A stretch of DNA of 44,664 nucleotides from a phage. The translations under genes were made by a program, and so were the position numbers. The stretch lies in the sequence record OZ077758.1. One strand, 5' to 3'. The notes beneath the pieces were generated by a model that was not told the origin of the DNA, ran no database searches, and saw nothing but the letters and a program-made list of their open reading frames with translations. Positions 1 through 44,664 of the stretch are shown in pieces; positions within the stretch are counted from its first letter, which is position 1, and each line of letters opens with the position of its first letter.

Positions 1-552
1 ATGGCAGAAATCAAAGTTAAGGGCCGACGCGCCAAACTGGACGGACGAGTAGCAGTAACCCCGCGCCGTAAACCAGGCGAGCAAACCGAGCATACCAATC
101 TCGGACCTGAAATCGAGTACGGAAAGCGCCGTAAAGGCGGCAAATGTGGACGCCCTACTGACTACCGATCCGTTTACTGCGACCAGCTTCGTCGCTATTT
201 CGCCGACGCCGACGCCTGGCAGGTCAACTACTCCGATAAAGGCGCTGCGCAGGTAATCCCTCGCAACAAAATGCCAACCTTCGGCAGATTTGCCGCGGAA
301 ATCGGTGTGGGCGTCGCTTGCCTGTATCGCTGGGCGCGCGCACATGAGGAGTTCGCCGAGGCGATGGCGGACGCTATGGAATTGCAGAAAACTTTCCTGA
401 TGGAGGCTGGCGGCGTAACCATCGCGGCGGGCTTCGCTACGTTCCTGCTTAAAGCCAACCACGGCGTACGCGACGATATCCCACTGGATGACGACGAAGA
501 TGATAACGGCGACGTCGTTGTCGAACCTACCGGCAAAGGCCAGGGCGAATAA
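1..552 (+). CDS. terminase small subunit (putative)
   Basis: 183-aa ORF directly upstream of the large terminase with TAATG overlap; basic N-terminal half and acidic C-terminal tail (DDDEDDNGD); call is positional. Confidence 0.5.
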   Translation: MAEIKVKGRRAKLDGRVAVTPRRKPGEQTEHTNLGPEIEYGKRRKGGKCGRPTDYRSVYCDQLRRYFADADAWQVNYSDKGAAQVIPRNKMPTFGRFAAEIGVGVACLYRWARAHEEFAEAMADAMELQKTFLMEAGGVTIAAGFATFLLKANHGVRDDIPLDDDEDDNGDVVVEPTGKGQGE

Positions 553-1937
553 TGCGTAACTATGCGGCAGAACACCGCGCACTGGAGCGCGCGATCGCGA
601 AGCGCAACCGACCACCACGCCCGACACGCGTTGCGCAGGCCGTCCGCCTTTACCAGCCTGATTGCTTGCCGCACCAGGTTGAACTACTGCGCGACACAAA
701 GACTAAAATCCTCGGCCTGTGTTCCGGCTTCGGCGGCGGTAAGTCATGGGTCGCTGCGCGTAAGGTCATCCAGCTTTTAACCCTGAACCCCGGTCATGAC
801 GGCATCGTGACAGAACCGACTATTCCACTTCTGGTCAAAATCATGTACCCGGAATTGGAAAAGGCATTCGACGAGGCCGGCTTCCGGTGGAAGTTCAATA
901 AGCAGGACAAGATCTATAACGTGCTTGTGAAAGGCAAATGGACCCGCGTTATCTGTGAATCAATGGAGAACTATACCCGCCTGATCGGGGTTAACGCCGC
1001 GTGGATTGTTGCCGATGAATTCGATACCACGAAGCAAGACGTTGCGCTGGCGGCGTATCACAAATTGCTAGGTCGTCTGCGTGCAGGCTTTGTACGCCAG
1101 TTCGTCATAGTGTCCACCCCGGAAGGCTACCGGGCGATGTACCAGATTTTCGAAGTGGAGAAGGATAGCCAAAAACGTTTGATCCGGGCGAAGACTACCG
1201 ACAACCACCATTTGCCCGCAGACTTTATCGACACGCTGCGCAGTCAGTACCCGGCTAACCTGATTGATGCGTACCTGAACGGCCTGTTTGTCAACCTTAC
1301 GTCGGGTGCGGTATACAAGATGTTCAACCGGGAGGAGAACGCCAGCACCGAAGAAGTGCAGCCGGAAGACACGCTGATTATCGGTATGGACTTTAACGTC
1401 ACGAAGATGGCGGCGGTTGTGTACGTCAGACGGCAGCGAGTCACCGAAAACAAGGAATTCCGCGACGAGATACACGCAGTGGATGAATTTGTGGACCTGT
1501 TTGATACCCCGGCTATGATTGAGGCGATCGAGGAGCGCTACCCCGATCATTGTGCCGCTGGTCGGGTCGTTGTTTACCCGGATAGCAGCGGCAAGTCTCG
1601 CAAGACTGTCAACGCATCATCATCCGATATAGCGCAACTGGAAGACGCAGGCTTCGAGGTGGAATACGACAGCGTTAACCCGCCTGTGAAAGACCGATTA
1701 ATCGCGATGAATACGATGATGTGCAACTCGAAGGGCGTGCGCCAGTATTTTGTCAACCTGGATAAATGCCCTACACTAGCGAAATGTCTGGAACAGCAGG
1801 TTTACGACCTGAAGAAAGGCGAGCCGGATAAAACCGCCGGGGTGGACCACATGAACGATGCCGCGGGGTATCCAATTGCGCACCTGTTCCCAGTGATTCG
1901 CCCAATCGCCGTTGTTCCAACTGTAGACTTCTACTAA
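552..1937 (+). CDS. terL: terminase large subunit
   Basis: 461 aa; Walker A-like GLCSGFGGGKS near N-terminus; acidic nuclease-type motifs in C-terminal half; position before portal. Confidence 0.85.
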   Translation: MRNYAAEHRALERAIAKRNRPPRPTRVAQAVRLYQPDCLPHQVELLRDTKTKILGLCSGFGGGKSWVAARKVIQLLTLNPGHDGIVTEPTIPLLVKIMYPELEKAFDEAGFRWKFNKQDKIYNVLVKGKWTRVICESMENYTRLIGVNAAWIVADEFDTTKQDVALAAYHKLLGRLRAGFVRQFVIVSTPEGYRAMYQIFEVEKDSQKRLIRAKTTDNHHLPADFIDTLRSQYPANLIDAYLNGLFVNLTSGAVYKMFNREENASTEEVQPEDTLIIGMDFNVTKMAAVVYVRRQRVTENKEFRDEIHAVDEFVDLFDTPAMIEAIEERYPDHCAAGRVVVYPDSSGKSRKTVNASSSDIAQLEDAGFEVEYDSVNPPVKDRLIAMNTMMCNSKGVRQYFVNLDKCPTLAKCLEQQVYDLKKGEPDKTAGVDHMNDAAGYPIAHLFPVIRPIAVVPTVDFY

Positions 1938-1948
1938 GGAAAACGACC

Positions 1949-3469
1949 ATGACCGTTAACGTTGACAACCAGCACCCACTATATGCGCGCATCGCGCCAG
2001 AGTGGAAGATGATCCGCGATTGTGTAGCAGGGGAGCGCGCAGTGAAGGCGTGCGGCCCCTTGTACCTGCCTCATCCCGCCAGTGGCGACAATACTGACCC
2101 GAAAGCACGGGCGCGGTATAAGGCGTACAAGCAACGCGCTGTATTCCTGAACGCCACCGCCCGCACACTTAACGCGCTGTTAGGCGTTGCCTTTGCTAAA
2201 CCGGTAAGTCTGGACCTTTCCGGGGCGATGGCTGACCTGATTGACGACGTAGACGGCAGCGGTATGCCTCTGCCGCAACTCCTGCGCGGTGCTATGTCGG
2301 AAGTGCTGCAATCAGGCCGTGCGGGCTTTATGGTGGACTACGACCGCCAGGCGCATTTTGATGAACTGGGTAACGTAGTACCGCAGACCGCCGCTGAAAT
2401 GGCAGCACACCGCCCGCTTATCCGCCTGTATACGGCTGAACAGATCATTAACTGGCGGCAGACCCACGGCGTCGACACGCTGATTGTGCTGAAGGAAACG
2501 GACGAAATCAGCACCGAAGACCCGGACGACTTCGCAAACCACGAGGTAACCATCTGGACCGAGCTTCGCATGATTGACGGCAAGGCACACGCCCGACGCT
2601 GGTTTTACAATGCGGACACGTCAGAAGTGCAAATGGACTTGCCGCGTGGATTTACCCGCACCGACCTTGTGCCGCTGGTGGATGCTGCCGGTAAAGCGCT
2701 GACACAGCTTCCGTTTTGCTGGTGTGGCGCGGTGGACAACAACGCAACGCCTGACGCCGCTCCGCTGGCGGATATCGCATCCATCAACATTAAGCACTAC
2801 AACGCCGAAGCGGACGTCGCCGAGATTGCGCACATCGTGGGTCAACCGACCCTGGTGGCGACGGGCTTGACTCAATCATGGGCGGACAAGAACCTGAAGG
2901 GCGGCATTGCCCTCGGCGCGACTAAGGGCGTTATCCTGGGCCAGAATATGGATGCTAAACTGATCCAGGCGGAGGAGCGCAACTTGTCGGTTGCACTGTG
3001 TGAGCGTCGCGAATTGCAAATGGCTAAACTGGGCGCGGCCCTGGTCGAGAAGGGGACCGCACCTAAGACGGCAACCGAGGCGGCATACGATGCGCAGACT
3101 GATAACAGTATCCTGTCGCTTATTGCCGGTAACGTTGAGAAGGCGTTCAACCGTGCGCTGCAAATCGTGCAGCTTTTCACTGGTGACACCGCCGACCAGC
3201 GTGTGACGCTGAACAAGTTCTACACCGAAATCACGGTTGACGCACAGCTTATGACCGCGATGATGGCAGGTGTGCAGACCGGTACGGTCCGTCTGGCGGA
3301 CTTTATCAAGTGGATGATGGCCCAGGGCGTTATTGATGACTCGCAAACCGTCGAGCAGGTGGAAGACGAACTGCGAAATCAGAATCCATTGCCTCAAATG
3401 TCCCCGGATGCGGTAGAATCGACCGAAGAAGCCCCGGACGAGGTAGTGGACAATGGCGAAGACAATTAA
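1949..3469 (+). CDS. portal protein
   Basis: 506 aa, directly after terL, acidic C-terminal tail; RBS AAGGAAAA before ATG at 1949. Confidence 0.8.
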   Translation: MTVNVDNQHPLYARIAPEWKMIRDCVAGERAVKACGPLYLPHPASGDNTDPKARARYKAYKQRAVFLNATARTLNALLGVAFAKPVSLDLSGAMADLIDDVDGSGMPLPQLLRGAMSEVLQSGRAGFMVDYDRQAHFDELGNVVPQTAAEMAAHRPLIRLYTAEQIINWRQTHGVDTLIVLKETDEISTEDPDDFANHEVTIWTELRMIDGKAHARRWFYNADTSEVQMDLPRGFTRTDLVPLVDAAGKALTQLPFCWCGAVDNNATPDAAPLADIASINIKHYNAEADVAEIAHIVGQPTLVATGLTQSWADKNLKGGIALGATKGVILGQNMDAKLIQAEERNLSVALCERRELQMAKLGAALVEKGTAPKTATEAAYDAQTDNSILSLIAGNVEKAFNRALQIVQLFTGDTADQRVTLNKFYTEITVDAQLMTAMMAGVQTGTVRLADFIKWMMAQGVIDDSQTVEQVEDELRNQNPLPQMSPDAVESTEEAPDEVVDNGEDN

Positions 3470-4556
3470 TCAATATATGGCGGATCGAATGATTCGCCGT
3501 CACATCTTCACCCAGCGCCTGAGTAATGACCAGGCGCGGAGGGTGTTGGCTATGTGGGAGAAGTTCCGGCCCACGTTACTGGGTAAGCTGACCGAGTTGC
3601 TTGATGGTAAAAAGTCCATGAGCAACAAGGCGCTTACCACCCTGTTAACGCAACTCGACAAGACCGTCAAAACGGAACTGCGCACCGAGTTTAAGGTGCT
3701 GGCTGAAAGCCTTCAGGAGTTCGCCGACACCGAGGCCGATTATCTCGCCGACACATTAACGGCAGCGATCCAGCCGGTGGTCGCCGTACCAGCGGTCGAG
3801 GTGGTTGGCGTAGTGACCGGTGCGCAGATCGCAGCGACGGCAATGAAAAACCCGTTCCAGGGTAATACGATGATGCAATGGCCTGACTCACTTTCTGAGT
3901 GGACCAGGACGCAGATCGGCAATCAGGTGCGCGCCGGATTCATCCAGGGCAAGCCAACGATGGAAATTATCGCGGACGTGAGGCGCGCGCTAGGCGGTCG
4001 TAGTGCGCAAGCCATCTCAAGCGTTGTTAAGTCCGCAGTCAACCACTATGCGGCGACCGCCCGCGAACTAATGGTAAAAGCAAATGACGATATTCTCGAA
4101 GGTCGCCAATGGTTATCTACATTGGACACGCATACTTCTCCCATGTGCCAGCTACGCGATCGCCTGTTTTATCCGGTTGATGTTACTCCCGATACGAAAG
4201 GGAAGCGAGGCGGAAAAGTGGTGGCGGGATCACAATATGGCGCTGGTCCGGGCAAGCTACATTATTGCTGCCGCTCGACGGAGACGTGGAAAGTCAAAGG
4301 TATGGAAGATTGGCCCAGTGGTAAGCGTCCGGCACTGAAGGCCGACGCAGGCAGATTGCTGAGTGAGCAGGTCGACGCGCAGACGGATTTCTTCTCATGG
4401 GTGCAGCGCCAGCCGCGCCATATCCTGGAGGAATTATATGGAGTGCAACGCGCCGACCAGATTATGCGCGGCGTGAAAGTGCCGAAGATGTTCACCGATT
4501 CCGGCGAACTAATGACTATCGCGCAGCTTAAAAACCGGGGGTTATGGCGTGATTAA
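3453..4556 (+). CDS. head morphogenesis protein (Mu F-like / SPP1 gp7-like)
   Basis: 367 aa, overlaps portal stop, position portal-F-scaffold-capsid typical of SPP1-like head modules. Confidence 0.6.
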   Translation: MAKTINQYMADRMIRRHIFTQRLSNDQARRVLAMWEKFRPTLLGKLTELLDGKKSMSNKALTTLLTQLDKTVKTELRTEFKVLAESLQEFADTEADYLADTLTAAIQPVVAVPAVEVVGVVTGAQIAATAMKNPFQGNTMMQWPDSLSEWTRTQIGNQVRAGFIQGKPTMEIIADVRRALGGRSAQAISSVVKSAVNHYAATARELMVKANDDILEGRQWLSTLDTHTSPMCQLRDRLFYPVDVTPDTKGKRGGKVVAGSQYGAGPGKLHYCCRSTETWKVKGMEDWPSGKRPALKADAGRLLSEQVDAQTDFFSWVQRQPRHILEELYGVQRADQIMRGVKVPKMFTDSGELMTIAQLKNRGLWRD

Positions 4557-4878
4557 ATATGCAGCTATTGGACTGGTTATCGGTCTGGCGGTAGGATTCT
4601 GGCTAGGTGACTCCTATCGTGCTGGCGTAGTGGCGGAGGCGGCGCAAGAAGCGCAAGCCCAAGCCCAACGGCAGCAAACTAAAGTTGTCGAGCGCTCCGT
4701 GCAGGCCGAACAAGCCCGCGACGTAGAATACCGGACTATCACGAAAGAGGTTGTTAAATATGTTACGCGCCCTAACCGCCCTGATTGTAGTTTTGATGCT
4801 GAGCGCGTGCGGATCAAGCAACGCGCCGTTGATGCCGCTAACGGAGTCGGCACTGCGACCGCCGTGCAAGTTCGATAG
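4549..4878 (+). CDS. i-spanin (Rz-like)
   Basis: GTG start; N-terminal transmembrane helix (AAIGLVIGLAVGFWLG) followed by charged Q/A/E-rich periplasmic region; o-spanin ORF embedded in +1 frame. Confidence 0.6.
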   Translation: MIKYAAIGLVIGLAVGFWLGDSYRAGVVAEAAQEAQAQAQRQQTKVVERSVQAEQARDVEYRTITKEVVKYVTRPNRPDCSFDAERVRIKQRAVDAANGVGTATAVQVR

Positions 4879-4990
4879 CCCGTCCGCAGACCCCGACGAG
4901 GATTTGATGATTGACGTGAAAAATATGGAATGCGGGGCGAAGCTAAGGGCGCAGGTGCTGGAGTTGCAGCAAATAATTAAGGGGCCGTAA
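4760..4990 (+). CDS. o-spanin (Rz1-like lipoprotein)
   Basis: ATG at 4760 with RBS AAGAGG; signal peptide ending in lipobox LSAC; Pro-rich; overlaps and extends past the i-spanin gene. Confidence 0.6.
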   Translation: MLRALTALIVVLMLSACGSSNAPLMPLTESALRPPCKFDSPSADPDEDLMIDVKNMECGAKLRAQVLELQQIIKGP

Positions 4991-5003
4991 TGGCCCCCTT
5001 TTC
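4981..5003. terminator. bidirectional rho-independent terminator between convergent genes
   Basis: hairpin GGGGCCGTAATGGCCCC followed by CTTTT on + strand and T-rich tract on - strand; lies between Rz1 stop and stop of minus-strand gene at 5005. Confidence 0.6.
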
Positions 5004-5004
5004 G

Positions 5005-5769
5005 TTAGCGCGGAATACCGCAAATCTCGTTGAGAGTTTTCACATCCAGCGCCACCGCCGTGGATTTTGGCTTGTCCGGGTAAGGGATGAATTGCTCAAC
5101 TTCAGGCCATGCCTTAATCAGCTTCTTGTCAGTATTGTGCAGGTCCAGCACACCGGTAACGGTCAACTTGAACGCGTCATACTTAGCCCGCAATTCGCGG
5201 CGGGCATGATCGTTACGGTCCAGGCGCTTACAGAAGTCATGATCCGCAGGGTAGTCTATACGACCGCGTGGCTTATAGATCGGCAGCGATTTTCCGTCCT
5301 CGTCCACTTCACACACCGAAGCCAGCATAACTTCCTCGAACCCCGGTACGATATCGCCGAGATCGGGAGATAGCTTATTCATGTATTTATATTCCCAGTA
5401 TCCGCGATGTACGCGGTATTGGTGACCGTCACCGCTCAAGGACAAGGTGCGAACGTTTCCGCCTGCATTTATTTCGAAAGTGGCGTCGTAAACGCTGCCG
5501 ATGCCTTTCGGGCGGTCGGTGTTATAACTATACGTCGCCTTGTTGGTGTATACACAGACGCCGTACATCTGCGACGGGTCATCGCCGATTGCTTCAATGC
5601 GCGCGAGTAGCTCGGCGAACGTGCGAATGCCTTCTGGCATACAGTCCAGCGTAATGGCGTACGCCAGGTCGCGCGAGTCCATCATTATTGATTTTGCTTC
5701 TGTCGCGATTTCGTGGTCGCGCAGGATGTTAGCCAGAATCTGATTTTTAATGTCTTTAGTCAGTCTCAT
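5005..5769 (-). CDS. hypothetical protein, counter-oriented moron in capsid module
   Basis: 254 aa from ATG at 5769..5767 (MRLTKDIK...), RBS GAGGA; the longer track ORF to 6216 overlaps the scaffold gene and promoter and is rejected; no recognisable catalytic motif. Confidence 0.7.
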   Translation of the reverse strand: MRLTKDIKNQILANILRDHEIATEAKSIMMDSRDLAYAITLDCMPEGIRTFAELLARIEAIGDDPSQMYGVCVYTNKATYSYNTDRPKGIGSVYDATFEINAGGNVRTLSLSGDGHQYRVHRGYWEYKYMNKLSPDLGDIVPGFEEVMLASVCEVDEDGKSLPIYKPRGRIDYPADHDFCKRLDRNDHARRELRAKYDAFKLTVTGVLDLHNTDKKLIKAWPEVEQFIPYPDKPKSTAVALDVKTLNEICGIPR

Positions 5770-5798
5770 TTTTGTGTCCTCGTTGTTGGTGTGCAACC

Positions 5799-5827
5799 AA
5801 TATATGCAACCAATACGAGGATTGCAA
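5799..5827 (-). promoter_or_regulatory. sigma70-like promoter for the minus-strand moron
   Basis: minus strand reads TTGCAA - 17 bp (TCCTCGTATTGGTTGCA) - TATATT about 30 nt upstream of ATG; two direct copies of GCAACCAAT at 5793..5801 and 5806..5814. Confidence 0.45.
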
Positions 5828-5917
5828 GTGAATTTTGCGATTATTTTTATCGCTGATAATATTAGAAGCGTGAAGTCGAGCGGGTGGCCCGCTCTGCCAC
5901 AATCCCAGGGGGATAGC

Positions 5918-6619
5918 ATGAAACTTACTAAAGCAGAATATGACGCGTTGCCGGAAGGTATGAAGGCGCTTTTTGTTGCCGATGGCGACGGGTATAAATC
6001 AACGTTCATGACCGCAGAAGAAGTACAGGCGGAAATTAAGGGTCTGAAAGACAACAACGCGAAGCTGGTGAGCGAGAAGAAAGCAGAAGCCGAACGCCGC
6101 GCCGAAGCTGAGCGCCTTGCGAAAGAGAAAGAGGAAGCCGCCGCGCGCAAAAATGGCGACCTCGAAGCGATCGACAAGTCCTGGAAAGATAAGTTTGCGA
6201 AACACGAAGCAGACACATCGGGAAAAATCGAAGCCTACCGCAAGCAGATCCACGACCTAACCATCGGCAGCGCTGCCAAAGACCTGGCATCGAAGCTATT
6301 CGGTAAGAATGCGGGCATCATGCAACGCCACGTAATGGACCGTCTGACGCTGGAAGACGGCGAAGACGGCAGCTTGAAAGTGCGTGTCTTGCAGGATGGC
6401 AAACCGTCCGCGCTGACTATGGAAGAGCTGGAAAAAGAGTTCCGTAATAACGCCGATTTTGCATCCGTCCTGGCTGGCACGCCAGCCGGTGGCGCGCCTA
6501 GCAAACCGACGCAGGTTGTCGAAGATGTGAAGTCTAAAATTACGATGGGCCATAGCTTCGGTATCACCGATCTCACCAAACAGGCCGGGGATATCATCGC
6601 TAAAATGGGCGACGAGTAA
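5918..6619 (+). CDS. scaffolding protein
   Basis: 233 aa from ATG 5918 (RBS AGGGGGA); highly charged coiled-coil-like (AEAERRAEAERLAKEKEEAAARK); immediately upstream of major capsid gene. Confidence 0.65.
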   Translation: MKLTKAEYDALPEGMKALFVADGDGYKSTFMTAEEVQAEIKGLKDNNAKLVSEKKAEAERRAEAERLAKEKEEAAARKNGDLEAIDKSWKDKFAKHEADTSGKIEAYRKQIHDLTIGSAAKDLASKLFGKNAGIMQRHVMDRLTLEDGEDGSLKVRVLQDGKPSALTMEELEKEFRNNADFASVLAGTPAGGAPSKPTQVVEDVKSKITMGHSFGITDLTKQAGDIIAKMGDE

Positions 6620-6716
6620 GCAGATTGCCCGCGAAAGCGGGCAATTTTGCGAGCGCGTAAAACTAAGGTAACATTAATGCCACTGGGCGAATGCTCACAA
6701 CTCAAAGGATTTCGAT

Positions 6717-7817
6717 ATGTCTTTAACAGTGTTCCAGCGTAAACTCGTTACCGCGGTTACGCAAATGATCCCCGACAACCTGAACGTTTTCAACGCCGCC
6801 GCCAATGGCGCTGTTGTTCTCGGTACTGGTGAAGTGCTGAAGGACGTTATTGAGAAAATGTCCGTAGGCTTGATCGCCAACCTCGTTACCGACCGTAACG
6901 CCTACGCCCCTGTCGGCACTCCGGCAACCGCGAAAGTGCTGGCGCGTATGCTGACCAACTCGGTTAACCTTTCCGCAAAAGTGGGTCCGGTAGCAATCAC
7001 TAAGGCTATGATGGCTAAGATCGAAACCAACGTTAACAGCGTTGCGGCTGAGATTGCGGCACAGGCTACTCAAGCGATTATGCTGCACTACCTGAAAGCT
7101 GGTATCGGCGCAAGTAAAGCGGCGATCGAAAGCAACGTAGCGGCAAAATACACCCAACCGGCGCGCGTTGACGGCGTTGGCGGTCGTACCTTCCCGACCC
7201 TGGCAGACTTCCCGCTGGCGGCTTCTAAGTTCGGCGATCAGGCGTCTTTGATTAAGTCCTGGTTTATGGACGGGGTTACCTGGGCAAACTTCATCGCATA
7301 CCAGGCGCTCCCTTCCGCTGAACAGGTATTCGCAATTGGCGATCTCCAGGTAATGGGCGATGGCCTGGGCCGTCGCTTCATTATCTCCGATGCCGCTGCC
7401 GATGCTATGGGCGCTGGTAACATGCTGGGTCTGGTCCCTGGCGCGGTTGCAGTTACCACCAACGGCCTCGATATGCTGGCGCAGGAGAAAGGCGGTAACG
7501 AGAACATCGAGCGCTGGTGGCAGGGCGAGTTCGACTTCAACGTAGCGGTTAAAGGCTATCGTCTGAAGGCGTCCGCTCGTACCCCGATCGAAGGCGTCCG
7601 CTCGTTCAAGCTGGACGATATCACCACTTCCGCTAACTGGGAACTGGACCAGGGCCAGGTAGACAACGCACCGGCAACCGTGCAGGACGTTGGCGCTGTG
7701 GGTGATGGCGATACTAAAGGCCGTCGTAAGACCCAGGCAGCACAGGCAGTGCCTACCCGTCACATCAAGGAAACCGCTGGCGTACTGGTTACGCTGACGG
7801 CGACCACAGCGTCCTGA
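6717..7817 (+). CDS. major capsid protein
   Basis: 366 aa after scaffold, RBS AAAGGA, followed by strong terminator; size and position typical of an HK97-fold capsid protein. Confidence 0.7.
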   Translation: MSLTVFQRKLVTAVTQMIPDNLNVFNAAANGAVVLGTGEVLKDVIEKMSVGLIANLVTDRNAYAPVGTPATAKVLARMLTNSVNLSAKVGPVAITKAMMAKIETNVNSVAAEIAAQATQAIMLHYLKAGIGASKAAIESNVAAKYTQPARVDGVGGRTFPTLADFPLAASKFGDQASLIKSWFMDGVTWANFIAYQALPSAEQVFAIGDLQVMGDGLGRRFIISDAAADAMGAGNMLGLVPGAVAVTTNGLDMLAQEKGGNENIERWWQGEFDFNVAVKGYRLKASARTPIEGVRSFKLDDITTSANWELDQGQVDNAPATVQDVGAVGDGDTKGRRKTQAAQAVPTRHIKETAGVLVTLTATTAS

Positions 7818-7835
7818 TCTACGCACATCCCAAAT

Positions 7836-7861
7836 GGGCGGGCTTATGCCCGCCTTTTTTA
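7836..7861 (+). terminator. rho-independent terminator after capsid gene
   Basis: GGCGGGCTTATGCCCGCC hairpin followed by TTTTTT. Confidence 0.7.
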
Positions 7862-7875
7862 TAGGAGCAAATAAG

Positions 7876-8376
7876 ATGTATGGCGACCCGCAAACCTTTG
7901 TCGATTATGCCGCTGCGCGAGGCGTTGAAGTCACGCTGAGCGATGCAACGCGACACCTTACCGTAGTTAATGACTTCCTTAACGGCATCAACTGGATCGG
8001 AGAACCCGCAGACCAGACCGGAATCGACGCATGGCCCCGCATAAATTACCCATCGGACGGTAAGCCGGTGCGCGACACGCTCACTGAAGTTGTGGCAGTA
8101 GTGCCTGCAGGGCAGATCGTAGATTTTGCATCAATCCCCATTGCCGTCGAGCAAGCCGTTTACAGGTTGGCGATGTTGGTGGCGGACGAGGTCGATATTT
8201 CTCCTGTTGGCAGTGGTAAGGAGACTATCCGCGAAACTGTTGGCCCGATCACGATGGAATATGACCCTGCGACGATTGGTAGCGGTGTCTCGTTCCCGTG
8301 GTGGGATGGCTTGCTGGGCCACTGGATTGACTCCGACGGCAACGCAGCGGGTAATTTTGACGTATTCCGGGGGTGA
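7876..8376 (+). CDS. head-tail connector / head completion protein (putative)
   Basis: 166 aa from ATG 7876 with RBS AGGAG; positional call between capsid and tail genes. Confidence 0.35.
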   Translation: MYGDPQTFVDYAAARGVEVTLSDATRHLTVVNDFLNGINWIGEPADQTGIDAWPRINYPSDGKPVRDTLTEVVAVVPAGQIVDFASIPIAVEQAVYRLAMLVADEVDISPVGSGKETIRETVGPITMEYDPATIGSGVSFPWWDGLLGHWIDSDGNAAGNFDVFRG

Positions 8377-8474
8377 TATGAATCCTGCATTACTGGCGGC
8401 TATTATCGCCGCAAATACTAAACGCCAACCAGAACAGGAGCCAGCACCAGAACCAGAACCACCGGTACAGGAGG

Positions 8475-8834
8475 ATGATAATGGCGGGCTTTAATTACGC
8501 AGGATTAAAGCGGAAAGTGAATCCGCTGATTAAAAAATTCGGCATGACCGTTACGGTTACGCGTCCGGGGTCGGTTGACCGCGTAGACGGCGACGAAGTG
8601 GTAATCCCGCCAACGTCGTTCGACGTCATAGGTCTTCGCGAGGAGTACAAGCCTAGCGAGATCGACGGAACGCGTATCGTTGCCGGTGATGTGAAGTTTT
8701 TATGTCGGGCGGTTGAGCAATTGCGGGTGGGCGACCTTGTTAACCTGAACGGCACTGACTACCGGGTCGTTAACCCTAACCCACTGCAACCGGCGGGGAC
8801 GACCATGCTGTTTCAACTACAGCTAAGGGGCTAA
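8475..8834 (+). CDS. head-tail joining protein (putative)
   Basis: 119 aa, position in head-tail joining cluster. Confidence 0.35.
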   Translation: MIMAGFNYAGLKRKVNPLIKKFGMTVTVTRPGSVDRVDGDEVVIPPTSFDVIGLREEYKPSEIDGTRIVAGDVKFLCRAVEQLRVGDLVNLNGTDYRVVNPNPLQPAGTTMLFQLQLRG

Positions 8835-8835
8835 C

Positions 8836-9429
8836 GTGGCTGAAGTCTACTCATTCGCCGCCACTATTGCTACGTGGGTGGATAAGACGAAGGAGAACAA
8901 CGATAAGGCGGTGCGGGCGTACGGGATGCAAATACTCGGACGCCTTATTGAGATCTCCCCGGTGGGCGACCCTCGCCGGTGGAAAATTAACAGGGCTTAC
9001 GCGCTGGCCCGCCAGCACGCGAACAAGGTGAACGCCGCGCAGCGTCGCAAGAATGGTGGCAAACTGAAGCGCGGGCAGAAAAAGCACGCCAGCGTGCTGG
9101 TGTCATTCAAGACTAAAAACGGCAACGTCACGTTCCGCCAGCGTGGCTGGGCTGCGAAGAATTACACCGGCGGACGCTTCCGGGGAAACTGGCAGGTTAC
9201 GTTCGACCGCCCGGCTGTTGGCGCTATTGACCGCGTGGACAAGGCCGGAACGGCAACATTAGCCGCTGGGCGTGAAGTGTTGGCGCACTATGATTCGAGT
9301 GAATACGGGTCGATCTGGTTTACTAACAACGTGCCATACGCGCAGCGACTTGAGTATGGCTGGAGTAAACAAGCGCCAGCGGGGATTGTTCGCGTCGTAG
9401 CGGCAGAAATTAATTCGAAGGTGAAATAA
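8836..9429 (+). CDS. tail completion / neck protein (putative)
   Basis: 197 aa, GTG start, position. Confidence 0.35.
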   Translation: MAEVYSFAATIATWVDKTKENNDKAVRAYGMQILGRLIEISPVGDPRRWKINRAYALARQHANKVNAAQRRKNGGKLKRGQKKHASVLVSFKTKNGNVTFRQRGWAAKNYTGGRFRGNWQVTFDRPAVGAIDRVDKAGTATLAAGREVLAHYDSSEYGSIWFTNNVPYAQRLEYGWSKQAPAGIVRVVAAEINSKVK

Positions 9430-9851
9430 TGAGCAATACCGCAATCCGCAAAGCGCTTAACAGCGTGGTTGAAGAGTTATCGGCAAGCCTGAGCACAAGC
9501 CAGCGTCCGATTAGGGTTAACTGGGAGAACGTGAGCGGCGACCACGCAAACGGCAGCGGTGTCTACCTGGAGCCGTACCTGCTACCGGCCCCGACCCAGT
9601 TTGTTGGCCTCCAGCAAAAGGGGAGAATATATGCAGGCGTTTATCAGGTTGCCGTTGTGTTTCCAGCGGGTACTGGCACACAGTACGCGAGCGAACTGGC
9701 GGACGCCATCGCTACGTCGGATAAGTGGCTGGCGGTGAAGATTTCCGGCGCTGTATTCCAGCTTCAGGACGCGCCATACACCAGTTCAGTGGTTGAGGAC
9801 GTTGATCGCGCCCGCATCGTGGTTACAGTCCCCTACACCTGTTGCGCCTGA
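9429..9851 (+). CDS. tail terminator protein (putative, gpU-like position)
   Basis: 140 aa, overlaps previous stop, immediately upstream of major tail gene. Confidence 0.35.
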   Translation: MSNTAIRKALNSVVEELSASLSTSQRPIRVNWENVSGDHANGSGVYLEPYLLPAPTQFVGLQQKGRIYAGVYQVAVVFPAGTGTQYASELADAIATSDKWLAVKISGAVFQLQDAPYTSSVVEDVDRARIVVTVPYTCCA

Positions 9852-9903
9852 TTTGGCGCTATTCTGCGCGTGCTGTATCATTGAACCGTATATCTAAACA
9901 GGA

Positions 9904-10638
9904 GTGTTCATTATGGGTTATCAACTTCCTAACGGGTCTAGCGTCCAGATTGGGTCCGTACTTGGCAGCGGCATCGCTGTTACGGCAGCTACCAACGCTG
10001 CCGCGTCGATCTCTGACCTTACGCAAGGTTGCGTAATTACCTGCGCGGCTTCGCATGGCCTGGTTGTAGGCGACGTTGTTATGTTCACTAAAACCCCGTG
10101 GGTACGTGCGCTGAACCGCGCGTTCATCGTGGGTAAAGTAGCCGAGAACGCTGTTACACTGGCGCGCTTCGACACCTCGGACGTCACCAAATACCCGACC
10201 GGTGCTTTCGGCGTAGGCACACCAGGCGAAGTGGTGAAGGTGTCGAGCTTTATCGACTTCCCGTTTATCACTAACGTCGCCGTGTCTGGTGGCGACCAGC
10301 AGACTACTACCTTCCAGCCGTTGCAGGTGAATACCGCGATTAGTCTGAATACCACGAAAAACCCGTTGGTCCAGACTTACACCTTCACCCATGACGAAGA
10401 AGACCCGATCCGCCCGATTCTGGAAGACCTGGACGACACACAGAAAACCACTGTGATTAAGTTCACTAACCCGGCAGCGGCAAGCGGCAAAGGTGAGATC
10501 CGCATTTACCCGGCTAAGGTGTCTTTCCAGAAGATTCCATCGGCTGAAGTAAACAACGTGGAGACGGTGGAGTCCACTCTGACCATGCAGTCTGATATGG
10601 TTATCTACCGTAAGGATCTGGTCGAGGCATTGTCTTGA
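9904..10638 (+). CDS. major tail protein
   Basis: 244 aa, RBS AGGAG, precedes G/GT chaperone pair and tape measure; followed by terminator. Confidence 0.6.
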   Translation: MFIMGYQLPNGSSVQIGSVLGSGIAVTAATNAAASISDLTQGCVITCAASHGLVVGDVVMFTKTPWVRALNRAFIVGKVAENAVTLARFDTSDVTKYPTGAFGVGTPGEVVKVSSFIDFPFITNVAVSGGDQQTTTFQPLQVNTAISLNTTKNPLVQTYTFTHDEEDPIRPILEDLDDTQKTTVIKFTNPAAASGKGEIRIYPAKVSFQKIPSAEVNNVETVESTLTMQSDMVIYRKDLVEALS

Positions 10639-10668
10639 TTTGGTCGCTTAAATAGCGAGTGATAATAT

Positions 10669-10692
10669 GGGGCCAGCACGGCCCCTTTTTTA
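10669..10692 (+). terminator. rho-independent terminator after major tail gene
   Basis: GGGGCCAGCACGGCCCC hairpin followed by TTTTTTA. Confidence 0.65.
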
Positions 10693-10707
10693 TTGGAGAA
10701 TACTACA

Positions 10708-11070
10708 ATGGCTAAAGCACCACTTTTCACACTTGACCCTAAGCCTACCTTTAAGCTGCCGATTGAGATCCCGCGCCCAGGCGAAAACGAACCGGGCAAA
10801 ATGACGTTTACAGTACGCCACCGCCCGATCGACGAATTTTCGCAAACCATGCAGGACACCGAACGGAAGCTGTCGGAATATGACGACAATGACCCGGACG
10901 GCTTTAACGTTATGGTCGAGGCCATCATGCACGTCGCTGAAGGCTGGAATCTGCCGGACGAATTTAACGCGGAAAACGTCCGCCGCCTGGTTGTCAACTA
11001 TCCACGCGCGTTCGGTGTGTTCCACACGTCGTACTATCTCGAACTGATGGGATTGCGTGAAAAAAACTAA
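10708..11070 (+). CDS. tail assembly chaperone G
   Basis: 120 aa from ATG 10708 (RBS GGAG); ends at slippery run GAAAAAAAC immediately before TAA. Confidence 0.7.
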   Translation: MAKAPLFTLDPKPTFKLPIEIPRPGENEPGKMTFTVRHRPIDEFSQTMQDTERKLSEYDDNDPDGFNVMVEAIMHVAEGWNLPDEFNAENVRRLVVNYPRAFGVFHTSYYLELMGLREKN

Positions 11071-11384
11071 TTGAGGCGGCGCGACGCTTTTATGGCCCGC
11101 CGCCACCCTCCGAAGATTTAGCCGCAAGTTTATGGGGTGCGGCCCCCGAAGATGTTTGTCCGCCTGTTGCGCTATGGCCCGACAACGCGAAGGTAGTCGC
11201 AGTCTTCACAGATTGCTCCACGCAATGGCGCACCGGTTTTGGTGGCGCATACGGCATCGACTACGGCGTGCTGGAGTGGTTATTTAAGATGCACGGTATC
11301 GAAAACGAGCAGCGCGCGTTTAAAGATATCAAGCTAATGGAACGAATCGCGCTTGATGAGATGGCGCAGCAGAACCCCGCATAA
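10708..11384 (+). CDS. tail assembly chaperone GT (-1 programmed frameshift product)
   Basis: slippery heptamer A_AAA_AAC at 11061..11067 bracketed by a -1 frame stop (TGA 11058..11060) and the 0-frame stop (TAA 11068..11070); -1 frame stays open with no start codon for 107 codons to TAA at 11382..11384. Confidence 0.6.
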
Positions 11385-11387
11385 TGA

Positions 11388-11516
11388 AGCGGGACAGGCG
11401 GGACGTCCCGTTTTGTCCCGCCCCTGCAAAACTGCATACCTATTCACTTCCACCGCATAAACTCAAAACGGGACAAGCGGGACGTCCCGTTTTGTCCCGC
11501 CCCTGAAAGGTGCATA
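11388..11516. repeat. two direct copies of a 36-bp GGGAC palindromic element
   Basis: GGGACA(G/A)GCGGGACGTCCCGTTTTGTCCCGCCCCTG at 11391..11426 and 11470..11505 (one mismatch); each contains the 12-bp perfect palindrome CGGGACGTCCCG and 8-bp inverted arms GGCGGGAC / GTCCCGCC. Confidence 0.8.
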
Positions 11517-11540
11517 ACTATTCTAATTTCGTGCATAAAG

Positions 11541-11712
11541 TAAGCGGGACAAAAAGCGGGACAGACAAGGGGCGGGACAAAACGGGACAGCACCCCGTCC
11601 CCGCCAGTGCTGCCGCGGTTTTCAGCCGATCGGGACAGCGGGACAGCACCCCAGTCTTTCAGACTAGACGGGGGTCATCGGCCCCCCTCGTCTGAGACTG
11701 AATAAGGTTTGT
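11541..11712 (+). repeat. GGGACA iteron array plus conserved double-hairpin element (copy A)
   Basis: four GGGACA repeats at spacing 12/16/10, a 34-bp variable block, two more GGGACA, then hairpins AGTCTTTCAGACT and AGACGGGGG..CCCCCCTCGTCT; near-identical to 39596..39772. Confidence 0.8.
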
Positions 11713-11768
11713 TTGAAATTCGCTGATACAATACCAATCGGCAACTGCATAAAAAAGGGGACTGCATA

Positions 11769-14411
11769 ATGGCAGATCAAGCGGCAGGCATCACGCTGAA
11801 GGCTGATGTTGCACAAATAAGAACGGCAAATACTGTGCTGGACTCCTTCGCACAGAAATCCGAGAACACAGAAAACAAGGTTAAGAAATTAAACGACACC
11901 CTCGGCAAATCCAAAAAGGTGACGAGTGACGCCGCGGGCGGAATGGAGAAGCTGGCGACTGAATCGCAGCGCGCCGCCGATGGCATGACGAAACAGGAGC
12001 GACTCGCCAACCGGTTGGGCATGTCGACCAAAAACCTGGGCTTTGCCTCGCGTAATGCCGCATTCCAGTTACAGGATATCGCGGTTACGCTTGAGATGGG
12101 GATGCCGGTGCACCGCGTCATGCTTCAGCAGCTCCCACAGCTTACTGGGGCGTTCGGCGGACTGGGTAACACGCTGCGTTATGTTGCGGGATTTCTTGGT
12201 CCGGTAGGGATCGGCCTCGCCGCCGTAACGGCAACGTTAGGCGTGGGCGTGGCAATTACGTCCCGCGCAGAGAACCAGGTCGCCGCGCTTAACAAGACGC
12301 TGGCACTTTCCGGTAACATTTCCGGCCTGACGGCAAACCAGATCCTGGTGCTATCCGAGAACGCCGAGCGCATGGGCGGGTCATTTCGCAAGACGCGTGA
12401 CACAATCCAGGCGCTGGCGGCGGCGGGTGTGAAAGCGGGTGGTGACTTCGGCGCACTGGCGAAGGTAGTGAATGACTTCGCGAAGGTGTCCAGCCAGCCG
12501 ATCGAGGATGTGGTCGCGGCGGTGGCGAAGCTATCTACCGACCCGGTAGGTGGCTTGCGAGCATTGGCGGATAAGTATCACGTCGTAAACGAAGCGCAGA
12601 TCCAGCAGGTGCAGTCACTAGTGACGGCTGGTCGCGAAACCGAAGCGGTGGCGCTGGCTAACAAAACAGCCGCAGCGTCGTTTACCACCATGACCAATGA
12701 GATCAAGTCCAACATGGGTACGCTTGAGCGGTCGATGAACGTCGTTACATCGGCAGCTAAATCTATGTGGGATGCTATCCTGGATGTTGGACGCGCGCAG
12801 TCCTCGAATGAGTCCGAGATGAAAGCGCGTGAGTCATTGCAGCGGCTGACAACGGCTTACTATGCCGAGATGAAAGCGGTAAACGCTGCCGGTGGGGTGA
12901 TGACCGAAGCGCAGAAAGCGCGTATTAACATGCTTTACAGCGAACTGGTCGCCCAGGAAAAAGTAGTGGCGTCGCTAACCCTGCGTAACCGTGCCGAGCG
13001 AGACAACGCAAGTGCCGCTGACGAAGCAGCAAAGGCGAACGAAGAGGCAAACCGCACCGCCCGCGACCGCGCCGCGTTTGAGAAGGAGTACGCAACCAAC
13101 GCGAAGCGGCGAGCCGACGAGATCGCCCGCCTCAATTTGCTGAATAAGCGCGGCGTGATTGACGAGAAAGAGCTTGCCGAGGCGGTGAAGCAAGTAAACG
13201 AGCGTTACAAAGACCCCGCCCCGAAGAAGGCCGCCGCTGTTCGAGTCGATGCCGGGCTGAAAATGCTGGAAGTCGCACGGAGCGAACTGGCCCAGCTTCG
13301 AGAATCCGGCAAGCAGATCGAAGCCAACGCGTCTACGCAGACCCGCACGCAACGCGCTCAAGCGGCCTTAAACAAGCTGATCGCCGACAATGAGCAGTTA
13401 ATCGCTGCGAGCAAAGAAAGAGCGCTAACGGCAGCAGAAAAGCAGCAATTAGTCGAGTTCGGGCGCGTGAAGGAAGTCCGCGAGCAGATCGTCGAAGAAG
13501 CCAAATTGCTGGATGCGAAAGAGCAGCAGGTTAAGGCGCACGCGCAGATCGATGCCTTCGTTAAGAACCAGAACGCCGAACTAAAAGCCACCGCCGCGGG
13601 GTATGCGCTTTCCACTCGCGAAGCGGCAAACCTGCGCGAAGAATTGCAGCTAATTGACCGCCTGAAGCGGGTTGGCGCTAACGATACCGATATTGACAAG
13701 GCGGTGTCTAAGCTGCGAGAAGTGCAGGAAGCACAGACCGGCGCTAACGCCTCGTTATGGGATGGATTCAGTCGCGGGCTTAAGGATAGCGTGGATGAAA
13801 TGGGTAACGGCTATACGCAGATGACGTCGCTCACAAAATTCACGTTCAGCGCTATGCAGGACACGATGAACGAGTTTTTCGAGACTGGCAAGCTAAACGC
13901 AAAGGATATGGTTAAATCCATCCTGAGCGAACTAATCAAGCTGGCTACCTCGCAGGCATTCAAGTCCATCGTTAGCGCTTTCGGCGGCGACGGCGGCAAA
14001 AACGGATTGTTCGGCGCTATCTTCTCGGGCCTCACTAAGAATGCGGACGGCGGAGCGTACGCAGGAGGCAATCTCGCGGCCTATTCCGGGCAGGTGGTAA
14101 GCCAGCCAACCTTTTTCAGTTATGGCGTCCAGGCGTTCGCTAAGGGCGCAGGATTGATGGGTGAGGCCGGACCCGAGGCCATCATGCCACTGAAGCGCGG
14201 GCCGGATGGCAAACTGGGCGTTGCCGCGTCTGGCGCAGGCGGTGGTATGGTCGTGACGACTAACGTTTACACGGGGACCGGTAAGACGGACACCAGTGTT
14301 AGCGGGCCAGACCCACGTACCGCGCAGGCGTTCGGCAAGCAAATCACCGAGGCGGTGAAGTCCGAGATCGTGAAAGCGACTAAACCAGGTGGTGTACTTT
14401 ACAAACGATGA
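11769..14411 (+). CDS. tail tape measure protein
   Basis: 880 aa, long alpha-helical Ala/Gln/Glu-rich middle region, Gly-rich C-terminus; follows G/GT. Confidence 0.85.
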   Translation: MADQAAGITLKADVAQIRTANTVLDSFAQKSENTENKVKKLNDTLGKSKKVTSDAAGGMEKLATESQRAADGMTKQERLANRLGMSTKNLGFASRNAAFQLQDIAVTLEMGMPVHRVMLQQLPQLTGAFGGLGNTLRYVAGFLGPVGIGLAAVTATLGVGVAITSRAENQVAALNKTLALSGNISGLTANQILVLSENAERMGGSFRKTRDTIQALAAAGVKAGGDFGALAKVVNDFAKVSSQPIEDVVAAVAKLSTDPVGGLRALADKYHVVNEAQIQQVQSLVTAGRETEAVALANKTAAASFTTMTNEIKSNMGTLERSMNVVTSAAKSMWDAILDVGRAQSSNESEMKARESLQRLTTAYYAEMKAVNAAGGVMTEAQKARINMLYSELVAQEKVVASLTLRNRAERDNASAADEAAKANEEANRTARDRAAFEKEYATNAKRRADEIARLNLLNKRGVIDEKELAEAVKQVNERYKDPAPKKAAAVRVDAGLKMLEVARSELAQLRESGKQIEANASTQTRTQRAQAALNKLIADNEQLIAASKERALTAAEKQQLVEFGRVKEVREQIVEEAKLLDAKEQQVKAHAQIDAFVKNQNAELKATAAGYALSTREAANLREELQLIDRLKRVGANDTDIDKAVSKLREVQEAQTGANASLWDGFSRGLKDSVDEMGNGYTQMTSLTKFTFSAMQDTMNEFFETGKLNAKDMVKSILSELIKLATSQAFKSIVSAFGGDGGKNGLFGAIFSGLTKNADGGAYAGGNLAAYSGQVVSQPTFFSYGVQAFAKGAGLMGEAGPEAIMPLKRGPDGKLGVAASGAGGGMVVTTNVYTGTGKTDTSVSGPDPRTAQAFGKQITEAVKSEIVKATKPGGVLYKR

Positions 14412-14445
14412 TAAAATGGCCCTCACTACAACGTGGGGGCTTTTT

Positions 14446-15045
14446 ATGTCACAAGGTACAATCACACTAACGAAAGGAAGTAAGACCGTCACGGGCGCGG
14501 GAACGGCGTTCCTTAGCGAGATCGGGAAGGTACTCGTATTCGCCCGCATCGACGGCAACGACTACACCGGCAAAATTGCGGCATTCAACTCGAACACGGT
14601 CATTACTCTGAAAGATAACTGGGCTGGGCCAACGAAATCCGGTGCGGCATATGAGCTAATCGAAGCACACGACCCGCGATCAAACGAATGGCCCTATTAC
14701 TGGCACATGCAATTGCAGGGCGGTGGCGACGTGCAGTTAGCTTTCCGGTCCGAGGAATTGCAATTCGGTAATGGCTACGGGCAGAACATCGCGGACGGCC
14801 CGAACGCCGAAACTAAACAGTTCCCCGTGCAATTCATAGGGCTGACTACTGACAAGTGGTGCAACCCTAAACTGGTTTACAACTTCCTTCGCGGGCACTT
14901 CGTCAAGCCGTTTGTCGTCACCGCGCCGGATGGCGAAACAGGTTTATTCGTGGTCGAGCGTTCGAGCTTGTCGTACACGGACAACGGACACCTCACGGCA
15001 ACCGTATCCGCCACCCTTAAGACTGCTATTGGATTCGTAAGATGA
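14446..15045 (+). CDS. minor tail protein (gpM-like C-terminal domain with extra N-terminal domain)
   Basis: 199 aa from ATG 14446; N-terminal ~70 aa align with the N-terminus of the tail fibre 21928..23841; position after tape measure. Confidence 0.55.
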   Translation: MSQGTITLTKGSKTVTGAGTAFLSEIGKVLVFARIDGNDYTGKIAAFNSNTVITLKDNWAGPTKSGAAYELIEAHDPRSNEWPYYWHMQLQGGGDVQLAFRSEELQFGNGYGQNIADGPNAETKQFPVQFIGLTTDKWCNPKLVYNFLRGHFVKPFVVTAPDGETGLFVVERSSLSYTDNGHLTATVSATLKTAIGFVR

Positions 15046-15830
15046 ATAAACTTTATCGCGAGGCGACGCGCTTTGACCCATCGGGTCGCGTTCGCCTGAT
15101 TCACATTGACGCGCAGGACGTGGAACCAGGCGACGGTGCGATCGGCGCGGGCCATCACTATTTCCACTACTGCTTTATTCCGCACACTGCCGAGGATATT
15201 GCCGCCGCAGGCGGTGACGAGGACAAGCTAAAACCTAAATCCATCTTCTTCGGCGGGCAGGAGTTCGAATTTTGGCCCTTCGATTTGTCCGGCCTCAACT
15301 TCTCCACATCAACGGCCGCAGAACCGCAACTAACAATCGTCGATATTGGCGGCATAATAACCCGGCTGTCGCTGAATCACGACCAGCTACTGGGCGCGAA
15401 GGTTGAGATCATTGATACGTTCGCGAAGTTCCTGGACAACGGGACAGATCCAGACCCGACGCAGAAACGAGTTCAGGAGTATTACATTGACTCGCAGGTC
15501 GGGCGCAATCCTGGCAAGCAAATCACCTTCGCACTATCCTCTCCTGCGGATATGGAGGGGCAAGTAGTTCCCCGCCGCCAAATCATGAATATGTGCGAAT
15601 GGGCGTTAAATGGGAAGTACGCCAGCGGGGACGGGTGCACTTGGAACCTTGCGAAGCCAGGTATCAAGTATTACGACGAGCGGGGTAATGAAGTCATCGC
15701 GATGAATATGGACCGATGCGGCGGCTGTTTGTCCGACTGCTATCTTCGTTTTGGTCAAGGTCTTGCGGACCCAAAAGCGGCTGTGCTGGACTTCGGCGGT
15801 TTTCCTGGGTCCAGATTAATTAAGGGGTAG
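15042..15830 (+). CDS. minor tail protein L (gpL-like)
   Basis: 262 aa; C-terminal Cys cluster CxW..C..C...C and terminal FGGFPG as in lambda gpL. Confidence 0.8.
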   Translation: MNKLYREATRFDPSGRVRLIHIDAQDVEPGDGAIGAGHHYFHYCFIPHTAEDIAAAGGDEDKLKPKSIFFGGQEFEFWPFDLSGLNFSTSTAAEPQLTIVDIGGIITRLSLNHDQLLGAKVEIIDTFAKFLDNGTDPDPTQKRVQEYYIDSQVGRNPGKQITFALSSPADMEGQVVPRRQIMNMCEWALNGKYASGDGCTWNLAKPGIKYYDERGNEVIAMNMDRCGGCLSDCYLRFGQGLADPKAAVLDFGGFPGSRLIKG

Positions 15831-15832
15831 CC

Positions 15833-16573
15833 ATGCTGACGAAAAAGGTTAAAAGCGATATCGCCGCACATGTCGCGGCATGTCTGCCGGAAGAAGCCTG
15901 CGGCCTTGTCGTCATGGTGGGCCGTAAGCAAGTATTCGTCCCGTGCCTTAACGTGTTTGAAGACCCGACCGGCGTGCGCTCACGCAAAGACGCTTTCACG
16001 ATTAGCGATATGGCCTGGATGGATGCCGAGGATATGGGCGACGTAGTGCGCGTAGTCCACTCGCACCCAGGTCAGCGCGAGTTAACCCCGTCGTTGGGCG
16101 ACGTTAACGGATGCAACGGCAGCGGCGTCGTCTGGACCATCACTAACGAATATGGCGACTTTATCGAGATCGACCCGGAAGACCCGCCGCTGGTGGGTCG
16201 CCGATTTGTTCTCGGAATTACGGATTGTTATGGCCTCGTTATGGACTGGCACAAAAAGCAGGGAGTAAATTTGCCAGACTTCCGCGTGCCGTACAACTGG
16301 TGGGAGACCGGGGAGAACCTGTACATGGATAACTGGTACGGTGCAGGCTTCAGAGAATGCGAGGAGAATACGCCTGGGGCGATGGTCATCATGCAGATTA
16401 GCGCGCCAGTGCCTAACCACGCTGGGATATTCCTTCCGGGCAACCAACTACTACACCATATCTACGGCAGTCTGTCGAGCGTAGTCCCCTTCCGGGCAGG
16501 ATTTTTCCGCGACAATGTGGTTAAATGGGTCCGTCATAAAGACCTACCGGGGAATATCACAGAATGGCAATGA
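15833..16573 (+). CDS. tail assembly protein K (gpK-like; JAMM/MPN plus NlpC/P60)
   Basis: 246 aa; JAMM motif VVHSHPG; C-terminal Cys/His-containing peptidase-like region. Confidence 0.8.
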   Translation: MLTKKVKSDIAAHVAACLPEEACGLVVMVGRKQVFVPCLNVFEDPTGVRSRKDAFTISDMAWMDAEDMGDVVRVVHSHPGQRELTPSLGDVNGCNGSGVVWTITNEYGDFIEIDPEDPPLVGRRFVLGITDCYGLVMDWHKKQGVNLPDFRVPYNWWETGENLYMDNWYGAGFRECEENTPGAMVIMQISAPVPNHAGIFLPGNQLLHHIYGSLSSVVPFRAGFFRDNVVKWVRHKDLPGNITEWQ

Positions 16574-17181
16574 CAACGTTTAAATTGTACGGCGTCTTAG
16601 GGCGTCGATTCGGTAAAGTTCATAAGCTGGACTGCTTCACTCCGGGCGAGGGTATTACCGGCCTGTGCGTGAAGTTACCCGGCTTACAGGACTTTCTAAT
16701 GTCAGCCCACCTGGACAATATGATGTTCAAGGTGCGCAAAGGCGACCACACGATGACCGGCTATGATGAGCTGGGTGAGTTCCACGGCAACCGCGTCGTC
16801 ACCATCGCGCCGGTTATGACTGGCGCAAAAAGAGGGTTGGGACAATTGCTGGCGGGTGTCGCGATCGTAGTGGCGTCGTTCTATACGGGCGGACTTGCTA
16901 CTGCCGCTTTCGGGGCTTCGGCTGCAACCGCTGCCGCTATCGGGACGGCGACGTTTTCGTTCGGGATGTCGATGGCGCTGGGTGGCGTTATGCAATTGCT
17001 GTCGCCACAACCGAAGGGATTGCAGACAAGGCAGGACGTGGATAACAAGGCGTCGTATGCGTTCGGCGGCCCAGTAAACACTACCGCGCAAGGCACGGCT
17101 CTTGGTGTATTATGGGGCGAGCGTGAGATCGGCGGCGCTATTATTTCAGCCGGAATCGTAACCGAGGACTTGAACGAATGA
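16564..17181 (+). CDS. tail assembly protein I (gpI-like)
   Basis: 205 aa; N-terminal ubiquitin-like region and Gly/Ala-rich hydrophobic C-terminal segment; position between K and J. Confidence 0.7.
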   Translation: MAMTTFKLYGVLGRRFGKVHKLDCFTPGEGITGLCVKLPGLQDFLMSAHLDNMMFKVRKGDHTMTGYDELGEFHGNRVVTIAPVMTGAKRGLGQLLAGVAIVVASFYTGGLATAAFGASAATAAAIGTATFSFGMSMALGGVMQLLSPQPKGLQTRQDVDNKASYAFGGPVNTTAQGTALGVLWGEREIGGAIISAGIVTEDLNE

Positions 17182-20100
17182 CGATTATCTACGACGTCAC
17201 AGGGCATAAAGGCGGCGGCGGCAAACAGCACACCCCACAGGAGACGCCAGATAGCCTGCATTCGCTGGCTAAAATCCGCATCTTGCTTGCGCTGGGGGAA
17301 GGGGAATTCGAAAGTATTACCAGCGCCAGCGAATTGCGGCAGCGTGTTTACCTGGATGGAACGCCGATCCAGAACGCTGACTTGTCCGAAAACTTCCCTG
17401 GCGCGCGTGTGGAGTTCCGCCCCGGCACACAGCACCAGGATGTGATCCACGGATTTTCAGCGGTGGAAAGTGAGCAATCTGTCGGCGTAAAACTGGAAAA
17501 CGGTACGCCGTGGGTACGCCAGATTAACGATACCAGTCTGGACGCCGTTCGCATTCGCATCGGAATTCCGGCCCTGTACACTAACGAAGATAATGGCGAC
17601 CTGGTTGGCGGACGCATTGACTATAAGATCGTTGTGTATACGGATAACGCCGACCCGCGTGAGTTCAGATTCGCCGCCGTTGGTAAAACAATGTCGCTGT
17701 ATGAGCGCGACCACCGCATCGAATTACCGCCGAACGTGAATACCGGCTGGCGCGTGGAGGTGCACCGCATAACGGCAGACTCCACATCGGCGAAAGTGGT
17801 TAATGATATCCGGGTGCAGTCCATCACTGAGATTATTGACGCCCGCCTGCGTTACCCGCTAACCGCGCTGTTGTTTGTGGAGTTCGACGCCAAAGCGTTC
17901 CAGAACATCCCGCGCGTGTCCATCAAGTGCAAAGGTCGCAAAGTTCTAATACCGAACAACTACGACCCGATCAATCATACCTATTCCGGGGACTGGGACG
18001 GCACGTTTAAACGCGCATGGACGGATAACCCTGCGTGGCACTGGTACGATATTTGTATTACTGAGCGCTTCGGCCTCGGTCGGCGTATCAAACCGCAAAT
18101 GCTAAACCGATACGCGCTCTACCAGATTGCGCAGCGCTGCGATCAGTTGGTCAGCGACGGCAACGGTGGTCGAGAAATCCGCTTTAAGAATGATATGTAC
18201 ATTCAGTCACAGACGGATGCCTGGACCGTGCTTAAGGATTTAGCCGCCATCTTCGCCGGAATGACCTGGTGGGGCAACCAGATGTTGAATATCGTCAGTG
18301 ACCAACCGGTCGCAGCAGTGTCGCACACTATCACCAACGCCTCGGTTATTGATGGGCGCTTCGACTACGCGTCCGGTAGCCAGAAAACTCGGTACTCCAC
18401 GTTCGCAGTAGCATACGGCAACCCGAAGAACCACTATGAAGATGCTATCGCAACGGGGCAACGTGTCGAACTGGTACGCCGCCATAAGATTAACCGTCTT
18501 GATATTACGGCGATCGGCTGTACGCGTGAATCTGAAGCGCAACGTCGCGGGCACTGGGCGCTAATTTCCAACCAGCTTGACCAGCAAGTTAGCTTTAAAG
18601 TTGGCATGGAAGGGTTATTCTTTATTCCCGGTAGCGTAGTCGCGATCGCGGATACAAACATTTCTGGCGGTTTTGAGACGCGCGGCGGTCGACTGTTGTC
18701 GGACCCAGGAACTCGTACCGTGCTGAACACGGACAGCGAAATCACATTCCGCCCTGGCGATAAGTTCCTGGTACGCACCGATAGCGGTAATGTGGAGACT
18801 CGCGAGATCGCCAGCGTCAACGGCAACAAGGTAACGCTAAAAACCGCACTGGACGCCAACCCTATTCCTGACCAGCCGTTTTGCATTGATGGCGACGATA
18901 TCCAGTTGCAGAAATTCCGCATCACCGACCTGGAGTATGACGACTCTACGAGCACTTTCTCGGTGCGCGGGATTGAGTACAACGATAGCAAGTATGATGC
19001 CGTCGATAATGGCGCGCGCCTTGATCCGGGTATCTTTACGCAAGTGCCTGACGGGGTAATGAAGGGGCCGGAATCCGTGACCATCACCCCGTCGCAGATT
19101 TCATCGCAAGGGCAGCTAATCACCAACGTGGATATTGTATTCCCTCCGGTGAAGGATGCCGTGGTGTATGAAATCCAGTGGAGGCGTACCAGCCTTCAGA
19201 ATATGGAAATCCAGTGGGGTAACGACTGGGTGAATATCCCACGCACGGCGTCGAATGGGGCGCACATCCCTAACGTGTTCTCCGGTAACTACCAGGCACG
19301 CGTCCGCGCGATCGGTATGGGCGAGATTTCATCTCCGTGGGTGTCGTCCGCCATCACGCCGGTGGAAGGTCGTCTCGGTGGGCTTAACGCACCAATCATC
19401 ACCAACGCTATTTCGGGCCTTCACCAGATCTTGTGGAAGTGGAACCACAACAACGCCGCTACTGATATCTCGTACACCGAGCTTGAAGTGCGCAAGACCG
19501 GTGAGACTGAATGGAAATTCCTTACCAACGTCCCATATCCGGGGGCGGAGTATGCGCAAACATCGCTGGAGTTCGGAATTTACCAGCAGTTGCGCGCCCG
19601 TGTAGCGGATAAAATCGGCAACCTGTCGGACTGGTCGGCCCCGTTTGAAGGGCAGGTGAGTGACAAAGTTGACGAGTACATGAAGGGGCTTGATGACGAG
19701 TTCTTGACTTCCGAGGATGGTAAACGCTTCCAGGAAGCAATCAACACGATCCCGCAGGGTATTTACGAGGCGATGCTCACCGACGCGCAGCAATTGTTCA
19801 ACGCCCGCGCCGAGTACAAGGGTATTTATGCGGAAATCTCGGTCGCGTATAACGTGGCGGCGGACGCCCACAAGGCGGTCGCTCAACTGGAGACGTTGAT
19901 CGGCACGCGACTTGATGACGCGGAAGCTGCGATCCACACGTTGCAGACCGCGCAGAGCACACAGGAACAAGCGTTCGCCCAGTATCAGCAAACTGTTGCC
20001 GCTAAGTTCGGGGAACAAGAAGCCGCCATCCAGCAGGTACAAACGGCAACGGCGGACGTGGCGGGCGCACTTGCGGAGTACAAAACCCAGGTGGCGGCAC

Positions 20101-20597
20101 AGTTCGGTCAGCAGTCCGCAGCTATCGAGCAGAAGATGACGTCAACGTTTAACCATGCGGGTGGTAGCGCCACCTACAGCCTTAAGGCGGGCGTGACGTA
20201 TAACGGGACTTACTATGATGCCGGTATGCAGCTTTCCGTTGTGACGTCGGGCAACGCGGTTAAATCGCGTATTGCGTTCAAGGCGGACCAGTTCTACATC
20301 ATGCACCCATCCAATGGGACGCTTTCGTCCGCGTTTATTGTGGACGGCGGACAGGTGTATATCGACACGGCACGCATCAAGAACGCGTCCATCAACTTCG
20401 CGCAGATAACAGACACGCTGCAATCGAATAACTACGACGGCAGCACGCGCGGCTGGCGCTTAGGGAAAGATGGAACGTTTATCAACCTGGGCACCGGTAG
20501 CGGCGGCGGGATGAAACAGACGAACACAAGAATCAGCGTGAAGGACGGAAACGGCGTTCTCCGCGTGCAGATTGGTGAGCTTACTGGTAGCTGGTAG
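17178..20597 (+). CDS. central tail fibre / host specificity protein (gpJ-like)
   Basis: 1139 aa, overlaps gpI stop; size and position of lambda J. Confidence 0.85.
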   Translation: MTIIYDVTGHKGGGGKQHTPQETPDSLHSLAKIRILLALGEGEFESITSASELRQRVYLDGTPIQNADLSENFPGARVEFRPGTQHQDVIHGFSAVESEQSVGVKLENGTPWVRQINDTSLDAVRIRIGIPALYTNEDNGDLVGGRIDYKIVVYTDNADPREFRFAAVGKTMSLYERDHRIELPPNVNTGWRVEVHRITADSTSAKVVNDIRVQSITEIIDARLRYPLTALLFVEFDAKAFQNIPRVSIKCKGRKVLIPNNYDPINHTYSGDWDGTFKRAWTDNPAWHWYDICITERFGLGRRIKPQMLNRYALYQIAQRCDQLVSDGNGGREIRFKNDMYIQSQTDAWTVLKDLAAIFAGMTWWGNQMLNIVSDQPVAAVSHTITNASVIDGRFDYASGSQKTRYSTFAVAYGNPKNHYEDAIATGQRVELVRRHKINRLDITAIGCTRESEAQRRGHWALISNQLDQQVSFKVGMEGLFFIPGSVVAIADTNISGGFETRGGRLLSDPGTRTVLNTDSEITFRPGDKFLVRTDSGNVETREIASVNGNKVTLKTALDANPIPDQPFCIDGDDIQLQKFRITDLEYDDSTSTFSVRGIEYNDSKYDAVDNGARLDPGIFTQVPDGVMKGPESVTITPSQISSQGQLITNVDIVFPPVKDAVVYEIQWRRTSLQNMEIQWGNDWVNIPRTASNGAHIPNVFSGNYQARVRAIGMGEISSPWVSSAITPVEGRLGGLNAPIITNAISGLHQILWKWNHNNAATDISYTELEVRKTGETEWKFLTNVPYPGAEYAQTSLEFGIYQQLRARVADKIGNLSDWSAPFEGQVSDKVDEYMKGLDDEFLTSEDGKRFQEAINTIPQGIYEAMLTDAQQLFNARAEYKGIYAEISVAYNVAADAHKAVAQLETLIGTRLDDAEAAIHTLQTAQSTQEQAFAQYQQTVAAKFGEQEAAIQQVQTATADVAGALAEYKTQVAAQFGQQSAAIEQKMTSTFNHAGGSATYSLKAGVTYNGTYYDAGMQLSVVTSGNAVKSRIAFKADQFYIMHPSNGTLSSAFIVDGGQVYIDTARIKNASINFAQITDTLQSNNYDGSTRGWRLGKDGTFINLGTGSGGGMKQTNTRISVKDGNGVLRVQIGELTGSW

Positions 20598-20603
20598 TAT
20601 AGG

Positions 20604-20622
20604 GGCTTCGGCCCCTTTTTAA
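20604..20622 (+). terminator. rho-independent terminator after gpJ-like gene
   Basis: GGGGCTTCGGCCCC hairpin followed by TTTTT. Confidence 0.65.
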
Positions 20623-20633
20623 CGAGGTTATTT

Positions 20634-20936
20634 ATGGCATTCGGTATCGCAACGTGGGACGCGCAAGGACGCCCAAACAACTACGGCATTAAACCGGTAA
20701 GCGTGGTCGGAAGGATTCATCTTGCGGAAGGACAAAAATCAGGCGCATGGTCATTCCCTGTACCGGCGGGGATGAAGGTCGGATACGTGGTCGCACTGGA
20801 TAAAGGCGCGGTCGGGCCAGGCCGCAGAATAACCGCCAGCGGGAACACTATCACGGTATCCGCGGCAAGTGCGGTAGGTGGCGGGGTTTACTCCGCATCT
20901 GAATGTGACGTTATTGTTTTTGTGGAGCGAGCATAA
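20634..20936 (+). CDS. hypothetical protein (tail-tip region)
   Basis: 100-aa ORF directly after gpJ terminator; coupled (ATAATG) to next ORF. Confidence 0.5.
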   Translation: MAFGIATWDAQGRPNNYGIKPVSVVGRIHLAEGQKSGAWSFPVPAGMKVGYVVALDKGAVGPGRRITASGNTITVSAASAVGGGVYSASECDVIVFVERA

Positions 20937-21610
20937 TGGCTAATTACGGCGCGTTGATTGACTTACCAAACGGCAACCCGTTTATCACACCAGAATCGAC
21001 GCCGTTTTGTCTATTCCGCCGTGTGGTTGTTGGGTCTTCGGCTAACGGCACTGCGCAGTCGGCGGCTGCCGATATTAATTTGGGTGGTGACTACCCTGCA
21101 ATAGCGTTTGTGAAAACTACGCACACCGCCCAGCCGACCGTCGTAGGGTCTTCTCGCGTTGGTAATGTGGTGAAGGTGAGCGCCAGCAATCCATTCGGGC
21201 AAGGCTTCACGATGACGGCTTACATCTTTGCCATATTCCCACAGACCCTTCCGCGGTGGGGCTTCGCTATTTGGGATAAGACGGGGAAGCTAGTGCTTAC
21301 TAATGAGAGTCGCGTACTAAGTGATTTAGTTACCGTCGGATCGCCAGGCGCTAACGGGGGGATTAACATTGACCAGACGCTAAACGGCAGCTACGCCGTC
21401 GCTCCGGGCATATTGGGGTCTACGCTGATCCGGTTTTTTGTGCAGGGCCAGCCGCAAGTAATATCGGTGACGGCGTACACGGGGGCCAGATTTGATGGGT
21501 CGCGAACGCGTATATCAGCAGCGTCGTCGGGGAACGCCACAGGGGATGTGGTAGGGTATACTAACAACGGCAACGCGATTATGGCGATTAACACCGCCAA
21601 TTATGATTGA
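20936..21610 (+). CDS. hypothetical protein, possible receptor-binding or tail-associated protein
   Basis: 224 aa, Gly/Ser/Thr-rich; position between gpJ and the exclusion-like lipoprotein. Confidence 0.5.
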   Translation: MANYGALIDLPNGNPFITPESTPFCLFRRVVVGSSANGTAQSAAADINLGGDYPAIAFVKTTHTAQPTVVGSSRVGNVVKVSASNPFGQGFTMTAYIFAIFPQTLPRWGFAIWDKTGKLVLTNESRVLSDLVTVGSPGANGGINIDQTLNGSYAVAPGILGSTLIRFFVQGQPQVISVTAYTGARFDGSRTRISAASSGNATGDVVGYTNNGNAIMAINTANYD

Positions 21611-21612
21611 AG

Positions 21613-21636
21613 AAAGCCCCGAAAGGGGCTTATTTG
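21613..21636. terminator. hairpin terminator between convergent genes
   Basis: AGCCCCGAAAGGGGCT hairpin with flanking T-rich sequence on both strands. Confidence 0.5.
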
Positions 21637-21848
21637 CAGGTGGTGCTTTTGAAGTGGTCGACCGACACATACTGGAAGTTGAACGGATACCCCGCCTTGA
21701 GCATTTTGTGCCCGCTAAAGTCGGCGACACCGAACACCGGTACAGAATACTCCATACCGCTATTCATATATGTCGCGTCGCAGATTTTAGACGGCATACC
21801 GGCACAACCGGACAGAAGAACCGCACAAATCATAATTAAAGTTTTCAT
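21630..21848 (-). CDS. small lipoprotein, candidate superinfection-exclusion (Llp/Cor-like role)
   Basis: 72 aa from ATG 21848..21846 with strong RBS AGGAGA; signal peptide MKTLIMICAVLLSGC with lipobox LSGC; opposite strand to flanking tail genes. Confidence 0.65.
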   Translation of the reverse strand: MKTLIMICAVLLSGCAGMPSKICDATYMNSGMEYSVPVFGVADFSGHKMLKAGYPFNFQYVSVDHFKSTTCK

Positions 21849-21927
21849 GTTATCATCTCCTATATTTGGTTGAGTTTTAGTATTACACCTCTCAACCAGG
21901 ATTGCAACCAATTATGAGGATTCAGCT

Positions 21928-23841
21928 ATGGCAGCGGGTACACTATCCGTAACGAATAACAGCAAGGCGGTTGTCGGGGTCGGCACAACGTTTACGGCGT
22001 TTAAAGCGGGCGACTTCTTAACGCTGGTGGTGGGTCAAGTCCCCTACACCGTAGCGATCGCGTCCGTTGAAAGTGCAACCGCGCTAACGCTGGTGCTGCC
22101 GTTCGACGGCCCTACGGCAACCGGCCTAGCGTGGGATGGCGTTAAGCGCGACACCATGTCGCTGGCGACGATGGGCGTAACCGTCCAGGCACAGAAAGCG
22201 TTGCGCTTGATGATCGCAGATGAAAACAACTGGCGTGCAATCTTCGGCGACGCTGAAGAAATCACAGTGACGTTACCTAACGGGCAAGTTATGCAGGGCA
22301 TGTCGTGGGGCTATTTGTCCTCCTTGCTGAAGGAAGTAGACCCCGTTGAGATGCGCAACCTTCAACAACAGGCCGAGACGGCGAAAAACCAAGCTGTTAC
22401 CGCTAAGGGGCAGGCAGAATCGGCGCGCGACGCAGCTAATACGGCGAAGACTGGGGCGGAGACGGCACGCGACGCCGCTAATACTGCGAAGACCGACGCG
22501 CAGACCGCAAAAGGCCAGGCCGAATCCGCACGCGACGCCGCTAATACTGCGAAGACCGGAGCAGAGAACGCTCGCAACCAGGCGCAAGGCTACCGTGATG
22601 AGGCGGAAGGTTTTAAAAACCAGATTAACCCTGCACTATTCGTGCAGAAGTCCCAAAACCTGAATGACGTTGCCGATAAAGCTGAGGCGCGCGCTAACTT
22701 GCAAGTTTTATTTGCGTCAAACTCTAACCTGGGGGCTACCGACCTCAACACGCTCAACAGCACGAAGGAAGGGCGTTATTACCAGACCACATCGGTGAAC
22801 GCTACACCAGAGCGTAACTACCCGTTTCAGGAAGCCGGTTGTCTTACCGTGTTTAAAACCGGCGGGGGTAGTGTGGAGGCTTGCATCCAGGAGTACACCA
22901 CGTTTTCAAGCCTGCGTCGGTTCGTCCGTTCGCTCGCTGGGGCGGTGTGGACGGAGTGGAAGGAGATCTACCTGCAAGGGTCGTCCCCAACATACGAAAA
23001 TATCGACTCGACAGGACGAGTTAGATCTGAAAAGGCATATCCAGCGTTCGAGTGGGTGTCGACGAGAGTAGCCGACGATTTCATCGGTAAGCGAGTCAGC
23101 ATTGAGAACGACACAGGCGTTAATATGTATATGTTCTTCATGCAGAAAGACACAACCGCAAACAGACGTGTCGTAGCGTTCGCAAGGCCAAACTCTACTG
23201 TTTTCCACTTCGTAGGGTATAACGGCGGGCTACCTACCGACGGCAACAGTGCGCCGTCAAATACCATCAACTTTAACACGCAACCGCAAGGCTGGCGTCT
23301 GGTGTCCGGCGGCTGGCAAAATGCACCGCTAGCCGGTAACAATTACGGGACACTATTCACGCAATGTATGCAGGGTGTCGCGCAAGGGGATTCGAAAGAC
23401 AACGGTACATCTGGCTTGTGGTATTCACAGCGATATTTTAATACCGAGTCTAGGGTGTTCATCCGAAATCAAACAAACAACGCCGCCTGGACTGGCTGGT
23501 ACGAGCTTACTAAAACAGCAGTATCGGATGAACGCCTGAAGAATGTAAAAGGTAATTTGAATGTTGAAGGTGCGCTCGATAACATCAACCGCATGGAATT
23601 TAAAATATTCTCGTTTAAGGATGAGAAGGCCGGTAAGGGGTATCGTCGCGGTGTTATCTCGCAGCAGATTCGCCAGATCGATAAAGAGTACACGAAGGAG
23701 ATCGGCGGGTACTATCACCTCGACCAGACACCAATGCTACTGGACGCCCTAGCGGCAATTAAGGCGTTGCGTGCGCGTGACGAGGCTAATAAAGCAGAGA
23801 TTGCAGAACTGAAGGCGGCTATTGCCGAATTGAAGAAATAA
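21928..23841 (+). CDS. tail fibre with C-terminal intramolecular chaperone (peptidase S74) domain
   Basis: 637 aa; tandem 20-residue repeats (ARDAANTAKTGAE...) encoded by nucleotide repeats around 22380..22600; C-terminal SDERLKNV motif and coiled-coil tail characteristic of the self-cleaving chaperone domain. Confidence 0.8.
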   Translation: MAAGTLSVTNNSKAVVGVGTTFTAFKAGDFLTLVVGQVPYTVAIASVESATALTLVLPFDGPTATGLAWDGVKRDTMSLATMGVTVQAQKALRLMIADENNWRAIFGDAEEITVTLPNGQVMQGMSWGYLSSLLKEVDPVEMRNLQQQAETAKNQAVTAKGQAESARDAANTAKTGAETARDAANTAKTDAQTAKGQAESARDAANTAKTGAENARNQAQGYRDEAEGFKNQINPALFVQKSQNLNDVADKAEARANLQVLFASNSNLGATDLNTLNSTKEGRYYQTTSVNATPERNYPFQEAGCLTVFKTGGGSVEACIQEYTTFSSLRRFVRSLAGAVWTEWKEIYLQGSSPTYENIDSTGRVRSEKAYPAFEWVSTRVADDFIGKRVSIENDTGVNMYMFFMQKDTTANRRVVAFARPNSTVFHFVGYNGGLPTDGNSAPSNTINFNTQPQGWRLVSGGWQNAPLAGNNYGTLFTQCMQGVAQGDSKDNGTSGLWYSQRYFNTESRVFIRNQTNNAAWTGWYELTKTAVSDERLKNVKGNLNVEGALDNINRMEFKIFSFKDEKAGKGYRRGVISQQIRQIDKEYTKEIGGYYHLDQTPMLLDALAAIKALRARDEANKAEIAELKAAIAELKK

Positions 23842-23847
23842 ATAGAA

Positions 23848-23870
23848 GGGGCCGTATGGCCCCTTTTTTA
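23848..23870. terminator. bidirectional terminator after tail fibre gene
   Basis: GGGGCCGTATGGCCCC followed by TTTTTT; same hairpin family as 4981..5003. Confidence 0.7.
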
Positions 23871-24443
23871 GTTTGAGTTTTCCCAGTCCATTTTGCGCCG
23901 CACTAGCGGGCTTTCGTAATACTCCTTCCCATCCACTTCCACTAAGGGCCAGTCATTAACAATGACGTAAGGCTCTGCGATATCCTCGATCACGCCGTGC
24001 GCACTATGTTGCCCGAAATCTACGCCCACCAGGATAACCCCGGCAACGCGACGAGTGAGATACTCGCGAGCGCAACGCGCCTCTACCAGTCCGCGACGTA
24101 TGCCACTGGTGGCCTTAACCTCGTAGGTCCAGACGGCATCGATCACATGTTCGCGGAAGTCGGGGCCGGATTTAACCTTGCGCTTGCCAACCATGATAAT
24201 ATCGCCGCGGTCGATAGTGTTAGCGCTAAACAGGCCGGTACGCATTAGCAAACCTTGCGGGATACAGCTACGCCCGCCCGCCTGCCCTTCGAGGTACATG
24301 CCCGCAAACATTTCGCCCAGCACACCGACGAGTCTGCTTTGCTTGCACGCGTCGGACTTATACCGCCACTGGTCAAACTCGATGCTTGCGATCATTGCCG
24401 CCAGGTGGAATTGTTTACCTGATATTTCATATTCGCCGTACAT
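23868..24443 (-). CDS. hypothetical protein (weak PD-(D/E)xK-like pattern)
   Basis: 191 aa, RBS GGGGGA; possible D...EVK motif (GDIIMV ... YEVKA); last gene of leftward block. Confidence 0.5.
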   Translation of the reverse strand: MYGEYEISGKQFHLAAMIASIEFDQWRYKSDACKQSRLVGVLGEMFAGMYLEGQAGGRSCIPQGLLMRTGLFSANTIDRGDIIMVGKRKVKSGPDFREHVIDAVWTYEVKATSGIRRGLVEARCAREYLTRRVAGVILVGVDFGQHSAHGVIEDIAEPYVIVNDWPLVEVDGKEYYESPLVRRKMDWENSN

Positions 24444-24485
24444 TGTGAATCCCCCATTGCCGCGGGCCGAAGCCCGCGATTAGTT

Positions 24486-24995
24486 TTATTTCAGCGCGCT
24501 ACGTACCAGTGTTTTTTCCATGTTGCGGAAGTCTTCCGGCGTCATGAGGATTTTGGACCCGTCTTCGCCGGTGAGCACGACCATAGGCTGGACTTCTTGG
24601 GCCGCAATGCCGAAATTAGCGGCTTTAACCGTTTTACCGGGGGTAAATGCGTCGCCTGTTTTGACGGGCCAACCTTTGAGGCTATCGAATTGTGCTGCCG
24701 TTGTATCGATCTGAATCTCGTCATGCACGGTCATGTAAGACTCGCCCAGCAGGGCGGCATACGCCACCAGGTCCACGATGTTATCTTCCTGGTGCTTACG
24801 GGTCTGGCGCACCAGCTTCAGGCAGATCAGGAAGGTCCAGGCTTCTTGCTCGGTAAGGTCGCGCCCGGTAAGCGCGTTAAACACGGCGGCGGTCTGTTTA
24901 GCGCTGCGTTCTTCTTTCGCGTTGTCATAGCCGTTTTCTTTCCCGCGCTGTTCCATAGTGGTGGCGGCGTTTTTGCAGTATTCGTATGCTTTCAT
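24486..24995 (-). CDS. hypothetical protein (conserved phage alpha-helical family, function unknown)
   Basis: 169 aa from ATG 24995..24993 with RBS AAGGAAAA; the longer track ORF to 25121 is rejected. Confidence 0.55.
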   Translation of the reverse strand: MKAYEYCKNAATTMEQRGKENGYDNAKEERSAKQTAAVFNALTGRDLTEQEAWTFLICLKLVRQTRKHQEDNIVDLVAYAALLGESYMTVHDEIQIDTTAAQFDSLKGWPVKTGDAFTPGKTVKAANFGIAAQEVQPMVVLTGEDGSKILMTPEDFRNMEKTLVRSALK

Positions 24996-25047
24996 TATGT
25001 TTTCCTTTTTAGTGGGGGAGGTATGGCCCCCAACGTGATTAAGATAC

Positions 25048-25069
25048 TGCAACCAACCTATTGGTTGCA
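25048..25069. promoter_or_regulatory. perfect palindromic operator TGCAACCAA-N4-TTGGTTGCA
   Basis: inverted repeat of the TTGGTTGCA motif, overlapping the 3' end of the HAD gene and upstream of gene 24486..24995; adjacent TTGCAAGTGAATTTTGC 17-mer also found at 5822..5838. Confidence 0.55.
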
Positions 25070-25528
25070 AGTGAATTTTGCAACGTTTATCGCATAAATC
25101 TTCGGGACTAGATCGCCGCACGCCCGACGAATTGCCGCGATGTTCTTCGGACAGTCTTCAATGATGACCAGTTCCGACACGTCCGCATAGCAGACCATTT
25201 TGAACACGGCGCACGCCTTAAACTCTGGTGGCGGGGTGTCGTCCAGCATGTGGCGCATAAACAACCGGCCTACCGGGAAGATCTCCAATTGCTCGGCGGT
25301 GGTGTCCCAACATTCTCGCTGCCGGTTGGTCAGATACGCGATCTCGAAGCCTCGCTCTTTGTACATGCGCAGCAACGGCAGCATATCCATATTCAGGTCT
25401 TCGCGTACGTGCGCCTTGTGCCACTTCGCCCAAAAGGTGGATTTAGTTTTTATACCAGGCACCAGGTCGGCGCGCGCATCGCTTGAGCCATTAATAACGC
25501 CATCCAAATCGCAAATCAGTAATTTCAT
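25058..25528 (-). CDS. HAD-superfamily hydrolase (possible nucleotidase/phosphatase)
   Basis: 156 aa; HAD motif I LLICDLDGVI at N-terminus. Confidence 0.5.
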   Translation of the reverse strand: MKLLICDLDGVINGSSDARADLVPGIKTKSTFWAKWHKAHVREDLNMDMLPLLRMYKERGFEIAYLTNRQRECWDTTAEQLEIFPVGRLFMRHMLDDTPPPEFKACAVFKMVCYADVSELVIIEDCPKNIAAIRRACGDLVPKIYAINVAKFTCNQ

Positions 25529-25749
25529 TTTAAGCTCTCAATAAGGGTTTGTCGGGCGCTGCGCGCGGTGTAGGAGTTGCACACGAAATGGCAACGTCGG
25601 GTAATGACAAGCCACCCGGTAAGGTCCATGCCCAAGATGTGTTCAGGCCGTGACACGCGACGCACACGATCGCGGCGCGGGTCGATGTTATAGTCTTTTT
25701 GCATTTGGTCTACGACCGCGTGGTCGCGGTCAACGATTAAGATATTCAT
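25525..25749 (-). CDS. hypothetical protein
   Basis: about 74 aa from internal ATG; overlaps neighbours, weak RBS. Confidence 0.3.
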   Translation of the reverse strand: MNILIVDRDHAVVDQMQKDYNIDPRRDRVRRVSRPEHILGMDLTGWLVITRRCHFVCNSYTARSARQTLIESLK

Positions 25750-26215
25750 GTAGCTCACTCTCGCTCATTATTTCAATTTGTGCGCTGCCGATGGGCGGCG
25801 CTTCGTCAAAGATTATCAACTGCTGGCACTTGTTATTGCTAGGCCCGACTTCGCCGGTGACGGCGTGTATAAATCTAATCCGCCAGTCCAGAAGAATTAT
25901 CAGGTTTGCAGTCTTCCTGGCCAGCTTCGCCCACTTCGTCGACGTGTCCTGATTCAGTAGCATGACCGTCCGGCGTCCGTGCGCTGCGCACTCTACCCAC
26001 GGCAGTGGATCGGAGTACGGCGGATTGCACCACTTCCACCCTTTCAACTCGGACCAGTCCACATCAAGCGCGCTGTGTTCTGCAGTGAAGTAACGCGGTA
26101 GCAGGTGGTTTGCATCGCTTGCCGCCATATCGTAACGGAATCGGTACTTCCGGCGCAGCGGTTTAAATAAAGCTGGCGGCGTGCGCCAGCTATCTTTTTG
26201 CTCACTCTTCTGCAT
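25730..26215 (-). CDS. DNA N6-adenine methyltransferase (phage Dam-like)
   Basis: 161 aa; catalytic NPPY motif (WCNPPYS) and N-terminal WRTPP..LF region typical of small phage Dam methyltransferases. Confidence 0.7.
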   Translation of the reverse strand: MQKSEQKDSWRTPPALFKPLRRKYRFRYDMAASDANHLLPRYFTAEHSALDVDWSELKGWKWCNPPYSDPLPWVECAAHGRRTVMLLNQDTSTKWAKLARKTANLIILLDWRIRFIHAVTGEVGPSNNKCQQLIIFDEAPPIGSAQIEIMSESELHEYLNR

Positions 26216-26660
26216 GGTCGGTGTCTATCGCATAAAGTGGAACCTTGCCTCCTTTACCAATGACGCGTTGCATGCGCTTTAAATCCTCGACACTAAGCGC
26301 TTTCGGGGAGATGCTGCCGTTTGTAGGGTTGCGCCACGCCATAAGCACAAGGTCTTTCCGGGCGATCGAAGACTGGCGGCCCTTCGGACGCACGTACTCC
26401 TCCGCACGTTTGCAATGCTCGCGCAGACCTTCGGCAGTGATGCGGTTTAGCGCGACGGTGGTGGTGTATCCGGTGCGCTGCATAATACCCATCAACTCAT
26501 ACAGCAGGTCGAAGCGCTCCTCTAATTCCTTGCGCGCCTTCTCCTCGCCTTCATAGCTCGCCAGGTAGGTGTCCGCCAGCGCGTTCGCGCGTTCGGCCTG
26601 TTCGCGGGCTTCGAGGCATTGCGCGGCCCAGTAATTTTTTTCTTCTTGTAAAATTTTCAT
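26202..26660 (-). CDS. hypothetical protein (coiled-coil)
   Basis: 152 aa, charged helical N-terminal half. Confidence 0.5.
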   Translation of the reverse strand: MKILQEEKNYWAAQCLEAREQAERANALADTYLASYEGEEKARKELEERFDLLYELMGIMQRTGYTTTVALNRITAEGLREHCKRAEEYVRPKGRQSSIARKDLVLMAWRNPTNGSISPKALSVEDLKRMQRVIGKGGKVPLYAIDTDHAEE

Positions 26661-26903
26661 CTATTTAGTCTCCGTAGTGCGGATTTCATCGCGTGGAATA
26701 AATTTGCCGTCCATCTCTACCCAGCAGACACCATAGCGCCATTGGGTGTTGCGACCTGTTTGCTCCGCGTACACAGTCCGGCATTCGTAGCGTTCCGAGT
26801 AGTAGACACCCGCGGCAGGTACGCAAACACAAACGGCAATCATGAGGGTGAGGAGCACCCAAAACCGAAGGTCGCCGTCGTAGTCGAAAAATAATGATTT
26901 CAT
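26661..26903 (-). CDS. small membrane protein
   Basis: 80 aa; hydrophobic helix WVLLTLMIAVCVCVPAAGVYY; RBS GGAGA. Confidence 0.5.
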   Translation of the reverse strand: MKSLFFDYDGDLRFWVLLTLMIAVCVCVPAAGVYYSERYECRTVYAEQTGRNTQWRYGVCWVEMDGKFIPRDEIRTTETK

Positions 26904-26920
26904 ATCACTGTCTCCGGGTA

Positions 26921-26948
26921 TTAAAAAGGGCGTCCAAACCGGACACCC
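26921..26948 (-). terminator. rho-independent terminator (minus strand) at operon boundary
   Basis: minus strand GGGUGUCC-GGUUU-GGACGCCC hairpin followed by TTTTTAAT; sits just downstream of the promoter -10. Confidence 0.55.
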
Positions 26949-26950
26949 TC

Positions 26951-26979
26951 AATATAATGCAACCAATATGGTTATGCAA
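26951..26979 (-). promoter_or_regulatory. sigma70-like promoter
   Basis: minus strand TTGCAT - 17 bp - TATATT; two direct ATTGGTTGCAT copies (one supplies the -35, one abuts the -10). Confidence 0.5.
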
Positions 26980-26984
26980 CCAAT

Positions 26985-27308
26985 TTACGAATAAAAATTT
27001 GGGTCGCGCGCAACGTCTACCAGATACAGGTTACTAATGCGGTTGCCGTAATGGCCTGGCGTGCGTTGACGGCACACTACGGCATAGCCTGGAGGGATTG
27101 TATTGCCAGTCTCAATAATCCACGCCACGCGTGCGCCGGATAGCGTCTTGCCGTTGCATTCGATACGAGTACCGCCATCGGCAGTGTTAAGGTTGCCGAT
27201 CTTGCAGCCTGTGGACTTCAGGCGAATGACGCCGGTCTTGCTGTCGTAGGAAAAAAGCTGATTGGTCATTGCCACTGAAAAGTCGATGGCTTCAAATGTA
27301 GTATTCAT
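26985..27308 (-). CDS. HNH_3/NUMOD4-like protein with degenerate catalytic residues
   Basis: 107 aa; pattern LSGARVAW..GNTIPPGYAV...GHYGNRISNLYLV resembles HNH_3 homing-endonuclease fold but the canonical first His is replaced; start overlaps methyltransferase stop (ATGA). Confidence 0.45.
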   Translation of the reverse strand: MNTTFEAIDFSVAMTNQLFSYDSKTGVIRLKSTGCKIGNLNTADGGTRIECNGKTLSGARVAWIIETGNTIPPGYAVVCRQRTPGHYGNRISNLYLVDVARDPNFYS

Positions 27309-28000
27309 TTTAAATTTTCCTCATTGACCGCTATCGCGAAGCCGCGCGGGGTGAGCGACCGGATTAATTTTGTGCGGGCAGATTTGCCTCCGAGGCGACT
27401 ATACTGCTTCGAGTACCCTTTTTCAACGAAAACAGGTTTCTTCTCGGGCATACGGAAGCCGTTGCCTGTCCATAAGCAGGTTAGCTTCGGATATGAATCG
27501 CGGGCGTTGATGTATTCCGGGAAGAGCGGGTGTACGTCATCCTCTGGCAGATATCCACCATACTCCCACGGGTCAAACGAGTGGTCCGGCTTACGCCATT
27601 GGGTGGAGAGCACGCTGCGCGGATTCTCAATCATATATGGCACTTCAAAGAAGTCCCCCAGGTAAGCGGCGATCTTCGCGGTGCGCACCGCCTTAAGCTG
27701 AAAGGCTGGGTCTTTTGCACGCTTGCGCGGGAAAGCTGGCGCGCCGCTCACCGCCAGATCAGTACACGGCGGGAATGCATAGATGATATCCGGCGTGCCG
27801 AAATCGCCATTCATCGCGCGGTCCACGAAGTCCAGATCAATAAACTCATTGCGATATCGGATCCCGCGACCATAAATCCGGTAGTCCAGGTACGACCCGT
27901 GGTCGGCTTCGGAGTAGTTGAAGCAATAACACTTATGCCCCATCTCGGCAGCACGCTCAATCATCAAGCCGCTGCCGTCAAATAATGACCAGATAATCAT
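27305..28000 (-). CDS. compact DNA cytosine-5 methyltransferase-like protein
   Basis: 231 aa; motif I SLFDGSG, motif IV FPPC with downstream SGA, motif VI-like ENP; much shorter than typical C5-methyltransferases. Confidence 0.55.
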   Translation of the reverse strand: MIIWSLFDGSGLMIERAAEMGHKCYCFNYSEADHGSYLDYRIYGRGIRYRNEFIDLDFVDRAMNGDFGTPDIIYAFPPCTDLAVSGAPAFPRKRAKDPAFQLKAVRTAKIAAYLGDFFEVPYMIENPRSVLSTQWRKPDHSFDPWEYGGYLPEDDVHPLFPEYINARDSYPKLTCLWTGNGFRMPEKKPVFVEKGYSKQYSRLGGKSARTKLIRSLTPRGFAIAVNEENLK

Positions 28001-29421
28001 TTGCGCGCCTTTTTAGCTTTCATGTATTCCATCAAGTCGTCCTGAATGTCTCGCTTACTGTCGCGACGCTCCGCGACCAGTTCGTCCAGTGTGCCGCGCG
28101 CCTGGATAATGTAGACGAATACGGGGCGAGGGTGCCCGGCTTGCATCTGGCGAACAGGCCCAATACGTTCCACGATCTGCGCAAAGTGCTCATAGTTCCA
28201 GGTGTCTGAGAAGATAGCAAGGTGGTGTCCGCCATCCTGCAAGTTAAGGCCGTGACCTGCCGAAGCCGGGTGCGCGAACATGATGGGGATCTCGCCCCTG
28301 TTCCACGCTTCCATATCCTTATTTCCTTGCTTACCCTTACCCATCGCTACTCCGTGCGGGAATTTCTTCTTGAGACGCGCCAGATCATGCTTATATTGGT
28401 ACGCGACGAGCAACGGTGCGCCGTTCAACTCCTCCACGATACTTTCCAGCGCGTCCAGCTTAGCGTCGTGAATTTTCACCCACTCGTCGGTCCGTTCACC
28501 GTCTTCGTCGACTTTATACACTGCCCCCGAAGCAAGCTGAAGGCACTTAATGGTCTTCGACGCGGCGTTCGCCGCCTCCACCGTTCCGCTTTCCAGTTCG
28601 GCAAATAGCTCCGCTTCGAACTGGTCATAAATCTTGCGGGCTTTCTTCGGCAGGTCCACAACAACCGGCGTATAGATTGGCTTGTCACATCCGAAGTATT
28701 CAGCCGCATCAACGGTGAGCGACACGTCGGACAGGCGTTGTTGTATTTCTTTCTCGGAGTTTTTTAGCGGGGCGTGCTGCATAGTGAAGCTGCCAGGCTT
28801 AACCGGCTTGCTAATAAACCAGCGGTCTGTGAATGCCTTATAACTACTGCCGAGGCGTTCGCCACCGTCGACAAACCACGTCTGACCCCATAAGTCCTTC
28901 AGCCCGTTTGGTGCGGGTGTGCCGGTAAGGTTAATCCAGCGCTTGACGTGCTTATGAGCAATCGCCGCCAGCGCACGGGCGCGCTTACTCCCCTGCTTGC
29001 TTCTATATCCTTTCAGCTTAGTGGATTCATCGGCAACAACTACCGTGAAGGGCCACTCGTCGCCGCAATACTCGACAAGCCACTCAACCACATCATAGTT
29101 AACACAAACCACGTTAGCGTCGCTCTCAAGCGCAGCGATGCGGTCCTTCTCTGACCCGGTGCCGTCTACTACCAGCAGGGCGGGGAAGCGCCATTTTTCT
29201 TGTTCCGGTGGCCATGTGCCCGATGCAACGCGCAGCGGGGCAAGCACCAGTACGCGGTCCTCCTGGTTGGACAGGATGCCGGTCTGGAACATTTTATTCA
29301 GTGCCCACATGGTCGCGCCAGTTTTACCCGACCCCATTGTCGCCCATATATTGCATCGCTTATGCTTGAGGATGAACGCGGTTATCAACTTCTGATATTC
29401 GCGACGTCGGAAACGTGCCAT
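27997..29421 (-). CDS. SNF2-family helicase
   Basis: 474 aa from ATG 29421; Walker A GSGKTG, DExx box VVADES, LTGTP motif. Confidence 0.8.
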   Translation of the reverse strand: MARFRRREYQKLITAFILKHKRCNIWATMGSGKTGATMWALNKMFQTGILSNQEDRVLVLAPLRVASGTWPPEQEKWRFPALLVVDGTGSEKDRIAALESDANVVCVNYDVVEWLVEYCGDEWPFTVVVADESTKLKGYRSKQGSKRARALAAIAHKHVKRWINLTGTPAPNGLKDLWGQTWFVDGGERLGSSYKAFTDRWFISKPVKPGSFTMQHAPLKNSEKEIQQRLSDVSLTVDAAEYFGCDKPIYTPVVVDLPKKARKIYDQFEAELFAELESGTVEAANAASKTIKCLQLASGAVYKVDEDGERTDEWVKIHDAKLDALESIVEELNGAPLLVAYQYKHDLARLKKKFPHGVAMGKGKQGNKDMEAWNRGEIPIMFAHPASAGHGLNLQDGGHHLAIFSDTWNYEHFAQIVERIGPVRQMQAGHPRPVFVYIIQARGTLDELVAERRDSKRDIQDDLMEYMKAKKARK

Positions 29422-29425
29422 ATCT

Positions 29426-29659
29426 TTATTCCGCCTTTTTCCAGACTTCGGTTTCACTGTTCCAGTTCCTTTTTGTGGCGTCGTAGTTGGTGCGGTGCCC
29501 GATGTGCACACCCGTCGCCCGGAAGCTCTTAAATTTTTGCCAGCATACCGTCAACGGCAGCGGGTCATTCATGCCCGCGATAAACCATACGCGATCGCCC
29601 GGTTTACATTCGCCCAGCTTGGTGAGTCGGTAATGATCTTTCATCGTCATGTCTCCCAA
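29426..29659 (-). CDS. hypothetical protein
   Basis: 77-aa ORF between Zn-ribbon gene and helicase. Confidence 0.4.
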   Translation of the reverse strand: MGDMTMKDHYRLTKLGECKPGDRVWFIAGMNDPLPLTVCWQKFKSFRATGVHIGHRTNYDATKRNWNSETEVWKKAE

Positions 29660-29687
29660 AAATGGCGGGACAAGCCCGCCGTATTAA

Positions 29688-29861
29688 TTATTTTTGCTCT
29701 GCGCGGTAGCGGCGCTGCCGTTCGCGCTCTTTTTTATTGCGGCACGATTTGCACTCGGCCCGATACCCGTCTGGACTGCGCGCAGTCTTACCGGTGTATT
29801 TGTGGAACTGGGATAGCGGTTTAACGCAGCCGCAATTACTGCAGCGTTTTTCTTCAATCAT
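29688..29861 (-). CDS. small zinc-ribbon protein
   Basis: 57 aa from ATG 29861 with RBS GAGGA; CxxC ... CxxC (CSNCGC ... CKSC); basic C-terminus. Confidence 0.5.
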   Translation of the reverse strand: MIEEKRCSNCGCVKPLSQFHKYTGKTARSPDGYRAECKSCRNKKERERQRRYRAEQK

Positions 29862-29892
29862 TTCTAAAATCCTCGATATGGCTAACCGGCAC

Positions 29893-29921
29893 AATATACC
29901 GCTACGCGACCAATTCAGCAA
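29893..29921 (-). promoter_or_regulatory. sigma70-like internal promoter
   Basis: minus strand TTGCTG - 17 bp - TATATT with ATTGGTTGC at the -35; lies inside the 3' end of the VRR-NUC gene. Confidence 0.4.
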
Positions 29922-30180
29922 CCAATAAATCACAGTCGGCTATGTTGTCGATAACGCGAACGTCCGCACCGCGGCGGGCCATCCGCTCATGTTCTCGTAC
30001 CTGGTGCGGCTTCGGTTTGCCTCCGGGGCGCTTCACTTCGACGAAAACTATTCTGCCGTTGATGATGATGATCAGATCTGGCGCACCTGCGCGCCCCTCC
30101 CAAGCCACTTTGCGGCAGAATCCGCCTACCGCTTTCACCCGTCGCATCAGGTGACTTTGAATCTTGCCCTCTGGTGTCAT
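29902..30180 (-). CDS. VRR-NUC domain nuclease
   Basis: 92 aa from ATG 30180 overlapping polymerase stop; motifs GAPDLIII and VFVEVKRPGGK..Q. Confidence 0.7.
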   Translation of the reverse strand: MTPEGKIQSHLMRRVKAVGGFCRKVAWEGRAGAPDLIIIINGRIVFVEVKRPGGKPKPHQVREHERMARRGADVRVIDNIADCDLLVAELVA

Positions 30181-32471
30181 TATTTCCTGTACCTGTACAT
30201 AATGTCGCCTTCCGCGGCAAGCGGGAAGCCTTTCGCCCAAATAGGCAGGTTGCACATCAGCGCGCACAATTCCTCGGTAGTGTAGTCGTCGGTATCCGGC
30301 ACTTCGGTTATCAGTTCATCGTGTACGGACAGTACGATCTCATACCCCGCAGCTTCAACGCCCGGCATGGACCATGCGAGGATATCGCGGCACAGCGCCT
30401 GCACGATGTTTTCCGTGAGTTTGCCGCCGTAGGTGTACTGGAAGCCCCACTGGCGGGTCGTCTGATTCTCGCCCTGATATTTAATGCGGGTGCTGGTGCG
30501 TTTCTTGCCAGTATCTTCGTCGATCTCGGTAGTGACAGACAGCGCGATGCCCGGATAACTCATAATACGCCCTGAAGGCAACTCAATTTTCAACCACCAC
30601 CCCGCGGCGTTCGGGTCGTCGCGTTCCTCGTCGAAGGTTGGGTCATGCTTCGCCTTCGTGCGGACTATCTTGAGCGCTTTCTTACCATCCGGGCGAACGT
30701 TCGCGCCAGCCCAGTACGCTTTGCCAGGATTGCGGATTGCACACAACACCGCGTCCTCAAGCTCGGCCCAAAAGGCTACCGTCTTCGGGTGCGCCTCTCG
30801 CCACATGCGTTTAATCGCATCACACGTAAGCCATACGTTTTTCGGCAGTATGTAAGTCGGGCGCTCGTCCTTCTTGCCAGGCTTCGGCGGTCGCTTCGCT
30901 TCGTTAATGCGGGCGTACTCATAACCCCGTTTAGCCGCTGCCCAAATGTGATCGGGGAATGTGCCCTTCATGACGTCCGCCATCGCGTAAAGGTCGAGGC
31001 CCAGGTTTTTAGCGAACTGCAAGAACGCAGCCACGCCGCCGCCATAGCCAAGTCCCAACTCACACGCCTTACCAATCTGGCGTAGGTCTTTGCGGTTGGC
31101 TTTAATGTATTCCGGGTCGAGGCCAAACATCTTACCGGCAGTTTCACAATAGATATCGCGACCCGCCCTAAACACCATTAGCGCGGTTTTCTCACCAGCG
31201 ATCCAGGCAAGCCCGCGACCTTCCACGTTAGAATAGTCAGCTACAACAAACTTCTTGCCCTTAGCCGGGATAATGCACCCGCGAACGGTCGAGGCCGTTA
31301 ACTTCGATATGTCATACGCCCAGTGCGCTGTCCCGCGTAACAGGGAGTTGATGCCGTTGGTGAGCATGTGCGACCGGACCCAAAAAGAAACGTCGCTCTC
31401 GCCATCACGGCGCTTAATCTTCCCTTCGTGGTCGTCGCTATACTCGCCGCGCGCCAGGTTTTGCGGCTGGAAGCCTTTGCCCGCCCAGCGTAGCGTGCGT
31501 TTCGCCCCACCATACTGGAGACACCCACGACGGCGACCATCTGCAGATAAGCCATTAACGAGCGGATTGTACTTAGTCGATGCCGTTGATGATGCACCGA
31601 GGCGCATCTCGATAAGCACTTTGCCCTCGTCGGGGAAGTCCGGGTCTTCCAGCAGGTCGTTAAGCGTGGATTTCTGCGCGTTGTGTATTGTGAACGCAGG
31701 CGCGAGGTCGCGCAGCGCTGGCAGGAAGTCATTGCCTGTCAGCTTACCGCCGAAGCGCTCCCATGCTTCTTCCTTCAATTCTTCCTTATGCGCCTGCACC
31801 GCTTTGATCGCGGCGTTCGCCAGGTCAACGTCAACGTAGAAGCCGCGGTCGTTAATCAACTGGTCGATGAGCAGGATTTCATCTTCCTTCGGTGAGTTGC
31901 CCCAGTCCGGTATGCGCCAGTAGACTTCACGCATGGCAACAATATCCAGCGCGGCATAGCGCAGAAATTTGGCCCATTCTTCCGGGTGAGTCTCGCGAGT
32001 GTAGCGGCGTATTTTGTAGGTCTTAGGGGTAGGCTTACAGAATCGTTTAATCAGCGCCTTGCCTGCCTTATCCTTCGCGTGCTCTGCGTCAACGCCCAGC
32101 ACCTGGCACTGCATATCGAGGCTACCGGGCAGCGCGTGGCGAAAGGCCATAATCATGGTGTCTTCGATCTGGCTTACCGGAAGGTCAATACCCCACTTCT
32201 CGCGAATAACCAGGCGGTCAAACAGGAGGCCGTTAGCCATCACTATTTTTGCTTTCTTGCGGGAAACACGGCGGAGCGCCTTGCGCAGTTCACGCGGCAT
32301 TGTTGGGGATTCAGTGGCGTCCCATGTCTGCACGCGGCCCTCGTCGATGGCGTAGGTGCAAATCATAATCTCGGTTGATGGGTGTTCTGCGTAGGCGTAA
32401 GCGCCTACTTTCTTCAGGTCCACCCCGCTAAATGTCTCGGTATCGAGAAACAGGCGTTCGAAGTCTTTCAT
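30180..32471 (-). CDS. DNA polymerase I (family A) with 3'-5' exonuclease domain
   Basis: 763 aa; Exo I DTETFSG, motif A DYSNVEGR, motif B RQIGKACELGLGYGGG, motif C SVHDELI. Confidence 0.9.
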   Translation of the reverse strand: MKDFERLFLDTETFSGVDLKKVGAYAYAEHPSTEIMICTYAIDEGRVQTWDATESPTMPRELRKALRRVSRKKAKIVMANGLLFDRLVIREKWGIDLPVSQIEDTMIMAFRHALPGSLDMQCQVLGVDAEHAKDKAGKALIKRFCKPTPKTYKIRRYTRETHPEEWAKFLRYAALDIVAMREVYWRIPDWGNSPKEDEILLIDQLINDRGFYVDVDLANAAIKAVQAHKEELKEEAWERFGGKLTGNDFLPALRDLAPAFTIHNAQKSTLNDLLEDPDFPDEGKVLIEMRLGASSTASTKYNPLVNGLSADGRRRGCLQYGGAKRTLRWAGKGFQPQNLARGEYSDDHEGKIKRRDGESDVSFWVRSHMLTNGINSLLRGTAHWAYDISKLTASTVRGCIIPAKGKKFVVADYSNVEGRGLAWIAGEKTALMVFRAGRDIYCETAGKMFGLDPEYIKANRKDLRQIGKACELGLGYGGGVAAFLQFAKNLGLDLYAMADVMKGTFPDHIWAAAKRGYEYARINEAKRPPKPGKKDERPTYILPKNVWLTCDAIKRMWREAHPKTVAFWAELEDAVLCAIRNPGKAYWAGANVRPDGKKALKIVRTKAKHDPTFDEERDDPNAAGWWLKIELPSGRIMSYPGIALSVTTEIDEDTGKKRTSTRIKYQGENQTTRQWGFQYTYGGKLTENIVQALCRDILAWSMPGVEAAGYEIVLSVHDELITEVPDTDDYTTEELCALMCNLPIWAKGFPLAAEGDIMYRYRK

Positions 32472-32638
32472 TGCTTTATCCTCACTACGGCGTCAGCGCT
32501 GCCGATCATGGAGAAGATGCCGTCGGACAGGGAGATTTCTTCGCCGTTGTTGCGAATCTCGGCAACTGTGAAATATTCCCCCAGTAGCTTGGACCATACT
32601 TGCATTCCGACTTTTACTTCGCTGGCTTTAATACGCAT
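32468..32638 (-). CDS. small hypothetical protein coupled to polymerase
   Basis: 56-aa ORF hand-translated (not in supplied track); stop overlaps polymerase ATG (ATGA), RBS AGGA. Confidence 0.3.
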   Translation of the reverse strand: MRIKASEVKVGMQVWSKLLGEYFTVAEIRNNGEEISLSDGIFSMIGSADAVVRIKQ

Positions 32639-32653
32639 TTTTCATTGTCCTAT

Positions 32654-32677
32654 TAAAAAGCCCGCATTAAGCGGGCT
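32654..32677 (-). terminator. rho-independent terminator (minus strand) inside early operon
   Basis: minus strand hairpin GCCCGCTTAATGCGGGC followed by TTTTT; between SSB-like gene and polymerase. Confidence 0.65.
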
Positions 32678-32696
32678 TGAATAGTGGGCTTTGCCC

Positions 32697-33476
32697 TTAA
32701 CGGCGGCGACGTTTACGTGGCGCTTCGTCTTCGTCGTCGTCCTCATCTTCGTCATCGCGTGGCTTACGACGTTTGCGAGGTTTTTCATCTTCCTCATCGT
32801 CGTCGTCATCGCGGCGCTTGGATTTCTTGGACTTGCGCGGCTTGTCATCATCATCGTCATCACGACGTTTTGACTTTTTGGACTTGCGCGGTGCTTCGTC
32901 TTCGTCGTCGTTGTCCAGGTCTTCATCGGAGCAAGAAGACCCGCCACCTCCGAAGGCTTCGCCGTCTTCACGGAATCGCAGACCCAGCAAGCCAGCACCG
33001 AGACCCTTGCCGTTGGTATTGTTCCATGCCCAAATATCAAGGGACACGTTGCAATAACAACCGGAGTAGATCTCCTGGCCTTCAATCTCGTCGCCGTCGA
33101 TGGTCAGACCTTGTTCAGTCTGCTTCTCGCCGAGTGACGTTTGAATGATTGGTTGTTTGAACGATTTGGCGTTGATATACAACATGCCTTCGAATTCTTC
33201 GGTTACTTCATCGCGTTCGTCGCCGTCGCGAACTGCACATTCCTTAGAATCCTGGGCGTAGTGGCGGTCCATCCACTTATCGGCATTCTTCTCGGATTTC
33301 AGCTTATCGGTGAGCACTGCGCGCGCTGCCGCTTCCACTTTGTCCACCTGCGGATCTTCTTTATCAAGAAGAATCACGGCACGGTATGCCGGTTTTTGTC
33401 CATCCTGTTTAGGGGTGTCACGTTCCCAAATTTTCAGGAAGCATACGCGCACATTTTTCAGGTTGACTTTAGCCAT
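32697..33476 (-). CDS. putative ssDNA-binding protein (DUF2815-like) with charged repeat tail
   Basis: 259 aa from ATG 33476 (RBS GAGGA); N-terminus MAKVNLKNVRV; C-terminal 70 aa are alternating poly-Asp/Glu and Lys/Arg blocks; position next to Cas4-like nuclease and polymerase. Confidence 0.5.
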   Translation of the reverse strand: MAKVNLKNVRVCFLKIWERDTPKQDGQKPAYRAVILLDKEDPQVDKVEAAARAVLTDKLKSEKNADKWMDRHYAQDSKECAVRDGDERDEVTEEFEGMLYINAKSFKQPIIQTSLGEKQTEQGLTIDGDEIEGQEIYSGCYCNVSLDIWAWNNTNGKGLGAGLLGLRFREDGEAFGGGGSSCSDEDLDNDDEDEAPRKSKKSKRRDDDDDDKPRKSKKSKRRDDDDDEEDEKPRKRRKPRDDEDEDDDEDEAPRKRRRR

Positions 33477-33541
33477 TTTCCAATTCCTCATTTTCACATG
33501 TATCGGGGTTATTGGAAGCCACCCCGTTCGGCTTGGTTGCT

Positions 33542-33570
33542 AATCTACTTGGTTGCGCCTAAGCGGTCAA
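33542..33570 (-). promoter_or_regulatory. sigma70-like promoter upstream of SSB-like gene
   Basis: minus strand TTGACC - 17 bp - TAGATT; two TTGGTTGC copies on + strand at 33533..33540 and 33549..33556. Confidence 0.4.
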
Positions 33571-33809
33571 GCATTTTCATTAAAAAGATTTCTGGTAACG
33601 TAGTTGGTCGCGTTCTCGATCCAGCTTAACGGCGGGCGGTTAATGTTCTTCTCCACCCAATCGACGGCCGCTTCGCTATAACCGTCATCCAGCCAGCGGG
33701 TCGGATGGCGAATCATCCACGCCACCATTAACACGCCTTGCACGCAATGCAGGATAAAGCCCAGCGCGCCGAGCAAAAACATCAATAAGATTGCGAATAC
33801 TTTATTCAT
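33567..33809 (-). CDS. small membrane protein
   Basis: 80 aa; N-terminal hydrophobic segment. Confidence 0.45.
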   Translation of the reverse strand: MNKVFAILLMFLLGALGFILHCVQGVLMVAWMIRHPTRWLDDGYSEAAVDWVEKNINRPPLSWIENATNYVTRNLFNENA

Positions 33810-35232
33810 TGCTTAAGTCCTCGTCAGTGGCTTCAGACCACGCAGGGCGCGGGTCGTCAATTGGTGCTAATACAGGTTTAGCCGGTGCGCGCGTGATTTT
33901 ATCACACAACTTCGCCCACACTTTCGGCTTCTCGTCCTTAAGTACCTTCTCGGCATCCGTAGGACTGAGCAATGTTTCTTTGTACATCACATCGCGCTTG
34001 ATCCGGGCCTTCGTGAAGATCTCAATCACTTCGCTCTCGTCCGCCCACTTGCGGATCCCTTCCTTACCGGCAACCATCTTGAGGCCAAGCGATTCGCCAT
34101 CGCCCGCCATAACCGCCTTGAATACCGCGGACTCGATAGCCTTGATGTGCTGGCGCATTGCGTCTAAACCTTCATACGCCTTGCGCAGTTCCGCGGCAGT
34201 CATAGCGCCGGGGGCCGCTTCTTTCTTGCCACGCTTCGCACGTCGTGCCGCCTTCCGGGCTTCGCGGGCCATATTGCGATCGTGGTTGGCGCATTCCTCC
34301 TCTGTAGCGATACTCACGTCGTCGCCCAGGTCTTCGTCGGTTGCCGTTGGAGGTGTCATCGTGTCGATTGCGGCCTTAGCGCGGGCACTACACTGATCCG
34401 CAAATCTGCACCACTGGCACGCATCAACGCTCGGTCGGAAGTCGGCACGGGTGAGTCCCTTTTTGCCGCGGGAGTACGCTTCCAGGGCGGCGACAGCACG
34501 CTTGGACGCAAACTTCGCGAATATCTCCAGGGCTTCTACCGTAATATCCCACTCCGACGCCCCGCCGCAATACGGCTGGAAGATAACCAGGCGCACGGTC
34601 GTAATGTCGTACATGGTTTTCAGCTTGCGCAGCAGGCCCAGCGCATACAACATAAGCTGTTTGTTCTCTTTCGCCTCGACCTTATGCCGCCCGGTCTTCA
34701 GGTCGCCAACAATCAGCATGTACGTCCCATCGGTCTTTTTCATGACCATGACCATATCGGCAGTACCGAACGTTTTAATCCTGTTGCCGTCGATCTCGTA
34801 GCCTGAGTGAAGGACGCGGGTCAGATCGGCGCGCATCTCAAGCTGAACAAACTCCGCCACTTCGAGGAGCGGTCGCCAGTGGTCGATGTATGCGTCGCAC
34901 TGTTTCACCATGTCGTCGTTGACCAGTACGCCGCCTTTCGGTGCTTTCGGGTGCGCCTTTACCGGCCCCTTACCTTCGTTCTCGACGTAGCACCCTTTGT
35001 ACGTCTTAGCGGTTATCAGCTTCTCACCGGCAATGATGCGGTTGAGCACGACTTCCGATACGGTGTGCATACTCGTACCGTTAATAGCCGCTTGCCCGGA
35101 TTCGTTCGGTATCCCTTGTTCTACCACCAGGGCCGCGGGACACCCCATCCATTTTTTAGCACCGGACGGGCCGAGTAATGAGTGTTCCGTGTTGCTACCG
35201 GATTGTGTTTTGCGCTTCGGTTTAATCGCCAT
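33802..35232 (-). CDS. PD-(D/E)xK nuclease with Cas4-like Fe-S cysteines (DUF2800-like)
   Basis: 476 aa from ATG 35232; GDLKTG...VEAKENKQLMLY (D, ExK, QxxxY) plus one N-terminal Cys and C-terminal CQWC...C cluster; long charged C-terminal extension. Confidence 0.65.
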   Translation of the reverse strand: MAIKPKRKTQSGSNTEHSLLGPSGAKKWMGCPAALVVEQGIPNESGQAAINGTSMHTVSEVVLNRIIAGEKLITAKTYKGCYVENEGKGPVKAHPKAPKGGVLVNDDMVKQCDAYIDHWRPLLEVAEFVQLEMRADLTRVLHSGYEIDGNRIKTFGTADMVMVMKKTDGTYMLIVGDLKTGRHKVEAKENKQLMLYALGLLRKLKTMYDITTVRLVIFQPYCGGASEWDITVEALEIFAKFASKRAVAALEAYSRGKKGLTRADFRPSVDACQWCRFADQCSARAKAAIDTMTPPTATDEDLGDDVSIATEEECANHDRNMAREARKAARRAKRGKKEAAPGAMTAAELRKAYEGLDAMRQHIKAIESAVFKAVMAGDGESLGLKMVAGKEGIRKWADESEVIEIFTKARIKRDVMYKETLLSPTDAEKVLKDEKPKVWAKLCDKITRAPAKPVLAPIDDPRPAWSEATDEDLSNE

Positions 35233-35420
35233 TATTCCACCCTTGAAAATTGAGCAATGTAATAATCGTGTTCGACATTGGCCCGCTTCGCGGCATTGTT
35301 CATGGTAGCCGCCAGTCCTCGAGCTTGCATCCAGCAGCAATTCCAGTTTTGATTCATAACAATTTCTGGTTGCTCGTCGCCGGTAATACGGCAACGAAAT
35401 AAAACAAAGAATATAGCCAT
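35232..35420 (-). CDS. hypothetical protein
   Basis: 62-aa ORF coupled to neighbours. Confidence 0.35.
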   Translation of the reverse strand: MAIFFVLFRCRITGDEQPEIVMNQNWNCCWMQARGLAATMNNAAKRANVEHDYYIAQFSRVE

Positions 35421-35672
35421 TTATTTTGTCTCCCAGCGGTCAATTGTTTTTGCTTCGGATGCAACTGCGAAGCGAACATATTCCAGATTGGAATCCGCCC
35501 AAATATAAAAGTCGGGGTTAGTAAAGGTGGTGCGCTTAATTTGCGCGGGGGTGTTACGGCGTTTATCTATTACGGCAACGCGTGACTGAAAGCTGCCGAT
35601 GCGTTCGAATAGCCAATAGTACGGGCGCTGGTCGCGGGAGTCCACCGCCTCGATTAGCGTGAAGCGTGCCAT
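35421..35672 (-). CDS. hypothetical protein
   Basis: 83-aa ORF, RBS GAGGA, preceded by hairpin GGCCCGC..GCGGGCC. Confidence 0.45.
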   Translation of the reverse strand: MARFTLIEAVDSRDQRPYYWLFERIGSFQSRVAVIDKRRNTPAQIKRTTFTNPDFYIWADSNLEYVRFAVASEAKTIDRWETK

Positions 35673-35850
35673 TGTCTCGTCCTCTAAAAATAGGCCCGCA
35701 GATTAGCGGGCCGGAATATATTAATCTTCACCGCCGAGTTGTCTATAAACCTCGTCCGGGTCGTCGCCTCTTTCTTCGCAGAAGGCGGTGAACGCCGCCC
35801 AATTTTCTGCTATGAAATCGAGCATGATTCGCATTTCATAGTCCATGATA

Positions 35851-36363
35851 TTAATCTTCCAGTTCGAAATAGGTTTCGACGATTTCTTTTAGCTCTGTGT
35901 GGAAGTCTTCGACGTCGTCATCTTCCAGCTTGGCGATTGATTTGATCTCGAACGATTCCAGCAGGTCGTCGAATTCGTCGTTCGCATCGTCGTCATCGCC
36001 ACCGGCGATAATAGCGGCATACTGTTTGATTTCGTCGCGCATCTCCGCCAGCGGATCGGCATCTTTCTTACCTTTGCCTTTCGCCGGTGCTTTCTTAGCC
36101 TTAGCCGGTTTTTCGTCTTCGGCGTCTTCGTCGTCGTCATCTTCTACGACTTCTTTTTTGGCCTTACCTTTCGCCGGTGCTTTTTTAGTTTTCGCCGGTG
36201 CTTCGTCTTCGGCGTCGTCATCTTCTACGACTTCTTTTTTGGCCTTAGACGGCTTCTTGTCTTCCTGCTTACCAACGGCAGCGCCAACGGTTTCATAATG
36301 TTTAGCGATGGTTTCCAGTGCTACTACGCCGCGAGTGATCAGGTTTACGATTTGCTCAAACAT
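35851..36363 (-). CDS. acidic repeat protein, first gene of leftward early operon
   Basis: 170 aa from ATG 36363 (RBS GGAGA); two tandem ~23-aa repeats (KKEVVEDDD.EDE.PAK.KKAPAKGK) from a ~69-bp nucleotide repeat; poly-Asp C-terminal half. Confidence 0.6.
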   Translation of the reverse strand: MFEQIVNLITRGVVALETIAKHYETVGAAVGKQEDKKPSKAKKEVVEDDDAEDEAPAKTKKAPAKGKAKKEVVEDDDDEDAEDEKPAKAKKAPAKGKGKKDADPLAEMRDEIKQYAAIIAGGDDDDANDEFDDLLESFEIKSIAKLEDDDVEDFHTELKEIVETYFELED

Positions 36364-36559
36364 GGTACATCTCCGATTGGTTAAGTTTAGGTGTCGGCAG
36401 TTAACTTCGTCGGTGGCCTTAACATATTGCCAGGTTACGCGTTCTCCCGTTCGGGTAGTGGACCTGGTTATATAATCACGGTTGGGAATCCTGACACTTC
36501 GATCCGGCCCCTGCGTTGCCCCTCTCCAGTTTGCGTCCTGCATCCTGTCGACGGAGTGA

Positions 36560-36589
36560 ATAATAGATTGGTTGCAGGATGGGTGTCAA
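36560..36589 (-). promoter_or_regulatory. strong sigma70-like early promoter (leftward)
   Basis: minus strand TTGACA - 18 bp - TATTAT with GCAACCAAT in the spacer next to the -10. Confidence 0.55.
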
Positions 36590-36600
36590 CAACTAATTTC

Positions 36601-36635
36601 AAAAAAAAAAGCGCCGAGGCAAAATGCGACGGCGC
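36601..36635 (-). terminator. rho-independent terminator (minus strand) insulating divergent early region
   Basis: + strand A10 followed by GCGCCG-N13-CGGCGC; on minus strand this is a hairpin followed by T10. Confidence 0.6.
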
Positions 36636-36706
36636 TAACCAATAAGAGACAATGAGACGGGAATTATTATTACACGCGTGCGCGCCCGTTTCAATATCCA
36701 AAGGAT

Positions 36707-36753
36707 TTGACACCGTGCGGTTTTGGGTGTAGTTTCGTTGGTCATTAACCAAC
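36707..36753 (+). promoter_or_regulatory. rightward early promoter with palindromic operator at transcription start
   Basis: TTGACA (36707..36712) - 17 bp - TAGTTT, followed by palindrome GTTGGT-CATTA-ACCAAC (36737..36753) and RBS GAGGG. Confidence 0.5.
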
Positions 36754-36766
36754 TGAGGGCAGAGCA

Positions 36767-37096
36767 ATGAATGTAAACGACGCAATCGAAATGTTAACGA
36801 AGACTGTTTGCAGTGAGACAAGCCGGTCATGGGCATACACCGATGCCGTGGGGGCTGTGTTATTTGAAATCGAACGACTGCGGCTTACCGAAAAAGAATT
36901 GCGCGCCAGGCTGGAACTACTCAACGGTACAGCAGCAAGCAAGCTGCAAAAACACAATGAAGAAATGGAAGAATACAAAAAGCAGGTTATCCGTTTGCGC
37001 GCCGAGGGTAAATCATGGGCGATGATTGCCGAGTTGACCGGAATTAATCAGAGCACAGTGCGCTCCTGGGTACGCAATAATAAAACTTCTAAGTAA
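36767..37096 (+). CDS. helix-turn-helix DNA-binding protein (putative regulator)
   Basis: 109 aa; C-terminal HTH-like KSWAMIAELTGINQSTVRSWVRNN; first gene of rightward early operon. Confidence 0.6.
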   Translation: MNVNDAIEMLTKTVCSETSRSWAYTDAVGAVLFEIERLRLTEKELRARLELLNGTAASKLQKHNEEMEEYKKQVIRLRAEGKSWAMIAELTGINQSTVRSWVRNNKTSK

Positions 37097-37106
37097 GGCC
37101 ACGGCA

Positions 37107-39323
37107 ATGAGCTTGATTAAATTCGCTGTAACAAAACCCGCTAAAAAAGGCGAAAAAGCCAGGGCGGAGAACTTCCAGATGACGACCGATGAGTTTTTCG
37201 AATTTATCAAAGATGCGAAAGAAATCTCCTCGGTGCATATCAACAAGACGGAAGATAAAGCCGAGTATGCGCGCCGCAAGCGTAAGGCCGATGGCATCGT
37301 GGCGTATACCAGTGACGGATTGCGTCGTAAGACCAGTGCGGTGGACCGCTCGATCCTGTTCTTTGATATTGACCGCACCGACACCCGCACCCTGCGCCGC
37401 TGCCGTAAGGCGTTCATCGACGCGGGTCTGGAACACGTATTTCACACCACCACCGGCGACCGCCACCCGCTGAAGGGCGGCACGCGTTGCGCCCGTTTCC
37501 TGGTGCTCACTGACAAGCCTGTACCGGCTGAAGACCTGGGCCGCGTCCAGTATGCACTATTACACCAACTGGGTCTGTCAGATGTGGACTTCGACGATTG
37601 CACGAAAGACACAAACCGCCTGATGTACCTGCCACACCAGCAGTCCGTTATTAAGTGCCACTATGGCAAGCGCGCCAATGTGCGTCGTCTACTCCGTCGG
37701 GCGGACAAGCTGGGGGTGGAAAAAGAGGAAGTACGACGCGAACTGACCCAGGGCGATGACGGCGTGGCGGACGGTATTCTGGATTGGTGCTTCCAGGCAG
37801 GATTCGAACCGCTGTCGTCCGGTCGTGGCTATGAAGTACCGTGCCCGAACGAACACCTGCACAGCGGCGAAGGGTCCACCGCGATCATGGTTAAGGATGG
37901 CGAGATCCGTTTCAAGTGTATGCACACCGGCAACGAGTGTTGCTCGGAACTGAACAGACACCAGCACCTGGCGCTACGTCTTATCGGTATCCCGGACCAC
38001 CTGAACGTAGAACCGCACAACATGTCACGTAAGCAAATTGCCGCCATCCTCCCCGGACTGGACGACGAGGAAGTGGAATCGTGCTATGAACATATCGTTG
38101 ATGCGGTCGGTGACGGCGACGAGTACGGCGGATGTACGGACGCAGACCTGGACAACGAGCCGGTTGCACTGTTCAGTAAGCACGACCCGATCATCGAGGG
38201 GTTGATTAACTTCAAATCGACCTGGTATATGGCTGGCGAATCGAACATCGGTAAATCGTTCTACGTGCTGGGACAAATGGGCGCGGTTGCCGCGGGGATT
38301 CCGTTCGGTGGTGCGAAGGTAGTCCAGTCTCATTGCTTCTATTTCGACGCGGAAGGTGGCGAAGCCTCCAACCAGCGTAAGGAAGCATTGCAGATCAAAT
38401 ATGAGCACGACCTCGACAAGCTGCACATTATAGACCTGCAATCACGCGGCTGGGATATCACCAGCAAATCCGGCTTGCGTGAAGTTATCAGCTTTATCAA
38501 CCGCACCGCTAACGGCGAACCGGTTGGCCTGGTGGCGTTCGACTCACTCAACCAGACTGTTGCGCTGCGGTCCGCCGATGCTAAGCCGTTCGACGAGAAC
38601 AACGCCAGCGATATGGGTGAAGTGGTCAAGGCGCTGAAGGCCATCGCGGAAAATACAGGCGGCAGTGCGGGCGTCATCCACCACCCGGCTAAAGGTGCGA
38701 ACGGCAGCAGAACGCCACGCGGGTCCGGCGCGCTTCATGGTGCTGTTGATTCCGCGTTCTTCCTGGAGCAACCGGACGACAACCAGCCCGGACAATTGAA
38801 CCTGTACCATGAGAAGGCACGTAACGGCATCAAGCAAGCGCCGCGCGGATTCGTCCTTCTCAAGTGCAAGGTTAAGGTGGATCTCCGCAAGTCCGAGGCG
38901 TTCGAAGCCCACCAGTCCACCAGCACCGGGCCGGACTTCGGTGATGTGGTTGCCGGTTGGGACGTCAAGCCAATTGCCTCCACGCCACGCGACGAGACTC
39001 TTTACCTCGTACCGGTCGCCCTGGCACCGTTCGCTATTGAACAGGCGAAGGCCGCGGGCAAGGCCGCAGTTAAGGAAGAGAACGCCGCGGGGCCGCGCAA
39101 CGAAAAAGAGAAAGTGCTTTATGCGGCACTGGAAAAACTGATGGAAGATAACCCGGACCATACCGGATTCAGTAAATCGGCAATTGTCCGCCAGGCTGGA
39201 CTGGCAAAAGGTGGCACATCGACGAAGGCAATCGACGATATGGTAGAGCGCGGAGTGTTAGGTTTTTATACCGATCCGCACAAAAAGGTGGCACATCGAC
39301 GAAGGCAATCGACGATATGGTAG
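37107..39323 (+). CDS. bifunctional DNA primase (AEP-type) / helicase, C-terminus altered by tandem duplication
   Basis: 738 aa; N-terminal AEP-like motifs (LFFDIDRTD, TTTGDRHP), Cys/His cluster, C-terminal RecA-fold ATPase with Walker A GESNIGKS and Walker B VAFDSL; reading frame is shifted by a 77-bp duplication near the 3' end. Confidence 0.75.
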   Translation: MSLIKFAVTKPAKKGEKARAENFQMTTDEFFEFIKDAKEISSVHINKTEDKAEYARRKRKADGIVAYTSDGLRRKTSAVDRSILFFDIDRTDTRTLRRCRKAFIDAGLEHVFHTTTGDRHPLKGGTRCARFLVLTDKPVPAEDLGRVQYALLHQLGLSDVDFDDCTKDTNRLMYLPHQQSVIKCHYGKRANVRRLLRRADKLGVEKEEVRRELTQGDDGVADGILDWCFQAGFEPLSSGRGYEVPCPNEHLHSGEGSTAIMVKDGEIRFKCMHTGNECCSELNRHQHLALRLIGIPDHLNVEPHNMSRKQIAAILPGLDDEEVESCYEHIVDAVGDGDEYGGCTDADLDNEPVALFSKHDPIIEGLINFKSTWYMAGESNIGKSFYVLGQMGAVAAGIPFGGAKVVQSHCFYFDAEGGEASNQRKEALQIKYEHDLDKLHIIDLQSRGWDITSKSGLREVISFINRTANGEPVGLVAFDSLNQTVALRSADAKPFDENNASDMGEVVKALKAIAENTGGSAGVIHHPAKGANGSRTPRGSGALHGAVDSAFFLEQPDDNQPGQLNLYHEKARNGIKQAPRGFVLLKCKVKVDLRKSEAFEAHQSTSTGPDFGDVVAGWDVKPIASTPRDETLYLVPVALAPFAIEQAKAAGKAAVKEENAAGPRNEKEKVLYAALEKLMEDNPDHTGFSKSAIVRQAGLAKGGTSTKAIDDMVERGVLGFYTDPHKKVAHRRRQSTIW

Positions 39324-39359
39324 AGCGCGGAGTGTTAGGTTTTTATACCGATCCGCACA
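39206..39359. repeat. perfect 77-bp tandem duplication
   Basis: 39206..39282 and 39283..39359 are identical (AAAAGGTGGCACATCGACGAAGGCAATCGACGATATGGTAGAGCGCGGAGTGTTAGGTTTTTATACCGATCCGCACA). Confidence 0.9.
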
Positions 39360-39457
39360 CCGGGGCCATATATGGGTCGTCGAATATCGTCATCAAAACG
39401 AATATACCCATCACGCTTTCGGCGACCGATGACGACCTGAAAGATTAATTTGTGCGC

Positions 39458-39560
39458 GTATTGGTTGCCGATATGGGAATTCCCATATCGCTAAAAGATT
39501 AAATTTTGCGCGCATTGGTTGCCATTTTGGGTGTTTTTATCAGGTCGTATTGGTTGCCGT
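39458..39560. promoter_or_regulatory. three spaced ATTGGTTGCC sites plus 20-bp perfect palindrome
   Basis: ATTGGTTGCC at 39460..39469, 39514..39523 and 39549..39558; GATATGGGAATTCCCATATC palindrome at 39470..39489. Confidence 0.6.
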
Positions 39561-39595
39561 GTAGTGTGATTATTATGAATAGTTATGCAATAAAA

Positions 39596-39772
39596 CTGCA
39601 TAAAACAAACGGGACAAAAAGCGGGACAAACAAGGGGCGGGACAAAGCGGGACAGCACCCCCGTCCCGCCCCGGATGACGCGGCCTGGAGAGGAGCGGGA
39701 CAGCGGGACAGCACCCCAGTCTTTCAGACTAGACGGGGGTCAGTGGCCCCCCTCGTCTGAGACTGAATAAAA
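39596..39772 (+). repeat. GGGACA iteron array plus conserved double-hairpin element (copy B)
   Basis: same architecture as 11541..11712; flanks nearly identical, central 34-bp block diverged at about half the positions with length conserved; preceded by AT-rich segment 39565..39610. Confidence 0.8.
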
Positions 39773-39925
39773 TCCGGGGATTGCAAAATACACGGCAGCA
39801 TGATGCGAAGTGCGGTCGTAGGTGAACTAGGCAACCAATGCGAGTTGCATTATGCGAAGTGAAAAATGCAGTTTGCAGTCACAGCGGATAGCGATCAACT
39901 TTTTCATGCGCGTGATTAATATTGG

Positions 39926-39954
39926 TTGCACCCCGCCTGGCACCCTGCTATATT
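39926..39954 (+). promoter_or_regulatory. sigma70-like promoter
   Basis: TTGCAC - 17 bp - TATATT, built from two ATTGGTTGCAC copies; leader GGTTGCACACCAACATGAGGA also found at the moron promoter. Confidence 0.5.
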
Positions 39955-39982
39955 GGTTGCACACCAACATGAGGACTGAACG

Positions 39983-40288
39983 ATGAAAGCGATTATCTGG
40001 AATTACGCATTAGCCGTGGCAAAGCTGTACGAAGCGAAACACACAAACGGCAACGCAGACGAAGCGCGCGAGGTCGTCATCCTGACCCAGCAGGCAATCA
40101 TGGACGCGTTCGACGATATGTTTGCCAGCCTGGACGAACTGGAACCGCTGCGTGTGGCAATCTGCGAATATGCGATGGCATTTGCCCGTGAGCGCCTGGC
40201 GTATCGTTTCGGGATCGGCGATAAGGCAGTGACAAACGTCGCCCGGATTAAAGCCCAGCGCGAACTATTCGCGCAGCTTGCGAAATAA
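39983..40288 (+). CDS. hypothetical protein
   Basis: 101-aa ORF with RBS GAGGA. Confidence 0.55.
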   Translation: MKAIIWNYALAVAKLYEAKHTNGNADEAREVVILTQQAIMDAFDDMFASLDELEPLRVAICEYAMAFARERLAYRFGIGDKAVTNVARIKAQRELFAQLAK

Positions 40289-40297
40289 GGGGCCAAA

Positions 40298-40567
40298 ATG
40301 GGCCGTAGACGAGAAAAACAGCTTTCGTGGCATATTCCCCTGCATTGCATACGAATATGGGCTAAGAATGCGGTTGAGGGCGATTCTGTGTTCTGGTGCT
40401 ATCGAGACGACGTAAAGCCACTGACGCAGACTCGCTACTTGCACCAGTTCGCAGCACAACACGATTTCAGGGTGCGGACTTCCTTGCAACCAATGGGAAT
40501 ACGTATTACATTACGCCGGAAGCCCGCCATTGAGCGGGTAGGCAAACACTGGAGACTGAGCAGATGA
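40298..40567 (+). CDS. hypothetical protein
   Basis: 89-aa Arg-rich ORF. Confidence 0.4.
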   Translation: MGRRREKQLSWHIPLHCIRIWAKNAVEGDSVFWCYRDDVKPLTQTRYLHQFAAQHDFRVRTSLQPMGIRITLRRKPAIERVGKHWRLSR

Positions 40568-40694
40568 TGATAGGCGGATTCTCGCAGGAGTATATCTACC
40601 TGCATATGTGCGTACTTGACTACGAACAAAACGGCATCGCTACGGTGTGCGATGGCGACACGAAGACTATAGAAGAGATCGAGGAGACAGAGCA

Positions 40695-41252
40695 ATGAAA
40701 TTACTATTCCGCCGTAAGCACGATGGCCGAATCTTGAAGCCGATCCAAACCCTGGATTCCCACGTCCGCTTACAAAACGCGGCTGGCGGTCGGGTGTGGT
40801 GGGCAAAGAAAGACAAGCTGCCGGAAAACTTTGATGTACTCACTCACGATATCGAGCGCGGCGATGTGCTGCGTGATATTCGCGACGGCAGCTTGTGGAT
40901 CGTTGAATATGTCGGTCTTCATGGTCTGCGTATGCAGAACCGCAAGGATGGCGTCGCCGGTATGACTTACTTCGGCCTTGTCAACTACGAACGAGTGGGC
41001 CGCAAATACAGCCTGCGCGACCGCCAGCCTCATGAGCGCGTTGAGTTCCGCAAGACCCAACACGCCTACGCAACCTACGACGCAAGCAAAGTGATGGAGC
41101 CGATCCGCCAGGCCACGCGTGAGATAGTCAATCGCTTCGATGCCGTGACGAACGCACAGCGCCATGCGCAGGAATACGGCGTTGGATTCATCCGGGTAGA
41201 ACAAGACGGCAGCATGAAAGCCATCGACCCGCGCTCGGTGATTCTGAAATGA
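40695..41252 (+). CDS. hypothetical protein
   Basis: 185 aa from ATG 40695 with RBS GAGGAGA. Confidence 0.5.
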   Translation: MKLLFRRKHDGRILKPIQTLDSHVRLQNAAGGRVWWAKKDKLPENFDVLTHDIERGDVLRDIRDGSLWIVEYVGLHGLRMQNRKDGVAGMTYFGLVNYERVGRKYSLRDRQPHERVEFRKTQHAYATYDASKVMEPIRQATREIVNRFDAVTNAQRHAQEYGVGFIRVEQDGSMKAIDPRSVILK

Positions 41253-41373
41253 GTGCGACGATCCGTGATATGCTGATGCATAACCGCTTTGAGATAGGCG
41301 GTCGTGTGTTCCGCAATTACTTCGTGGCGCGTGCCTGGGCGCGCCATATTGGCAAACCAGAGGGGGCAATACG

Positions 41374-41661
41374 ATGCTACACGATTTGATTTATTGGTTT
41401 GGATTGGGGTGCGCGACACTCTTTGCTACGGTGCTGGCGTTGTTGGTATGGGTGTTCCTGATTTGGCCCGCGGTGGAAGCCGCCAGTATTACCCGCATGA
41501 CGTTCCAGATATACAAGCGCCGTGGCATCACGGAGCACCCTACCCGGTTGCGCATGTGGTGGCTGTGGTATCGGGATATGATAGGCGGGCGAACATTCGA
41601 AGCCGTCCGGTCGAGTGGATGGGAGTGGAAAGGCGTCGGCAAGTGGTCCATTTTCGATTAA
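41374..41661 (+). CDS. small membrane protein
   Basis: 95 aa; hydrophobic helix GLGCATLFATVLALLVWVFLIW. Confidence 0.45.
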   Translation: MLHDLIYWFGLGCATLFATVLALLVWVFLIWPAVEAASITRMTFQIYKRRGITEHPTRLRMWWLWYRDMIGGRTFEAVRSSGWEWKGVGKWSIFD

Positions 41662-41678
41662 TTATGCAAGCGTGATAT

Positions 41679-41713
41679 AGTCCCAGTGAGCTAAAACTTA
41701 CTGGGACTTTTTT
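41679..41713 (+). terminator. rho-independent terminator immediately upstream of holin start
   Basis: GTCCCAGT-N12-ACTGGGAC hairpin followed by TTTTTT, ending 1 nt before holin ATG. Confidence 0.6.
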
Positions 41714-42004
41714 ATGGATAAGCTAAACGAGTGGTTATTTGCCCTCGCATGTCTGGCTGGCGGCTTCGTAGGCGCACGCATTCATGGCGAGGCTACGAAA
41801 GGGCCGCTAAACTTCGTTTTATATATCGTGGTAGGCTTCTTGTGTGCCATCTTTGGCGCTCCAGCTATCGCCGAGTGGGCTGGCTTATCTGGCGAGCGCA
41901 CTGTTGCCGGTTTGGGCTTCGTAACTGCAATCTTCTGGATGCCAATAGCCGCCCGGATCAGGGAGACTATTGAGTCGTTCCGACTTCCGGGGGGTGCAAA
42001 ATGA
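41714..42004 (+). CDS. holin (putative)
   Basis: 96 aa; hydrophobic transmembrane segments and charged C-terminus; directly upstream of endolysin. Confidence 0.6.
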   Translation: MDKLNEWLFALACLAGGFVGARIHGEATKGPLNFVLYIVVGFLCAIFGAPAIAEWAGLSGERTVAGLGFVTAIFWMPIAARIRETIESFRLPGGAK

Positions 42005-42246
42005 TTATCTCCGTCCTGTTGTTTGTTATCATAGGGGCTTCGTCCCTGTTTAACGTGTATGCGCCGTCCGTCCGGGATGGCATTTTCGGTCGGGTGCTGT
42101 ATCTGTTAACGGCAATGGTCTGTATTATCGGATTGTTGCAAACAGGAGACGTATCTGACACCACCTGGACCGCGTTAATCTGGCTGTTTGCATTGCGCAC
42201 GCTGCGTAATGCTGTTTTGAATGGGGTAAAACATGCGATTCAGTGA
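42001..42246 (+). CDS. small membrane protein (second holin-like / antiholin candidate)
   Basis: 81 aa, two hydrophobic helices, ATGA overlap with holin and overlap with endolysin start. Confidence 0.5.
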   Translation: MIISVLLFVIIGASSLFNVYAPSVRDGIFGRVLYLLTAMVCIIGLLQTGDVSDTTWTALIWLFALRTLRNAVLNGVKHAIQ

Positions 42247-42724
42247 CAACGGTCTACGATTTACGGCAGCATGGGAGCAATTCAGCCCAGTGCCGTATTT
42301 CGCGACTAAGAAAGAGCAGGCCCGCGGCCTGTACACCTGGGGTTATGGTCACACCGGCACTAACCCGCCTCGAAGCATTACCCGAGCGGAAGCGCTGGAG
42401 CTACTCAAGCGCGATGTGGCGTATGCGGAAGATTGGGTGAACAAATACGCACATCCGAGCATCAATCAAGCGCAATTCGACGCGCTGGTGGACCTGGTTA
42501 TCAATGCTGGTCAAGGCCCGATCGTACCGGACCATATCGCGAACGATTTTGATGATGCGGTGCGACTTGGCGACTGGGCGAAGGTCCGTGCTACTCTGCC
42601 GCAGTTCCGCAAGCAAGGCGGGGAAGTGCTTAAGGGTCTGGTCCGTCGAGCAATCGGCAGGCAAGCGCTATTCGATGGAAAGCAGTGGGACGTTGCCGAG
42701 AAGATCGGGCGTAACGCAGCATAA
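42233..42724 (+). CDS. endolysin, GH24 lysozyme family
   Basis: 163 aa; motif GLYTWGYGHTG and N-terminal E/D pattern typical of T4 E / lambda R type lysozymes. Confidence 0.8.
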   Translation: MRFSDNGLRFTAAWEQFSPVPYFATKKEQARGLYTWGYGHTGTNPPRSITRAEALELLKRDVAYAEDWVNKYAHPSINQAQFDALVDLVINAGQGPIVPDHIANDFDDAVRLGDWAKVRATLPQFRKQGGEVLKGLVRRAIGRQALFDGKQWDVAEKIGRNAA

Positions 42725-42740
42725 TACGGGGTAACACAGT

Positions 42741-43154
42741 ATGTTAAAAAGTATTCTTGATCATAACGCCGACGCGCTTGCCGCGCTGGCTAAAACCGAA
42801 GACCCAGGCGCACGCGCTATTGTAGCGGATACGATCAGCCATGCGGGGGTATTCGACGCGAAGTTACCCAGCCCGCCGGAAAGTAAGCCGGTGACAAGTG
42901 CGACCGTAACTATCGCACCGGAATCCGCCGCAGTTGGTGCGAAGGCCACCGCTTCGGTTGAGGTCCAGCCCCCCGACGCAACTAACAAGGCAGGGAAGTG
43001 GGTGTCGTCGAATCCTGCCTGTGCGGCAATCGATCAGACTACCGGAGAAATCACAGCCCAAACGGAAGGTAGCGCCCACATCTTTTGGGTGGCATCCGAC
43101 GGCAGCGGGGCGATGGCGTCCGCCATTTTCACCGTAACGGGAGCAGGAGAATAA
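42741..43154 (+). CDS. bacterial Ig-like (Big_2-like) domain protein
   Basis: 137 aa; C-terminal region with Big_2-like pattern (WVSSNPACAAIDQTTGEITA...GSAHIF). Confidence 0.5.
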   Translation: MLKSILDHNADALAALAKTEDPGARAIVADTISHAGVFDAKLPSPPESKPVTSATVTIAPESAAVGAKATASVEVQPPDATNKAGKWVSSNPACAAIDQTTGEITAQTEGSAHIFWVASDGSGAMASAIFTVTGAGE

Positions 43155-43160
43155 AACCAC

Positions 43161-43187
43161 AAGCCCGGTTAATTCCGGGCTTTTTAT
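43161..43187 (+). terminator. rho-independent terminator
   Basis: GCCCGG-TTAATT-CCGGGC hairpin followed by TTTTT. Confidence 0.65.
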
Positions 43188-43190
43188 TGC

Positions 43191-43220
43191 TTGACTTGCA
43201 ACCAACTATCGGCCCATACT
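43191..43220 (+). promoter_or_regulatory. sigma70-like promoter
   Basis: TTGACT - 18 bp - CATACT with TGCAACCAA in the spacer. Confidence 0.4.
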
Positions 43221-43250
43221 GCGACCGATCAACTAGAGGAGTAATACACT

Positions 43251-43331
43251 ATGGCACGTAATGATATTTGGGTATTGGCAATCTGGTCCGCCGCGGCATT
43301 TATCGGTATGGTTATTTGCGAATTGCTATAA
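43251..43331 (+). CDS. small hydrophobic peptide (26 aa)
   Basis: hand-translated ORF MARNDIWVLAIWSAAAFIGMVICELL with RBS AGAGGAG 10 nt upstream; not in supplied track (below length cutoff). Confidence 0.3.
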   Translation: MARNDIWVLAIWSAAAFIGMVICELL

Positions 43332-43392
43332 CCCGCCACAATATGGACCGTGGTATATTGTCCTCGGTCCCATAATCTGGAAGTGAATTAAT

Positions 43393-44535
43393 ATGCACCC
43401 TCAAACTAAAATCACCGACGAGCAATTGATTGCTGAATTACAATCCGGCGCTACATCGAAAGAGATTTCTAAGAAGTACGGCCTTTCCCTCCGAAATGTC
43501 TACATGCGCAAAGCCCGCCTGTCGAAGAAAGGTATTGGTCACGGTAACGATGCCGTAATCCGTAAGCGCGTTGCCGATGGCTTTGGCGTTAAGCGCGTAT
43601 CCGCCCTGGTGCGAGGAAATGGCGAAGAGGTCATGTCGTGGGTCATCACTGAGCAGGACAAAGAGCGCCAACTCGAAGCCATGCGCGCTGTTGTCGAGGG
43701 TATGAACAGCGAAATCACACCGGCAGCGCCAGTGAAAGCCCCGCCAGTCCCGATCCAGGCGCTCGACTTGCTCAACCTGTACACCGTGTCAGACTTCCAC
43801 CTGGGAATGCTGGCATGGGGCGAGGAGACTGGCGAGGACTGGGATATGGCGATCGCCGAAGACCTGTTCTACCGCTGGTTTGTCGAAGCCTTCGCACGCG
43901 CCCCGGACGCAGGCACTGCCGTAATTAATATCCTCGGTGATATGGCCCACTTTGATAGCCTCGATGCTGTCACTCCGGCAAGTGGTCACATACTGGACGC
44001 GGACACCCGCTACCAGAAACTGGTACGATACATGATTCGCATGGTGCGCAACGTCGTCGAACTGGCGCTGCAAAAACACCACAAAGTCAAACTGCTAATC
44101 GTCCAGGGGAATCATGATGAGTCGGGCATGATTTGGCTTGCTGAGATGTTCAACACGCTGTACGAGAACGAGCCGCGCGTCGATGTGGACACGTCCCCGG
44201 ACGTCTACAAAATGGTGCAGCACGGTAAGACCACGCTATTTTTCCACCACGGGCACAAAGCGCGATTCGATGCTATCGAGCAGGTTATGATCGCTAAATT
44301 CAGACAGGCGTTCGGGGCGAGCGAATACAGCTACGCGCACGTAGGTCATTTGCACCACCAGAAGATTGTTGAGTCCCGCAACATGATTGTTGAACAGCAC
44401 CGGACGCTCGCAGCGAAAGACGCCTACGCCAGCCGTGGTGGTTGGATGTCCGGTCGCAGCGCCAACGTCATTACCTACAGCGCCAACTACGGCGAAGTAG
44501 CGCGCTTAACCATTAGCCCGGAAATGTTGAAGTAA
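43393..44535 (+). CDS. calcineurin-like metallophosphoesterase with N-terminal HTH
   Basis: 380 aa; N-terminal HTH-like KEISKKYGLSLRNVYMRKARL; phosphoesterase motifs DFHLG, GDMAHFD, GNHDE, HHGH, GHLHH. Confidence 0.7.
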   Translation: MHPQTKITDEQLIAELQSGATSKEISKKYGLSLRNVYMRKARLSKKGIGHGNDAVIRKRVADGFGVKRVSALVRGNGEEVMSWVITEQDKERQLEAMRAVVEGMNSEITPAAPVKAPPVPIQALDLLNLYTVSDFHLGMLAWGEETGEDWDMAIAEDLFYRWFVEAFARAPDAGTAVINILGDMAHFDSLDAVTPASGHILDADTRYQKLVRYMIRMVRNVVELALQKHHKVKLLIVQGNHDESGMIWLAEMFNTLYENEPRVDVDTSPDVYKMVQHGKTTLFFHHGHKARFDAIEQVMIAKFRQAFGASEYSYAHVGHLHHQKIVESRNMIVEQHRTLAAKDAYASRGGWMSGRSANVITYSANYGEVARLTISPEMLK

Positions 44536-44566
44536 CGGCAACCCATAAGCCTCCCAGCCTGCCGAT

Positions 44567-44595
44567 TTGGTGGGCTTTTTTGTGCCTGTTATAAT
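44567..44595 (+). promoter_or_regulatory. sigma70-like promoter reading across window end toward terminase
   Basis: TTGGTG - 17 bp - TATAAT (perfect -10); joining the window ends places AAAGGG as RBS about 9 nt before the ATG at position 1. Confidence 0.5.
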
Positions 44596-44664
44596 CCCCC
44601 TTAGATGGCAGGGCCGTCTCCTATGTTGCCGATGGTCGGCGCATATGTACAAAAGGGCTTATAT

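Follow-up and report, generated by a model that had tools for sequence, protein, structure and literature searches.

A reversed nmad5 cassette in the head-gene block of a Dhillonvirus: conserved early-type promoter, exchangeable cargo and a possible non-catalytic role for Nmad5

The nmad5 locus

The DNA analysed here is a stretch of 44,664 nucleotides from a phage (sequence record OZ077758.1), referred to throughout at its full length as the window. Its packaging, head and tail genes form a block read rightward; a replication block read leftward comes next, and after it one rightward block of primase, small and lysis genes. The 2.2 kb around nmad5 are 93-97% identical to about 135 genomes of Dhillonvirus, siphophages of E. 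coli and Shigella of ~44.6 kb; the closest relative of this 2.2-kb stretch is Shigella phage StarDew (96.7%), which has the same gene order as the window. As a first reading of the sequence without database searches (hereafter the sequence-only reading) had pointed out, nmad5 is alone on the minus strand of the structural block, and no other credible minus-strand gene was found in 1..23.8 kb of the window. Its proposed position between the spanin pair and the scaffold gene also agrees with the PHROG assignments of the neighbours. The features of the locus are as follows:

3453..4556: head morphogenesis protein (PHROG)
4549..4878: i-spanin, Rz-like (PHROG)
4760..4990: o-spanin, Rz-like (PHROG)
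4979..4999: GC-rich hairpin GGGGCC-GTAAT-GGCCCC (4981..4997), between the convergent o-spanin and nmad5 stops; plausible terminator
5005..5769, minus strand: nmad5 coding sequence, 254 aa plus stop (PF18757, phrog_1965, dN/dS)
5122..5124, minus strand: codon of K216, site of the Tmn-escape substitution K216E (sequence and PMC11846954)
5770..5917: divergent nmad5/scaffold intergenic region, 148 bp; relatives carry extra cargo here, between the promoter and the nmad5 ATG
5777..5781, minus strand: Shine-Dalgarno sequence GAGGA, 7 nt 5' of the ATG, read from the sequence
5792..5800, minus strand: direct copy of TTGGTTGCA, over the -10 hexamer and the predicted transcript start
5799..5827, minus strand: predicted sigma-70-type promoter, TTGCAA (5827..5822), 17 nt, TATATT (5804..5799)
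5805..5813, minus strand: direct copy of TTGGTTGCA, in the promoter spacer
5918..6619: head scaffolding protein (PHROG)
6717..7817: major head protein (PHROG)

Gene model

The nmad5 frame runs on the minus strand from an ATG at 5769 to a stop at 5005 and comprises 254 codons. The program-made open reading frame extends further upstream, to an ATG at 6009 (334 aa) and a GTG at 6216, and annotated starts differ among relatives, with 334 aa in phage SM_S22 and 269 aa in StarDew. We favour the 254-aa start over the 334-aa annotation because residues 1-253 cover the Pfam model end to end, the N-terminal MRLT of the 254-aa form is kept family-wide, the GAGGA Shine-Dalgarno sequence stands 7 nt before ATG 5769, the promoter described below would fall within the 334-aa extension, and relatives have unrelated genes immediately 5' of the ATG. 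On these five points the 334-aa product annotated in SM_S22 was rejected.

Among 18 Dhillonvirus alleles the overall dN/dS of nmad5 is 0.11, as befits a genuine coding gene, with a value of 0.03 at residues 171-254 and of 0.34 at a variable patch comprising residues 45-70. Judging from these alleles, the gene is under purifying selection within Dhillonvirus. At the nucleotide level it is the most diverged segment of its surroundings in most of the loci compared (84-90% identity versus ~90-99% in the flanks), and its composition (GC 52.3%, GC3 62.4%) is typical for this genome.

Family assignment and predicted structure

The window protein matches the Pfam family PF18757 (Nmad5, 'Nucleotide modification associated domain 5') with an E value of 1.7e-57 and a score of 195.2 bits (cut-off 27), its residues 1-253 aligning with positions 1-206 of a model of 206, and it also falls into phrog_1965 ('unknown function') with an E value of 4.3e-61. 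The sequence-only reading had seen no motif that it could assign, which was wrong, as both families include it over its full length. The Nmad5 label is already present in some GenBank records, and the gene has been named and studied before, hence it is not a discovery. An exhaustive search with the family profile collected 834 clusters (50% identity) at E <= 0.001, and the best 150 of these 834 correspond mostly to stand-alone proteins of ~170-250 aa. Conservation, as measured on 159 family members, defines a signature formed by an N-terminal R-L-T, by G104 and, in the C-terminal part, by T213-x3-L217-x3-W221-P222-E223, L246-N247 and G251-x-P253, all of them present in the window protein. The conserved polar residues are R2, T4, N14, T213, E223 and N247.

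Searches beyond the family itself gave little. The family profile found nothing below E 0.7 among all PDB chains, and neither PADLOC, which covers defence but not anti-defence proteins, nor NCBIfam had a match for Nmad5. Pfam, PHROG, PDB sequence and fold searches revealed no homology to proteases, structural proteins or scaffolds, so that the earlier suggestion of a non-structural gene is upheld by both profile and structure searches. Concerning the function of Nmad5, a literature search found no further work besides that of Yamashita et al. 2025. Two candidate equivalences were also discarded. Ksap1, which KpAvs2 senses in Dhillonvirus, is not the product of nmad5: it has 74 aa and its gene lies elsewhere; and the 230-aa protein at 35851..36543, considered as a cryptic Nmad5 paralogue, is a member of phrog_3127.

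AlphaFold models of the window protein (pLDDT 75.8, pTM 0.73) and of a 232-aa homologue (pLDDT 83.4) have a matching architecture, in which the beta-rich middle, poorly predicted in the window protein, lies between N-terminal helices (~5-42 and 51-61) and one long helix towards the C terminus (178-209). The family signature is carried on short C-terminal helices of these models. A Foldseek search against BFVD matched only other Nmad5 members, and fold searches of the Nmad5 models recognised no enzyme fold.

Promoter, shared motif and terminator

The sequence-only reading had endowed the gene with a promoter of its own, TTGCAA-17-TATATT, and this element was located by scan. Matches of 9/12 to the promoter consensus were not above chance, with 2 found against 2.8 expected; since the scan count is at chance, the promoter call rests decisively on the comparison of loci. 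In this regard, a TTGCA[AT]-N17/18-TATATT element with two TTGGTTGCA copies is kept in 19 of 20 related loci, among them a relative with a 65%-identical Nmad5 and a diverged spacer, and Sodalis phage SO-1, which has another cargo gene. In the one exception (L022) the scan gave no promoter-like match, and the -10-proximal motif copy alone is left. The -10-proximal copy of the TTGGTTGCA motif is retained in all 20 loci, and in a single locus (L023) one TTGGTTGCA copy has diverged while both hexamers are kept.

The motif was also said to recur at early promoters, and the counts bear this out. The window contains 12 copies of TTGGTTGCA versus 0.34 expected, a number reached by 0 of 100 shuffles; ten of them are found in the early region (21.9-43.2 kb) at the heads of transcription units, typically 30-70 nt 5' of the first gene of a unit. 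Moreover, the block ATATTGGTTGCACACCAACA..GAGGA occurs nearly verbatim upstream of the gene at 39983 as well. The two TTGGTTGCA copies at nmad5 are probable regulator-binding sites in common with the early promoters.

At the opposite end of the gene, the GC-rich hairpin lies exactly between the convergent stop codons of o-spanin (4990) and nmad5 (5005) and folds on both strands, with energies of -13.4 kcal/mol on the plus strand (z -1.6) and -15.6 on the minus strand (z -2.85). Comparable hairpins appear in the region at about the chance rate (5 by scan versus 4.0 expected), and it is the position of this one, not the hairpin count, that makes the bidirectional intrinsic terminator of the sequence-only reading a plausible assignment. 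A literature search found no relevant Dhillonvirus transcriptomes.

Exchangeable cargo behind the promoter

The window, StarDew, SM_S22, KS_S9 and Pandora71 have no extra gene in the gap between the promoter and the nmad5 ATG. Other relatives do: EK99P-1 has a 53-aa gene there, JLBYU60 and others a phrog_24635 gene of 109-122 aa, Zar3M and others a 135-aa gene, and a further locus (L021) ~600 bp. In the loci with inserts the promoter stands at the 5' end of the whole unit, at -220, -405, -503 or -639 counted from the start codon of nmad5. Nmad5 itself can be replaced: in SO-1 a 172-aa phrog_3007 protein, of the PHROG DNA-metabolism category, takes its place, its gene bearing the depositors' remark 'possible moron', and in JLBYU27 the homology ends at the nmad5 start codon and the cargo is another one. 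From the comparison of these loci, the predicted promoter is the constant part of the cassette and the cargo the exchangeable part. At the same time, nmad5 is found in nearly all Dhillonviruses. The term moron that was originally applied to the gene is apt for the predicted promoter, the putative terminator and the variable cargo, and less clearly so for its distribution, which looks patchy for the cargo but hardly sporadic for nmad5, and for its GC and GC3, which are typical of the genome.

Genomic contexts of Nmad5 homologues

A recurrent arrangement in siphophage contigs of ~40-49 kb consists of an HTH regulator divergent from a phrog_3127 gene, followed by Nmad5 and two small genes and then by a DUF2800 PD-(D/E)XK nuclease, an Enc34-type SSB, PolA and a SNF2 helicase. 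The window has this replication module on the minus strand (36543 to ~28000), headed by its phrog_3127 gene (35851..36543) and without Nmad5, so the Dhillonvirus nmad5 stands outside the very module that houses the copies of its relatives. Other homologues come directly after PolA, or between a PD-(D/E)XK nuclease and genes for RecT-like and SbcC-like (ATPase) proteins.

Similarly, the lambdoid homologues (Kapi1, PhiR12 and 59 records of Stx-converting phages) belong to the early-left (PL) operon, between the immunity region (N in PhiR12) and cIII-kil-RecT/Bet. In lambda and P22 the PL operon is a classical site for accessory genes, ral and sieB among them. In M6-like loci of high GC content, Nmad5 comes directly after a 5-hmdU DNA kinase and near a PLP enzyme, and among the contexts examined base-modification neighbours were seen in these M6-like loci only. 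The neighbours of nmad5 in the window are spanins and the scaffold gene, not base-modification genes, and the annotation of StarDew (96.7% identical) lists no hydroxymethylase, HMUDK or aGPT-Pplase. Judged by gene order, the common factor of all these contexts is a predicted early expression beside replication and recombination genes, not base modification.

Tmn escape and residue 216

Experimental work on this gene comes from Yamashita et al. 2025 (Commun Biol 8:290; PMC11846954), who studied nmad5 of phages SM_S22 and SM_A8 in relation to the KAP-NTPase defence Tmn. Mutants escaping Tmn carried the nmad5 substitution K216E (K296E in the numbering of that paper), which arose independently in two phages; reverting it alone brought back Tmn sensitivity and introducing it alone conferred resistance (PMC11846954). 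A deletion of nmad5 in SM_S22, in an anti-Tmn deletion background, was viable and still Tmn-sensitive, whereas cloning of the gene failed, apparently through toxicity (PMC11846954). Phages with wild-type Nmad5 are still blocked by Tmn, and among nmad5 alleles only K216E escapes (PMC11846954). The assignment of the gene to defence, anti-defence, exclusion or takeover factors, made in the sequence-only reading, is consistent with its dispensability, its toxicity when cloned and the Tmn escape of K216E; against an anti-defence function of the natural protein stands the fact that the wild type is blocked and only the mutant escapes. In the same paper Nmad5 is called 'a DNA modification enzyme', a label for which just the computational paper of 2013 from which the family has its name is cited (PMC11846954). 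According to work citing that paper, the name was taken from an association with modification cassettes (Iyer et al. 2013).

Between the window protein and Nmad5 of SM_S22 the identity is 93%; the 18 differing residues lie mostly in the variable middle, and the last 74 residues contain one of them. The SM_S22 gene (CDS0006) is annotated at 5005..6009 in the same coordinates as the window gene, and since 6009 - 5769 = 240 nt = 80 codons, K296 of SM_S22 is K216 here. This lysine is invariant in 18 of 18 Dhillonvirus alleles. Family-wide, 91 of 159 members have K at this position, 30 have Q, 21 have R and 9 have A, so that K, Q and R make up ~90%, and neither D nor E was found in any of the 159. 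In the AlphaFold model K216 is in a helix with pLDDT above 90, beside the invariant L217 and W221. Being a change to a residue type never seen at this position, on a conserved surface, K216E would represent a charge reversal at the most conserved surface of the family. With regard to other Tmn triggers, the literature search gave nothing relevant.

Possible roles of Nmad5

Altogether, the data are best accommodated by an early-transcribed, non-catalytic protein that binds a partner where phage DNA metabolism meets the host, K216E being a change of function; to this composite reading we give a probability of about one half. In such a model, nmad5 would form a small self-contained cassette, made up of an early-type promoter, the cargo and a hairpin terminator, reversed within the block of late head genes. 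With an early-type promoter of its own in that reversed orientation, the gene most likely follows the early genes in its transcription, a timing predicted from promoter similarity, and does not depend on the late ones; it would be under whichever factor recognises TTGGTTGCA. The long N- and C-terminal helices would pack together around the variable beta-rich insert and expose a conserved surface composed of the C-terminal T-x3-L-x3-W-P-E ... L-N-x3-G-[LI]-P and the N-terminal R-L-T. Nmad5 would then act early, not as a DNA-modifying enzyme in this phage but through binding to a conserved partner at the boundary of phage DNA metabolism with the functions or defences of the host, in a takeover or anti-defence role. 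Charge reversal at K216 probably redirects or frees the protein, which would block Tmn or its trigger; a change of function of this kind explains that K216E escapes Tmn whereas the deletion does not, and it is the simplest reconciliation of both results.

Several points weigh against parts of this model. A novel fold is compatible with catalysis, and an active site might be made up of R2, T4, N14, T213, E223 and N247. Nmad5 of M6-like phages adjoins a 5-hmdU DNA kinase, the source of the family name, which goes against a protein that is not an enzyme. The anti-defence side has to face that wild-type Nmad5 gives no protection from Tmn, and that the breadth and conservation of the family are atypical, as anti-defence proteins are usually narrow in distribution and fast-evolving. 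In a broader version, which we advance only tentatively, the family would be misnamed altogether: Nmad5 proteins would be a widespread early class with a previously unseen fold that leave DNA unmodified and bind a conserved host component of DNA metabolism or immunity, single surface changes such as K216E may retarget them against defences such as Tmn, and Dhillonvirus would keep its copy in a cargo slot of the head operon that has a promoter and contents swapped among phages.

The closest competitor to the binding-protein model, although in our view rather unlikely, makes Nmad5 an accessory subunit of the PolA-type phage replication and recombination machinery, for instance an adaptor joining the polymerase, the DUF2800 nuclease and the SSB, with no direct defence role; K216E would alter replication intermediates and affect Tmn indirectly. 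The near-universal linkage to PolA, DUF2800 or PD-(D/E)XK nuclease, SSB or RecT genes speaks for it, together with the deep family-wide conservation of both termini, which suggests a conserved partner, and the filling of the slot in SO-1 by another gene of the DNA-metabolism category. Such a subunit is hard to picture, however, in the lambdoid phages that carry Nmad5, which lack PolA and rely on the replisome of the host, or in Dhillonvirus, where nmad5 is dispensable and separated from the replication module. Toxicity to uninfected cells would also be unexpected for a purely phage-directed factor.

Less probable still is that Nmad5 works as a DNA base-modification enzyme, or as an obligatory cofactor of one, with Tmn sensing or depending on modified DNA. 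The family was named, by the account of citing work, for its tie to modification cassettes; the M6/SN1-like Nmad5 has genes for a 5-hmdU DNA kinase, a PLP enzyme and an aGPT-Pplase beside it; polar residues (R2, T4, N14, T213, E223, N247) are conserved; and genes for adenine and cytosine methyltransferases are present at other places in the phage. Yet no hydroxymethylase, kinase or transferase lies nearby in the window and in most of the contexts examined, no enzyme fold was detected, and the gene is also carried in the PL operon of lambdoid phages, which are not known to hypermodify their DNA. Dhillonviruses are comparatively sensitive to restriction, being reported as less resistant to type I and II systems than the Queuovirinae modified with 7-deazaguanine (PMC8594841), which argues indirectly against a protective hypermodification. 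Finally, the unchanged Tmn sensitivity upon nmad5 deletion is hard to fit with the sensing of a modification made by Nmad5.

It is very improbable that wild-type Nmad5 is the component sensed by Tmn, with recognition abolished by K216E: mutations in the sensed protein are the commonest escape route from abortive-infection systems and the same substitution appeared independently in two phages, but the deletion phage is fully Tmn-sensitive, so Nmad5 is not the sole or necessary trigger and this reading is largely refuted. A role in head structure or assembly (such as that of a decoration protein or an inverted prohead protease), for which only the position between head morphogenesis and scaffold genes can be adduced, is practically negligible, given the lack of homology to proteases or structural families, the homologues in early operons of other phages, the early type of the promoter, the dispensability of nmad5 and the unrelated gene in its place in SO-1.

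Significance

The gene matters because it has been tied by experiment to Tmn escape and has already been used to engineer therapeutic-type phages. The label of DNA modification enzyme rests on the Pfam name alone, and the evidence from context and fold argues against it; if the label is wrong, the reading of Tmn as a sensor of modified DNA falls with it, leaving Nmad5 as a candidate early protein of the host interface with a broad distribution. New in this analysis are the conservation of the promoter with variable cargo, the early-operon contexts of the homologues, and the observation that residue 216 is never acidic. With the gene itself already known, what keeps it of interest is an apparently unfounded label, an unmatched fold and the slot of promoter plus cargo, which would offer a natural, tolerated site of payload insertion for Dhillonvirus engineering.

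Comparison with known systems

The nearest counterparts are the nmad5 genes of SM_S22 and SM_A8, which are the same gene and share K216, the promoter sequence of SM_S22 being identical. They differ from the window in the annotation of SM_S22, a 334-aa product starting 80 codons upstream of our call, and in that theirs are the alleles used in experiments, the window allele being known from its sequence.

As for other relatives of the family, Nmad5 of the M6/SN1-like Pseudomonas phages shares the T-x3-L-x3-WPE ... LN..G[LI]P signature, and there it belongs to a thymidine-hypermodification cassette, after the 5-hmdU DNA kinase and near a PLP enzyme and PolA; the window has no such genes, and nmad5 is alone in the head module. 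The lambdoid PL homologues (Kapi1_018, PhiR12 and Stx phages; 31% identity over the C-terminal 100 residues, E 9e-13) resemble the window gene in their early expression and accessory-gene neighbourhood. In contrast, they are shorter (~207-227 aa), their phages are temperate and the gene is co-transcribed from PL instead of from a private promoter.

Among unrelated systems, anti-Tmn (ORF35 of SM_S22) is, like Nmad5, a Dhillonvirus accessory protein that decides the outcome against Tmn, and for both the prediction is a mainly helical rod that includes a beta element. Their sequences are unrelated, however, and anti-Tmn is confined to Dhillonvirus whereas Nmad5 is broadly distributed (834 clusters at 50% identity); moreover, anti-Tmn inhibits Tmn as the wild type and Nmad5 does so only as K216E. 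Classical morons such as bor and lom of lambda, or those of the HK97 type, are likewise units of promoter, gene and terminator amid late genes, and they resemble the nmad5 cassette in being dispensable and in having a cargo that differs between relatives. The composition of nmad5, on the other hand, is not foreign, the gene is nearly genus-wide and under purifying selection as judged from its alleles, and Dhillonvirus is virulent, so that there is no lysogen in which a moron would be expressed.

Cargo exchange and divergence at the nmad5 site

The site of nmad5, the reversed gene for a 254-aa PF18757 protein within the head-gene block, is a hotspot of cargo exchange. Between its conserved promoter and nmad5, related phages carry different added genes encoding products of 53, 109-122 or 135 aa, or a longer insert of ~600 bp, and in phage SO-1 a phrog_3007 gene is found in place of nmad5. 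None of the added cargo genes of the relatives has a known function. Comparison of the related loci placed this variable cargo as follows:

L011, 1511-1879
L015, 1112-1519
L016, 1083-1244
L014, 992-1510
L021, upstream of 6001

Moreover, nmad5 itself (5005..5769, minus strand) is locally the most diverged segment when compared with its flanks (3453..7817), its nucleotide identity to relatives being 84-90% against ~90-99% for the adjacent genes at most of the loci compared. This extra divergence is chiefly synonymous (median dS 0.5, dN/dS 0.11), and the sequence comparisons suggest that old alleles have been shuffled by recombination, not that constraint is relaxed.

Upstream of the nmad5 ATG, the frame lying antisense to the beginning of the scaffold gene stays open over 149 codons (5770..6216, minus strand), which explains both the inflated annotations of nmad5 in phages SM_S22 (334 aa) and StarDew (269 aa) and the discrepancy between K296 and K216 numbering in the literature. 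A plausible terminator at 4981..4997 precedes the scaffold and capsid genes, which would therefore depend on read-through or on a promoter of their own; the promoter scan returned no plus-strand consensus promoter. The scaffold gene leader contains a hairpin whose core is also carried by phage JLBYU60:

5878..5894, plus strand, GC-rich hairpin GAGCGGG-TGG-CCCGCTC, ~25 nt before the ATG at 5918

A repeated promoter motif and its candidate regulator

The motif TTGGTTGCA, found at the nmad5 promoter and at the early promoters, occurs 12 times in the window versus 0.34 copies expected, and paired copies are frequent at promoter-like sites. The motif count gave these sites:

5792-5813, with the copy at 5792 included in a TTGGT-N5-ACCAA inverted repeat
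21903
25048-25069, the one site where two copies are perfectly inverted, as TGCAACCAA-ccta-TTGGTTGCA
26958-26983
36568
39922-39961, with the copy at 39953 included in the same type of inverted repeat
40485
43197

By its sequence, the set looks like operators of a phage-encoded regulator, for which the product of 36767..37096, a 109-aa HTH / sigma-70 region-4-like protein, is a candidate.

Other accessory genes

A second variable accessory slot, adjoined by the motif copy at 21903, lies between the tail tip and tail fibre genes; in StarDew, the corresponding position holds two unrelated minus-strand genes, one of them for a lipoprotein.

20634..21610, plus strand, two genes with PHROG assignments phrog_557 ('outer membrane protein') and phrog_425 ('membrane associated protein, moron')

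A further gene is a putative anti-defence factor:

26202..26660, minus strand, gene for a 152-aa protein, 88% identical to SM_S22 CDS0035

CDS0035 probably corresponds to the 'ORF35' anti-Tmn protein that Yamashita et al. describe as a helical rod with a small beta domain (PMC11846954), and this description fits. The PHROG label of its family, 'DNA ligase', looks like a mis-annotation. Since slight changes in sequence determine which anti-Tmn homologues are functional (PMC11846954), this allele is to be taken only as a putative Tmn inhibitor.

Nmad5 in other phage modules

The replication module shows synteny with its counterpart in siphophage contigs of ~40-49 kb (L003, L004, L006):

28000..36543, minus strand, shared order of phrog_3127 gene, small genes, DUF2800 nuclease, Enc34 SSB, PolA and SNF2

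In those contigs Nmad5 comes behind the phrog_3127 gene, whereas in the window it is absent from that position and sits in the head module instead.

Nmad5-like coding sequence also occurs in 59 records of Stx-converting phages, where the C-terminal 98 residues match at 32% identity, with no annotated feature beneath the match in the records listed:

H109-H112 (Stx1a- and Stx2a-converting phages), ~10-11 kb of each record, Nmad5-like sequence match

Two related phages, Kapi1 and PhiR12, carry the gene with the immunity region (or N) on one side and cIII or Bet on the other.

Follow-up and report, generated by a model that had tools for sequence, protein, structure and literature searches.

The operators of the C1 protein of the temperate phage P1 are 17 bp long and asymmetric, and lie scattered in many copies and in either orientation over the -35 and -10 elements of many promoters, which places a multi-promoter regulon under one phage protein. 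The stoperators of mycobacteriophage L5 are asymmetric 13-bp sites, present in about 20-30 copies in short intergenic regions; they are served by gp71, a small helix-turn-helix (HTH) protein, stand in a single orientation to transcription and block elongation in the prophage. The T4 MotA box, which works with sigma appropriation, and the lambda CII site (TTGC-N6-TTGC) are phage-specific words that replace or overlap the -35 where the -10 is good. The heptamers of NarL/GerE (LuxR-type) regulators are short asymmetric half-sites arranged singly, directly or inverted with variable spacing, and the PeSL (promoter-early stem-loop) repeats of T4-type phages contain promoters and flank variable gene cassettes.

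The window analysed here, the whole stretch of 44,664 nucleotides in record OZ077758.1, belongs to a Dhillonvirus, an HK578/SSL-2009a-like lytic siphovirus of E. coli, and carries a repeated motif with the consensus (A/G)TTGGTTGC(A). Its sites resemble the C1 operators of phage P1 in their asymmetry, their many scattered copies, their use of either orientation and their overlap with the -35/-10 elements of many predicted promoters, and a single phage protein is proposed here as well. However, the phage is lytic and contains no C1 homologue, the core measures 8-9 bp, and the proposed regulator is a small protein with a coiled coil and an HTH. The L5 system offers a comparable short, asymmetric, intergenic site repeated in one clade and a small HTH protein (here a candidate), whereas the sites in the window occur in both orientations and inside promoter cores, in a phage without a lysogeny module. 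Like a MotA box or CII site, the 9-mer lies at -39..-30 in four promoters of the window, yet it is also found in spacers, over the start site and reversed, and differs in sequence and spacing. The site arrangements of NarL/GerE recur here, and the candidate HTH superposes on theirs to about 1 Å in the predicted model, but the candidate lacks a receiver or ligand domain, has a long helix at its N-terminus, and is alike in sequence only as a generic HTH. Two predicted promoters, P1 and P9 below, share repeated sequence beside variable genes in the manner of PeSL repeats, although the common unit is mostly 8-10 bp and is set in otherwise unrelated promoters. Judged from the DNA, a previously undescribed phage regulator most likely binds the motif.

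Abundance and genomic location of the motif

The exact 9-mer TTGGTTGCA is present in 12 copies, both strands counted, while shuffled sequences hold 0.34 on average and 3 at most (0 of 100 reach 12); the original observation that it is over-represented, with well under one copy expected, is thus borne out. For its 8-mer core TTGGTTGC, 21 copies stand against an expectation of 1.98, and a count of 21 is likewise reached by 0 of 100 shuffles; in an unbiased k-mer scan the top over-represented 10-mer is TGCAACCAAT (10 copies, 0.12 expected). The first-pass annotation had listed 18 sites. Eleven are exact 9-mers (5792-5800, 5805-5813, 21903-21911, 25048-25056, 25061-25069, 26958-26966, 26975-26983, 36568-36576, 39922-39930, 39953-39961 and 43197-43205), the other seven differ at the ninth base (T at 29917 and 33533; G at 33549; C at 39461, 39515, 39550 and 39830), and several minus-strand coordinates refer to the 8-mer core and are therefore too high by one base. 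The exact copy at 40485-40493 (-), within the gene 40298..40567, had been missed. Two extra cores lie deep inside tail genes, at 13092 and 16440, a number equal to the chance expectation.

Sixteen of the 21 cores are fully intergenic in a window with an intergenic share of 7.3% (binomial P = 9e-15), and three more (25061, 29918 and 40486) lie at a gene edge or in a gene, yet within a promoter-like site. One-mismatch 8-mers show no intergenic enrichment (1.23 per kb intergenic, 0.82 per kb coding), and the specificity of the motif is therefore high. It has no strand bias.

Placement within predicted promoters

The literature searched contains no mapped transcription starts, binding data or expression timing for any Dhillonvirus, and the promoters below are predicted from their hexamers.

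5792..5813 (-): P1, predicted promoter of the reverse-oriented Nmad5 gene 5005..5769; -35 TTGCAA 5822-5827, spacer 17 nt, -10 TATATT 5799-5804; two forward copies, 5805-5813 at -21..-13 abutting the -10 and 5792-5800 at -8..+1.
21903..21911 (-): P2, predicted promoter of cor (21630..21848); the copy, at -38..-30, is the -35 TTGCAA 21902-21907; spacer 16 nt, -10 TAATAC 21880-21885.
25048..25069 (-): P3, predicted promoter of gene 24486..24995; perfect inverted pair TGCAACCAA-N4-TTGGTTGCA; the reverse copy gives the -35 TTGCAA 25065-25070, and the forward copy 25048-25056 lies at -22..-14, 1 nt from the -10 TATCTT 25041-25046.
26958..26983 (-): P4, predicted promoter of the 26661..26903 operon; copy 26975-26983 at -39..-31 is the -35 TTGCAT, and copy 26958-26966 lies at -22..-14, 1 nt from the -10 TATATT 26951-26956.
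29905..29925 (-): P5, predicted promoter of the Lar-like gene 29688..29861; copy 29917-29925 (TTGGTTGCT) is the -35 TTGCTG; -10 TATATT 29893-29898.
33533..33557 (+): P6, predicted minus-strand promoter of the SSB-like gene 32697..33476; TTGACC 33565-33570, spacer 17 nt, TAGATT 33542-33547; two reverse copies, 33549-33557 at -22..-14 and 33533-33541 at -6..+3.
36568..36576 (+): P7, predicted leftward early promoter, minus strand; TTGACA 36584-36589, spacer 18 nt, TATTAT 36560-36565; one reverse copy, within the spacer (-23..-15).
39461..39558 (+): three direct copies of TTGGTTGCC just past the original stop codon of the primase-helicase gene.
39830..39838 (-): single reverse copy TTGGTTGCC between a GGGAC element and P9.
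39922..39961 (+): P9, predicted promoter of the rightward operon beginning at 39983; copy 39922-39930 at -39..-31 is the -35 TTGCAC; -10 TATATT 39949-39954; copy 39953-39961 at -8..+1.
40485..40493 (-): P9b, promoter-like internal plus-strand site within gene 40298..40567; TTGCAA 40484-40489, spacer 17 nt, TACATT 40507-40512; the reverse copy overlaps the -35, at -34..-26.
43197..43229 (-): P10, predicted plus-strand promoter downstream of the terminator 43161-43182; TTGACT 43191-43196, spacer 18 nt, CATACT 43215-43220; reverse copy 43197-43205 abuts the -35, at -30..-22.

Fifteen copies lie within eleven sigma-70-like promoters as defined by predicted hexamers, spanning -39 to +3 in both orientations, and the reported occurrence of the motif in either orientation and at several positions is confirmed within the footprint of RNA polymerase (RNAP). 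Five copies provide a TTGCAN -35 hexamer, another five sit in the spacer next to the -10, and three extend over the -10 together with the start site; the -35 is the motif's own TTGCAN at 21903, 26975, 29917, 39922 and, through the reverse complement, 40485. Forward copies stand at -39..-31 (three), -38..-30 (P2), -23..-13 (three) and -8..+3 (two); reverse copies stand at -35..-26 (two), -30..-22 (one), -23..-13 (two) and -8..+3 (one). Some of the sites, which are asymmetric, stand alone; others form direct pairs with a separation of 12-17 or 31 bp, and one pair, at P3, is inverted, the perfect inverted repeat described earlier reading TGCAACCAA-cCTA-TTGGTTGCA. Degenerate second copies are found in the spacers of P2 (cTGGTTGAg) and P5 (TTGGTCGC), and a second reverse copy over the -10/+1 of P10 reads CATACTGCAACCAA in relatives and a degenerate GCGACCGA in the window.

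Genome-wide, the motif is carried by 8 of the 21 best PWM-scoring sigma-70-like sites, while P3 and P2 score lower; P7 is the genome's best promoter match (11/12). As first proposed, the two morons (the reverse-oriented genes Nmad5 and cor) belong to the motif-bearing units, as do the replication and early operons. The claim that nearly all promoters carry the motif stands in the sense that almost all copies are in promoter regions, but three promoter-like sites are without an exact copy: the good intergenic sites 36707 (TTGACA-17-TAGTTT, upstream of the gene encoding the candidate HTH protein) and 36694(-) (TTGAAA-17-AATAAT), and 44567 (TTGGTG-17-TATAAT, upstream of terS), where the motif is wholly absent. 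The companion claim, that every site adjoins a -35/-10 pair, applies to most copies, fails at 39461, 39515 and 39830, and is weak at 39550. In the 39461..39558 cluster the last copy alone precedes a -10-like hexamer (TATTAT 39571-39576), with the copy at -33..-25, and no convincing promoter was found at 39830..39838.

That RNAP itself reads the motif as a phage-preferred -35 (TTGCAN plus the upstream TTGG), with no separate repressor, or does so with a phage-modified or phage-supplied sigma region 4, seems unlikely. TTGCAN does stand exactly 16-17 nt upstream of a good -10 in P2, P4, P5, P9 and P9b (as reverse complement), P1 and P3 also have TTGCAA as -35, and the candidate protein encoded at 36767..37096 matches Sigma70_r4_2 above the gathering score. 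However, at least nine of the 19 non-coding-type copies cannot serve as a -35, since reverse copies lie in the spacers of P6 and P7 or abut a canonical TTGAC -35 (P10), and forward copies at -22..-13 and -8..+1 lack a properly spaced downstream -10. The TTGG half falls outside the hexamer and is yet invariant, canonical TTGAC(A/C/T) hexamers are already present at P6, P7 and P10, and among 20 proteins scanned no sigma factor, MotA, AsiA or CII homologue was detected. The mixed orientation and position rule out a fixed core-promoter element and fit an operator. Together with the conservation described below they uphold the initial preference for operators, with the qualification that the motif is itself the -35 in five promoters, where part of its conservation could stem from RNAP contacts.

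Conservation and restriction to one clade

The motif is under purifying selection, and its conservation exceeds that of either promoter hexamer. Nine orthologous promoter regions were aligned; of the 112 motif columns, 99.1% are invariant, compared with 76.5% of -35-only, 76% of -10-only and 66.5% of other non-coding columns (Mann-Whitney P = 2.5e-12). P5, P7 and P10 retain the motif in metagenomic relatives with diverged flanks, P5 keeping both its copies in divergent relatives, and P7 has two tandem copies in divergent relatives. P9b is conserved in all relatives, and the P1 copies are kept in L002-L004, the remaining spacer being variable. SSL-2009a, jat, CHD5UKE2 and HK578 have identical numbers and positions of sites. 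Every Dhillonvirus-like genome examined shows enrichment of the motif: core densities are 0.3-0.9 per kb in 15 IMG/VR Dhillonvirus contigs, and three divergent relatives, with 80-83% identity in the DNA polymerase protein, have 13, 10 and 13 cores. The sister-genus outgroups Jerseyvirus SETP7 and Kagunavirus K1H have zero and one exact 9-mer, respectively.

This distribution bears on whether the reader might be a transcription factor or nucleoid protein of the E. coli host, exploited by the phage for promoter timing or tuning. A phage promoter depends on host machinery from the outset, and P7, the earliest promoter, bears a site, but such a host role is quite doubtful: the motif is lacking in coliphage K1H, which has the same host species, and in the related SETP7, and a 100-kb sample of E. 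coli K-12 holds two 9-mers, both coding and near the chance level. The palindromic form occurs 15 times in 185,579 species genomes, about as expected by chance according to our estimate, and never in Escherichia. We know of no E. coli regulator with this consensus.

Descent offers another account, in which one promoter cassette spread by duplication or recombination, its repeats serving, like PeSL repeats, as linkers for gene-cassette exchange and owing their identity to descent or gene conversion instead of a dedicated binding protein. P1 and P9 share an identical 21-mer (TATATTGGTTGCACACCAACA, repeat family I16), and P1 and P3 a common 15-mer that extends past the motif (AAAATTCACTTGCAA, repeat family D18). 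Sequence and gene content switch abruptly just past ...ACCAACA at P1 and P9, where the window has the Nmad5 gene and relatives an orf8-type gene (P1), and where the downstream gene is 59-73% identical among genomes otherwise about 95% identical (P9). We nevertheless consider this account very unlikely, as most copies have no common sequence beyond the 8-10 bp core, copies stand in both orientations relative to the promoter, and the core is invariant while neighbouring spacer bases vary within orthologous promoters, which indicates selection on the core.

The copies at 39461-39558 and 39830 do not fit a picture of promoter occlusion. Relatives have two copies in the 39461..39558 cluster (repeat families D12 and D15), the third in the window deriving from a local 41-nt duplication, and the cluster adjoins the GGGAC-repeat element. 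A role in DNA metabolism (iteron, accessory site for the primase-helicase or an origin, or target of an HNH nuclease or methyltransferase) could draw on the three or four copies directly past the primase-helicase gene beside this possible origin, and on a Dcm-like methyltransferase gene and an HNH gene (the latter in one divergent relative, L007) found in the ingroup and absent from the outgroups, but is highly improbable given that the other 15 copies are dispersed over the genome in fixed registers to -35/-10, which no replication, nicking or methylation target predicts, and that the motif shows no strand bias.

A candidate regulator and its proposed action

The reading that we favour, with moderate confidence, is that the motif, in the wider form (A/G)TTGGTTGC(A/C/G), is a dispersed asymmetric operator for a phage-encoded protein that would act mainly by blocking promoters, the likeliest binder being the first of these features:

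36767..37096 (+): 109-aa candidate regulator whose gene opens the rightward early operon, with the primase-helicase gene directly 3' of it.
36707..36750 (+): probable promoter of this gene, TTGACA-17-TAGTTT at 36707-36735 followed by a degenerate palindrome, TTGGTcattAACCAAc.

Among 20 early and accessory proteins scanned, this one alone has a recognisable DNA-binding domain. The model (pLDDT 86.7) shows a tri-helical HTH at the C-terminus (residues 84-107), preceded by a long helix (21-79), and the protein matches the Pfam families HTH_23, HTH_28 and Sigma70_r4_2 above their gathering cut-offs. In the predicted model the HTH superposes to about 1 Å on those of LuxR/GerE/NarL, DeoR and resolvase proteins; Foldseek E-values for the whole protein are not significant. 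The N-terminal half falls to 35-77% identity among relatives, and the HTH, 'EG(K/L)SW..IAE.TGIN.ST(V/I)R.W', is nearly invariant, recognition helix included. The searches turned up no distant homologue with a changed recognition helix. The near-invariance of the HTH parallels that of the motif. The protein was found only in Dhillonvirus-like phages, and its gene is among the few of the 57 window genes present in all ingroup genomes compared and absent from both outgroups, an association of HTH and motif that sets one clade against two outgroup genomes and is in effect a single evolutionary event. An invariant site of 8-9 bp is long for a single HTH, and additional contacts or another protein may therefore be involved.

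The HTH gene could be autoregulated, as an exact GCAACCAA lies at about +3..+11 of its promoter in three metagenomic relatives (L007, L009 and L011). This would not be general, since the window has a degenerate copy and CHD5UKE2 has no motif at this promoter.

According to the favoured reading, the HTH protein would be made as the first product of the rightward early operon, from a near-consensus sigma-70 promoter, and would bind dispersed sites over about eleven promoters of the sigma-70 type used by host RNAP. As the promoter copies overlap the -35, the spacer beside the -10, or the -10 and start site, a bound protein would compete with RNAP. We infer that the outcome would be coordinated down-regulation, either as shut-off or as feedback dosing, of the leftward replication and recombination operon, including the promoters inside it, the rightward operon at 39983, the unit that precedes the exonuclease and terminase genes, and the two accessory genes in reverse orientation, Nmad5 and cor. 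It is also conceivable that a motif-binding regulator activates transcription or acts in both ways. In a strictly lytic phage it would be unusual for a repressor to act on nearly all promoters, those of accessory genes included.

Genome organization and abundance of the motif

The window comprises all, or almost all, of the genome of a Dhillonvirus, a lytic E. coli siphovirus of the HK578/SSL-2009a/JL1/SO-1 type. Its part 24000-44664 shows 91-92% identity across 95-98% of the length to jat, SSL-2009a, UHP65 and TheodorHerzl, and its gene order is that of the SSL-2009a annotation. The main blocks, and the two reverse-oriented genes lying inside the first of these, are:

1-23.8 kb, + strand: structural block with terminase, portal, head and tail genes
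5005..5769, - strand: gene for the Nmad5-domain protein
21630..21848, - strand: cor
36.5-23.9 kb, - strand: long leftward block with replication, recombination and methylase genes
From 36.7 kb, + strand: rightward block with the HTH protein, primase-helicase, small ORFs, lysis genes, an Ig-domain protein and an exonuclease

The Nmad5 protein ('nucleotide modification associated domain 5', Pfam E = 1e-56), encoded at 5005-5769 (-) in the head module, is preceded by a promoter, P1, which is conserved in relatives while another gene comes first after it there. In SSL-2009a and CHD5UKE2 this gene is orf8, and the Nmad5 gene follows downstream of it; jat retains only part of the Nmad5 gene. A 77-nt perfect tandem duplication (39206-39282 and 39283-39359) causes a frameshift at the 3' end of the primase-helicase gene (37107..39323), and removing one copy restores a 2265-nt ORF which ends ...LSATDDDLKD* at 39448 and has the length found in relatives. 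The duplication may be genuine, in which case the C-terminus is altered, or may have arisen in assembly.

The 9-mer motif TTGGTTGCA is present in 12 copies, compared to 0.34 expected from dinucleotide-preserving shuffles, and its 8-mer core TTGGTTGC in 21 copies compared to 1.98. The over-representation claimed by the first-pass annotation was borne out by an exhaustive, unbiased k-mer scan, in which the motif-containing word TGCAACCAAT ranks first among 10-mers (10 copies, 0.12 expected). The 18 sites originally listed are all real, 11 being exact and seven carrying a different ninth base, although several coordinates are off by one base and an exact copy at 40485-40493 had been omitted. Position frequencies give the consensus (A/G)TTGGTTGC(A>C>G>T). 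As intergenic DNA is not enriched in cores with one mismatch, functional copies apparently almost never deviate from the 8 bp. Sixteen of the 21 cores are wholly intergenic, although intergenic DNA makes up 7.3% of the window (P = 9e-15), while the cores in tail genes (13092 and 16440) match the number expected by chance. A second over-represented word, the 8-mer GTTGCCGT/ACGGCAAC, is found throughout the window (25 copies, 2.1 expected) and is far more widely shared than the motif, as related words (TGCCGTTG, CAACGGCAA) show a similar enrichment in Jerseyvirus SETP7 and Kagunavirus K1H.

Position of the motif within predicted promoters

A consensus sigma-70 scan of the window gave an overall number of sites not above that in shuffles. 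Four of its matches coincide with the motif, including the best site of the genome (36589..36560, - strand, TTGACA-18-TATTAT, 11/12 matches). In a position weight matrix (PWM) scan, eight motif-bearing sites are found within the 21 best scores, namely P7, P6, P1, P9b, P5, P4, P9 and P10, while P3 and P2 score somewhat lower. These predicted promoters precede the Nmad5 gene (P1), cor (P2), the gene 24486..24995 (P3), the 26661..26903 operon (P4), a Lar-like gene (P5), an SSB-like gene (P6), the leftward early genes (P7) and the rightward operon from 39983 (P9), or lie inside gene 40298..40567 (P9b) and after the terminator at 43161-43182 (P10).

Motif copies mapped onto the predicted promoters, with the -10 hexamer set at -12..-7
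-39..-31 or -38..-30; forward in P2, P4, P5 and P9; TTGCAN of the motif is the -35 hexamer
-35..-26; reverse in P3 and P9b; the reverse complement again yields TTGCAA
-30..-22; reverse in P10; adjoins a canonical TTGACT
-23..-13; forward in P1, P3 and P4, reverse in P6 and P7; ends 0-2 nt from the -10
-8..+3; forward in P1 and P9, reverse in P6 and in P10 of relatives

The promoter-type copies number 19, distributed over 11 regions, and every promoter-associated copy falls inside the RNA polymerase footprint, registers and orientations being mixed. Eight promoters hold two copies when degenerate ones are included (TTGGTCGC in P5, TGGTTGA in P2 and GCGACCGA in P10). The occurrence of both orientations, and of direct as well as inverted repeats, was thus correctly noted at first pass, the inverted pair being located at 25048-25069. 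This is the sole inverted pair, the other copies being single or direct repeats 12, 13, 16, 17 or 31 bp apart, an arrangement which differs from the dyad-symmetric operators of the lambda type. The variable positions likewise differ from the T4 MotA middle promoters, where a box near -30 replaces the -35. What is found is an asymmetric site, in many copies, in intergenic and promoter DNA, as for dispersed asymmetric operators.

One alternative is that the motif is an element read directly by RNA polymerase. A -35 element has a fixed orientation and lies 16-18 bp from the -10, and five copies comply with this (P2, P4, P5, P9 and, via the reverse complement, P9b), so that at five promoters the motif contributes as the -35 itself. 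However, at least nine copies are spacer copies, cover the start site or run in the reverse orientation, and the wrong orientation and register exclude this explanation for about half of the copies. Overlapping tandem promoters, considered as an explanation for the spacer copies, were rejected because no -10 is located 16-18 nt 3' of these. An extended -10 (TGn) was also discarded, the TG being absent before the -10 in all four motif-bearing promoters of the consensus scan, the others being judged by eye. The proposal that the motif represents operators rather than a core promoter element is upheld in part: its location, register, conservation and clade restriction agree with it, while the identity with the -35 at five promoters does not.

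The motif was also said to be present at almost every promoter region. Most copies do lie in predicted promoters, the exceptions besides the two tail-gene cores being the copy at 39830 and a cluster at 39461/39515/39550 (TTGGTTGCC), which directly follows the stop codon of the primase-helicase gene. Among these four only 39550 precedes a -10-like hexamer, at an odd distance, and 39461, 39515 and 39830 are not beside a -35/-10 pair. Conversely, three promoter-like sites carry no exact copy: 36707 (+) and 36694 (-) bear near-copies only, and 44567 (+), with TTGGTG-17-TATAAT and a perfect -10 about 70 nt upstream of terS, bears none. The latter site (44556-44595) is overlapped by an intrinsic terminator 3' of the exonuclease gene, its sequence is conserved in SSL-2009a, and it is possibly a motif-free late promoter.

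The site at 36694 heads a very short predicted transcription unit (36694-36600, - strand) just upstream of the leftward early promoter. It consists of a TTGAAA-17-AATAAT promoter with an extended -10 TG, about 55 nt, and a hairpin GCGCCG...CGGCGC followed by U10 (fold z = -2.5), and contains the near-copy ATTGGTTAGC. The unit is kept in CHD5UKE2, an analogous hairpin and T-run are seen in the divergent relatives, and a function as small RNA or leader/attenuator is possible.

Conservation and distribution of the motif

Nine orthologous promoter regions were aligned from HK578, SSL-2009a, jat, CHD5UKE2 and three metagenomic relatives. Invariant columns make up 99.1% of the 112 motif columns compared to 66.5% of the other 561 non-coding columns (P = 2.5e-12), the figures for columns belonging only to the -35 or only to the -10 being 76.5% and 76%. 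The bases that separate the -35 from the motif vary in P1 and P4 while the motif is constant, and in P5 (including its degenerate second copy), P7 and P10 the motif is kept in relatives with largely diverged flanks. Such invariance amid varying spacers and flanks points to selection acting on the word itself, shared descent of cassettes being insufficient. A role as a recombination linker or a common cassette origin does explain part of the pattern: it accounts for the longer identities at P1, P3 and P9 (a 21-mer identical between P1 and P9, a 15-mer common to P1 and P3) and for the abrupt switch in downstream genes after ...ACCAACA. However, it leaves unexplained the invariance of the core inside otherwise variable promoters.

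A palindrome, TTGGT-N5-ACCAAC, is found at or just after the predicted start of three promoters (5770-5800, 36736-36752 and 39949-39969), followed by a Shine-Dalgarno sequence (TTGGTtgcacACCAAC at P1 and P9, TTGGTcattAACCAAC at the promoter of the HTH gene). At P1 and P9 the phages diverge in sequence and downstream genes immediately 3' of the palindrome, as at a cassette boundary. An RNA-level role of the TTGGT-N5-ACCAA palindrome in the three promoters is not favoured, because the predicted start lies within it.

Replication, nicking or methylation could be the function of the copies clustered beside a 174-nt element, but none of these predicts the fixed registers relative to promoter hexamers seen elsewhere. 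The cluster (39461-39558) is the only one, its spacings of 54 and 35 bp are not those of a regular tandem iteron array at one locus, and all other copies are dispersed. The element itself occurs twice at 87% identity, within 11387-11705 between the tail chaperone and tape-measure genes and at 39597-39770, 3' of the primase-helicase gene. It is dense in GGGAC/GTCCC pentamers (GCGGGACA...), has an RNA fold z of -3.0 and no Rfam match (nor has any other part of the window), and GGGAC words are enriched in one of the metagenomic relatives as well. It could be an origin/iteron region or a non-coding RNA, and the two separated copies are reminiscent of phage P4 ori/crr. The region between the primase gene and 39983 holds two more conserved-looking palindromes (39470-39489 and 39584-39604), namely the perfect 20-bp GATATGGGAATTCCCATATC and TTATGCA-N7-TGCATAA just 5' of the GGGAC array. 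The 15-mer GCAT(G/T)ATGCGAAGTG forms a direct repeat flanking the motif copy at 39830.

Four Dhillonvirus genomes agree in the number and positions of their sites, and 15 IMG/VR Dhillonvirus contigs carry 0.3-0.9 cores per kb. Three divergent metagenomic relatives, syntenic with the window and with 80-83% identity in the DNA polymerase protein, have 13, 10 and 13 cores in 20, 10.7 and 20 kb. By comparison, in representatives of the closest other genera, Jerseyvirus SETP7 has no exact 9-mer and two cores, Kagunavirus K1H one exact 9-mer and five cores, and no word comparable to the motif was found in the k-mer rankings of these two outgroups. The palindrome TGCAACCAA-N4-TTGGTTGCA was sought in 185,579 species genomes, giving 15 scattered matches, about chance level by estimate, and none in Escherichia. 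Direct motif pairs were sought in IMG/VR, where at least 120 loci were recovered; nine of the 80 examined are Dhillonvirus-like and the remainder are tandem coding repeats or lone coding copies without promoter context. The motif is not common in the part of the host genome sampled, 100 kb of E. coli K-12 (2% of the genome), where two 9-mers were found, both within coding sequence, and with such low counts in this sample and in the outgroups a host-factor site is unlikely. The distribution therefore suggests that the motif is a property of the phage clade and not of the host.

A candidate regulator and the proposed control circuit

When 20 early and accessory proteins were scanned against Pfam, and ten of these against PHROGs, a DNA-binding domain was found only in the 109-aa HTH protein (36767..37096), at residues 65-105. 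It scores above the cut-offs of HTH_23 (30.8 bits, cut-off 24.6), HTH_28 (28.4, 25) and Sigma70_r4_2 (27.8, 25.7), and curated profiles and structure agree on an HTH domain whose specific subfamily is not assignable. The 20 proteins gave no match to MotA or AsiA domains, and no homologue of C1 or gp71 surfaced in the general Pfam (20 proteins) or PHROG (ten proteins) scans. The HTH gene lies directly upstream of the primase-helicase gene and is the first gene downstream of its predicted promoter:

36707-36735, + strand: HTH gene promoter, near-consensus TTGACA-17-TAGTTT

A rightward promoter with 36568 as its -35 (TTGCAG-16-TAATTT) was dropped for its low PWM score, and the HTH gene is much better served by 36707-36735.

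The protein is restricted to the clade of the motif: tblastn retrieved Dhillonvirus records only (155), a collection of 5.8 billion proteins held 34 related clusters only, and in a gene-by-gene comparison its gene is among the few common to all ingroup genomes and missing from both outgroups. Two large protein searches and an IMG/VR locus search for distant homologues with altered recognition helices returned close ones only (34 clusters and 15 Dhillonvirus contigs). The N-terminal half is variable (35-77% identity; longer and different in HK578 and CHD5UKE2), whereas the HTH, and especially its recognition helix (ST(V/I)R.W), is nearly invariant, in parallel to the invariance of the motif. 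An AlphaFold model (pLDDT 86.7; helices at 84-91 and 95-107) comprises a short helix, a 59-residue helix, through which the protein probably oligomerises, and a tri-helical HTH that carries a basic tail. Foldseek gave local matches only (~1 A), to the HTHs of GerE, NarL, SdiA, LiaR, DeoR and resolvase. No solved homologue exists among the PDB fold and sequence matches, which were generic HTH/coiled-coil ones with no informative full-length relative, and the labels 'transposase', 'resolvase' and 'Gam nuclease inhibitor' in public records are not supported by these searches. The divergent relatives carry an exact reverse motif copy at about +3..+11 of the HTH gene's own promoter. Autoregulation is thus possible, although not general, since the copy in the window is a degenerate palindrome (TTGGTcattAACCAAc) and CHD5UKE2 has none.

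The enrichment, location, register, conservation and clade restriction of the motif, and the restriction of a DNA-binding protein to the same clade, make a dispersed asymmetric operator of a phage-encoded protein the best-supported reading, the binding protein most likely being the HTH protein. We infer from sequence that the predicted promoters are real and that this protein would bind the motif at some 11 promoters used by the host RNA polymerase. As the sites overlap the -35, the spacer beside the -10 or the -10/start site, the simplest effect would be promoter occlusion, by which early and middle units and both reverse-oriented accessory genes would be shut off or placed under feedback control. 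An activating or dual role is kept in play as orientation splits with the type of -35: the canonical TTGAC promoters P6, P7 and P10 bear reverse copies, and the TTGCAN promoters P2, P4, P5 and P9 forward copies at -39..-30. The motif and its small sigma-region-4-like HTH protein might then constitute a two-mode temporal switch in a lytic siphovirus. Reverse copies in the spacer or start site would shut off the canonical promoters (P6, P7, P10 and the HTH promoter), while at forward copies at -39..-31 (P2, P4, P5, P9) it would be the protein that activates, standing in for sigma region 4 or aiding it, thereby effecting a single-protein early-to-middle switch, functionally like MotA/AsiA or CII and unrelated to them. 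We regard this extension as improbable. It is weakened, and in part contradicted, by the forward copies at occluding positions in P1, P3, P4 and P9.

Phage regulators with dispersed operators are well known in principle. Closest in mode of action to the operator system proposed here are P1 C1 and mycobacteriophage L5 gp71 with their dispersed asymmetric operators, and the NarL/GerE-type HTH proteins with their flexible use of short half-sites, while the copies occupying the -35 region are reminiscent of T4 MotA boxes and lambda CII sites. The proposed system belongs to none of these, as the proteins involved are unrelated or missing, the phage is lytic, and the sites have another length, other positions and other rules of orientation. 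A literature search covering Dhillonvirus promoters and transcription starts, HK578 and SSL-2009a yielded no description of transcription control, the motif, a regulator or transcription start sites, and matches to the 9-mer were unrelated primers. The whole, as proposed, is a conventional kind of phage regulatory system, of which motif and regulator are undescribed in the literature found. Dhillonviruses are common coliphages that figure in phage-therapy work, the BASEL collection and many studies of anti-phage defence. If the motif is what it appears to be, a map of about 11 promoters and a testable candidate master regulator become available for them, as would operator-promoter parts (strong sigma-70 promoters with an 8-9 bp switch site) for phage engineering or orthogonal use. 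The link of the two reverse-oriented accessory genes, cor and the Nmad5 gene, to the phage programme would be accounted for as well.

Follow-up and report, generated by a model that had tools for sequence, protein, structure and literature searches.

The DNA analysed here (the window, OZ077758.1, 44,664 nucleotides at its full length) is that of a Dhillonvirus, an HK578/SO-1-like coliphage, and contains two distant copies of a repeated element. A repeat search of the window groups them as one 174-nt family with 87% identity between copy A (11532-11705), which lies between the tail-chaperone gene and the tape-measure gene, and copy B (39597-39770), which starts about 150 bp past the canonical stop (39448) of a primase-helicase gene. 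The original prediction had described two GGGACA elements of shared architecture with neighbouring AT-rich tracts; all the features that it listed are found where it had placed them, and the tracts are indeed AT-rich (70-72% AT at 39560-39619 and 60-62% at 11500-11559, the window as a whole having 45%). Locus A turns out to be larger than was then noted (~11379-11769), with two additional palindromic box units, U1 and U2. The ~355 bp of the two elements hold 16 of the 26 GGGACA words of the window, where ~0.15 would be expected from a background of ~0.42 words per kb, and if both orientations are counted there are 15 boxes at locus A and 7 at locus B. GCATAA(A) boxes stand ahead of every box cluster, and half of the TGCATAA words of the window (6/12) flank the two loci. 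The features are the following.

11379..11544, no strand: locus A, upstream part, with GCATAA(A) boxes at 11379, 11434 (variant GCATAC), 11455, 11512 and 11533, the units U1 and U2, and an AT tract
11389-11421 and 11468-11500: U1 and U2, each GCGGGACA-nn-CGGGAC-GTCCCG-TTTT-GTCCCGC
11500-11544, no strand: locus A, AT tract, 60-62% AT
11545..11589, + strand: locus A, iteron set 1, direct CGGGAC(A) boxes at 11545, 11557, 11573 and 11583 (spacing 12/16/10)
11597..11602, - strand: locus A, inverted iteron GTCCCC
11603..11630, no strand: locus A, spacer of A type, homologous to the VSiP and L063 spacers
11631..11645, + strand: locus A, iteron set 2, two direct CGGGACA boxes at 11631 and 11639 (spacing 8)
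11653..11700, + strand: locus A, hairpin module, the same as at locus B save for the apical loop ATC
11701..11769, no strand: locus A, downstream flank, a 68% AT tract with TGCATAA boxes at 11746 and 11763
36767..37096, + strand: 109-aa HTH protein, HTH_23 / sigma-70 region 4-like by Pfam, first gene of the early rightward operon
37107..39448, + strand: primase-helicase gene, with AEP primase, Zn ribbon, RepA-like RecA-type helicase and predicted C-terminal winged helix
39206..39359, + strand: perfect tandem duplication of 77 bp, putting the final ~30 codons of the primase-helicase gene out of frame
39560..39609, no strand: locus B, AT-rich tract, 70-72% AT, with box ATGAATAGTTATGCA and inverted TGCATAAA
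39610..39654, + strand: locus B, iteron set 1, direct CGGGACA boxes at 39610, 39622, 39638 and 39648 (spacing 12/16/10)
39663..39668, - strand: locus B, inverted iteron GTCCCG, able to pair with box 4
39669..39695, no strand: locus B, spacer, a derived sequence of B type (the "variable cassette" of the original prediction)
39696..39710, + strand: locus B, iteron set 2, two direct CGGGACA boxes at 39696 and 39704 (spacing 8)
39718..39765, + strand: locus B, hairpin module, a small hairpin AGTCT-TTC-AGACT and a large G/C hairpin (loop AGT, T.G wobble)

The TGCATAA box at 11763 overlaps the start codon of the tape-measure gene, and the 3' arm GAGACTG of the hairpin module at locus B could close a long composite hairpin. 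At 11511 and 11532 the reverse complement of (G)TGCATAA, TTATGCAC(C/G), agrees with TTATNCACA at 8/9 positions and is a candidate DnaA box; the remaining boxes of the TGCATAA type agree with it at 6-7/9. Small open reading frames run over both elements (11510-11695 and 39506-39760) and were rejected as coding, relatives carrying 1-nt indels inside them.

Among 159 related phage records the element is present at position A in 152 and at position B in 148; relatives thus do not lack it, both positions being kept in ~150/159. The same two loci appear in the annotation of Sodalis phage SO-1 (NC_013600) as repeat "region A" (11214-11597) and "region B" (40178-40657), the second directly after gp48, a replicative helicase-primase; the regions are annotated as direct, inverted and palindromic repeats with mutual similarity and without established function, and differ from the description given here in being annotation alone. 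The literature search found no function, iteron definition or cross-genus comparison for these SO-1 regions, no paper on these repeats or on GGGACA iterons, and no mapped origin in any Dhillonvirus. In some deposited genomes (H59, H60, H97 and H98) the sequence is opened at one or the other locus, and it is because of the 170-bp duplicate that assemblies are broken or opened there.

The CGGGACA boxes are nearly invariant among 33 distinct elements, whereas the sequence of the intervening spacers changes and 1-nt indels alter their length; a box can point either way, and inverted partners are 0-10 nt apart. Selection is apparently on the boxes rather than on the pairing pattern. The interval from box 4 to box 5 starts with the inverted box and measures 42 nt in both copies, and in the rest of it about half of the positions differ between A and B at unchanged length. 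The 34-bp variable cassette is not swappable; it is a locus-specific spacer between two iteron sets, and its A-type version shows homology to the spacers found in other lineages. This spacer is GC-rich here (~61-73% GC) and AT-rich in L059 and L062. As an antisense or seed sequence it was discarded, its longest matches elsewhere in the window being 10-11 nt, which is the level of chance. The box-5/6 flank and the large-hairpin loop each have variants that some genomes carry at A and others at B, and this swapping between positions indicates exchange between the copies.

The small hairpin AGTCTTTCAGACT (11653-11665 and 39718-39730) is identical in A and B, and the large one, AGACGGGGGTC-NNN-GGCCCCCCTCGTCT (11666-11693 and 39731-39758), differs in the apical loop alone, ATC vs AGT. 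Conserved stems had been read as a sign of selection on structure, to be checked by covariation among relatives. Within Dhillonvirus that check is uninformative: none of the 18 predicted pairs shows a compensatory change among 17 distinct hairpin sequences, and because the stems never vary, the comparison within the genus is silent on structure, neither supporting nor refuting it. Between lineages the same shape persists in other sequence. Downstream of the repeats every lineage has a long composite hairpin (z-scores of -1.9 to -3.9), and all five pairs of the small hairpin are changed on both sides from one lineage to another (AGTCT/AGACT, CTCCT/AGGAG, TCCTC/GAGGA); the T.G wobble of the large hairpin is retained on the + strand in Dhillonvirus and L063. 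Only this comparison between lineages would argue for a real hairpin structure.

Phages whose primase-helicase is 44-50% identical to that of the window carry an element of the same layout directly 3' of that gene, made of one or more AT-rich boxes GAATAGTTATGCA, three or four direct repeats, one inverted repeat, a spacer of 26-34 bp, two or three direct repeats, and a small followed by a large G/C hairpin. The repeated word changes from lineage to lineage.

CGGGACA: Dhillonvirus and L054 (a lineage 69% identical)
CGGACAA: L063
GGGGGAGA: VSiP and L061
AGGGATAA: L059 and L062
TCGCAA-type or TTCCGCACA: L056, L060 and L057

The inverted repeat at the equivalent place is TCTCCCCC in VSiP, TTATCCC in L059 and TTGTCCG in L063, and the box ATGAATAGTTATGCA of the AT tract at locus B is common to VSiP, L059, L062 and L063. 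The original remark on copy B, placing it 3' of the primase-helicase gene, is confirmed and proved the decisive hint; the position is conserved in VSiP, L054 and L056-L063 while the word changes; relatives from Kagunavirus and Jerseyvirus (27-35% identity) have no array there. In VSiP the word clusters at a single site of the genome, beside the primase-helicase gene, and there is no second copy before the tail genes. Because VSiP has solely the copy adjoining that gene, locus B is the ancestral one and locus A looks like a Dhillonvirus duplicate.

GGGACA arrays are also found in unrelated IMG/VR contigs, directly 3' of AAA_25 helicase genes (L006, L067, L071 and L074), of a VapE-like primase-helicase gene (L010) and of a PrimPol-DUF3987 gene (L015), or within an ORF adjoining a DnaB gene (L077); as these contigs were retrieved by the word GGGACA itself, their link with replication genes is that of an ascertained sample. 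It was Pfam on the neighbouring ORFs that revealed the link; a tblastn search of the first set of these contigs found no gene in common with the window. Relative to the gene beside it, an array may point either way.

Which protein might read the boxes? By fold searches the helicase domain of the primase-helicase is closest to RSF1010 RepA and the primase part has a predicted AEP fold, while a PDB sequence search with the protein gave a marginal match to RepA only (E = 0.46). Residues 666-737 form three helices and two strands in the AF2 model (pLDDT ~70-88), a predicted winged helix for which no Pfam or PDB sequence match was found. The start of its helix 3 varies with the iteron word (STKA/NTTA, RRRS, RYKI, RRPA, YKKV/YGKT, YSDA), a correlation that is confounded by phylogeny, and the unrelated AAA_25 proteins adjoining GGGACA arrays have very different C-termini. 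The full-length protein has 754 aa; in the window the 77-bp duplication, which is not present in relatives, brings the primase-helicase ORF to a premature end at 39323 and deletes the predicted wing of the proposed reader domain. This is awkward for a C-terminal reader and counts against it if the domain is essential and the duplication real. The other candidate, the 109-aa HTH protein, has homologues confined to lineages with CGGGACA; among the other lineages it is found in L054 alone, and this restriction therefore counts, weakly, against the HTH protein as common reader. Lineages with other words have an HTH_3/HTH_31 protein in its place, and the small upstream HTH protein is non-homologous between lineages that share related GGGAnA words.

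We think that the duplicated element is probably, though by no means certainly, an iteron replication origin of the SaPI / P4 / IncQ kind. The reasons are that the layout 3' of orthologous primase-helicase genes persists while the word switches, and that unrelated GGGACA arrays also adjoin replication genes. Among the roles originally considered (origin, regulator binding sites, structured RNA), that of an origin is best supported and the others rank below it. Locus B would be the ancestral origin, immediately 3' of a multifunctional primase-helicase gene, and locus A a second origin or a cis-acting replication site that uses the same binding protein. The CGGGACA boxes would act as iterons, recognised in double-stranded DNA by a protein of the phage, most likely the predicted C-terminal winged helix of the primase-helicase itself or, alternatively, the small upstream HTH protein. 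The spacer, constant in length and free in sequence, would hold the two bound iteron sets at a fixed distance, and by analogy the bound sets together with the AT-rich tract may promote local melting and let the RepA-like helicase load itself. In the resulting single-stranded DNA the inverted box could pair and the small and large hairpins could fold; the AEP primase domain might then start at the folded hairpins, as RepB' starts at ssiA/ssiB in IncQ, which is the weakest step of the model. The GC skew of the window follows gene orientation, with flips at ~24 and 36 kb, and gives no origin signal. Escapers of HK578 from the P2 OLD defence carry mutations in gp46 (helicase-primase) and in the gp45-46 promoter, which the authors interpreted as replication-initiation mutations (bioRxiv 10.64898/2026.07.10.737580).

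Several known systems resemble this arrangement without matching it. In the satellite phage P4, the alpha primase-helicase binds ori and crr, where the same short repeats occur at two distant loci, one of them adjoining the alpha gene. The likeness lies in a multifunctional primase-helicase combined with repeats at two distant loci; alpha has, however, a different primase, a superfamily-3 helicase and a different iteron word. In P4, crr is required in cis. Bacillus phage SPP1 has oriL and oriR, which share sites for G38P, one of them lying in the late region, and so offers two distant origin-like regions served by one phage initiator. Its initiator, its loader and its DnaB-type helicase are, in contrast, separate proteins, and the sequences are unrelated (oriL is mentioned in PMC5737612).

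Immediately after rep, a SaPI origin carries 6-12 iterons of five or six nucleotides, split into two sets by a central region and read by a C-terminal winged helix (PMC9371898). The pri-rep-ori arrangement of SaPIs and other PICIs (PriRep5 of SaPI5; PMC9371898) resembles ours in its short iterons of 5-8 bp directly after the gene of a self-loading helicase, which is sometimes fused to a primase and has a C-terminal winged helix (here predicted), in two iteron sets round a centre with some iterons inverted, and in a word that varies among related elements. What one would look for in a SaPI-like origin, namely clustered short repeats, a conserved position after the initiator-helicase gene and a lineage-specific word, is all present here. 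Nevertheless, the SaPI Rep is a superfamily-3 AAA+ helicase whereas the present one is RecA-type and RSF1010 RepA-like, and neither a conserved hairpin module nor a distant second copy has been described for SaPI origins. The central region, AT-rich in SaPIs, is GC-rich here, which counts against a SaPI-style origin, AT richness being present in the upstream flank only. No sequence homology was found between SaPI replicons and the present system.

The iterons of IncQ plasmids are ~20 bp long and number 3.5; repeats of that length are not found here, where the words have 6-8 bp. An IncQ oriV combines iterons, an AT-rich tract and ssi hairpin priming signals, and works with RepA as helicase and RepB' as AEP-like primase (PMC8567376). 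As in RSF1010, a RepA-type hexameric helicase is present here, but RepA, RepB' and RepC are three separate proteins where the phage has one polypeptide. The ssiA and ssiB signals are two separate 40-nt sites on opposite strands, each a hairpin with a set recognition hexamer on its 5' side and a start site 3' of it, whereas each element here has one composite palindrome; ssi sites as such are not found, similarity to ssiA/ssiB is not established, and we only infer a priming role for the palindrome.

The same facts may be read differently. The boxes could be operator or activator sites of a phage transcription factor, for example the 109-aa HTH protein, which would turn on or enhance rightward transcription twice, at the early-late boundary (locus B) and again ahead of the tape-measure and distal tail genes (locus A); the hairpins would act on the transcript. 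We consider this rather unlikely. It is true that rightward genes follow both copies, as originally noted, and that each copy sits at a junction of gene blocks; the early operon does encode an HTH protein, and a lineage-specific word is equally expected from a lineage-specific regulator; moreover GAATAGTTATGCA resembles the TGTGAATAGT boxes, read as operators, on either side of a promoter that adjoins a cro-like gene in a Kagunavirus. The position upstream of rightward operons is unspecific, however. No sigma-70-like promoter was found in or beside either core, and the promoter scan returns no more sites than shuffled sequences do. Its sole site in the region of locus A (11356-11385) falls within the 3' end of the upstream gene, and at locus B a promoter-like TTGCAC-N17-TATATT, seen by inspection, lies ~150 bp further downstream (~39924-39952). 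Besides, lineages that retain the layout and use related GGGAnA words have unrelated HTH_3 proteins in place of the small HTH protein, VSiP lacks a copy ahead of its tail genes, and GGGACA arrays elsewhere track helicase and primase genes. Alternatively the functional unit could be an RNA, that is a processing site, a 3' stabiliser or a put/nut-type cis antitermination signal in early and late mRNAs, with GGGACA words as RNA-protein contacts or pairing partners. The orientation of both copies along transcription and the T.G (U.G) wobble kept on the + strand would suit an RNA, or some strand-specific role, and predicted folding is strong (z = -7.8 at locus A, -2.3 at locus B), with a hairpin shape that survives changes of sequence between lineages. 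Yet an Rfam scan of the whole window returned no family, the hairpins have no U-tract, compensatory changes within the genus are nil, the four direct boxes of locus B have no pairing partner and the spacer has no complementary target in the window. A spacer of fixed length and free sequence, boxes in both orientations and variable gaps fit the geometry of DNA better, and arrays in unrelated contigs ignore the orientation of the neighbouring gene, so that an RNA strikes us as improbable. Antitermination of the HK022 put or lambda nut type was rejected, there being no promoter-like site upstream of either core, no covariation within the genus and no Rfam match; an intrinsic terminator was rejected as well, the hairpins being followed by GAGACTGAATAA with no U-tract, and the + strand scan, which does find canonical terminators elsewhere (for example at 10669-10685), finding none in the elements.

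A quite different idea is that the second copy, or both, are a selfish or neutral repeat spread by recombination, whose function would at most be that of a recombination hotspot or of a repeat that breaks assemblies. The exchange of flank and loop variants between A and B and the opening of deposited genomes at either locus are what such a repeat would produce. We find it very hard to credit, since there are just two copies at fixed positions in ~150 genomes, the boxes stay nearly invariant while the flanks drift, the spacer remains locus-specific, and on inspection the flanks show no terminal inverted repeats or target duplications.

Returning to the iteron origin, one may go further, though we put the following forward tentatively and would not wager on it as a whole. 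Dhillonviruses and their Cornellvirus-like relatives might use a single-polypeptide version of IncQ RepA/RepB'/RepC (AEP primase, RepA-like helicase and winged-helix reader) that loads itself at iterons of 6-8 bp with a hairpin as priming signal. Retuning of a single base in GGGA-N-A might create incompatibility groups among co-infecting phages; the second origin in the tail operon, homogenised by exchange, might make these lytic siphophages two-origin replicons; and the palindromic iterons and hairpins might be the single-stranded DNA structures sensed by OLD or Lamassu.

Dhillonviruses are common E. coli phages of the BASEL and therapeutic collections, without a mapped replication origin. 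If the origin reading is true, the two loci would be precise targets for engineering, for minimal replicons or for conditional replication, and the lineages with CGGGACA, GGGGGAGA and AGGGATAA would supply orthogonal pairs of primase-helicase and iteron. They would also form a natural series for how an initiator changes its DNA word, and the hairpins would be a concrete candidate for the replication-associated hairpin DNA that has been proposed to trigger defences such as P2 OLD.

The two GGGACA elements, locus A (11532-11705) and locus B (39597-39770), are real, strongly conserved, annotated before and functionally uncharacterised. Both already appear in the GenBank record of the Sodalis phage SO-1 as repeat regions A and B, with the note 'direct, inverted and palindromic repeat sequences; sequence similarity with region B; possible ...', and in HK578 and others merely as 'terminator' or 'repeat_region'; our literature search found no paper defining these repeats or mapping a Dhillonvirus origin. 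We consider it fairly probable that they are an iteron-plus-hairpin replication origin beside the primase-helicase gene, duplicated once in Dhillonviruses.

The original prediction described spaced GGGACA repeats, a variable block of constant length and two hairpins at both loci, and every one of these features was found in the sequence. A repeat search of the window gave one pair (174 nt, 87% identity), and 16 of the window's 26 GGGACA words fall within about 355 bp, where its background predicts about 0.15. The gene order is that of SO-1 and HK578.

Landmarks of the window
11545, 11557, 11573, 11583; 11631, 11639: starts of the CGGGAC(A) boxes (1-4; 5-6), copy A
39610, 39622, 39638, 39648; 39696, 39704: starts of the CGGGAC(A) boxes (1-4; 5-6), copy B
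To about 23.8 kb, + strand: terminase through tail genes
23.9 to 36.5 kb, leftward: DNA-metabolism block
36767-37096, rightward: small HTH gene, first of the rightward block
37107 onward, rightward: primase-helicase gene

Box spacing (12/16/10, then 8) is the same in A and B. The interval from box 4 to box 5 is 42 nt in each, opens with an inverted box and then diverges without change of length, about half of the positions being different; the hairpins are identical save for the apical loop (ATC in A, AGT in B). AT-rich tracts adjoin both copies, as had been claimed, and every box cluster has GCATAA(A) boxes ahead of it. Locus A extends beyond its first description, to about 11386-11768, which is the gap from the stop of the tail-chaperone frameshift product to the tape-measure start codon, and it also contains two palindromic units, U1 and U2 (GCGGGACA-nn-CGGGAC/GTCCCG-TTTT-GTCCCGC).

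Several other repeats were seen in passing. Dhillonvirus, Cornellvirus and two metagenomic lineages have in common a box (A/G)TGAATAGTTATGCA ahead of the iterons; its TTATGCA(C/A) part is DnaA-box-like (7-8 of 9 positions of TTATNCACA), and the whole is similar to the TGTGAATAGT boxes on either side of a strong promoter beside a cro-like gene of Kagunavirus fEg-Eco19. The intergenic motif TATTGGTTGC(A/C), direct and inverted, occurs at 5784-5826, 25048-25069, 39457-39560 and 39920-39960, and at 39924-39952 it overlaps a sigma-70-like TTGCAC-N17-TATATT just ahead of the gene at 39983; related words (TGTTGGCTG, TTGGCAGC, GCGGCCAAC) stand at equivalent places in VSiP, L055, L058 and L060. These words are probably a family of promoters or operators. 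GTCTTCGTCGTCGTC-type repeats on the + strand, within leftward ORFs (32713-32928 and 35905-36256), encode acidic D/E-rich repeats of two early proteins. A canonical intrinsic terminator (AAGGGGCC-loop-GGCCCCTTTT) is present in three copies, so the phage has ordinary terminators at its disposal where needed.

Positions of these repeats
Window 39575-39603; L050 22330-22370; L059 3808-3845; L052 3600-3680 and 4030-4100: (A/G)TGAATAGTTATGCA box and related boxes
4979-5006: terminator, after the gene ending at 4878
10667-10694: terminator, after the major tail gene
23846-23873: terminator, after the tail fibre gene

By BLAST against the phage collection, 159 records match locus A (152 of them over at least 80% of the query, at 80-94% identity), nearly all of them Escherichia phages of the genus Dhillonvirus, including HK578, SO-1, JL1 and BASEL Bas16. 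Our alignment has 33 distinct elements, drawn from IMG/VR and GenBank. Boxes 1-4 and the GCATAAA box hardly vary in it, the single exception found being CGGGGCA; between the boxes there are both sequence differences and 1-nt indels, which rule out the small ORFs called here by some annotators. The invariance of AGTCTTTCAGACTAGACG is partly by construction, as it served as a search pattern, and BLAST-derived loci have it too. The inverted copy of box 4 follows it directly (CGGGACGTCCCG) or 8-10 nt on, and the U2 inverted partners are 0-10 nt apart, depending on the phage. Several variants of the region after box 6 and of the large-hairpin loop each occupy position A or position B depending on the genome, so that the copies evidently exchange sequence; the spacer between the two box sets remains locus-specific. 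Several deposited Dhillonvirus genomes start or end exactly within locus A (H59, H60) or B (H97, H98); most likely these are short-read assemblies broken by the 170-bp duplicate, and such ends are probably not true genome termini.

The placing of copy B just 3' of the primase-helicase gene was borne out in other lineages. We examined the DNA directly 3' of each homologue of this gene (69%, about 50% and about 44-47% identity), from metagenomic contigs and from phages, Salmonella virus VSiP (Cornellvirus) among them, and found arrays built from other words.

Repeat words 3' of primase-helicase genes (protein identity in brackets)
Dhillonvirus (same genus), L054 (69%): CGGGACA
L063 (45%): CGGACAA
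VSiP, L061 (44%): GGGGGAGA
L059, L062 (44-46%): AGGGATAA
L056, L060 (equivalent place): ACTCGCAA/TCGCAA
L057 (equivalent place): TTCCGCACA
L055, L058 (equivalent place): GGGAT-containing words

A long composite hairpin follows the repeats in all these lineages, and those on the first four lines share one layout: an AT-rich stretch with one or two (A/G)TGAATAGTTATGC boxes, then 3-4 direct repeats and one inverted, a spacer of 26-34 bp, 2-3 direct repeats and two hairpins, the first of 5 bp, the second longer and G-rich/C-rich. The complete VSiP genome has its word clustered only 3' of the primase-helicase gene, and there is no gap ahead of its tape-measure gene; from this comparison we take the B position to be ancestral, and locus A has the look of a duplicate peculiar to Dhillonvirus. 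The spacer of A type (GCTGCCGCGGTTTTCAGCCGAT) is similar to those of VSiP and L063, and appears to be the older, the B type being derived. At the equivalent place in Kagunavirus (35% identity) and Jerseyvirus (27%) there is no array, and a terminator, a divergent cro-like gene and a promoter are found there instead.

Conserved stems with changed loops had been read as selection on structure. Within the genus this argument is uninformative either way, since the stems never change (RNAalifold: 18 pairs, none with compensatory change, covariation term about zero); it is between lineages, where sequences differ and pairing is kept, that the claim finds support. For the small hairpin, Dhillonvirus and L063 have AGTCT/AGACT, VSiP has CTCCT/AGGAG and L059 has TCCTC/GAGGA, every one of the five pairs being changed on both sides, and the outer stems of L055 and L058 (TTGGGATA/TTATCCCAA versus GAGGGA/TCCCTC) differ in a compensatory manner around a common GGGC-TTAC-GCCC tip. 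This comparison, made by eye on few lineages and without a statistical test, does indicate that the fold is under selection. As single-stranded DNA the module forms a long composite hairpin or 2-3 adjacent hairpins in every lineage (folding z-scores -1.9 to -3.9). A T.G wobble on the + strand of the large hairpin, kept in Dhillonvirus and L063, may point to a strand-specific function, be it as RNA or as single-stranded DNA. A module identical to a Dhillonvirus one also occurs at 3796-3813 of the 275-kb contig L049 (IMGVR_UViG_3300048438_000153), which may be a chimeric bin or concatenated assembly.

Besides Dhillonviruses, two IMG/VR scans for box pairs found dense GGGACA/TGTCCC arrays in about 20 unrelated contigs; the neighbours of these arrays were identified by Pfam on the adjoining ORFs.

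Arrays in unrelated contigs
L006, L067, L071, L074: directly 3' of AAA_25 (RepA-like) helicase genes
L010: directly 3' of a VapE-like primase-helicase gene
L015: directly 3' of a PrimPol-DUF3987 gene
L077 2855-2967: inside an ORF adjoining a DnaB(-like helicase) gene
L064 222-366; L073 12925-13069: inside an ORF

The arrays inside ORFs encode ...GTASGTASGT...-like linkers and recall the lambda origin, which is located within gene O. Because the word itself was the search criterion for these contigs, and the C-termini of the array-adjoining AAA_25 proteins differ from that of the Dhillonvirus primase-helicase, it shows only that GGGACA arrays are typically origin-type features; one common reader family does not follow.

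Which protein might read the boxes? Pfam recognises only AAA_25 in the primase-helicase, after which come a four-Cys/His zinc ribbon and, in the last ~90 residues, a predicted fold of three helices with a two-stranded wing. Conservation between lineages extends to this C-terminal part (phmmer 3e-17 to VSiP), and the residues with which its third helix starts differ along with the iteron word. The small upstream protein is HTH_23 in CGGGACA lineages and an unrelated HTH_3/HTH_31 in others. Words as closely related as GGGA-C/G/T-A should have homologous readers, and it is therefore more economical to propose the primase-helicase C-terminus, on grounds confounded with phylogeny. In this window a perfect 77-bp tandem duplication (39206-39359), present in none of the relatives compared, frameshifts the gene at its 3' end after ...TDPH, so that the predicted wing is lost and a 738-aa ORF ends in KKVAHRRRQSTIW with its stop at 39323; removal of one copy restores the canonical 754 aa, ending at 39448. 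It may equally be a real variant or an assembly artefact. Should it be genuine and the phage viable, the protein can do without its extreme C-terminus, which would weaken the assignment of the reader, not the origin reading.

The anatomy matches that of known self-loading initiator-helicase origins. SaPI have 6-12 penta- or hexanucleotide iterons immediately downstream of rep, in two sets around a central region and read by a C-terminal winged helix, and in SaPI5 a primase is fused to Rep (PMC9371898); in IncQ plasmids, oriV is unwound by RepA as a result of iteron binding, which exposes the ssiA and ssiB hairpins at which the AEP-like RepB' starts primers (PMC8567376). On this likeness we propose four steps: the boxes would be iterons bound on duplex DNA, the fixed-length spacer would set the geometry between the two bound sets, melting would begin at the adjoining AT-rich tract, and the hairpin module, once single-stranded, would be a priming or loading signal. 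Locus A would then serve as a second origin, or as a site needed in cis in the manner of crr. P4 ori/crr and SPP1 oriL/oriR offer parallels for such an arrangement.

Transcription-factor sites would also fit positions between gene blocks, and an early HTH protein is present, but this explanation is weakened by the fact that our scan of both elements found no promoter-like site, that the small HTH protein is not conserved and that VSiP has a single copy. GC skew of the window was uninformative for an origin. A structured RNA as the functional unit fits in part, given the co-orientation of the elements, their strong predicted folds and the + strand wobble; however, it leaves unexplained the unpaired direct boxes, the boxes in both orientations with variable gaps and a spacer constrained in length only, and there is neither an Rfam match nor a U-tract at the elements. 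That they are a selfish repeat is contradicted by about 150 genomes in which their positions are fixed and their boxes invariant.

We think that the finding is of moderate interest, for its clean series of switched iteron words, for an IncQ-like protein as one polypeptide, and for the second copy within the tail operon.

What the first reader, a model, noticed from the sequence alone, without database searches (positions are those of the whole stretch)
14446..14700. Shared N-terminal domain between the gpM-like minor tail protein and the tail fibre
The first ~70 residues of 14446..15045 (MSQGTITLTKGSKTVTGAGTAF...YTGKIAAFNSNTVITLKDNWAGPT) align with the tail fibre N-terminus (MAAGTLSVTNNSKAVVGVGTTF...YTVAIASVESATALTLVLPFDGPT), while the rest of the first protein resembles lambda gpM. 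A fibre-type anchoring domain fused to a gpM-like body is unusual and suggests domain shuffling at the tail tip, or two proteins competing for one docking site.
Basis: seen in the sequence. Interest (0 to 1): 0.45.

Follow-up and report, generated by a model that had tools for sequence, protein, structure and literature searches.

The report
Fibre-anchor barrel fused to distal tail protein
The tail-ring protein of this E. coli phage (genus Dhillonvirus) carries at its front end a small barrel-shaped domain that is a true relative of the domain that starts the phage's side tail fibre; this is a real but already catalogued case of phage tail parts being swapped between proteins.

Summary
Residues 1-72 of the 199-aa gpM-like distal tail protein (DTP, 14446..15045) are homologous to residues 1-72 of the side tail fibre (21928..23841). 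BLASTP gives 35% identity, E 3e-7. Smith-Waterman z is 13-16 against shuffles. An HMM built from fibre sequences only scores the DTP at E 1e-26. hhalign gives 99.1% probability. A predicted fibre barrel superposes on a predicted 199-aa DTP at 1.3 A.

The window is a Dhillonvirus (HK578-like). The fused DTP is PHROG 9922, is present in about 158 GenBank phages, and is 95.5% identical to a solved chain (PDB 23gd_B, "Distal tail protein gp20").

The domain is the N-terminal anchor barrel of side fibres. In F-type pyocins it clamps the coiled-coil shaft of the J-like central fibre. It also occurs in tandem arrays in other proteins.

The fusion to gpM is lineage-specific. N15, Klebsiella KLB16 and Dhillonvirus-like metagenome contigs have the same fibre barrel but a short DTP. 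The DTP copy is therefore not required for fibre attachment.

[quoted passage not shown] Interest is modest.

The parts
14446..14661 (+). DTP residues 1-72: beta-barrel of the side-fibre N-terminal anchor family
   Evidence: Also matches the F2-pyocin side fibre N-terminus 25ve_A, E 1e-4.
14662..14700 (+). DTP residues 73-85: linker (IEAHDPRSNEWPY) between the barrel and the gpM fold
   Evidence: Alignment with short DTPs begins at WPYYW. PF05939 starts at residue 86.
14701..15045 (+). DTP residues 86-199 plus stop codon: gpM-type tail-tube-fold body (distal tail protein)
   Evidence: PF05939 at 44.2 bits. 95.5% identical overall to PDB 23gd_B 'Distal tail protein gp20'. T1 DTP 9l9p_H, E 6e-12.
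21928..22143 (+). Side tail fibre residues 1-72: the paralogous anchor barrel
   Evidence: AF2 model with seven strands, pLDDT 82-91.
22147..22332 (+). Fibre residues 74-135: stem helix and conserved proximal region that follows the barrel; absent from the DTP
   Evidence: Helix 74-99 in the model. phrog_28473 covers residues 1-135. 87-100% identical among six Dhillonviruses.
21928..23841 (+). Whole side (lateral) tail fibre, 637 aa, with a C-terminal S74 intramolecular chaperone domain (residues 533-587)
   Evidence: phrog_1980, E 2e-120. PF13884.
17178..20597 (+). J-like central fibre / tip protein with a helical shaft (about residues 830-990); by analogy with F-pyocins, the candidate docking partner of the fibre barrel
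   Evidence: Pfam FNIII-A_GpJ, Phage-tail_3 and Phage_Tail_Tip. 23gd_D, and F2-pyocin central fibre 25vf_A at E 4e-225.
19671..19724 (+). J residues 832-849 (DEYMKGLDDEFLTSEDGK): conserved acidic segment at the start of the shaft; candidate fibre-docking site (inference only)
   Evidence: Conserved in N15, KLB16, L003, L005 and Ioannina although shaft length varies. The F7-pyocin docking site is an acidic kink in the shaft (PMC12874032).
14418..14441 (+). Terminator-like hairpin plus T-run directly before the DTP start codon; it sequesters the GGGGG Shine-Dalgarno-like run
   Evidence: -20.4 kcal/mol, z -4.3. Conserved, with compensatory changes, in relatives with a short DTP.
11769..14411 (+). 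Tape measure protein (880 aa), upstream neighbour
   Evidence: Relatives: PF06791 and PF09718.
15042..15830 (+). gpL-like hub protein, downstream neighbour
   Evidence: PF05100, E 3e-36. 23gd_C 'Hub protein gp21'.

Best explanation
The gene at 14446..15045 encodes the distal tail protein (DTP, the lambda gpM equivalent) of a Dhillonvirus. In this lineage only, the DTP gained an N-terminal copy of the ~72-residue beta-barrel that normally begins side tail fibres.

Shown here:
- The two barrels are homologous and have the same fold.
- The C-terminal 114 residues are a gpM-type tail-tube-fold domain.
- The fusion is confined to one protein cluster.
- Relatives with the same fibre barrel have a DTP without it.

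Inferred:
- The DTP forms the hexameric ring between the tail tube and the hub.
- In lambda, the gpM N-terminus (K2, W6) lies on the outer surface at the gpV/gpM junction. That is where the Stf collar binds.
- Six barrels per virion are therefore displayed on the outside of the tube-tip junction. They would act as a covalently built-in collar or decoration, comparable to the extra barrel of T5 pb9 or the phage Chi DTP.
- The side fibres most likely dock as in F-type pyocins. Their own barrels plus the stem helix would clamp the acidic start of the coiled-coil shaft of the J-like central fibre.
- The DTP copy is thus an accessory peripheral module (stabilising, or weakly adhesive), not the fibre's obligatory receptor.
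For: Homology and fold.

Identity of the phage and protein:
- 99.9% DNA identity to phages welsh and EC115; 158 records match.
- phrog_9922 at full length.
- PDB 23gd_B/C/D = DTP gp20, hub gp21, J-like gp24.

Lineage specificity:
- Only one of the 150 best representative clusters has a gpM body.
- The closest other DTPs (54-64% identical over the gpM body) are 122-125 aa.
- Their contigs have the same tail module and a fibre with the barrel.
- N15 gp17 is 115 aa and KLB16's DTP is 130 aa; both have a fibre with the barrel.

Peripheral, weakly constrained domain:
- The DTP barrel is 61-99% identical among six Dhillonviruses, against 89-100% for the gpM body.
- 8 of the 9 differences from 23gd_B lie in the barrel.

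Outer position: lambda Stf collar domains contact gpM K2 and W6 (PMC12617516). Pfam maps DTP W86 to about profile position 5.

Fibre docking on the J shaft:
- Three F-pyocin structures show the homologous domain (residues 2-76) plus stem binding the kinked acidic coiled coil (PMC13455828, PMC12874032, bioRxiv 2026.02.24.707460).
- The window's J is homologous to the pyocin central fibre, shaft included, and has a conserved acidic motif.

Against: - I could not inspect the 23gd coordinates and found no paper for that entry. The position and contacts of the barrel in the virion are therefore inferred, not seen.
- No function has been shown for the DTP barrel.
- The fusion is retained in all ~158 Dhillonvirus records, with the family's conserved residues intact. 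This argues that it does something specific.
- Fibre docking on the J shaft is extrapolated from Pseudomonas tailocins. The pyocin acidic kink could not be aligned by sequence to the window's motif.
- The fibre barrel is not in any PDB chain, so its site in Dhillonviruses is unknown.
Confidence: 0.6

Rival explanations
1. The six DTP barrels are the docking platform for the side fibres. Fibre barrels would pack laterally against their DTP paralogues to complete a mixed collar (for example 6 + 6). The DTP would thus be a covalently pre-installed half of the dodecameric fibre collar seen in Ur-lambda (Stf N-domains) and T5 (p132).
For: - In F-pyocins the barrels of neighbouring fibre trimers pack side by side into a pseudo-sixfold ring, so barrel-barrel contacts exist in this family.
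- Lambda and T5 collars sit exactly at the DTP level and have 12 members.
- Both barrels are present in every Dhillonvirus record.
- The DTP copy keeps the family's conserved positions.
Against: - Relatives with the same fibre barrel (63% identical in KLB16; also L003-L005 and N15) have no DTP barrel.
- The two barrels do not co-vary. Window versus bov16_1: DTP barrel 69%, fibre barrel 96%. 101114BS4 versus WFI: 99% versus 77%.
- The only solved homologue of the fibre barrel binds the J shaft, not the DTP.
- No fibre chain is deposited with the solved Dhillonvirus tip 23gd.
Confidence: 0.25
2. One reading: the DTP barrel and the fibre barrel compete for one docking site, for example the J shaft. 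The DTP copy would regulate or block fibre attachment.
For: - The domains are homologous.
- Only two of the three barrels of each pyocin fibre trimer are bound, so sites are limiting there.
Against: - The DTP copy is tethered by a ~13-residue linker to a ring that lies above the hub, far from the distal J shaft.
- It lacks the stem helix that contributes to shaft binding in pyocins.
- Nothing in the sequence data indicates competition.
Confidence: 0.05
3. The DTP barrel is chiefly a carbohydrate- or surface-binding adhesin that speeds reversible adsorption, as proposed for Ig-like and OB-like decorations of other siphophage tails. This is a sub-case of the best explanation with a specific activity.
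For: - Faster evolution than the gpM body.
- The same barrel occurs in tandem arrays in large surface-type proteins with PKD domains.
- It resembles the N-terminal domains of tailspikes and depolymerases and T5 pb9.
Against: - No known glycan-binding motif and no Pfam carbohydrate-binding family hit.
- In solved cases the domain mediates protein-protein anchoring, not glycan binding.
Confidence: 0.1

Closest known systems
PDB 23gd chain B, 'Distal tail protein gp20' (Dhillonvirus tail tip; the entry also holds hub gp21 and J-like gp24)
   Same: Same protein: 199 aa, full-length alignment, 190 of 199 residues identical. Same neighbours.
   Different: Nine substitutions, eight of them in the barrel. 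I could not view the coordinates or find a publication, so what the depositors say about the N-domain is unknown to me.
N-terminal attachment domain of F-type pyocin side fibres (PyoF13 / PA0643 / PA0646; PDB 25ve)
   Same: Sequence-homologous barrel of about 72 residues (DTP versus 25ve_A, E 1e-4). The window's fibre has the same barrel-then-stem-helix layout. Tail tip and J shaft are homologous.
   Different: In pyocins the domain sits only on the fibre and the DTP (PyoF6 / PA0637) is a plain tube-fold protein. Here a second copy is fused to the DTP and lacks the stem helix.
Lambda gpM / T1 gp37 / N15 gp17 (PF05939 minor tail protein M, the plain DTP)
   Same: Residues 86-199 match PF05939 above threshold. 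The gene lies between the tape measure and gpL.
   Different: Those proteins are 109-117 aa with no N-terminal domain.
T5 pb9 and phage Chi DTP (distal tail proteins with extra peripheral domains)
   Different: No detectable sequence relationship. In pb9 the extra domain follows the tube fold, whereas here it precedes it. There it is not a paralogue of the phage's own fibre anchor.
Ur-lambda Stf N-terminal collar domain and the T5 p132 collar
   Same: Small beta domains, followed by a helix, that encircle the DTP level of the tail and anchor side fibres.

Membership tests
Distal tail protein of the lambda gpM type (Pfam PF05939 Phage_min_tail) | Profile match above the curated threshold | tested here: met
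   44.2 bits against a cut-off of 39; residues 86-192 on profile positions 5-105 of 108.
Distal tail protein of the lambda gpM type (Pfam PF05939 Phage_min_tail) | Gene lies directly between the tape measure gene and the gpL-type hub gene | tested here: met
   TMP 11769..14411, DTP 14446..15045, gpL-like 15042..15830 with PF05100.
Distal tail protein of the lambda gpM type (Pfam PF05939 Phage_min_tail) | Forms the hexameric ring between the last tube ring and the trimeric hub | not testable with these tools
   Implied by the depositors' name for the 95.5%-identical chain 23gd_B (two chains per entry, consistent with a C3 asymmetric unit). Coordinates could not be inspected.
Side-fibre N-terminal anchor barrel (F-pyocin PyoF13/PA0646 N-domain; PHROGs 1980, 28473, 17834) | Sequence-profile membership | tested here: met
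   PHROG fibre families at E 2e-18 to 5e-15 for DTP 1-85. Fibre-only HMM at E 1e-26. hhalign 99.1%. 16 of 17 conserved positions kept.
Side-fibre N-terminal anchor barrel (F-pyocin PyoF13/PA0646 N-domain; PHROGs 1980, 28473, 17834) | Small all-beta barrel fold | tested here: met
Side-fibre N-terminal anchor barrel (F-pyocin PyoF13/PA0646 N-domain; PHROGs 1980, 28473, 17834) | Barrel followed by a trimerising stem helix that leads into a fibre shaft | tested here: not met
   Met by the window's fibre (helix 74-99). Not met by the DTP: a 13-residue linker leads straight into the gpM fold.
Side-fibre N-terminal anchor barrel (F-pyocin PyoF13/PA0646 N-domain; PHROGs 1980, 28473, 17834) | Binds the coiled-coil shaft of the J-like central fibre | not testable with these tools
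   Known only from the pyocin structures. The window's J has a homologous shaft and a conserved acidic motif, but binding was not tested.
DTPs with an accessory decoration domain (T5 pb9 type) | Tube-fold domain plus an extra OB-like barrel on the ring periphery | tested here: inconclusive
Lambda Stf / T5 p132 collar domains | Ig-like six-stranded domain forming a 12-membered collar around the DTP | tested here: not met

The most novel reading that the evidence does not exclude
[quoted passage not shown] This would give Dhillonviruses a second fibre attachment mode at the DTP level, one that their barrel-less relatives and the F-pyocins lack.
Probability: 0.18. Interest if true: 0.55.

Novelty: new member of a known kind. 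Interest (0 to 1): 0.3.

Why it matters
- It is a clean, datable example of module capture at a phage tail tip. A fibre-anchor barrel was inserted in frame at the exposed N-terminus of the tail's adaptor ring.
- Natural 'before' states still exist in close relatives, so the event can be compared directly.
- It yields a simple test of how lateral fibres are held on small siphophages that are widely isolated and used on E. coli: delete the barrel, or add it to a short DTP.
- It shows that the pyocin side-fibre anchor belongs to a large, promiscuous domain family (715 representative clusters).
- It does not reveal a new kind of system. The protein family is catalogued and a near-identical structure is deposited.

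Tried and rejected
- Word-indexed homologue search with the 82-aa domain alone found nothing. The full DTP and fibre 1-140 gave only 10 and 5 hits. The exhaustive representative search was needed.
- AlphaFold2 of fibre 1-140 with a 6-sequence alignment failed (pLDDT 39). It was repeated with 38 diverse sequences.
- Five literature searches, and a term search of the SECphi27 RAZR paper, found no publication for 23gd. The Sf11 paper turned out to describe an unrelated DTP.
- Chance similarity is rejected.
- A mis-called start or two merged genes is rejected. The PDB chain is the same 199 aa, the upstream GTG at 14389 overlaps the tape measure gene's end, and relatives share the ATG context.
- Recent duplication of the resident fibre barrel is rejected. 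The DTP barrel is only 35% identical to its own fibre, but 41-52% identical to barrels of other phages.
- Compensation by the 153-aa insertion in gpL of L003/L004 is not general. L005 has both a short DTP and a normal gpL.
- Mapping the pyocin acidic kink onto the window's J by sequence failed; the alignment starts downstream of it.
- Tandem Repeats Finder found no DNA repeat in the fibre gene.

Full report
**What the window is.** The 901 bases around the finding are 99.9% identical to Escherichia phages welsh and EC115. They match 158 phage records, nearly all Dhillonvirus (HK578-like) coliphages. The region has a lambda-like tail module:
- tape measure, 11769..14411;
- a 199-aa gpM-like protein, 14446..15045;
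- gpL-like hub, 15042..15830;
- gpK-like and gpI-like proteins;
- a 1139-aa J-like protein, 17178..20597;
- two small receptor-module ORFs and a reverse-strand cor gene;
- a 637-aa side fibre, 21928..23841.

- BLASTP aligns residues 1-73 of the gpM-like protein with residues 1-73 of the fibre at 35% identity, E 3e-7.
- The local alignment score of 99 is 13-16 standard deviations above 5000 shuffles.
- PHROG profiles of several tail-fibre families match DTP residues 1-72 at E 1e-12 to 1e-18. Conversely, the DTP's own family (phrog_9922) matches the fibre N-terminus.
- An HMM that I built only from fibre N-termini scores the DTP at 89.7 bits (E 1e-26), as well as the phage's own fibre (91.3 bits). 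It finds exactly two copies in the window.
- hhalign of the DTP family against the fibre family gives 99.1% probability.
- The DTP keeps 16 of the 17 strongly conserved family positions.
- Residues 86-192 match Pfam PF05939 (lambda gpM family) above threshold.

The refutation criteria stated in the finding (non-significant alignment, unrelated folds) are therefore not met.

**What the domain is.** By sequence, the DTP barrel hits the N-terminus of the F2-pyocin side fibre (25ve_A, E 1e-4). Three independent F-pyocin structures show what that domain does. Residues 2-76 of the side fibre, an OB-like barrel, together with the following stem helix, bind a kinked acidic stretch of the coiled-coil shaft of the J-like central fibre. 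[quoted passage not shown]

The window's tail tip is homologous to the pyocin's: hub E 1e-29, J E 4e-225, shaft included.

An exhaustive search of 1.84 billion representatives finds 715 clusters with the barrel. Among the best 150:
- 73 carry it once at the N-terminus (fibres);
- 46 carry it twice;
- 26 carry 3-13 tandem copies (some with PKD or cytochrome c7 domains, some ahead of an SU10-adaptor-like domain);
- 13 carry it internally.

It is a promiscuous module.

**The fusion is lineage-specific and clean.**
- Only one of those 150 clusters, the Dhillonvirus DTP, also has a gpM body.
- The nearest other DTPs (54-64% identical over the gpM body) are 122-125 aa and begin a few residues before the WPYYW motif.
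- Their contigs (L003, L004, L005) have the same tail gene order, an 880-aa tape measure, and a fibre that carries the barrel.
- N15 (DTP gp17, 115 aa) and Klebsiella phage KLB16 (DTP 130 aa; fibre barrel 63% identical) show the same pattern.
- The intergenic hairpin, T-run and ATG are conserved between the long and short versions. About 80 codons (barrel plus linker) were therefore added in frame just after the start codon.
- The DTP barrel is only 35% identical to the resident fibre barrel, but 41-52% identical to barrels elsewhere. It is not a recent copy of the neighbouring gene.

**Already catalogued.** The fused protein is PHROG 9922. It is present in about 158 GenBank phages. It is 190/199 identical to PDB 23gd_B, 'Distal tail protein gp20', deposited together with hub gp21 and J-like gp24. 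I found no paper for that entry and cannot view coordinates. No PDB chain matches the fibre itself.

**How it most likely works.**

Shown: the protein is a gpM-type DTP with a fibre-family barrel at its N-terminus.

Inferred:
- In Ur-lambda the side-fibre collar contacts gpM K2 and W6 at the gpV/gpM junction (PMC12617516). The gpM N-terminus is therefore on the outer surface.
- Pfam maps DTP W86 to about that position. Six barrels should thus sit on the outside of the tube-tip junction on 13-residue linkers.
- Relatives attach fibres with the same barrel without any DTP barrel, and the solved homologue binds the J shaft. The fibres here most likely dock on the J shaft.
- An acidic motif at the start of that shaft (DEYMKGLDDEFLTSEDGK, residues 832-849) is conserved from N15 to the Dhillonviruses, although shaft length varies.

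The DTP barrel is then an accessory collar or decoration, like the extra barrels of T5 pb9 and the Chi DTP.

Consistent with a peripheral, weakly constrained position:
- It is 61-99% identical among six Dhillonviruses, against 89-100% for the gpM body.
- 8 of the 9 differences from 23gd_B lie in it.
- It does not co-vary with the fibre barrel: 69% versus 96% in one pair, 99% versus 77% in another.

**Rivals.**
- A mixed collar, in which fibre barrels pack against DTP barrels, is not excluded. Barrel-barrel packing exists in pyocins, collars sit at this level in lambda and T5, and the fusion is universally retained in the genus. The relatives, the lack of covariation and the pyocin precedent weigh against it.
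- Competition for one site has no support. The DTP copy is tethered far from the shaft and lacks the stem helix.
- A glycan-binding adhesin role is possible but has no positive evidence.

**Verdict.** The specific point that the extra barrel is a paralogue of the side-fibre anchor is a useful, testable detail rather than a new system.

Noticed in passing
window 14418..14445: A 9-bp GC-rich hairpin (-20.4 kcal/mol, z -4.3) followed by a T-run lies between the tape measure stop codon and the DTP ATG. It sequesters the only Shine-Dalgarno-like run (GGGGG). It is conserved with compensatory stem changes in relatives L003, L005 and bov16_1, and is annotated as a putative terminator in WFI and WF5505. 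It may attenuate transcription or gate translation of the tail-tip genes.
   Followed up: partly
window 20634..21911: The receptor module downstream of J comprises a 100-aa protein (phrog_557, N15 gp22-like), a 224-aa protein (phrog_425, N15 gp23-like) and a reverse-strand Cor superinfection-exclusion gene (21630..21911, phrog_1119). Other Dhillonviruses (Ioannina, WFI, bov16_1) carry instead a reverse-strand 321-aa DUF6453 protein plus a lipoprotein, so this is a swapped receptor cassette.
   Followed up: partly
L003 10362..11609 and L004 6133..7380: In two metagenomic Dhillonvirus-like contigs with a short DTP, the gpL-type hub protein is 415 aa instead of 262 aa. It has a ~153-residue insertion after about residue 58 that matches no Pfam or PHROG family. 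This is another lineage-specific domain gain at the tube-tip junction.
   Followed up: partly
proteins P0016-P0020, P0029 and others (representative search): The fibre-anchor barrel occurs in 3-13 tandem copies in proteins of 1000-2700 aa. Some of these also have PKD domains (P0016) or multihaem cytochrome c7 motifs (P0018). It also occurs in two copies ahead of an SU10-adaptor-like domain (P0022, P0026). It is therefore not restricted to fibre N-termini.
   Followed up: partly
window 19671..19724 (J residues 832-849): The acidic segment DEYMKGLDDEFLTSEDGK at the start of the J shaft, followed by a helix-breaking IPQG, is conserved from N15 and KLB16 to the Dhillonviruses, while the shaft downstream varies by up to ~80 residues. 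It is a candidate side-fibre docking site by analogy with the F7-pyocin acidic kink.
   Followed up: partly
window 22330..22600 (fibre residues ~135-225): The fibre shaft contains imperfect peptide repeats (AKGQAESARDAANTAKTGAE[T/N]AR...), visible in the translation. They produce long antisense ORFs, but Tandem Repeats Finder reports no DNA repeat. The fibre ends in an S74 intramolecular chaperone domain (residues 533-587).
   Followed up: no
GenBank records MG065648.1, OQ221563.1, NC_013600.1: Records named Campylobacter phage A144, Acinetobacter phage NJ01 and Sodalis phage SO-1 carry this DTP at 98-100% amino-acid identity to E. coli Dhillonviruses. This suggests mis-assigned hosts or contaminating coliphages.
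   Followed up: no
L008 (phage WF5505) 9501..10100: The WF5505 DTP reads GAGRRSWSEIGK where all relatives read GAGTAFLSEIGK. A short stretch differs at every residue inside an otherwise 95-100% identical protein, which looks like a compensated frameshift or a sequencing error in the barrel.
   Followed up: no

Follow-up and report, generated by a model that had tools for sequence, protein, structure and literature searches.

A cor-type superinfection-exclusion lipoprotein gene in the probable FhuA receptor cassette of a Dhillonvirus

The small minus-strand gene in front of the lateral tail fibre gene of phage sequence OZ077758.1 is very probably cor, coding for the superinfection-exclusion lipoprotein of a FhuA-type receptor cassette in an apparently virulent Dhillonvirus. 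The whole stretch of 44,664 nucleotides was analysed and is called the window below. Family membership, lipoprotein signals, a cassette gene order matching that of FhuA-dependent phages and the Llp-like predicted fold come from this analysis; FhuA dependence of close relatives, the function of Cor in phi80, N15 and T1 and the mechanism of Llp come from the literature.

Gene neighbourhood of cor

The 3.9 kb around cor share 97.5% identity with Escherichia phage EC115 and match 157 phage records, almost all of them E. coli Dhillonviruses. Judged by its sequence, the window phage is a Dhillonvirus as well. The features of the region are the following:

17178–20597, plus strand: gpJ-like central tail fibre or tip attachment protein (Pfam FNIII-A_GpJ, Phage_Tail_Tip and Phage-tail_3; phrog_31), left flank of the cassette
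20606–21804, no strand assigned: receptor-specificity cassette (100-aa gene, 224-aa gene and mature Cor), delimited by homology breaks against relatives
20634–20936, plus strand: 100-aa gene (phrog_557, E=1.1e-32), homologue of N15 gp22, T1 ST32 and phi80 gp22
20936–21610, plus strand: 224-aa gene (phrog_425, E=4.6e-70), homologue of N15 gp23, T1 ST31 and phi80 gp23
21610–21631, both strands: predicted terminator hairpin separating cor from the convergent 224-aa gene, from folding energies
21630–21848, minus strand: cor coding sequence including the stop codon (72-aa prolipoprotein, 58-aa mature protein)
21804–21848, minus strand: signal peptide codons 1–14 and the lipobox Cys15 codon (LSG/C), located by a lipobox and hydrophobicity script
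21857–21861, minus strand: AGGAG as ribosome-binding site of cor, 8 nt ahead of the start codon, read directly
21879–21907, minus strand: putative sigma-70 promoter of cor, proposed from conservation in seven phages
21928–23841, plus strand: lateral tail fibre with a Peptidase_S74 chaperone domain at its C-terminus (PF13884, E=1.4e-8; phrog_1980, E=2e-120), right flank of the cassette

The first-pass annotation had placed the 72-aa ORF between the gpJ region and the tail fibre gene. This is correct, but the ORF is not directly adjacent to gpJ, as the two plus-strand genes of 100 and 224 codons intervene. The interval given at that time, 21630–21912, covers the coding sequence, the leader and the likely promoter, but the coding sequence itself ends at 21848.

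The order of J, the 100-aa gene (phrog_557), the 224-aa gene (phrog_425), cor and the side fibre gene is the same in T1, N15 and phi80. The same order is seen in JLBYU60, bob and Opt212. The lateral tail fibre gene is transcribed divergently from cor. In T1, as in the window, cor is encoded on the opposite strand, convergent with the gp23 homologue.

FhuA binding at this locus is tentatively assigned to the 224-aa protein. Its family has been described as a part of the cor cassette (PMC8594841; PMC13164509; bioRxiv 10.64898/2026.04.02.716166), and published Foldseek and HHpred searches of this candidate receptor-binding protein family gave no hits. It is 52–59% identical to the corresponding proteins of FhuA-dependent T1-like and lambdoid phages. 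Homologues occur in 357 phage records, 111 of which are from Klebsiella phages and show about 32% identity, while a tblastn search with Cor retrieved just two Klebsiella phage records. As the gp23 family is wider than Cor, a role in the tail or in receptor binding suits it better than that of an exclusion accessory.

The lateral tail fibre contains near-repeats of a motif of about 20 aa (AKGQAESARDAANTAKTGAE...) at residues ~140–225 (window positions ~22340–22600, plus strand). Fibre length varies among close relatives: the protein has 637 aa here, and the coding sequence measures 1,959 nt in EC115 and 1,725 nt in TheodorHerzl.

The cor gene and its expression signals

Reading and translation of the ORF on the minus strand put the cor start codon ATG at 21848–21846 and the stop codon TAA at 21632–21630. 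The complete 72-aa product is MKTLIMICAVLLSGCAGMPSKICDATYMNSGMEYSVPVFGVADFSGHKMLKAGYPFNFQYVSVDHFKSTTCK; it begins with MKTLIMICAVLLSGC, after which the mature part continues as AGMPSK. The ribosome-binding site reads AGGAG or AGGGG in the seven phages compared. Among Dhillonvirus orthologues the dN/dS ratio is 0.06–0.20, indicating that cor is under purifying selection.

The putative promoter combines TTGCAA (21907–21902), a 17-nt spacer and TGt-AATACT, with TG at 21887–21886 and the −10 hexamer at 21884–21879. It scores 8/12 plus the extended −10 element. In the seven phages, which carry three different cassettes, both TTGCA(A/T) and TGTAATACT are invariant and separated by 17 nt, while the spacer sequence varies. 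A consensus scan for promoters and terminators left this site below its threshold, and the hairpin downstream of cor was absent from its list too. The pattern suggests an extended −10 sigma-70 promoter upstream of cor, which would serve whichever lipoprotein gene occupies the slot.

The hairpin at 21614–21631 lies directly 3′ of the cor stop, where only a short stretch separates the two convergent stop codons. It has a GC-rich stem of 7 bp, with a folding energy of −12.4 kcal/mol (z = −3.2); the second strand gives −14.0 kcal/mol (z = −2.8). Terminators are annotated in T1 at the same place, between cor and the gp23 homologue.

A promoter-like site was also seen on the plus strand at 21809–21836 (CGGACA, 16 nt, CATAAT). 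It is antisense to the signal peptide codons of cor and lies upstream of the lateral tail fibre gene, inside a segment that is conserved across cassette types. Since it sits within this segment, the site could drive the fibre gene downstream of the predicted terminator at 21610–21631.

Lipoprotein signal

The N-terminus of Cor consists of the signal peptide MKTLIMICAVLLSG, directly followed by the lipobox cysteine, which leaves a mature protein of 58 aa. It has a lysine at position 2 and a hydrophobic core of ten residues with a mean Kyte-Doolittle value of 3.0. A PROSITE-type lipobox match, IMICAVLLSGC, ends at Cys15 and is followed by alanine at position +2. The strong ribosome-binding site, signal peptide and LSGC lipobox described by the first-pass annotation for this opposite-strand ORF were thus all found in place. 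N-termini of this type are rare: across the whole window they occur in only two of the 476 Met-initiated ORF variants of at least 50 aa. The second one belongs to a plus-strand ORF at 4760–4990 (76 aa, lipobox LSAC), which is an Rz1-like o-spanin (phrog_5672, E=4e-26).

By these features the Cor N-terminus is a type II signal peptide with a lipobox cysteine that is predicted to be lipidated. According to the Lol rule, alanine at +2 directs a lipoprotein to the outer membrane, so sorting of Cor to this membrane is expected.

Membership in the Cor family

The 72-aa protein matches phrog_1119 ("Cor superinfection exclusion protein") over residues 1–72 (E=5.3e-28) and scores 62.8 bits with NF047972 ("phage exclusion lipoprotein Cor"), an NCBIfam equivalog whose curated cutoff is 31. 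A tblastn search found Cor in 246 phage records. Phages jat and welsh have the protein unchanged (100% identity), and other Dhillonviruses have it at 83–96% identity; the value falls to 47–56% in T1-like phages (49% for T1 itself), 40–45% in lambdoid HK/mEp phages, 42% for N15 gene 24 and 40% for phi80. EC115, jat and welsh encode a protein identical to the window Cor and annotated as super-infection exclusion or cor; in EC115 this is a 219-nt coding sequence ("super-infection exclusion protein, cor") with one synonymous difference. On this evidence the protein is a clear member of the Cor family, an already known and annotated gene that holds no novelty. The earlier impression that the sequence was not recognisably Llp or Cor and might form a distinct family is therefore wrong with respect to Cor.

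A word-based homologue search returned only six close relatives, and a profile of five sequences was needed to reach the Cor family. The profile search of 5.8 billion proteins yielded 231 relatives, many of them named "phage exclusion lipoprotein Cor" or "cor protein" and found in enterobacterial prophages. The lipid-bearing Cys15 is invariant in 115 Cor sequences, as are C23, C71 and G53 (mature Cys9, Cys57 and Gly39). The second cysteine follows the lipid cysteine by eight residues and the third is C-terminal. A52, Y54, P55 and F56 of the (R/K)AGYPF motif are near-invariant in the same set.

T5 Llp (2501–2734 of the compared T5 stretch) matches phrog_1119 as well (E=1.1e-19), and the RefSeq record of T5 labels it "Cor superinfection exclusion protein". 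Cor and Llp are therefore not distinguishable by a phrog_1119 match alone.

A T1-like cor at 53–56% identity and a coliphage-type gp23 homologue were also seen in eight records that bear the name "Campylobacter phage" (e.g., A15b and A14a, host C. jejuni; MG065637, MG065641). These are probably contaminants or mislabelled T1-like phages.

Predicted fold

The AlphaFold2 model of mature Cor, built on the alignment of 115 sequences, is all-beta with a pLDDT of 87.7. The most complete Foldseek match in the PDB is 8a60_B, which is Llp bound to FhuA (TMq 0.64, TMt 0.60, rmsd 3.2 Å, 59 columns, 24% identity); the NMR structure of Llp, 7qjf, was matched too (TMq 0.56). The Foldseek E-value for Llp is weak (0.07), as expected for a query of 58 residues, and Tudor/SH3-like barrels score similarly, so the Llp match was judged by the two-way TM-score and full-length coverage. 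In BFVD the nearest models after a Dhillonvirus orthologue are lipoproteins of T5-like phages (TMq 0.65–0.80).

Llp is also the best sequence match of the Cor profile in the PDB (E=0.047), and pairwise BLASTP aligns Cor and Llp at 38% identity over 40 residues, with an E-value of 1e-5 that refers to a single comparison and a match that partly covers the signal peptide. Alignment of the Cor profile with mature Llp by hhalign was not significant, so the link between the two proteins rests on fold rather than sequence. In Llp, the Cys11–Cys58 disulfide ties the ends of the protein together (PMC9586334). In our model Cys9 and Cys57 of mature Cor are equivalent in position to this pair. Two recent papers, independently of each other, ascribe a common fold and probably a common mechanism to Cor and Llp (PMC13164509; bioRxiv 10.64898/2026.03.26.714494), and the latter states that the molecular mechanism of Cor has not yet been elucidated.

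FhuA as the probable receptor

Cor of T1, phi80 and N15 is reported to shut off FhuA, the phage's own receptor, after infection. The cor cassette is present in T1, HK022, N15, ES18 and phi80, all of them FhuA-dependent, and the BASEL phages that have cor plus the two genes upstream of it are all FhuA users, belonging to Drexlerviridae and Dhillonvirus (PMC13164509). FhuA dependence has also been reported for the closer relatives JLBYU37, JLBYU60, bob and Envy (PMC10373560). Cor of JLBYU60, bob and Envy is 88–94% identical to the window protein, and the cassettes of JLBYU60 and bob have the same gene order as that of the window.

A Cor-like protein has also been reported in Tempevirinae that use BtuB (PMC13164509), so membership in the Cor family does not by itself prove specificity for FhuA. 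We infer FhuA as the target of the window Cor from its partners in the cassette and from what is reported on the receptors of close relatives. The gene thereby predicts FhuA as the terminal receptor of the phage, and resistance of infected cells to other phages that need FhuA, T1, T5 and phi80 among them. The predicted FhuA use should help in the design of phage cocktails and in the reading of cross-resistance; beyond this, the practical gain is little more than a correct annotation.

Exchange of the receptor-specificity cassette

Comparison with sister phages delimits the exchanged segment. Against BEK2-2, homology ends at 20605, just past the gpJ stop codon, and restarts at 21805, at the Cys15 codon. 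Against the LptD-dependent TheodorHerzl it ends at 20458 and restarts at 21835. Both joints of the cassette (left 20458–20605, right 21805–21835) are sharp breaks, the right one lying inside the signal peptide codons of cor. As a result, the signal peptide MKTLIMICAVLLSGC recurs unchanged in BEK2-2 in front of another mature domain.

TheodorHerzl fills the slot with another pair of receptor-binding protein and lipoprotein, of 311 aa (phrog_1265) and 76 aa (phrog_4281); the lipoprotein shares only MKTLI with Cor. In BEK2-2 it holds an 89-aa Cor-like lipoprotein (phrog_1119, E=7.6e-7), a gp22-like protein of 92 aa and a gp23-like protein of 204 aa. All three BEK2-2 genes (1388–2544 of the compared BEK2-2 stretch) are on the minus strand, i.e., gp22 and gp23 are inverted relative to the window. 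The first 15 residues of the BEK2-2 lipoprotein are those of the window Cor; its mature part is at best distantly Cor-like, and hhalign of the Cor profile against this part gave no significant match.

The locus downstream of gpJ is known as a horizontally exchanged receptor-specificity locus with superinfection-exclusion genes (PMC8594841; bioRxiv 10.64898/2026.04.02.716166; PMC11990801). As cor is an integral part of a cassette exchanged as a unit, "moron", the term applied to it by the first-pass annotation, is a poor label.

We tentatively suggest, while considering it somewhat more apt to fail than to hold, that the right-hand joint of Dhillonviruses falls in the signal peptide codons and that the constant promoter, ribosome-binding site and signal peptide start form a "socket" for expression and export of receptor-specific domains. 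Unrelated mature domains, each arriving with the binding protein that matches it, would fit such a socket; the cases at hand are Cor (FhuA), an Rtp45-like protein (LptD) and the divergent Cor-like protein of BEK2-2. Our literature search found no published description of a joint inside the signal peptide codons, which is a minor point. If the arrangement is general, it would explain why receptor switching always brings the matching self-exclusion. The structure of the cassette also shows where to cut for swapping receptor specificity between Dhillonviruses.

Proposed mechanism and alternative explanations

Periplasmic jamming of FhuA with allosteric closure of its phage-binding surface is the most likely mechanism, given the Llp-like fold of the Cor model, the equivalent pair of cysteines and the known action of Llp. 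By binding the periplasmic face and the plug of FhuA, Llp makes loops EL7 and EL8 turn inward and cover the pb5 site (PMC9586334). By analogy, a sigma-70-type promoter of its own would drive cor, with no dependence on the plus-strand tail operon. The 72-aa precursor would be exported, lipidated on Cys15, cleaved by signal peptidase II and anchored at the inner side of the outer membrane. From this site its 58-aa all-beta domain, which a Cys9–Cys57 disulfide (mature numbering) would close, may bind the periplasmic face and the plug of FhuA. The locked receptor would no longer accept a phage receptor-binding protein at its outer loops, so that the infected cell and its debris would cease to adsorb the window phage and other FhuA-dependent phages. 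Both the timing of expression and the periplasmic allosteric mode are what we infer here. A receptor-inactivating lipoprotein placed like T5 llp or phi80 cor had been proposed from the first reading of the region, and this proposal is supported by homology, synteny, fold and the published biology of close relatives. Its wording as receptor masking is probably imprecise, since the solved homologue Llp acts by allostery from the periplasm and not by covering the receptor surface (PMC9586334).

Literal masking by a surface-exposed Cor is unlikely, though it has precedents: an early in vitro study, as cited in PMC9586334, put Llp outside the cell, and the first AF3 attempts placed Cor on the outer face of FhuA (PMC13164509). 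When the N-terminus of FhuA is omitted, however, AF3 docks Cor on the periplasmic face with an ipTM of 0.84 (PMC13164509), and the FhuA-Llp crystal structure has Llp bound on the periplasmic side, with allosteric closure of the loops (PMC9586334). The Cor model has the Llp fold, and alanine at +2, with no feature of surface export, predicts the inner leaflet of the outer membrane. We rejected surface masking on the periplasmic Llp structure, the Llp-like fold and this residue. There is also a slim chance that Cor proteins of Dhillonviruses target another outer membrane protein, e.g., BtuB or a different TonB-dependent transporter. Identity to Cor proteins reported as functional (T1, phi80, N15) is only 40–50%, BtuB-dependent Tempevirinae have their own Cor-like protein (PMC13164509), and in BEK2-2 a divergent Cor-like protein goes with divergent gp22- and gp23-like partners. 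Against this stand the reported FhuA dependence of Dhillonviruses having the same cassette and 88–94% identical Cor (PMC10373560), and the similarity of the 224-aa partner to those of FhuA-dependent phages noted above. Two further readings have next to no credibility. That the protein belongs to a new family unrelated to Cor and Llp might be suggested by the lack of a Pfam match, but Pfam has no model for Cor and the missing match says nothing about novelty; the reading was rejected on the NF047972 score above the cutoff, the full-length phrog_1119 match, the 49% identity to T1 Cor and the identical proteins annotated as cor. A lysis lipoprotein would share the small size, the lipobox and outer membrane sorting with Cor, but the window has its separate Rz1-like o-spanin at 4760–4990, and the cor ORF shows no spanin homology and lies in the tail region rather than in the lysis region, so the o-spanin reading was discarded as well.

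Inactivation of FhuA from the periplasm, our preferred reading, can benefit the phage in more than one way. Progeny protection would mean that virions are not wasted on FhuA in debris and vesicles; the chance that this is the selected benefit, with exclusion of competitors being secondary, falls a little short of even. The phage appears to be virulent, as judged from its membership in Dhillonvirus, a group treated as virulent in the BASEL work, and there is consequently no lysogen to protect. Progeny protection has been stated for T1 Cor and T5 Llp in the BASEL follow-up (PMC11990801), and the KanT1 paper agrees. It is compatible with superinfection exclusion, however, and the sequence does not distinguish between the two pay-offs. 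Probably the virulent phage gains from both, competitor exclusion and protection of its progeny from adsorption to debris.

Comparison with known systems

Cor of the window is homologous over its full length to Cor of T1 (ST30), phi80 (gp24) and N15 (gene 24) and shares with them the size, the lipobox, the pair of cysteines and the AGYPF motif. Its gene has the same neighbours, with J, gp22 and gp23 on one side and the side fibre gene on the other. Like T1 cor, it lies on the opposite strand and is convergent with the gp23 homologue across a common terminator. Two differences are seen: the carrier is an apparently virulent phage of Dhillonvirus rather than a lambdoid prophage or a member of Drexlerviridae, and Cor of N15 and phi80 has an insertion of three residues (QSP/QEP) before Cys23 that the window protein lacks.

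T5 Llp (PDB 8A60, 7QJF) is likewise a small outer membrane lipoprotein encoded on the opposite strand beside a receptor-binding gene, with its own promoter. The predicted fold is the same (TM 0.60–0.64), the position of the terminal disulfide is equivalent, FhuA, the target of Llp, is expected to be that of Cor too and both belong to phrog_1119, but identity is only about 24%. In addition, llp adjoins a receptor-binding protein gene of the pb5 (oad) type, while the neighbours of cor in the window are gp22- and gp23-like (phrog_557, phrog_425) and not pb5.

The superinfection-exclusion lipoprotein of the Rtp45 type, known from phages that depend on LptD (Rtp; TheodorHerzl bas14_0026; phrog_4281), occupies the identical genomic slot in sister Dhillonviruses. 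In TheodorHerzl the upstream region and the first five codons (MKTLI) are common with cor, and the product is a lipoprotein too, but the mature sequence and the family are unrelated to Cor and the target is LptDE, not FhuA. The logic is nevertheless the same, as binding of the Rtp45-type protein from the periplasm prevents binding of the receptor-binding protein (PMC12685063).
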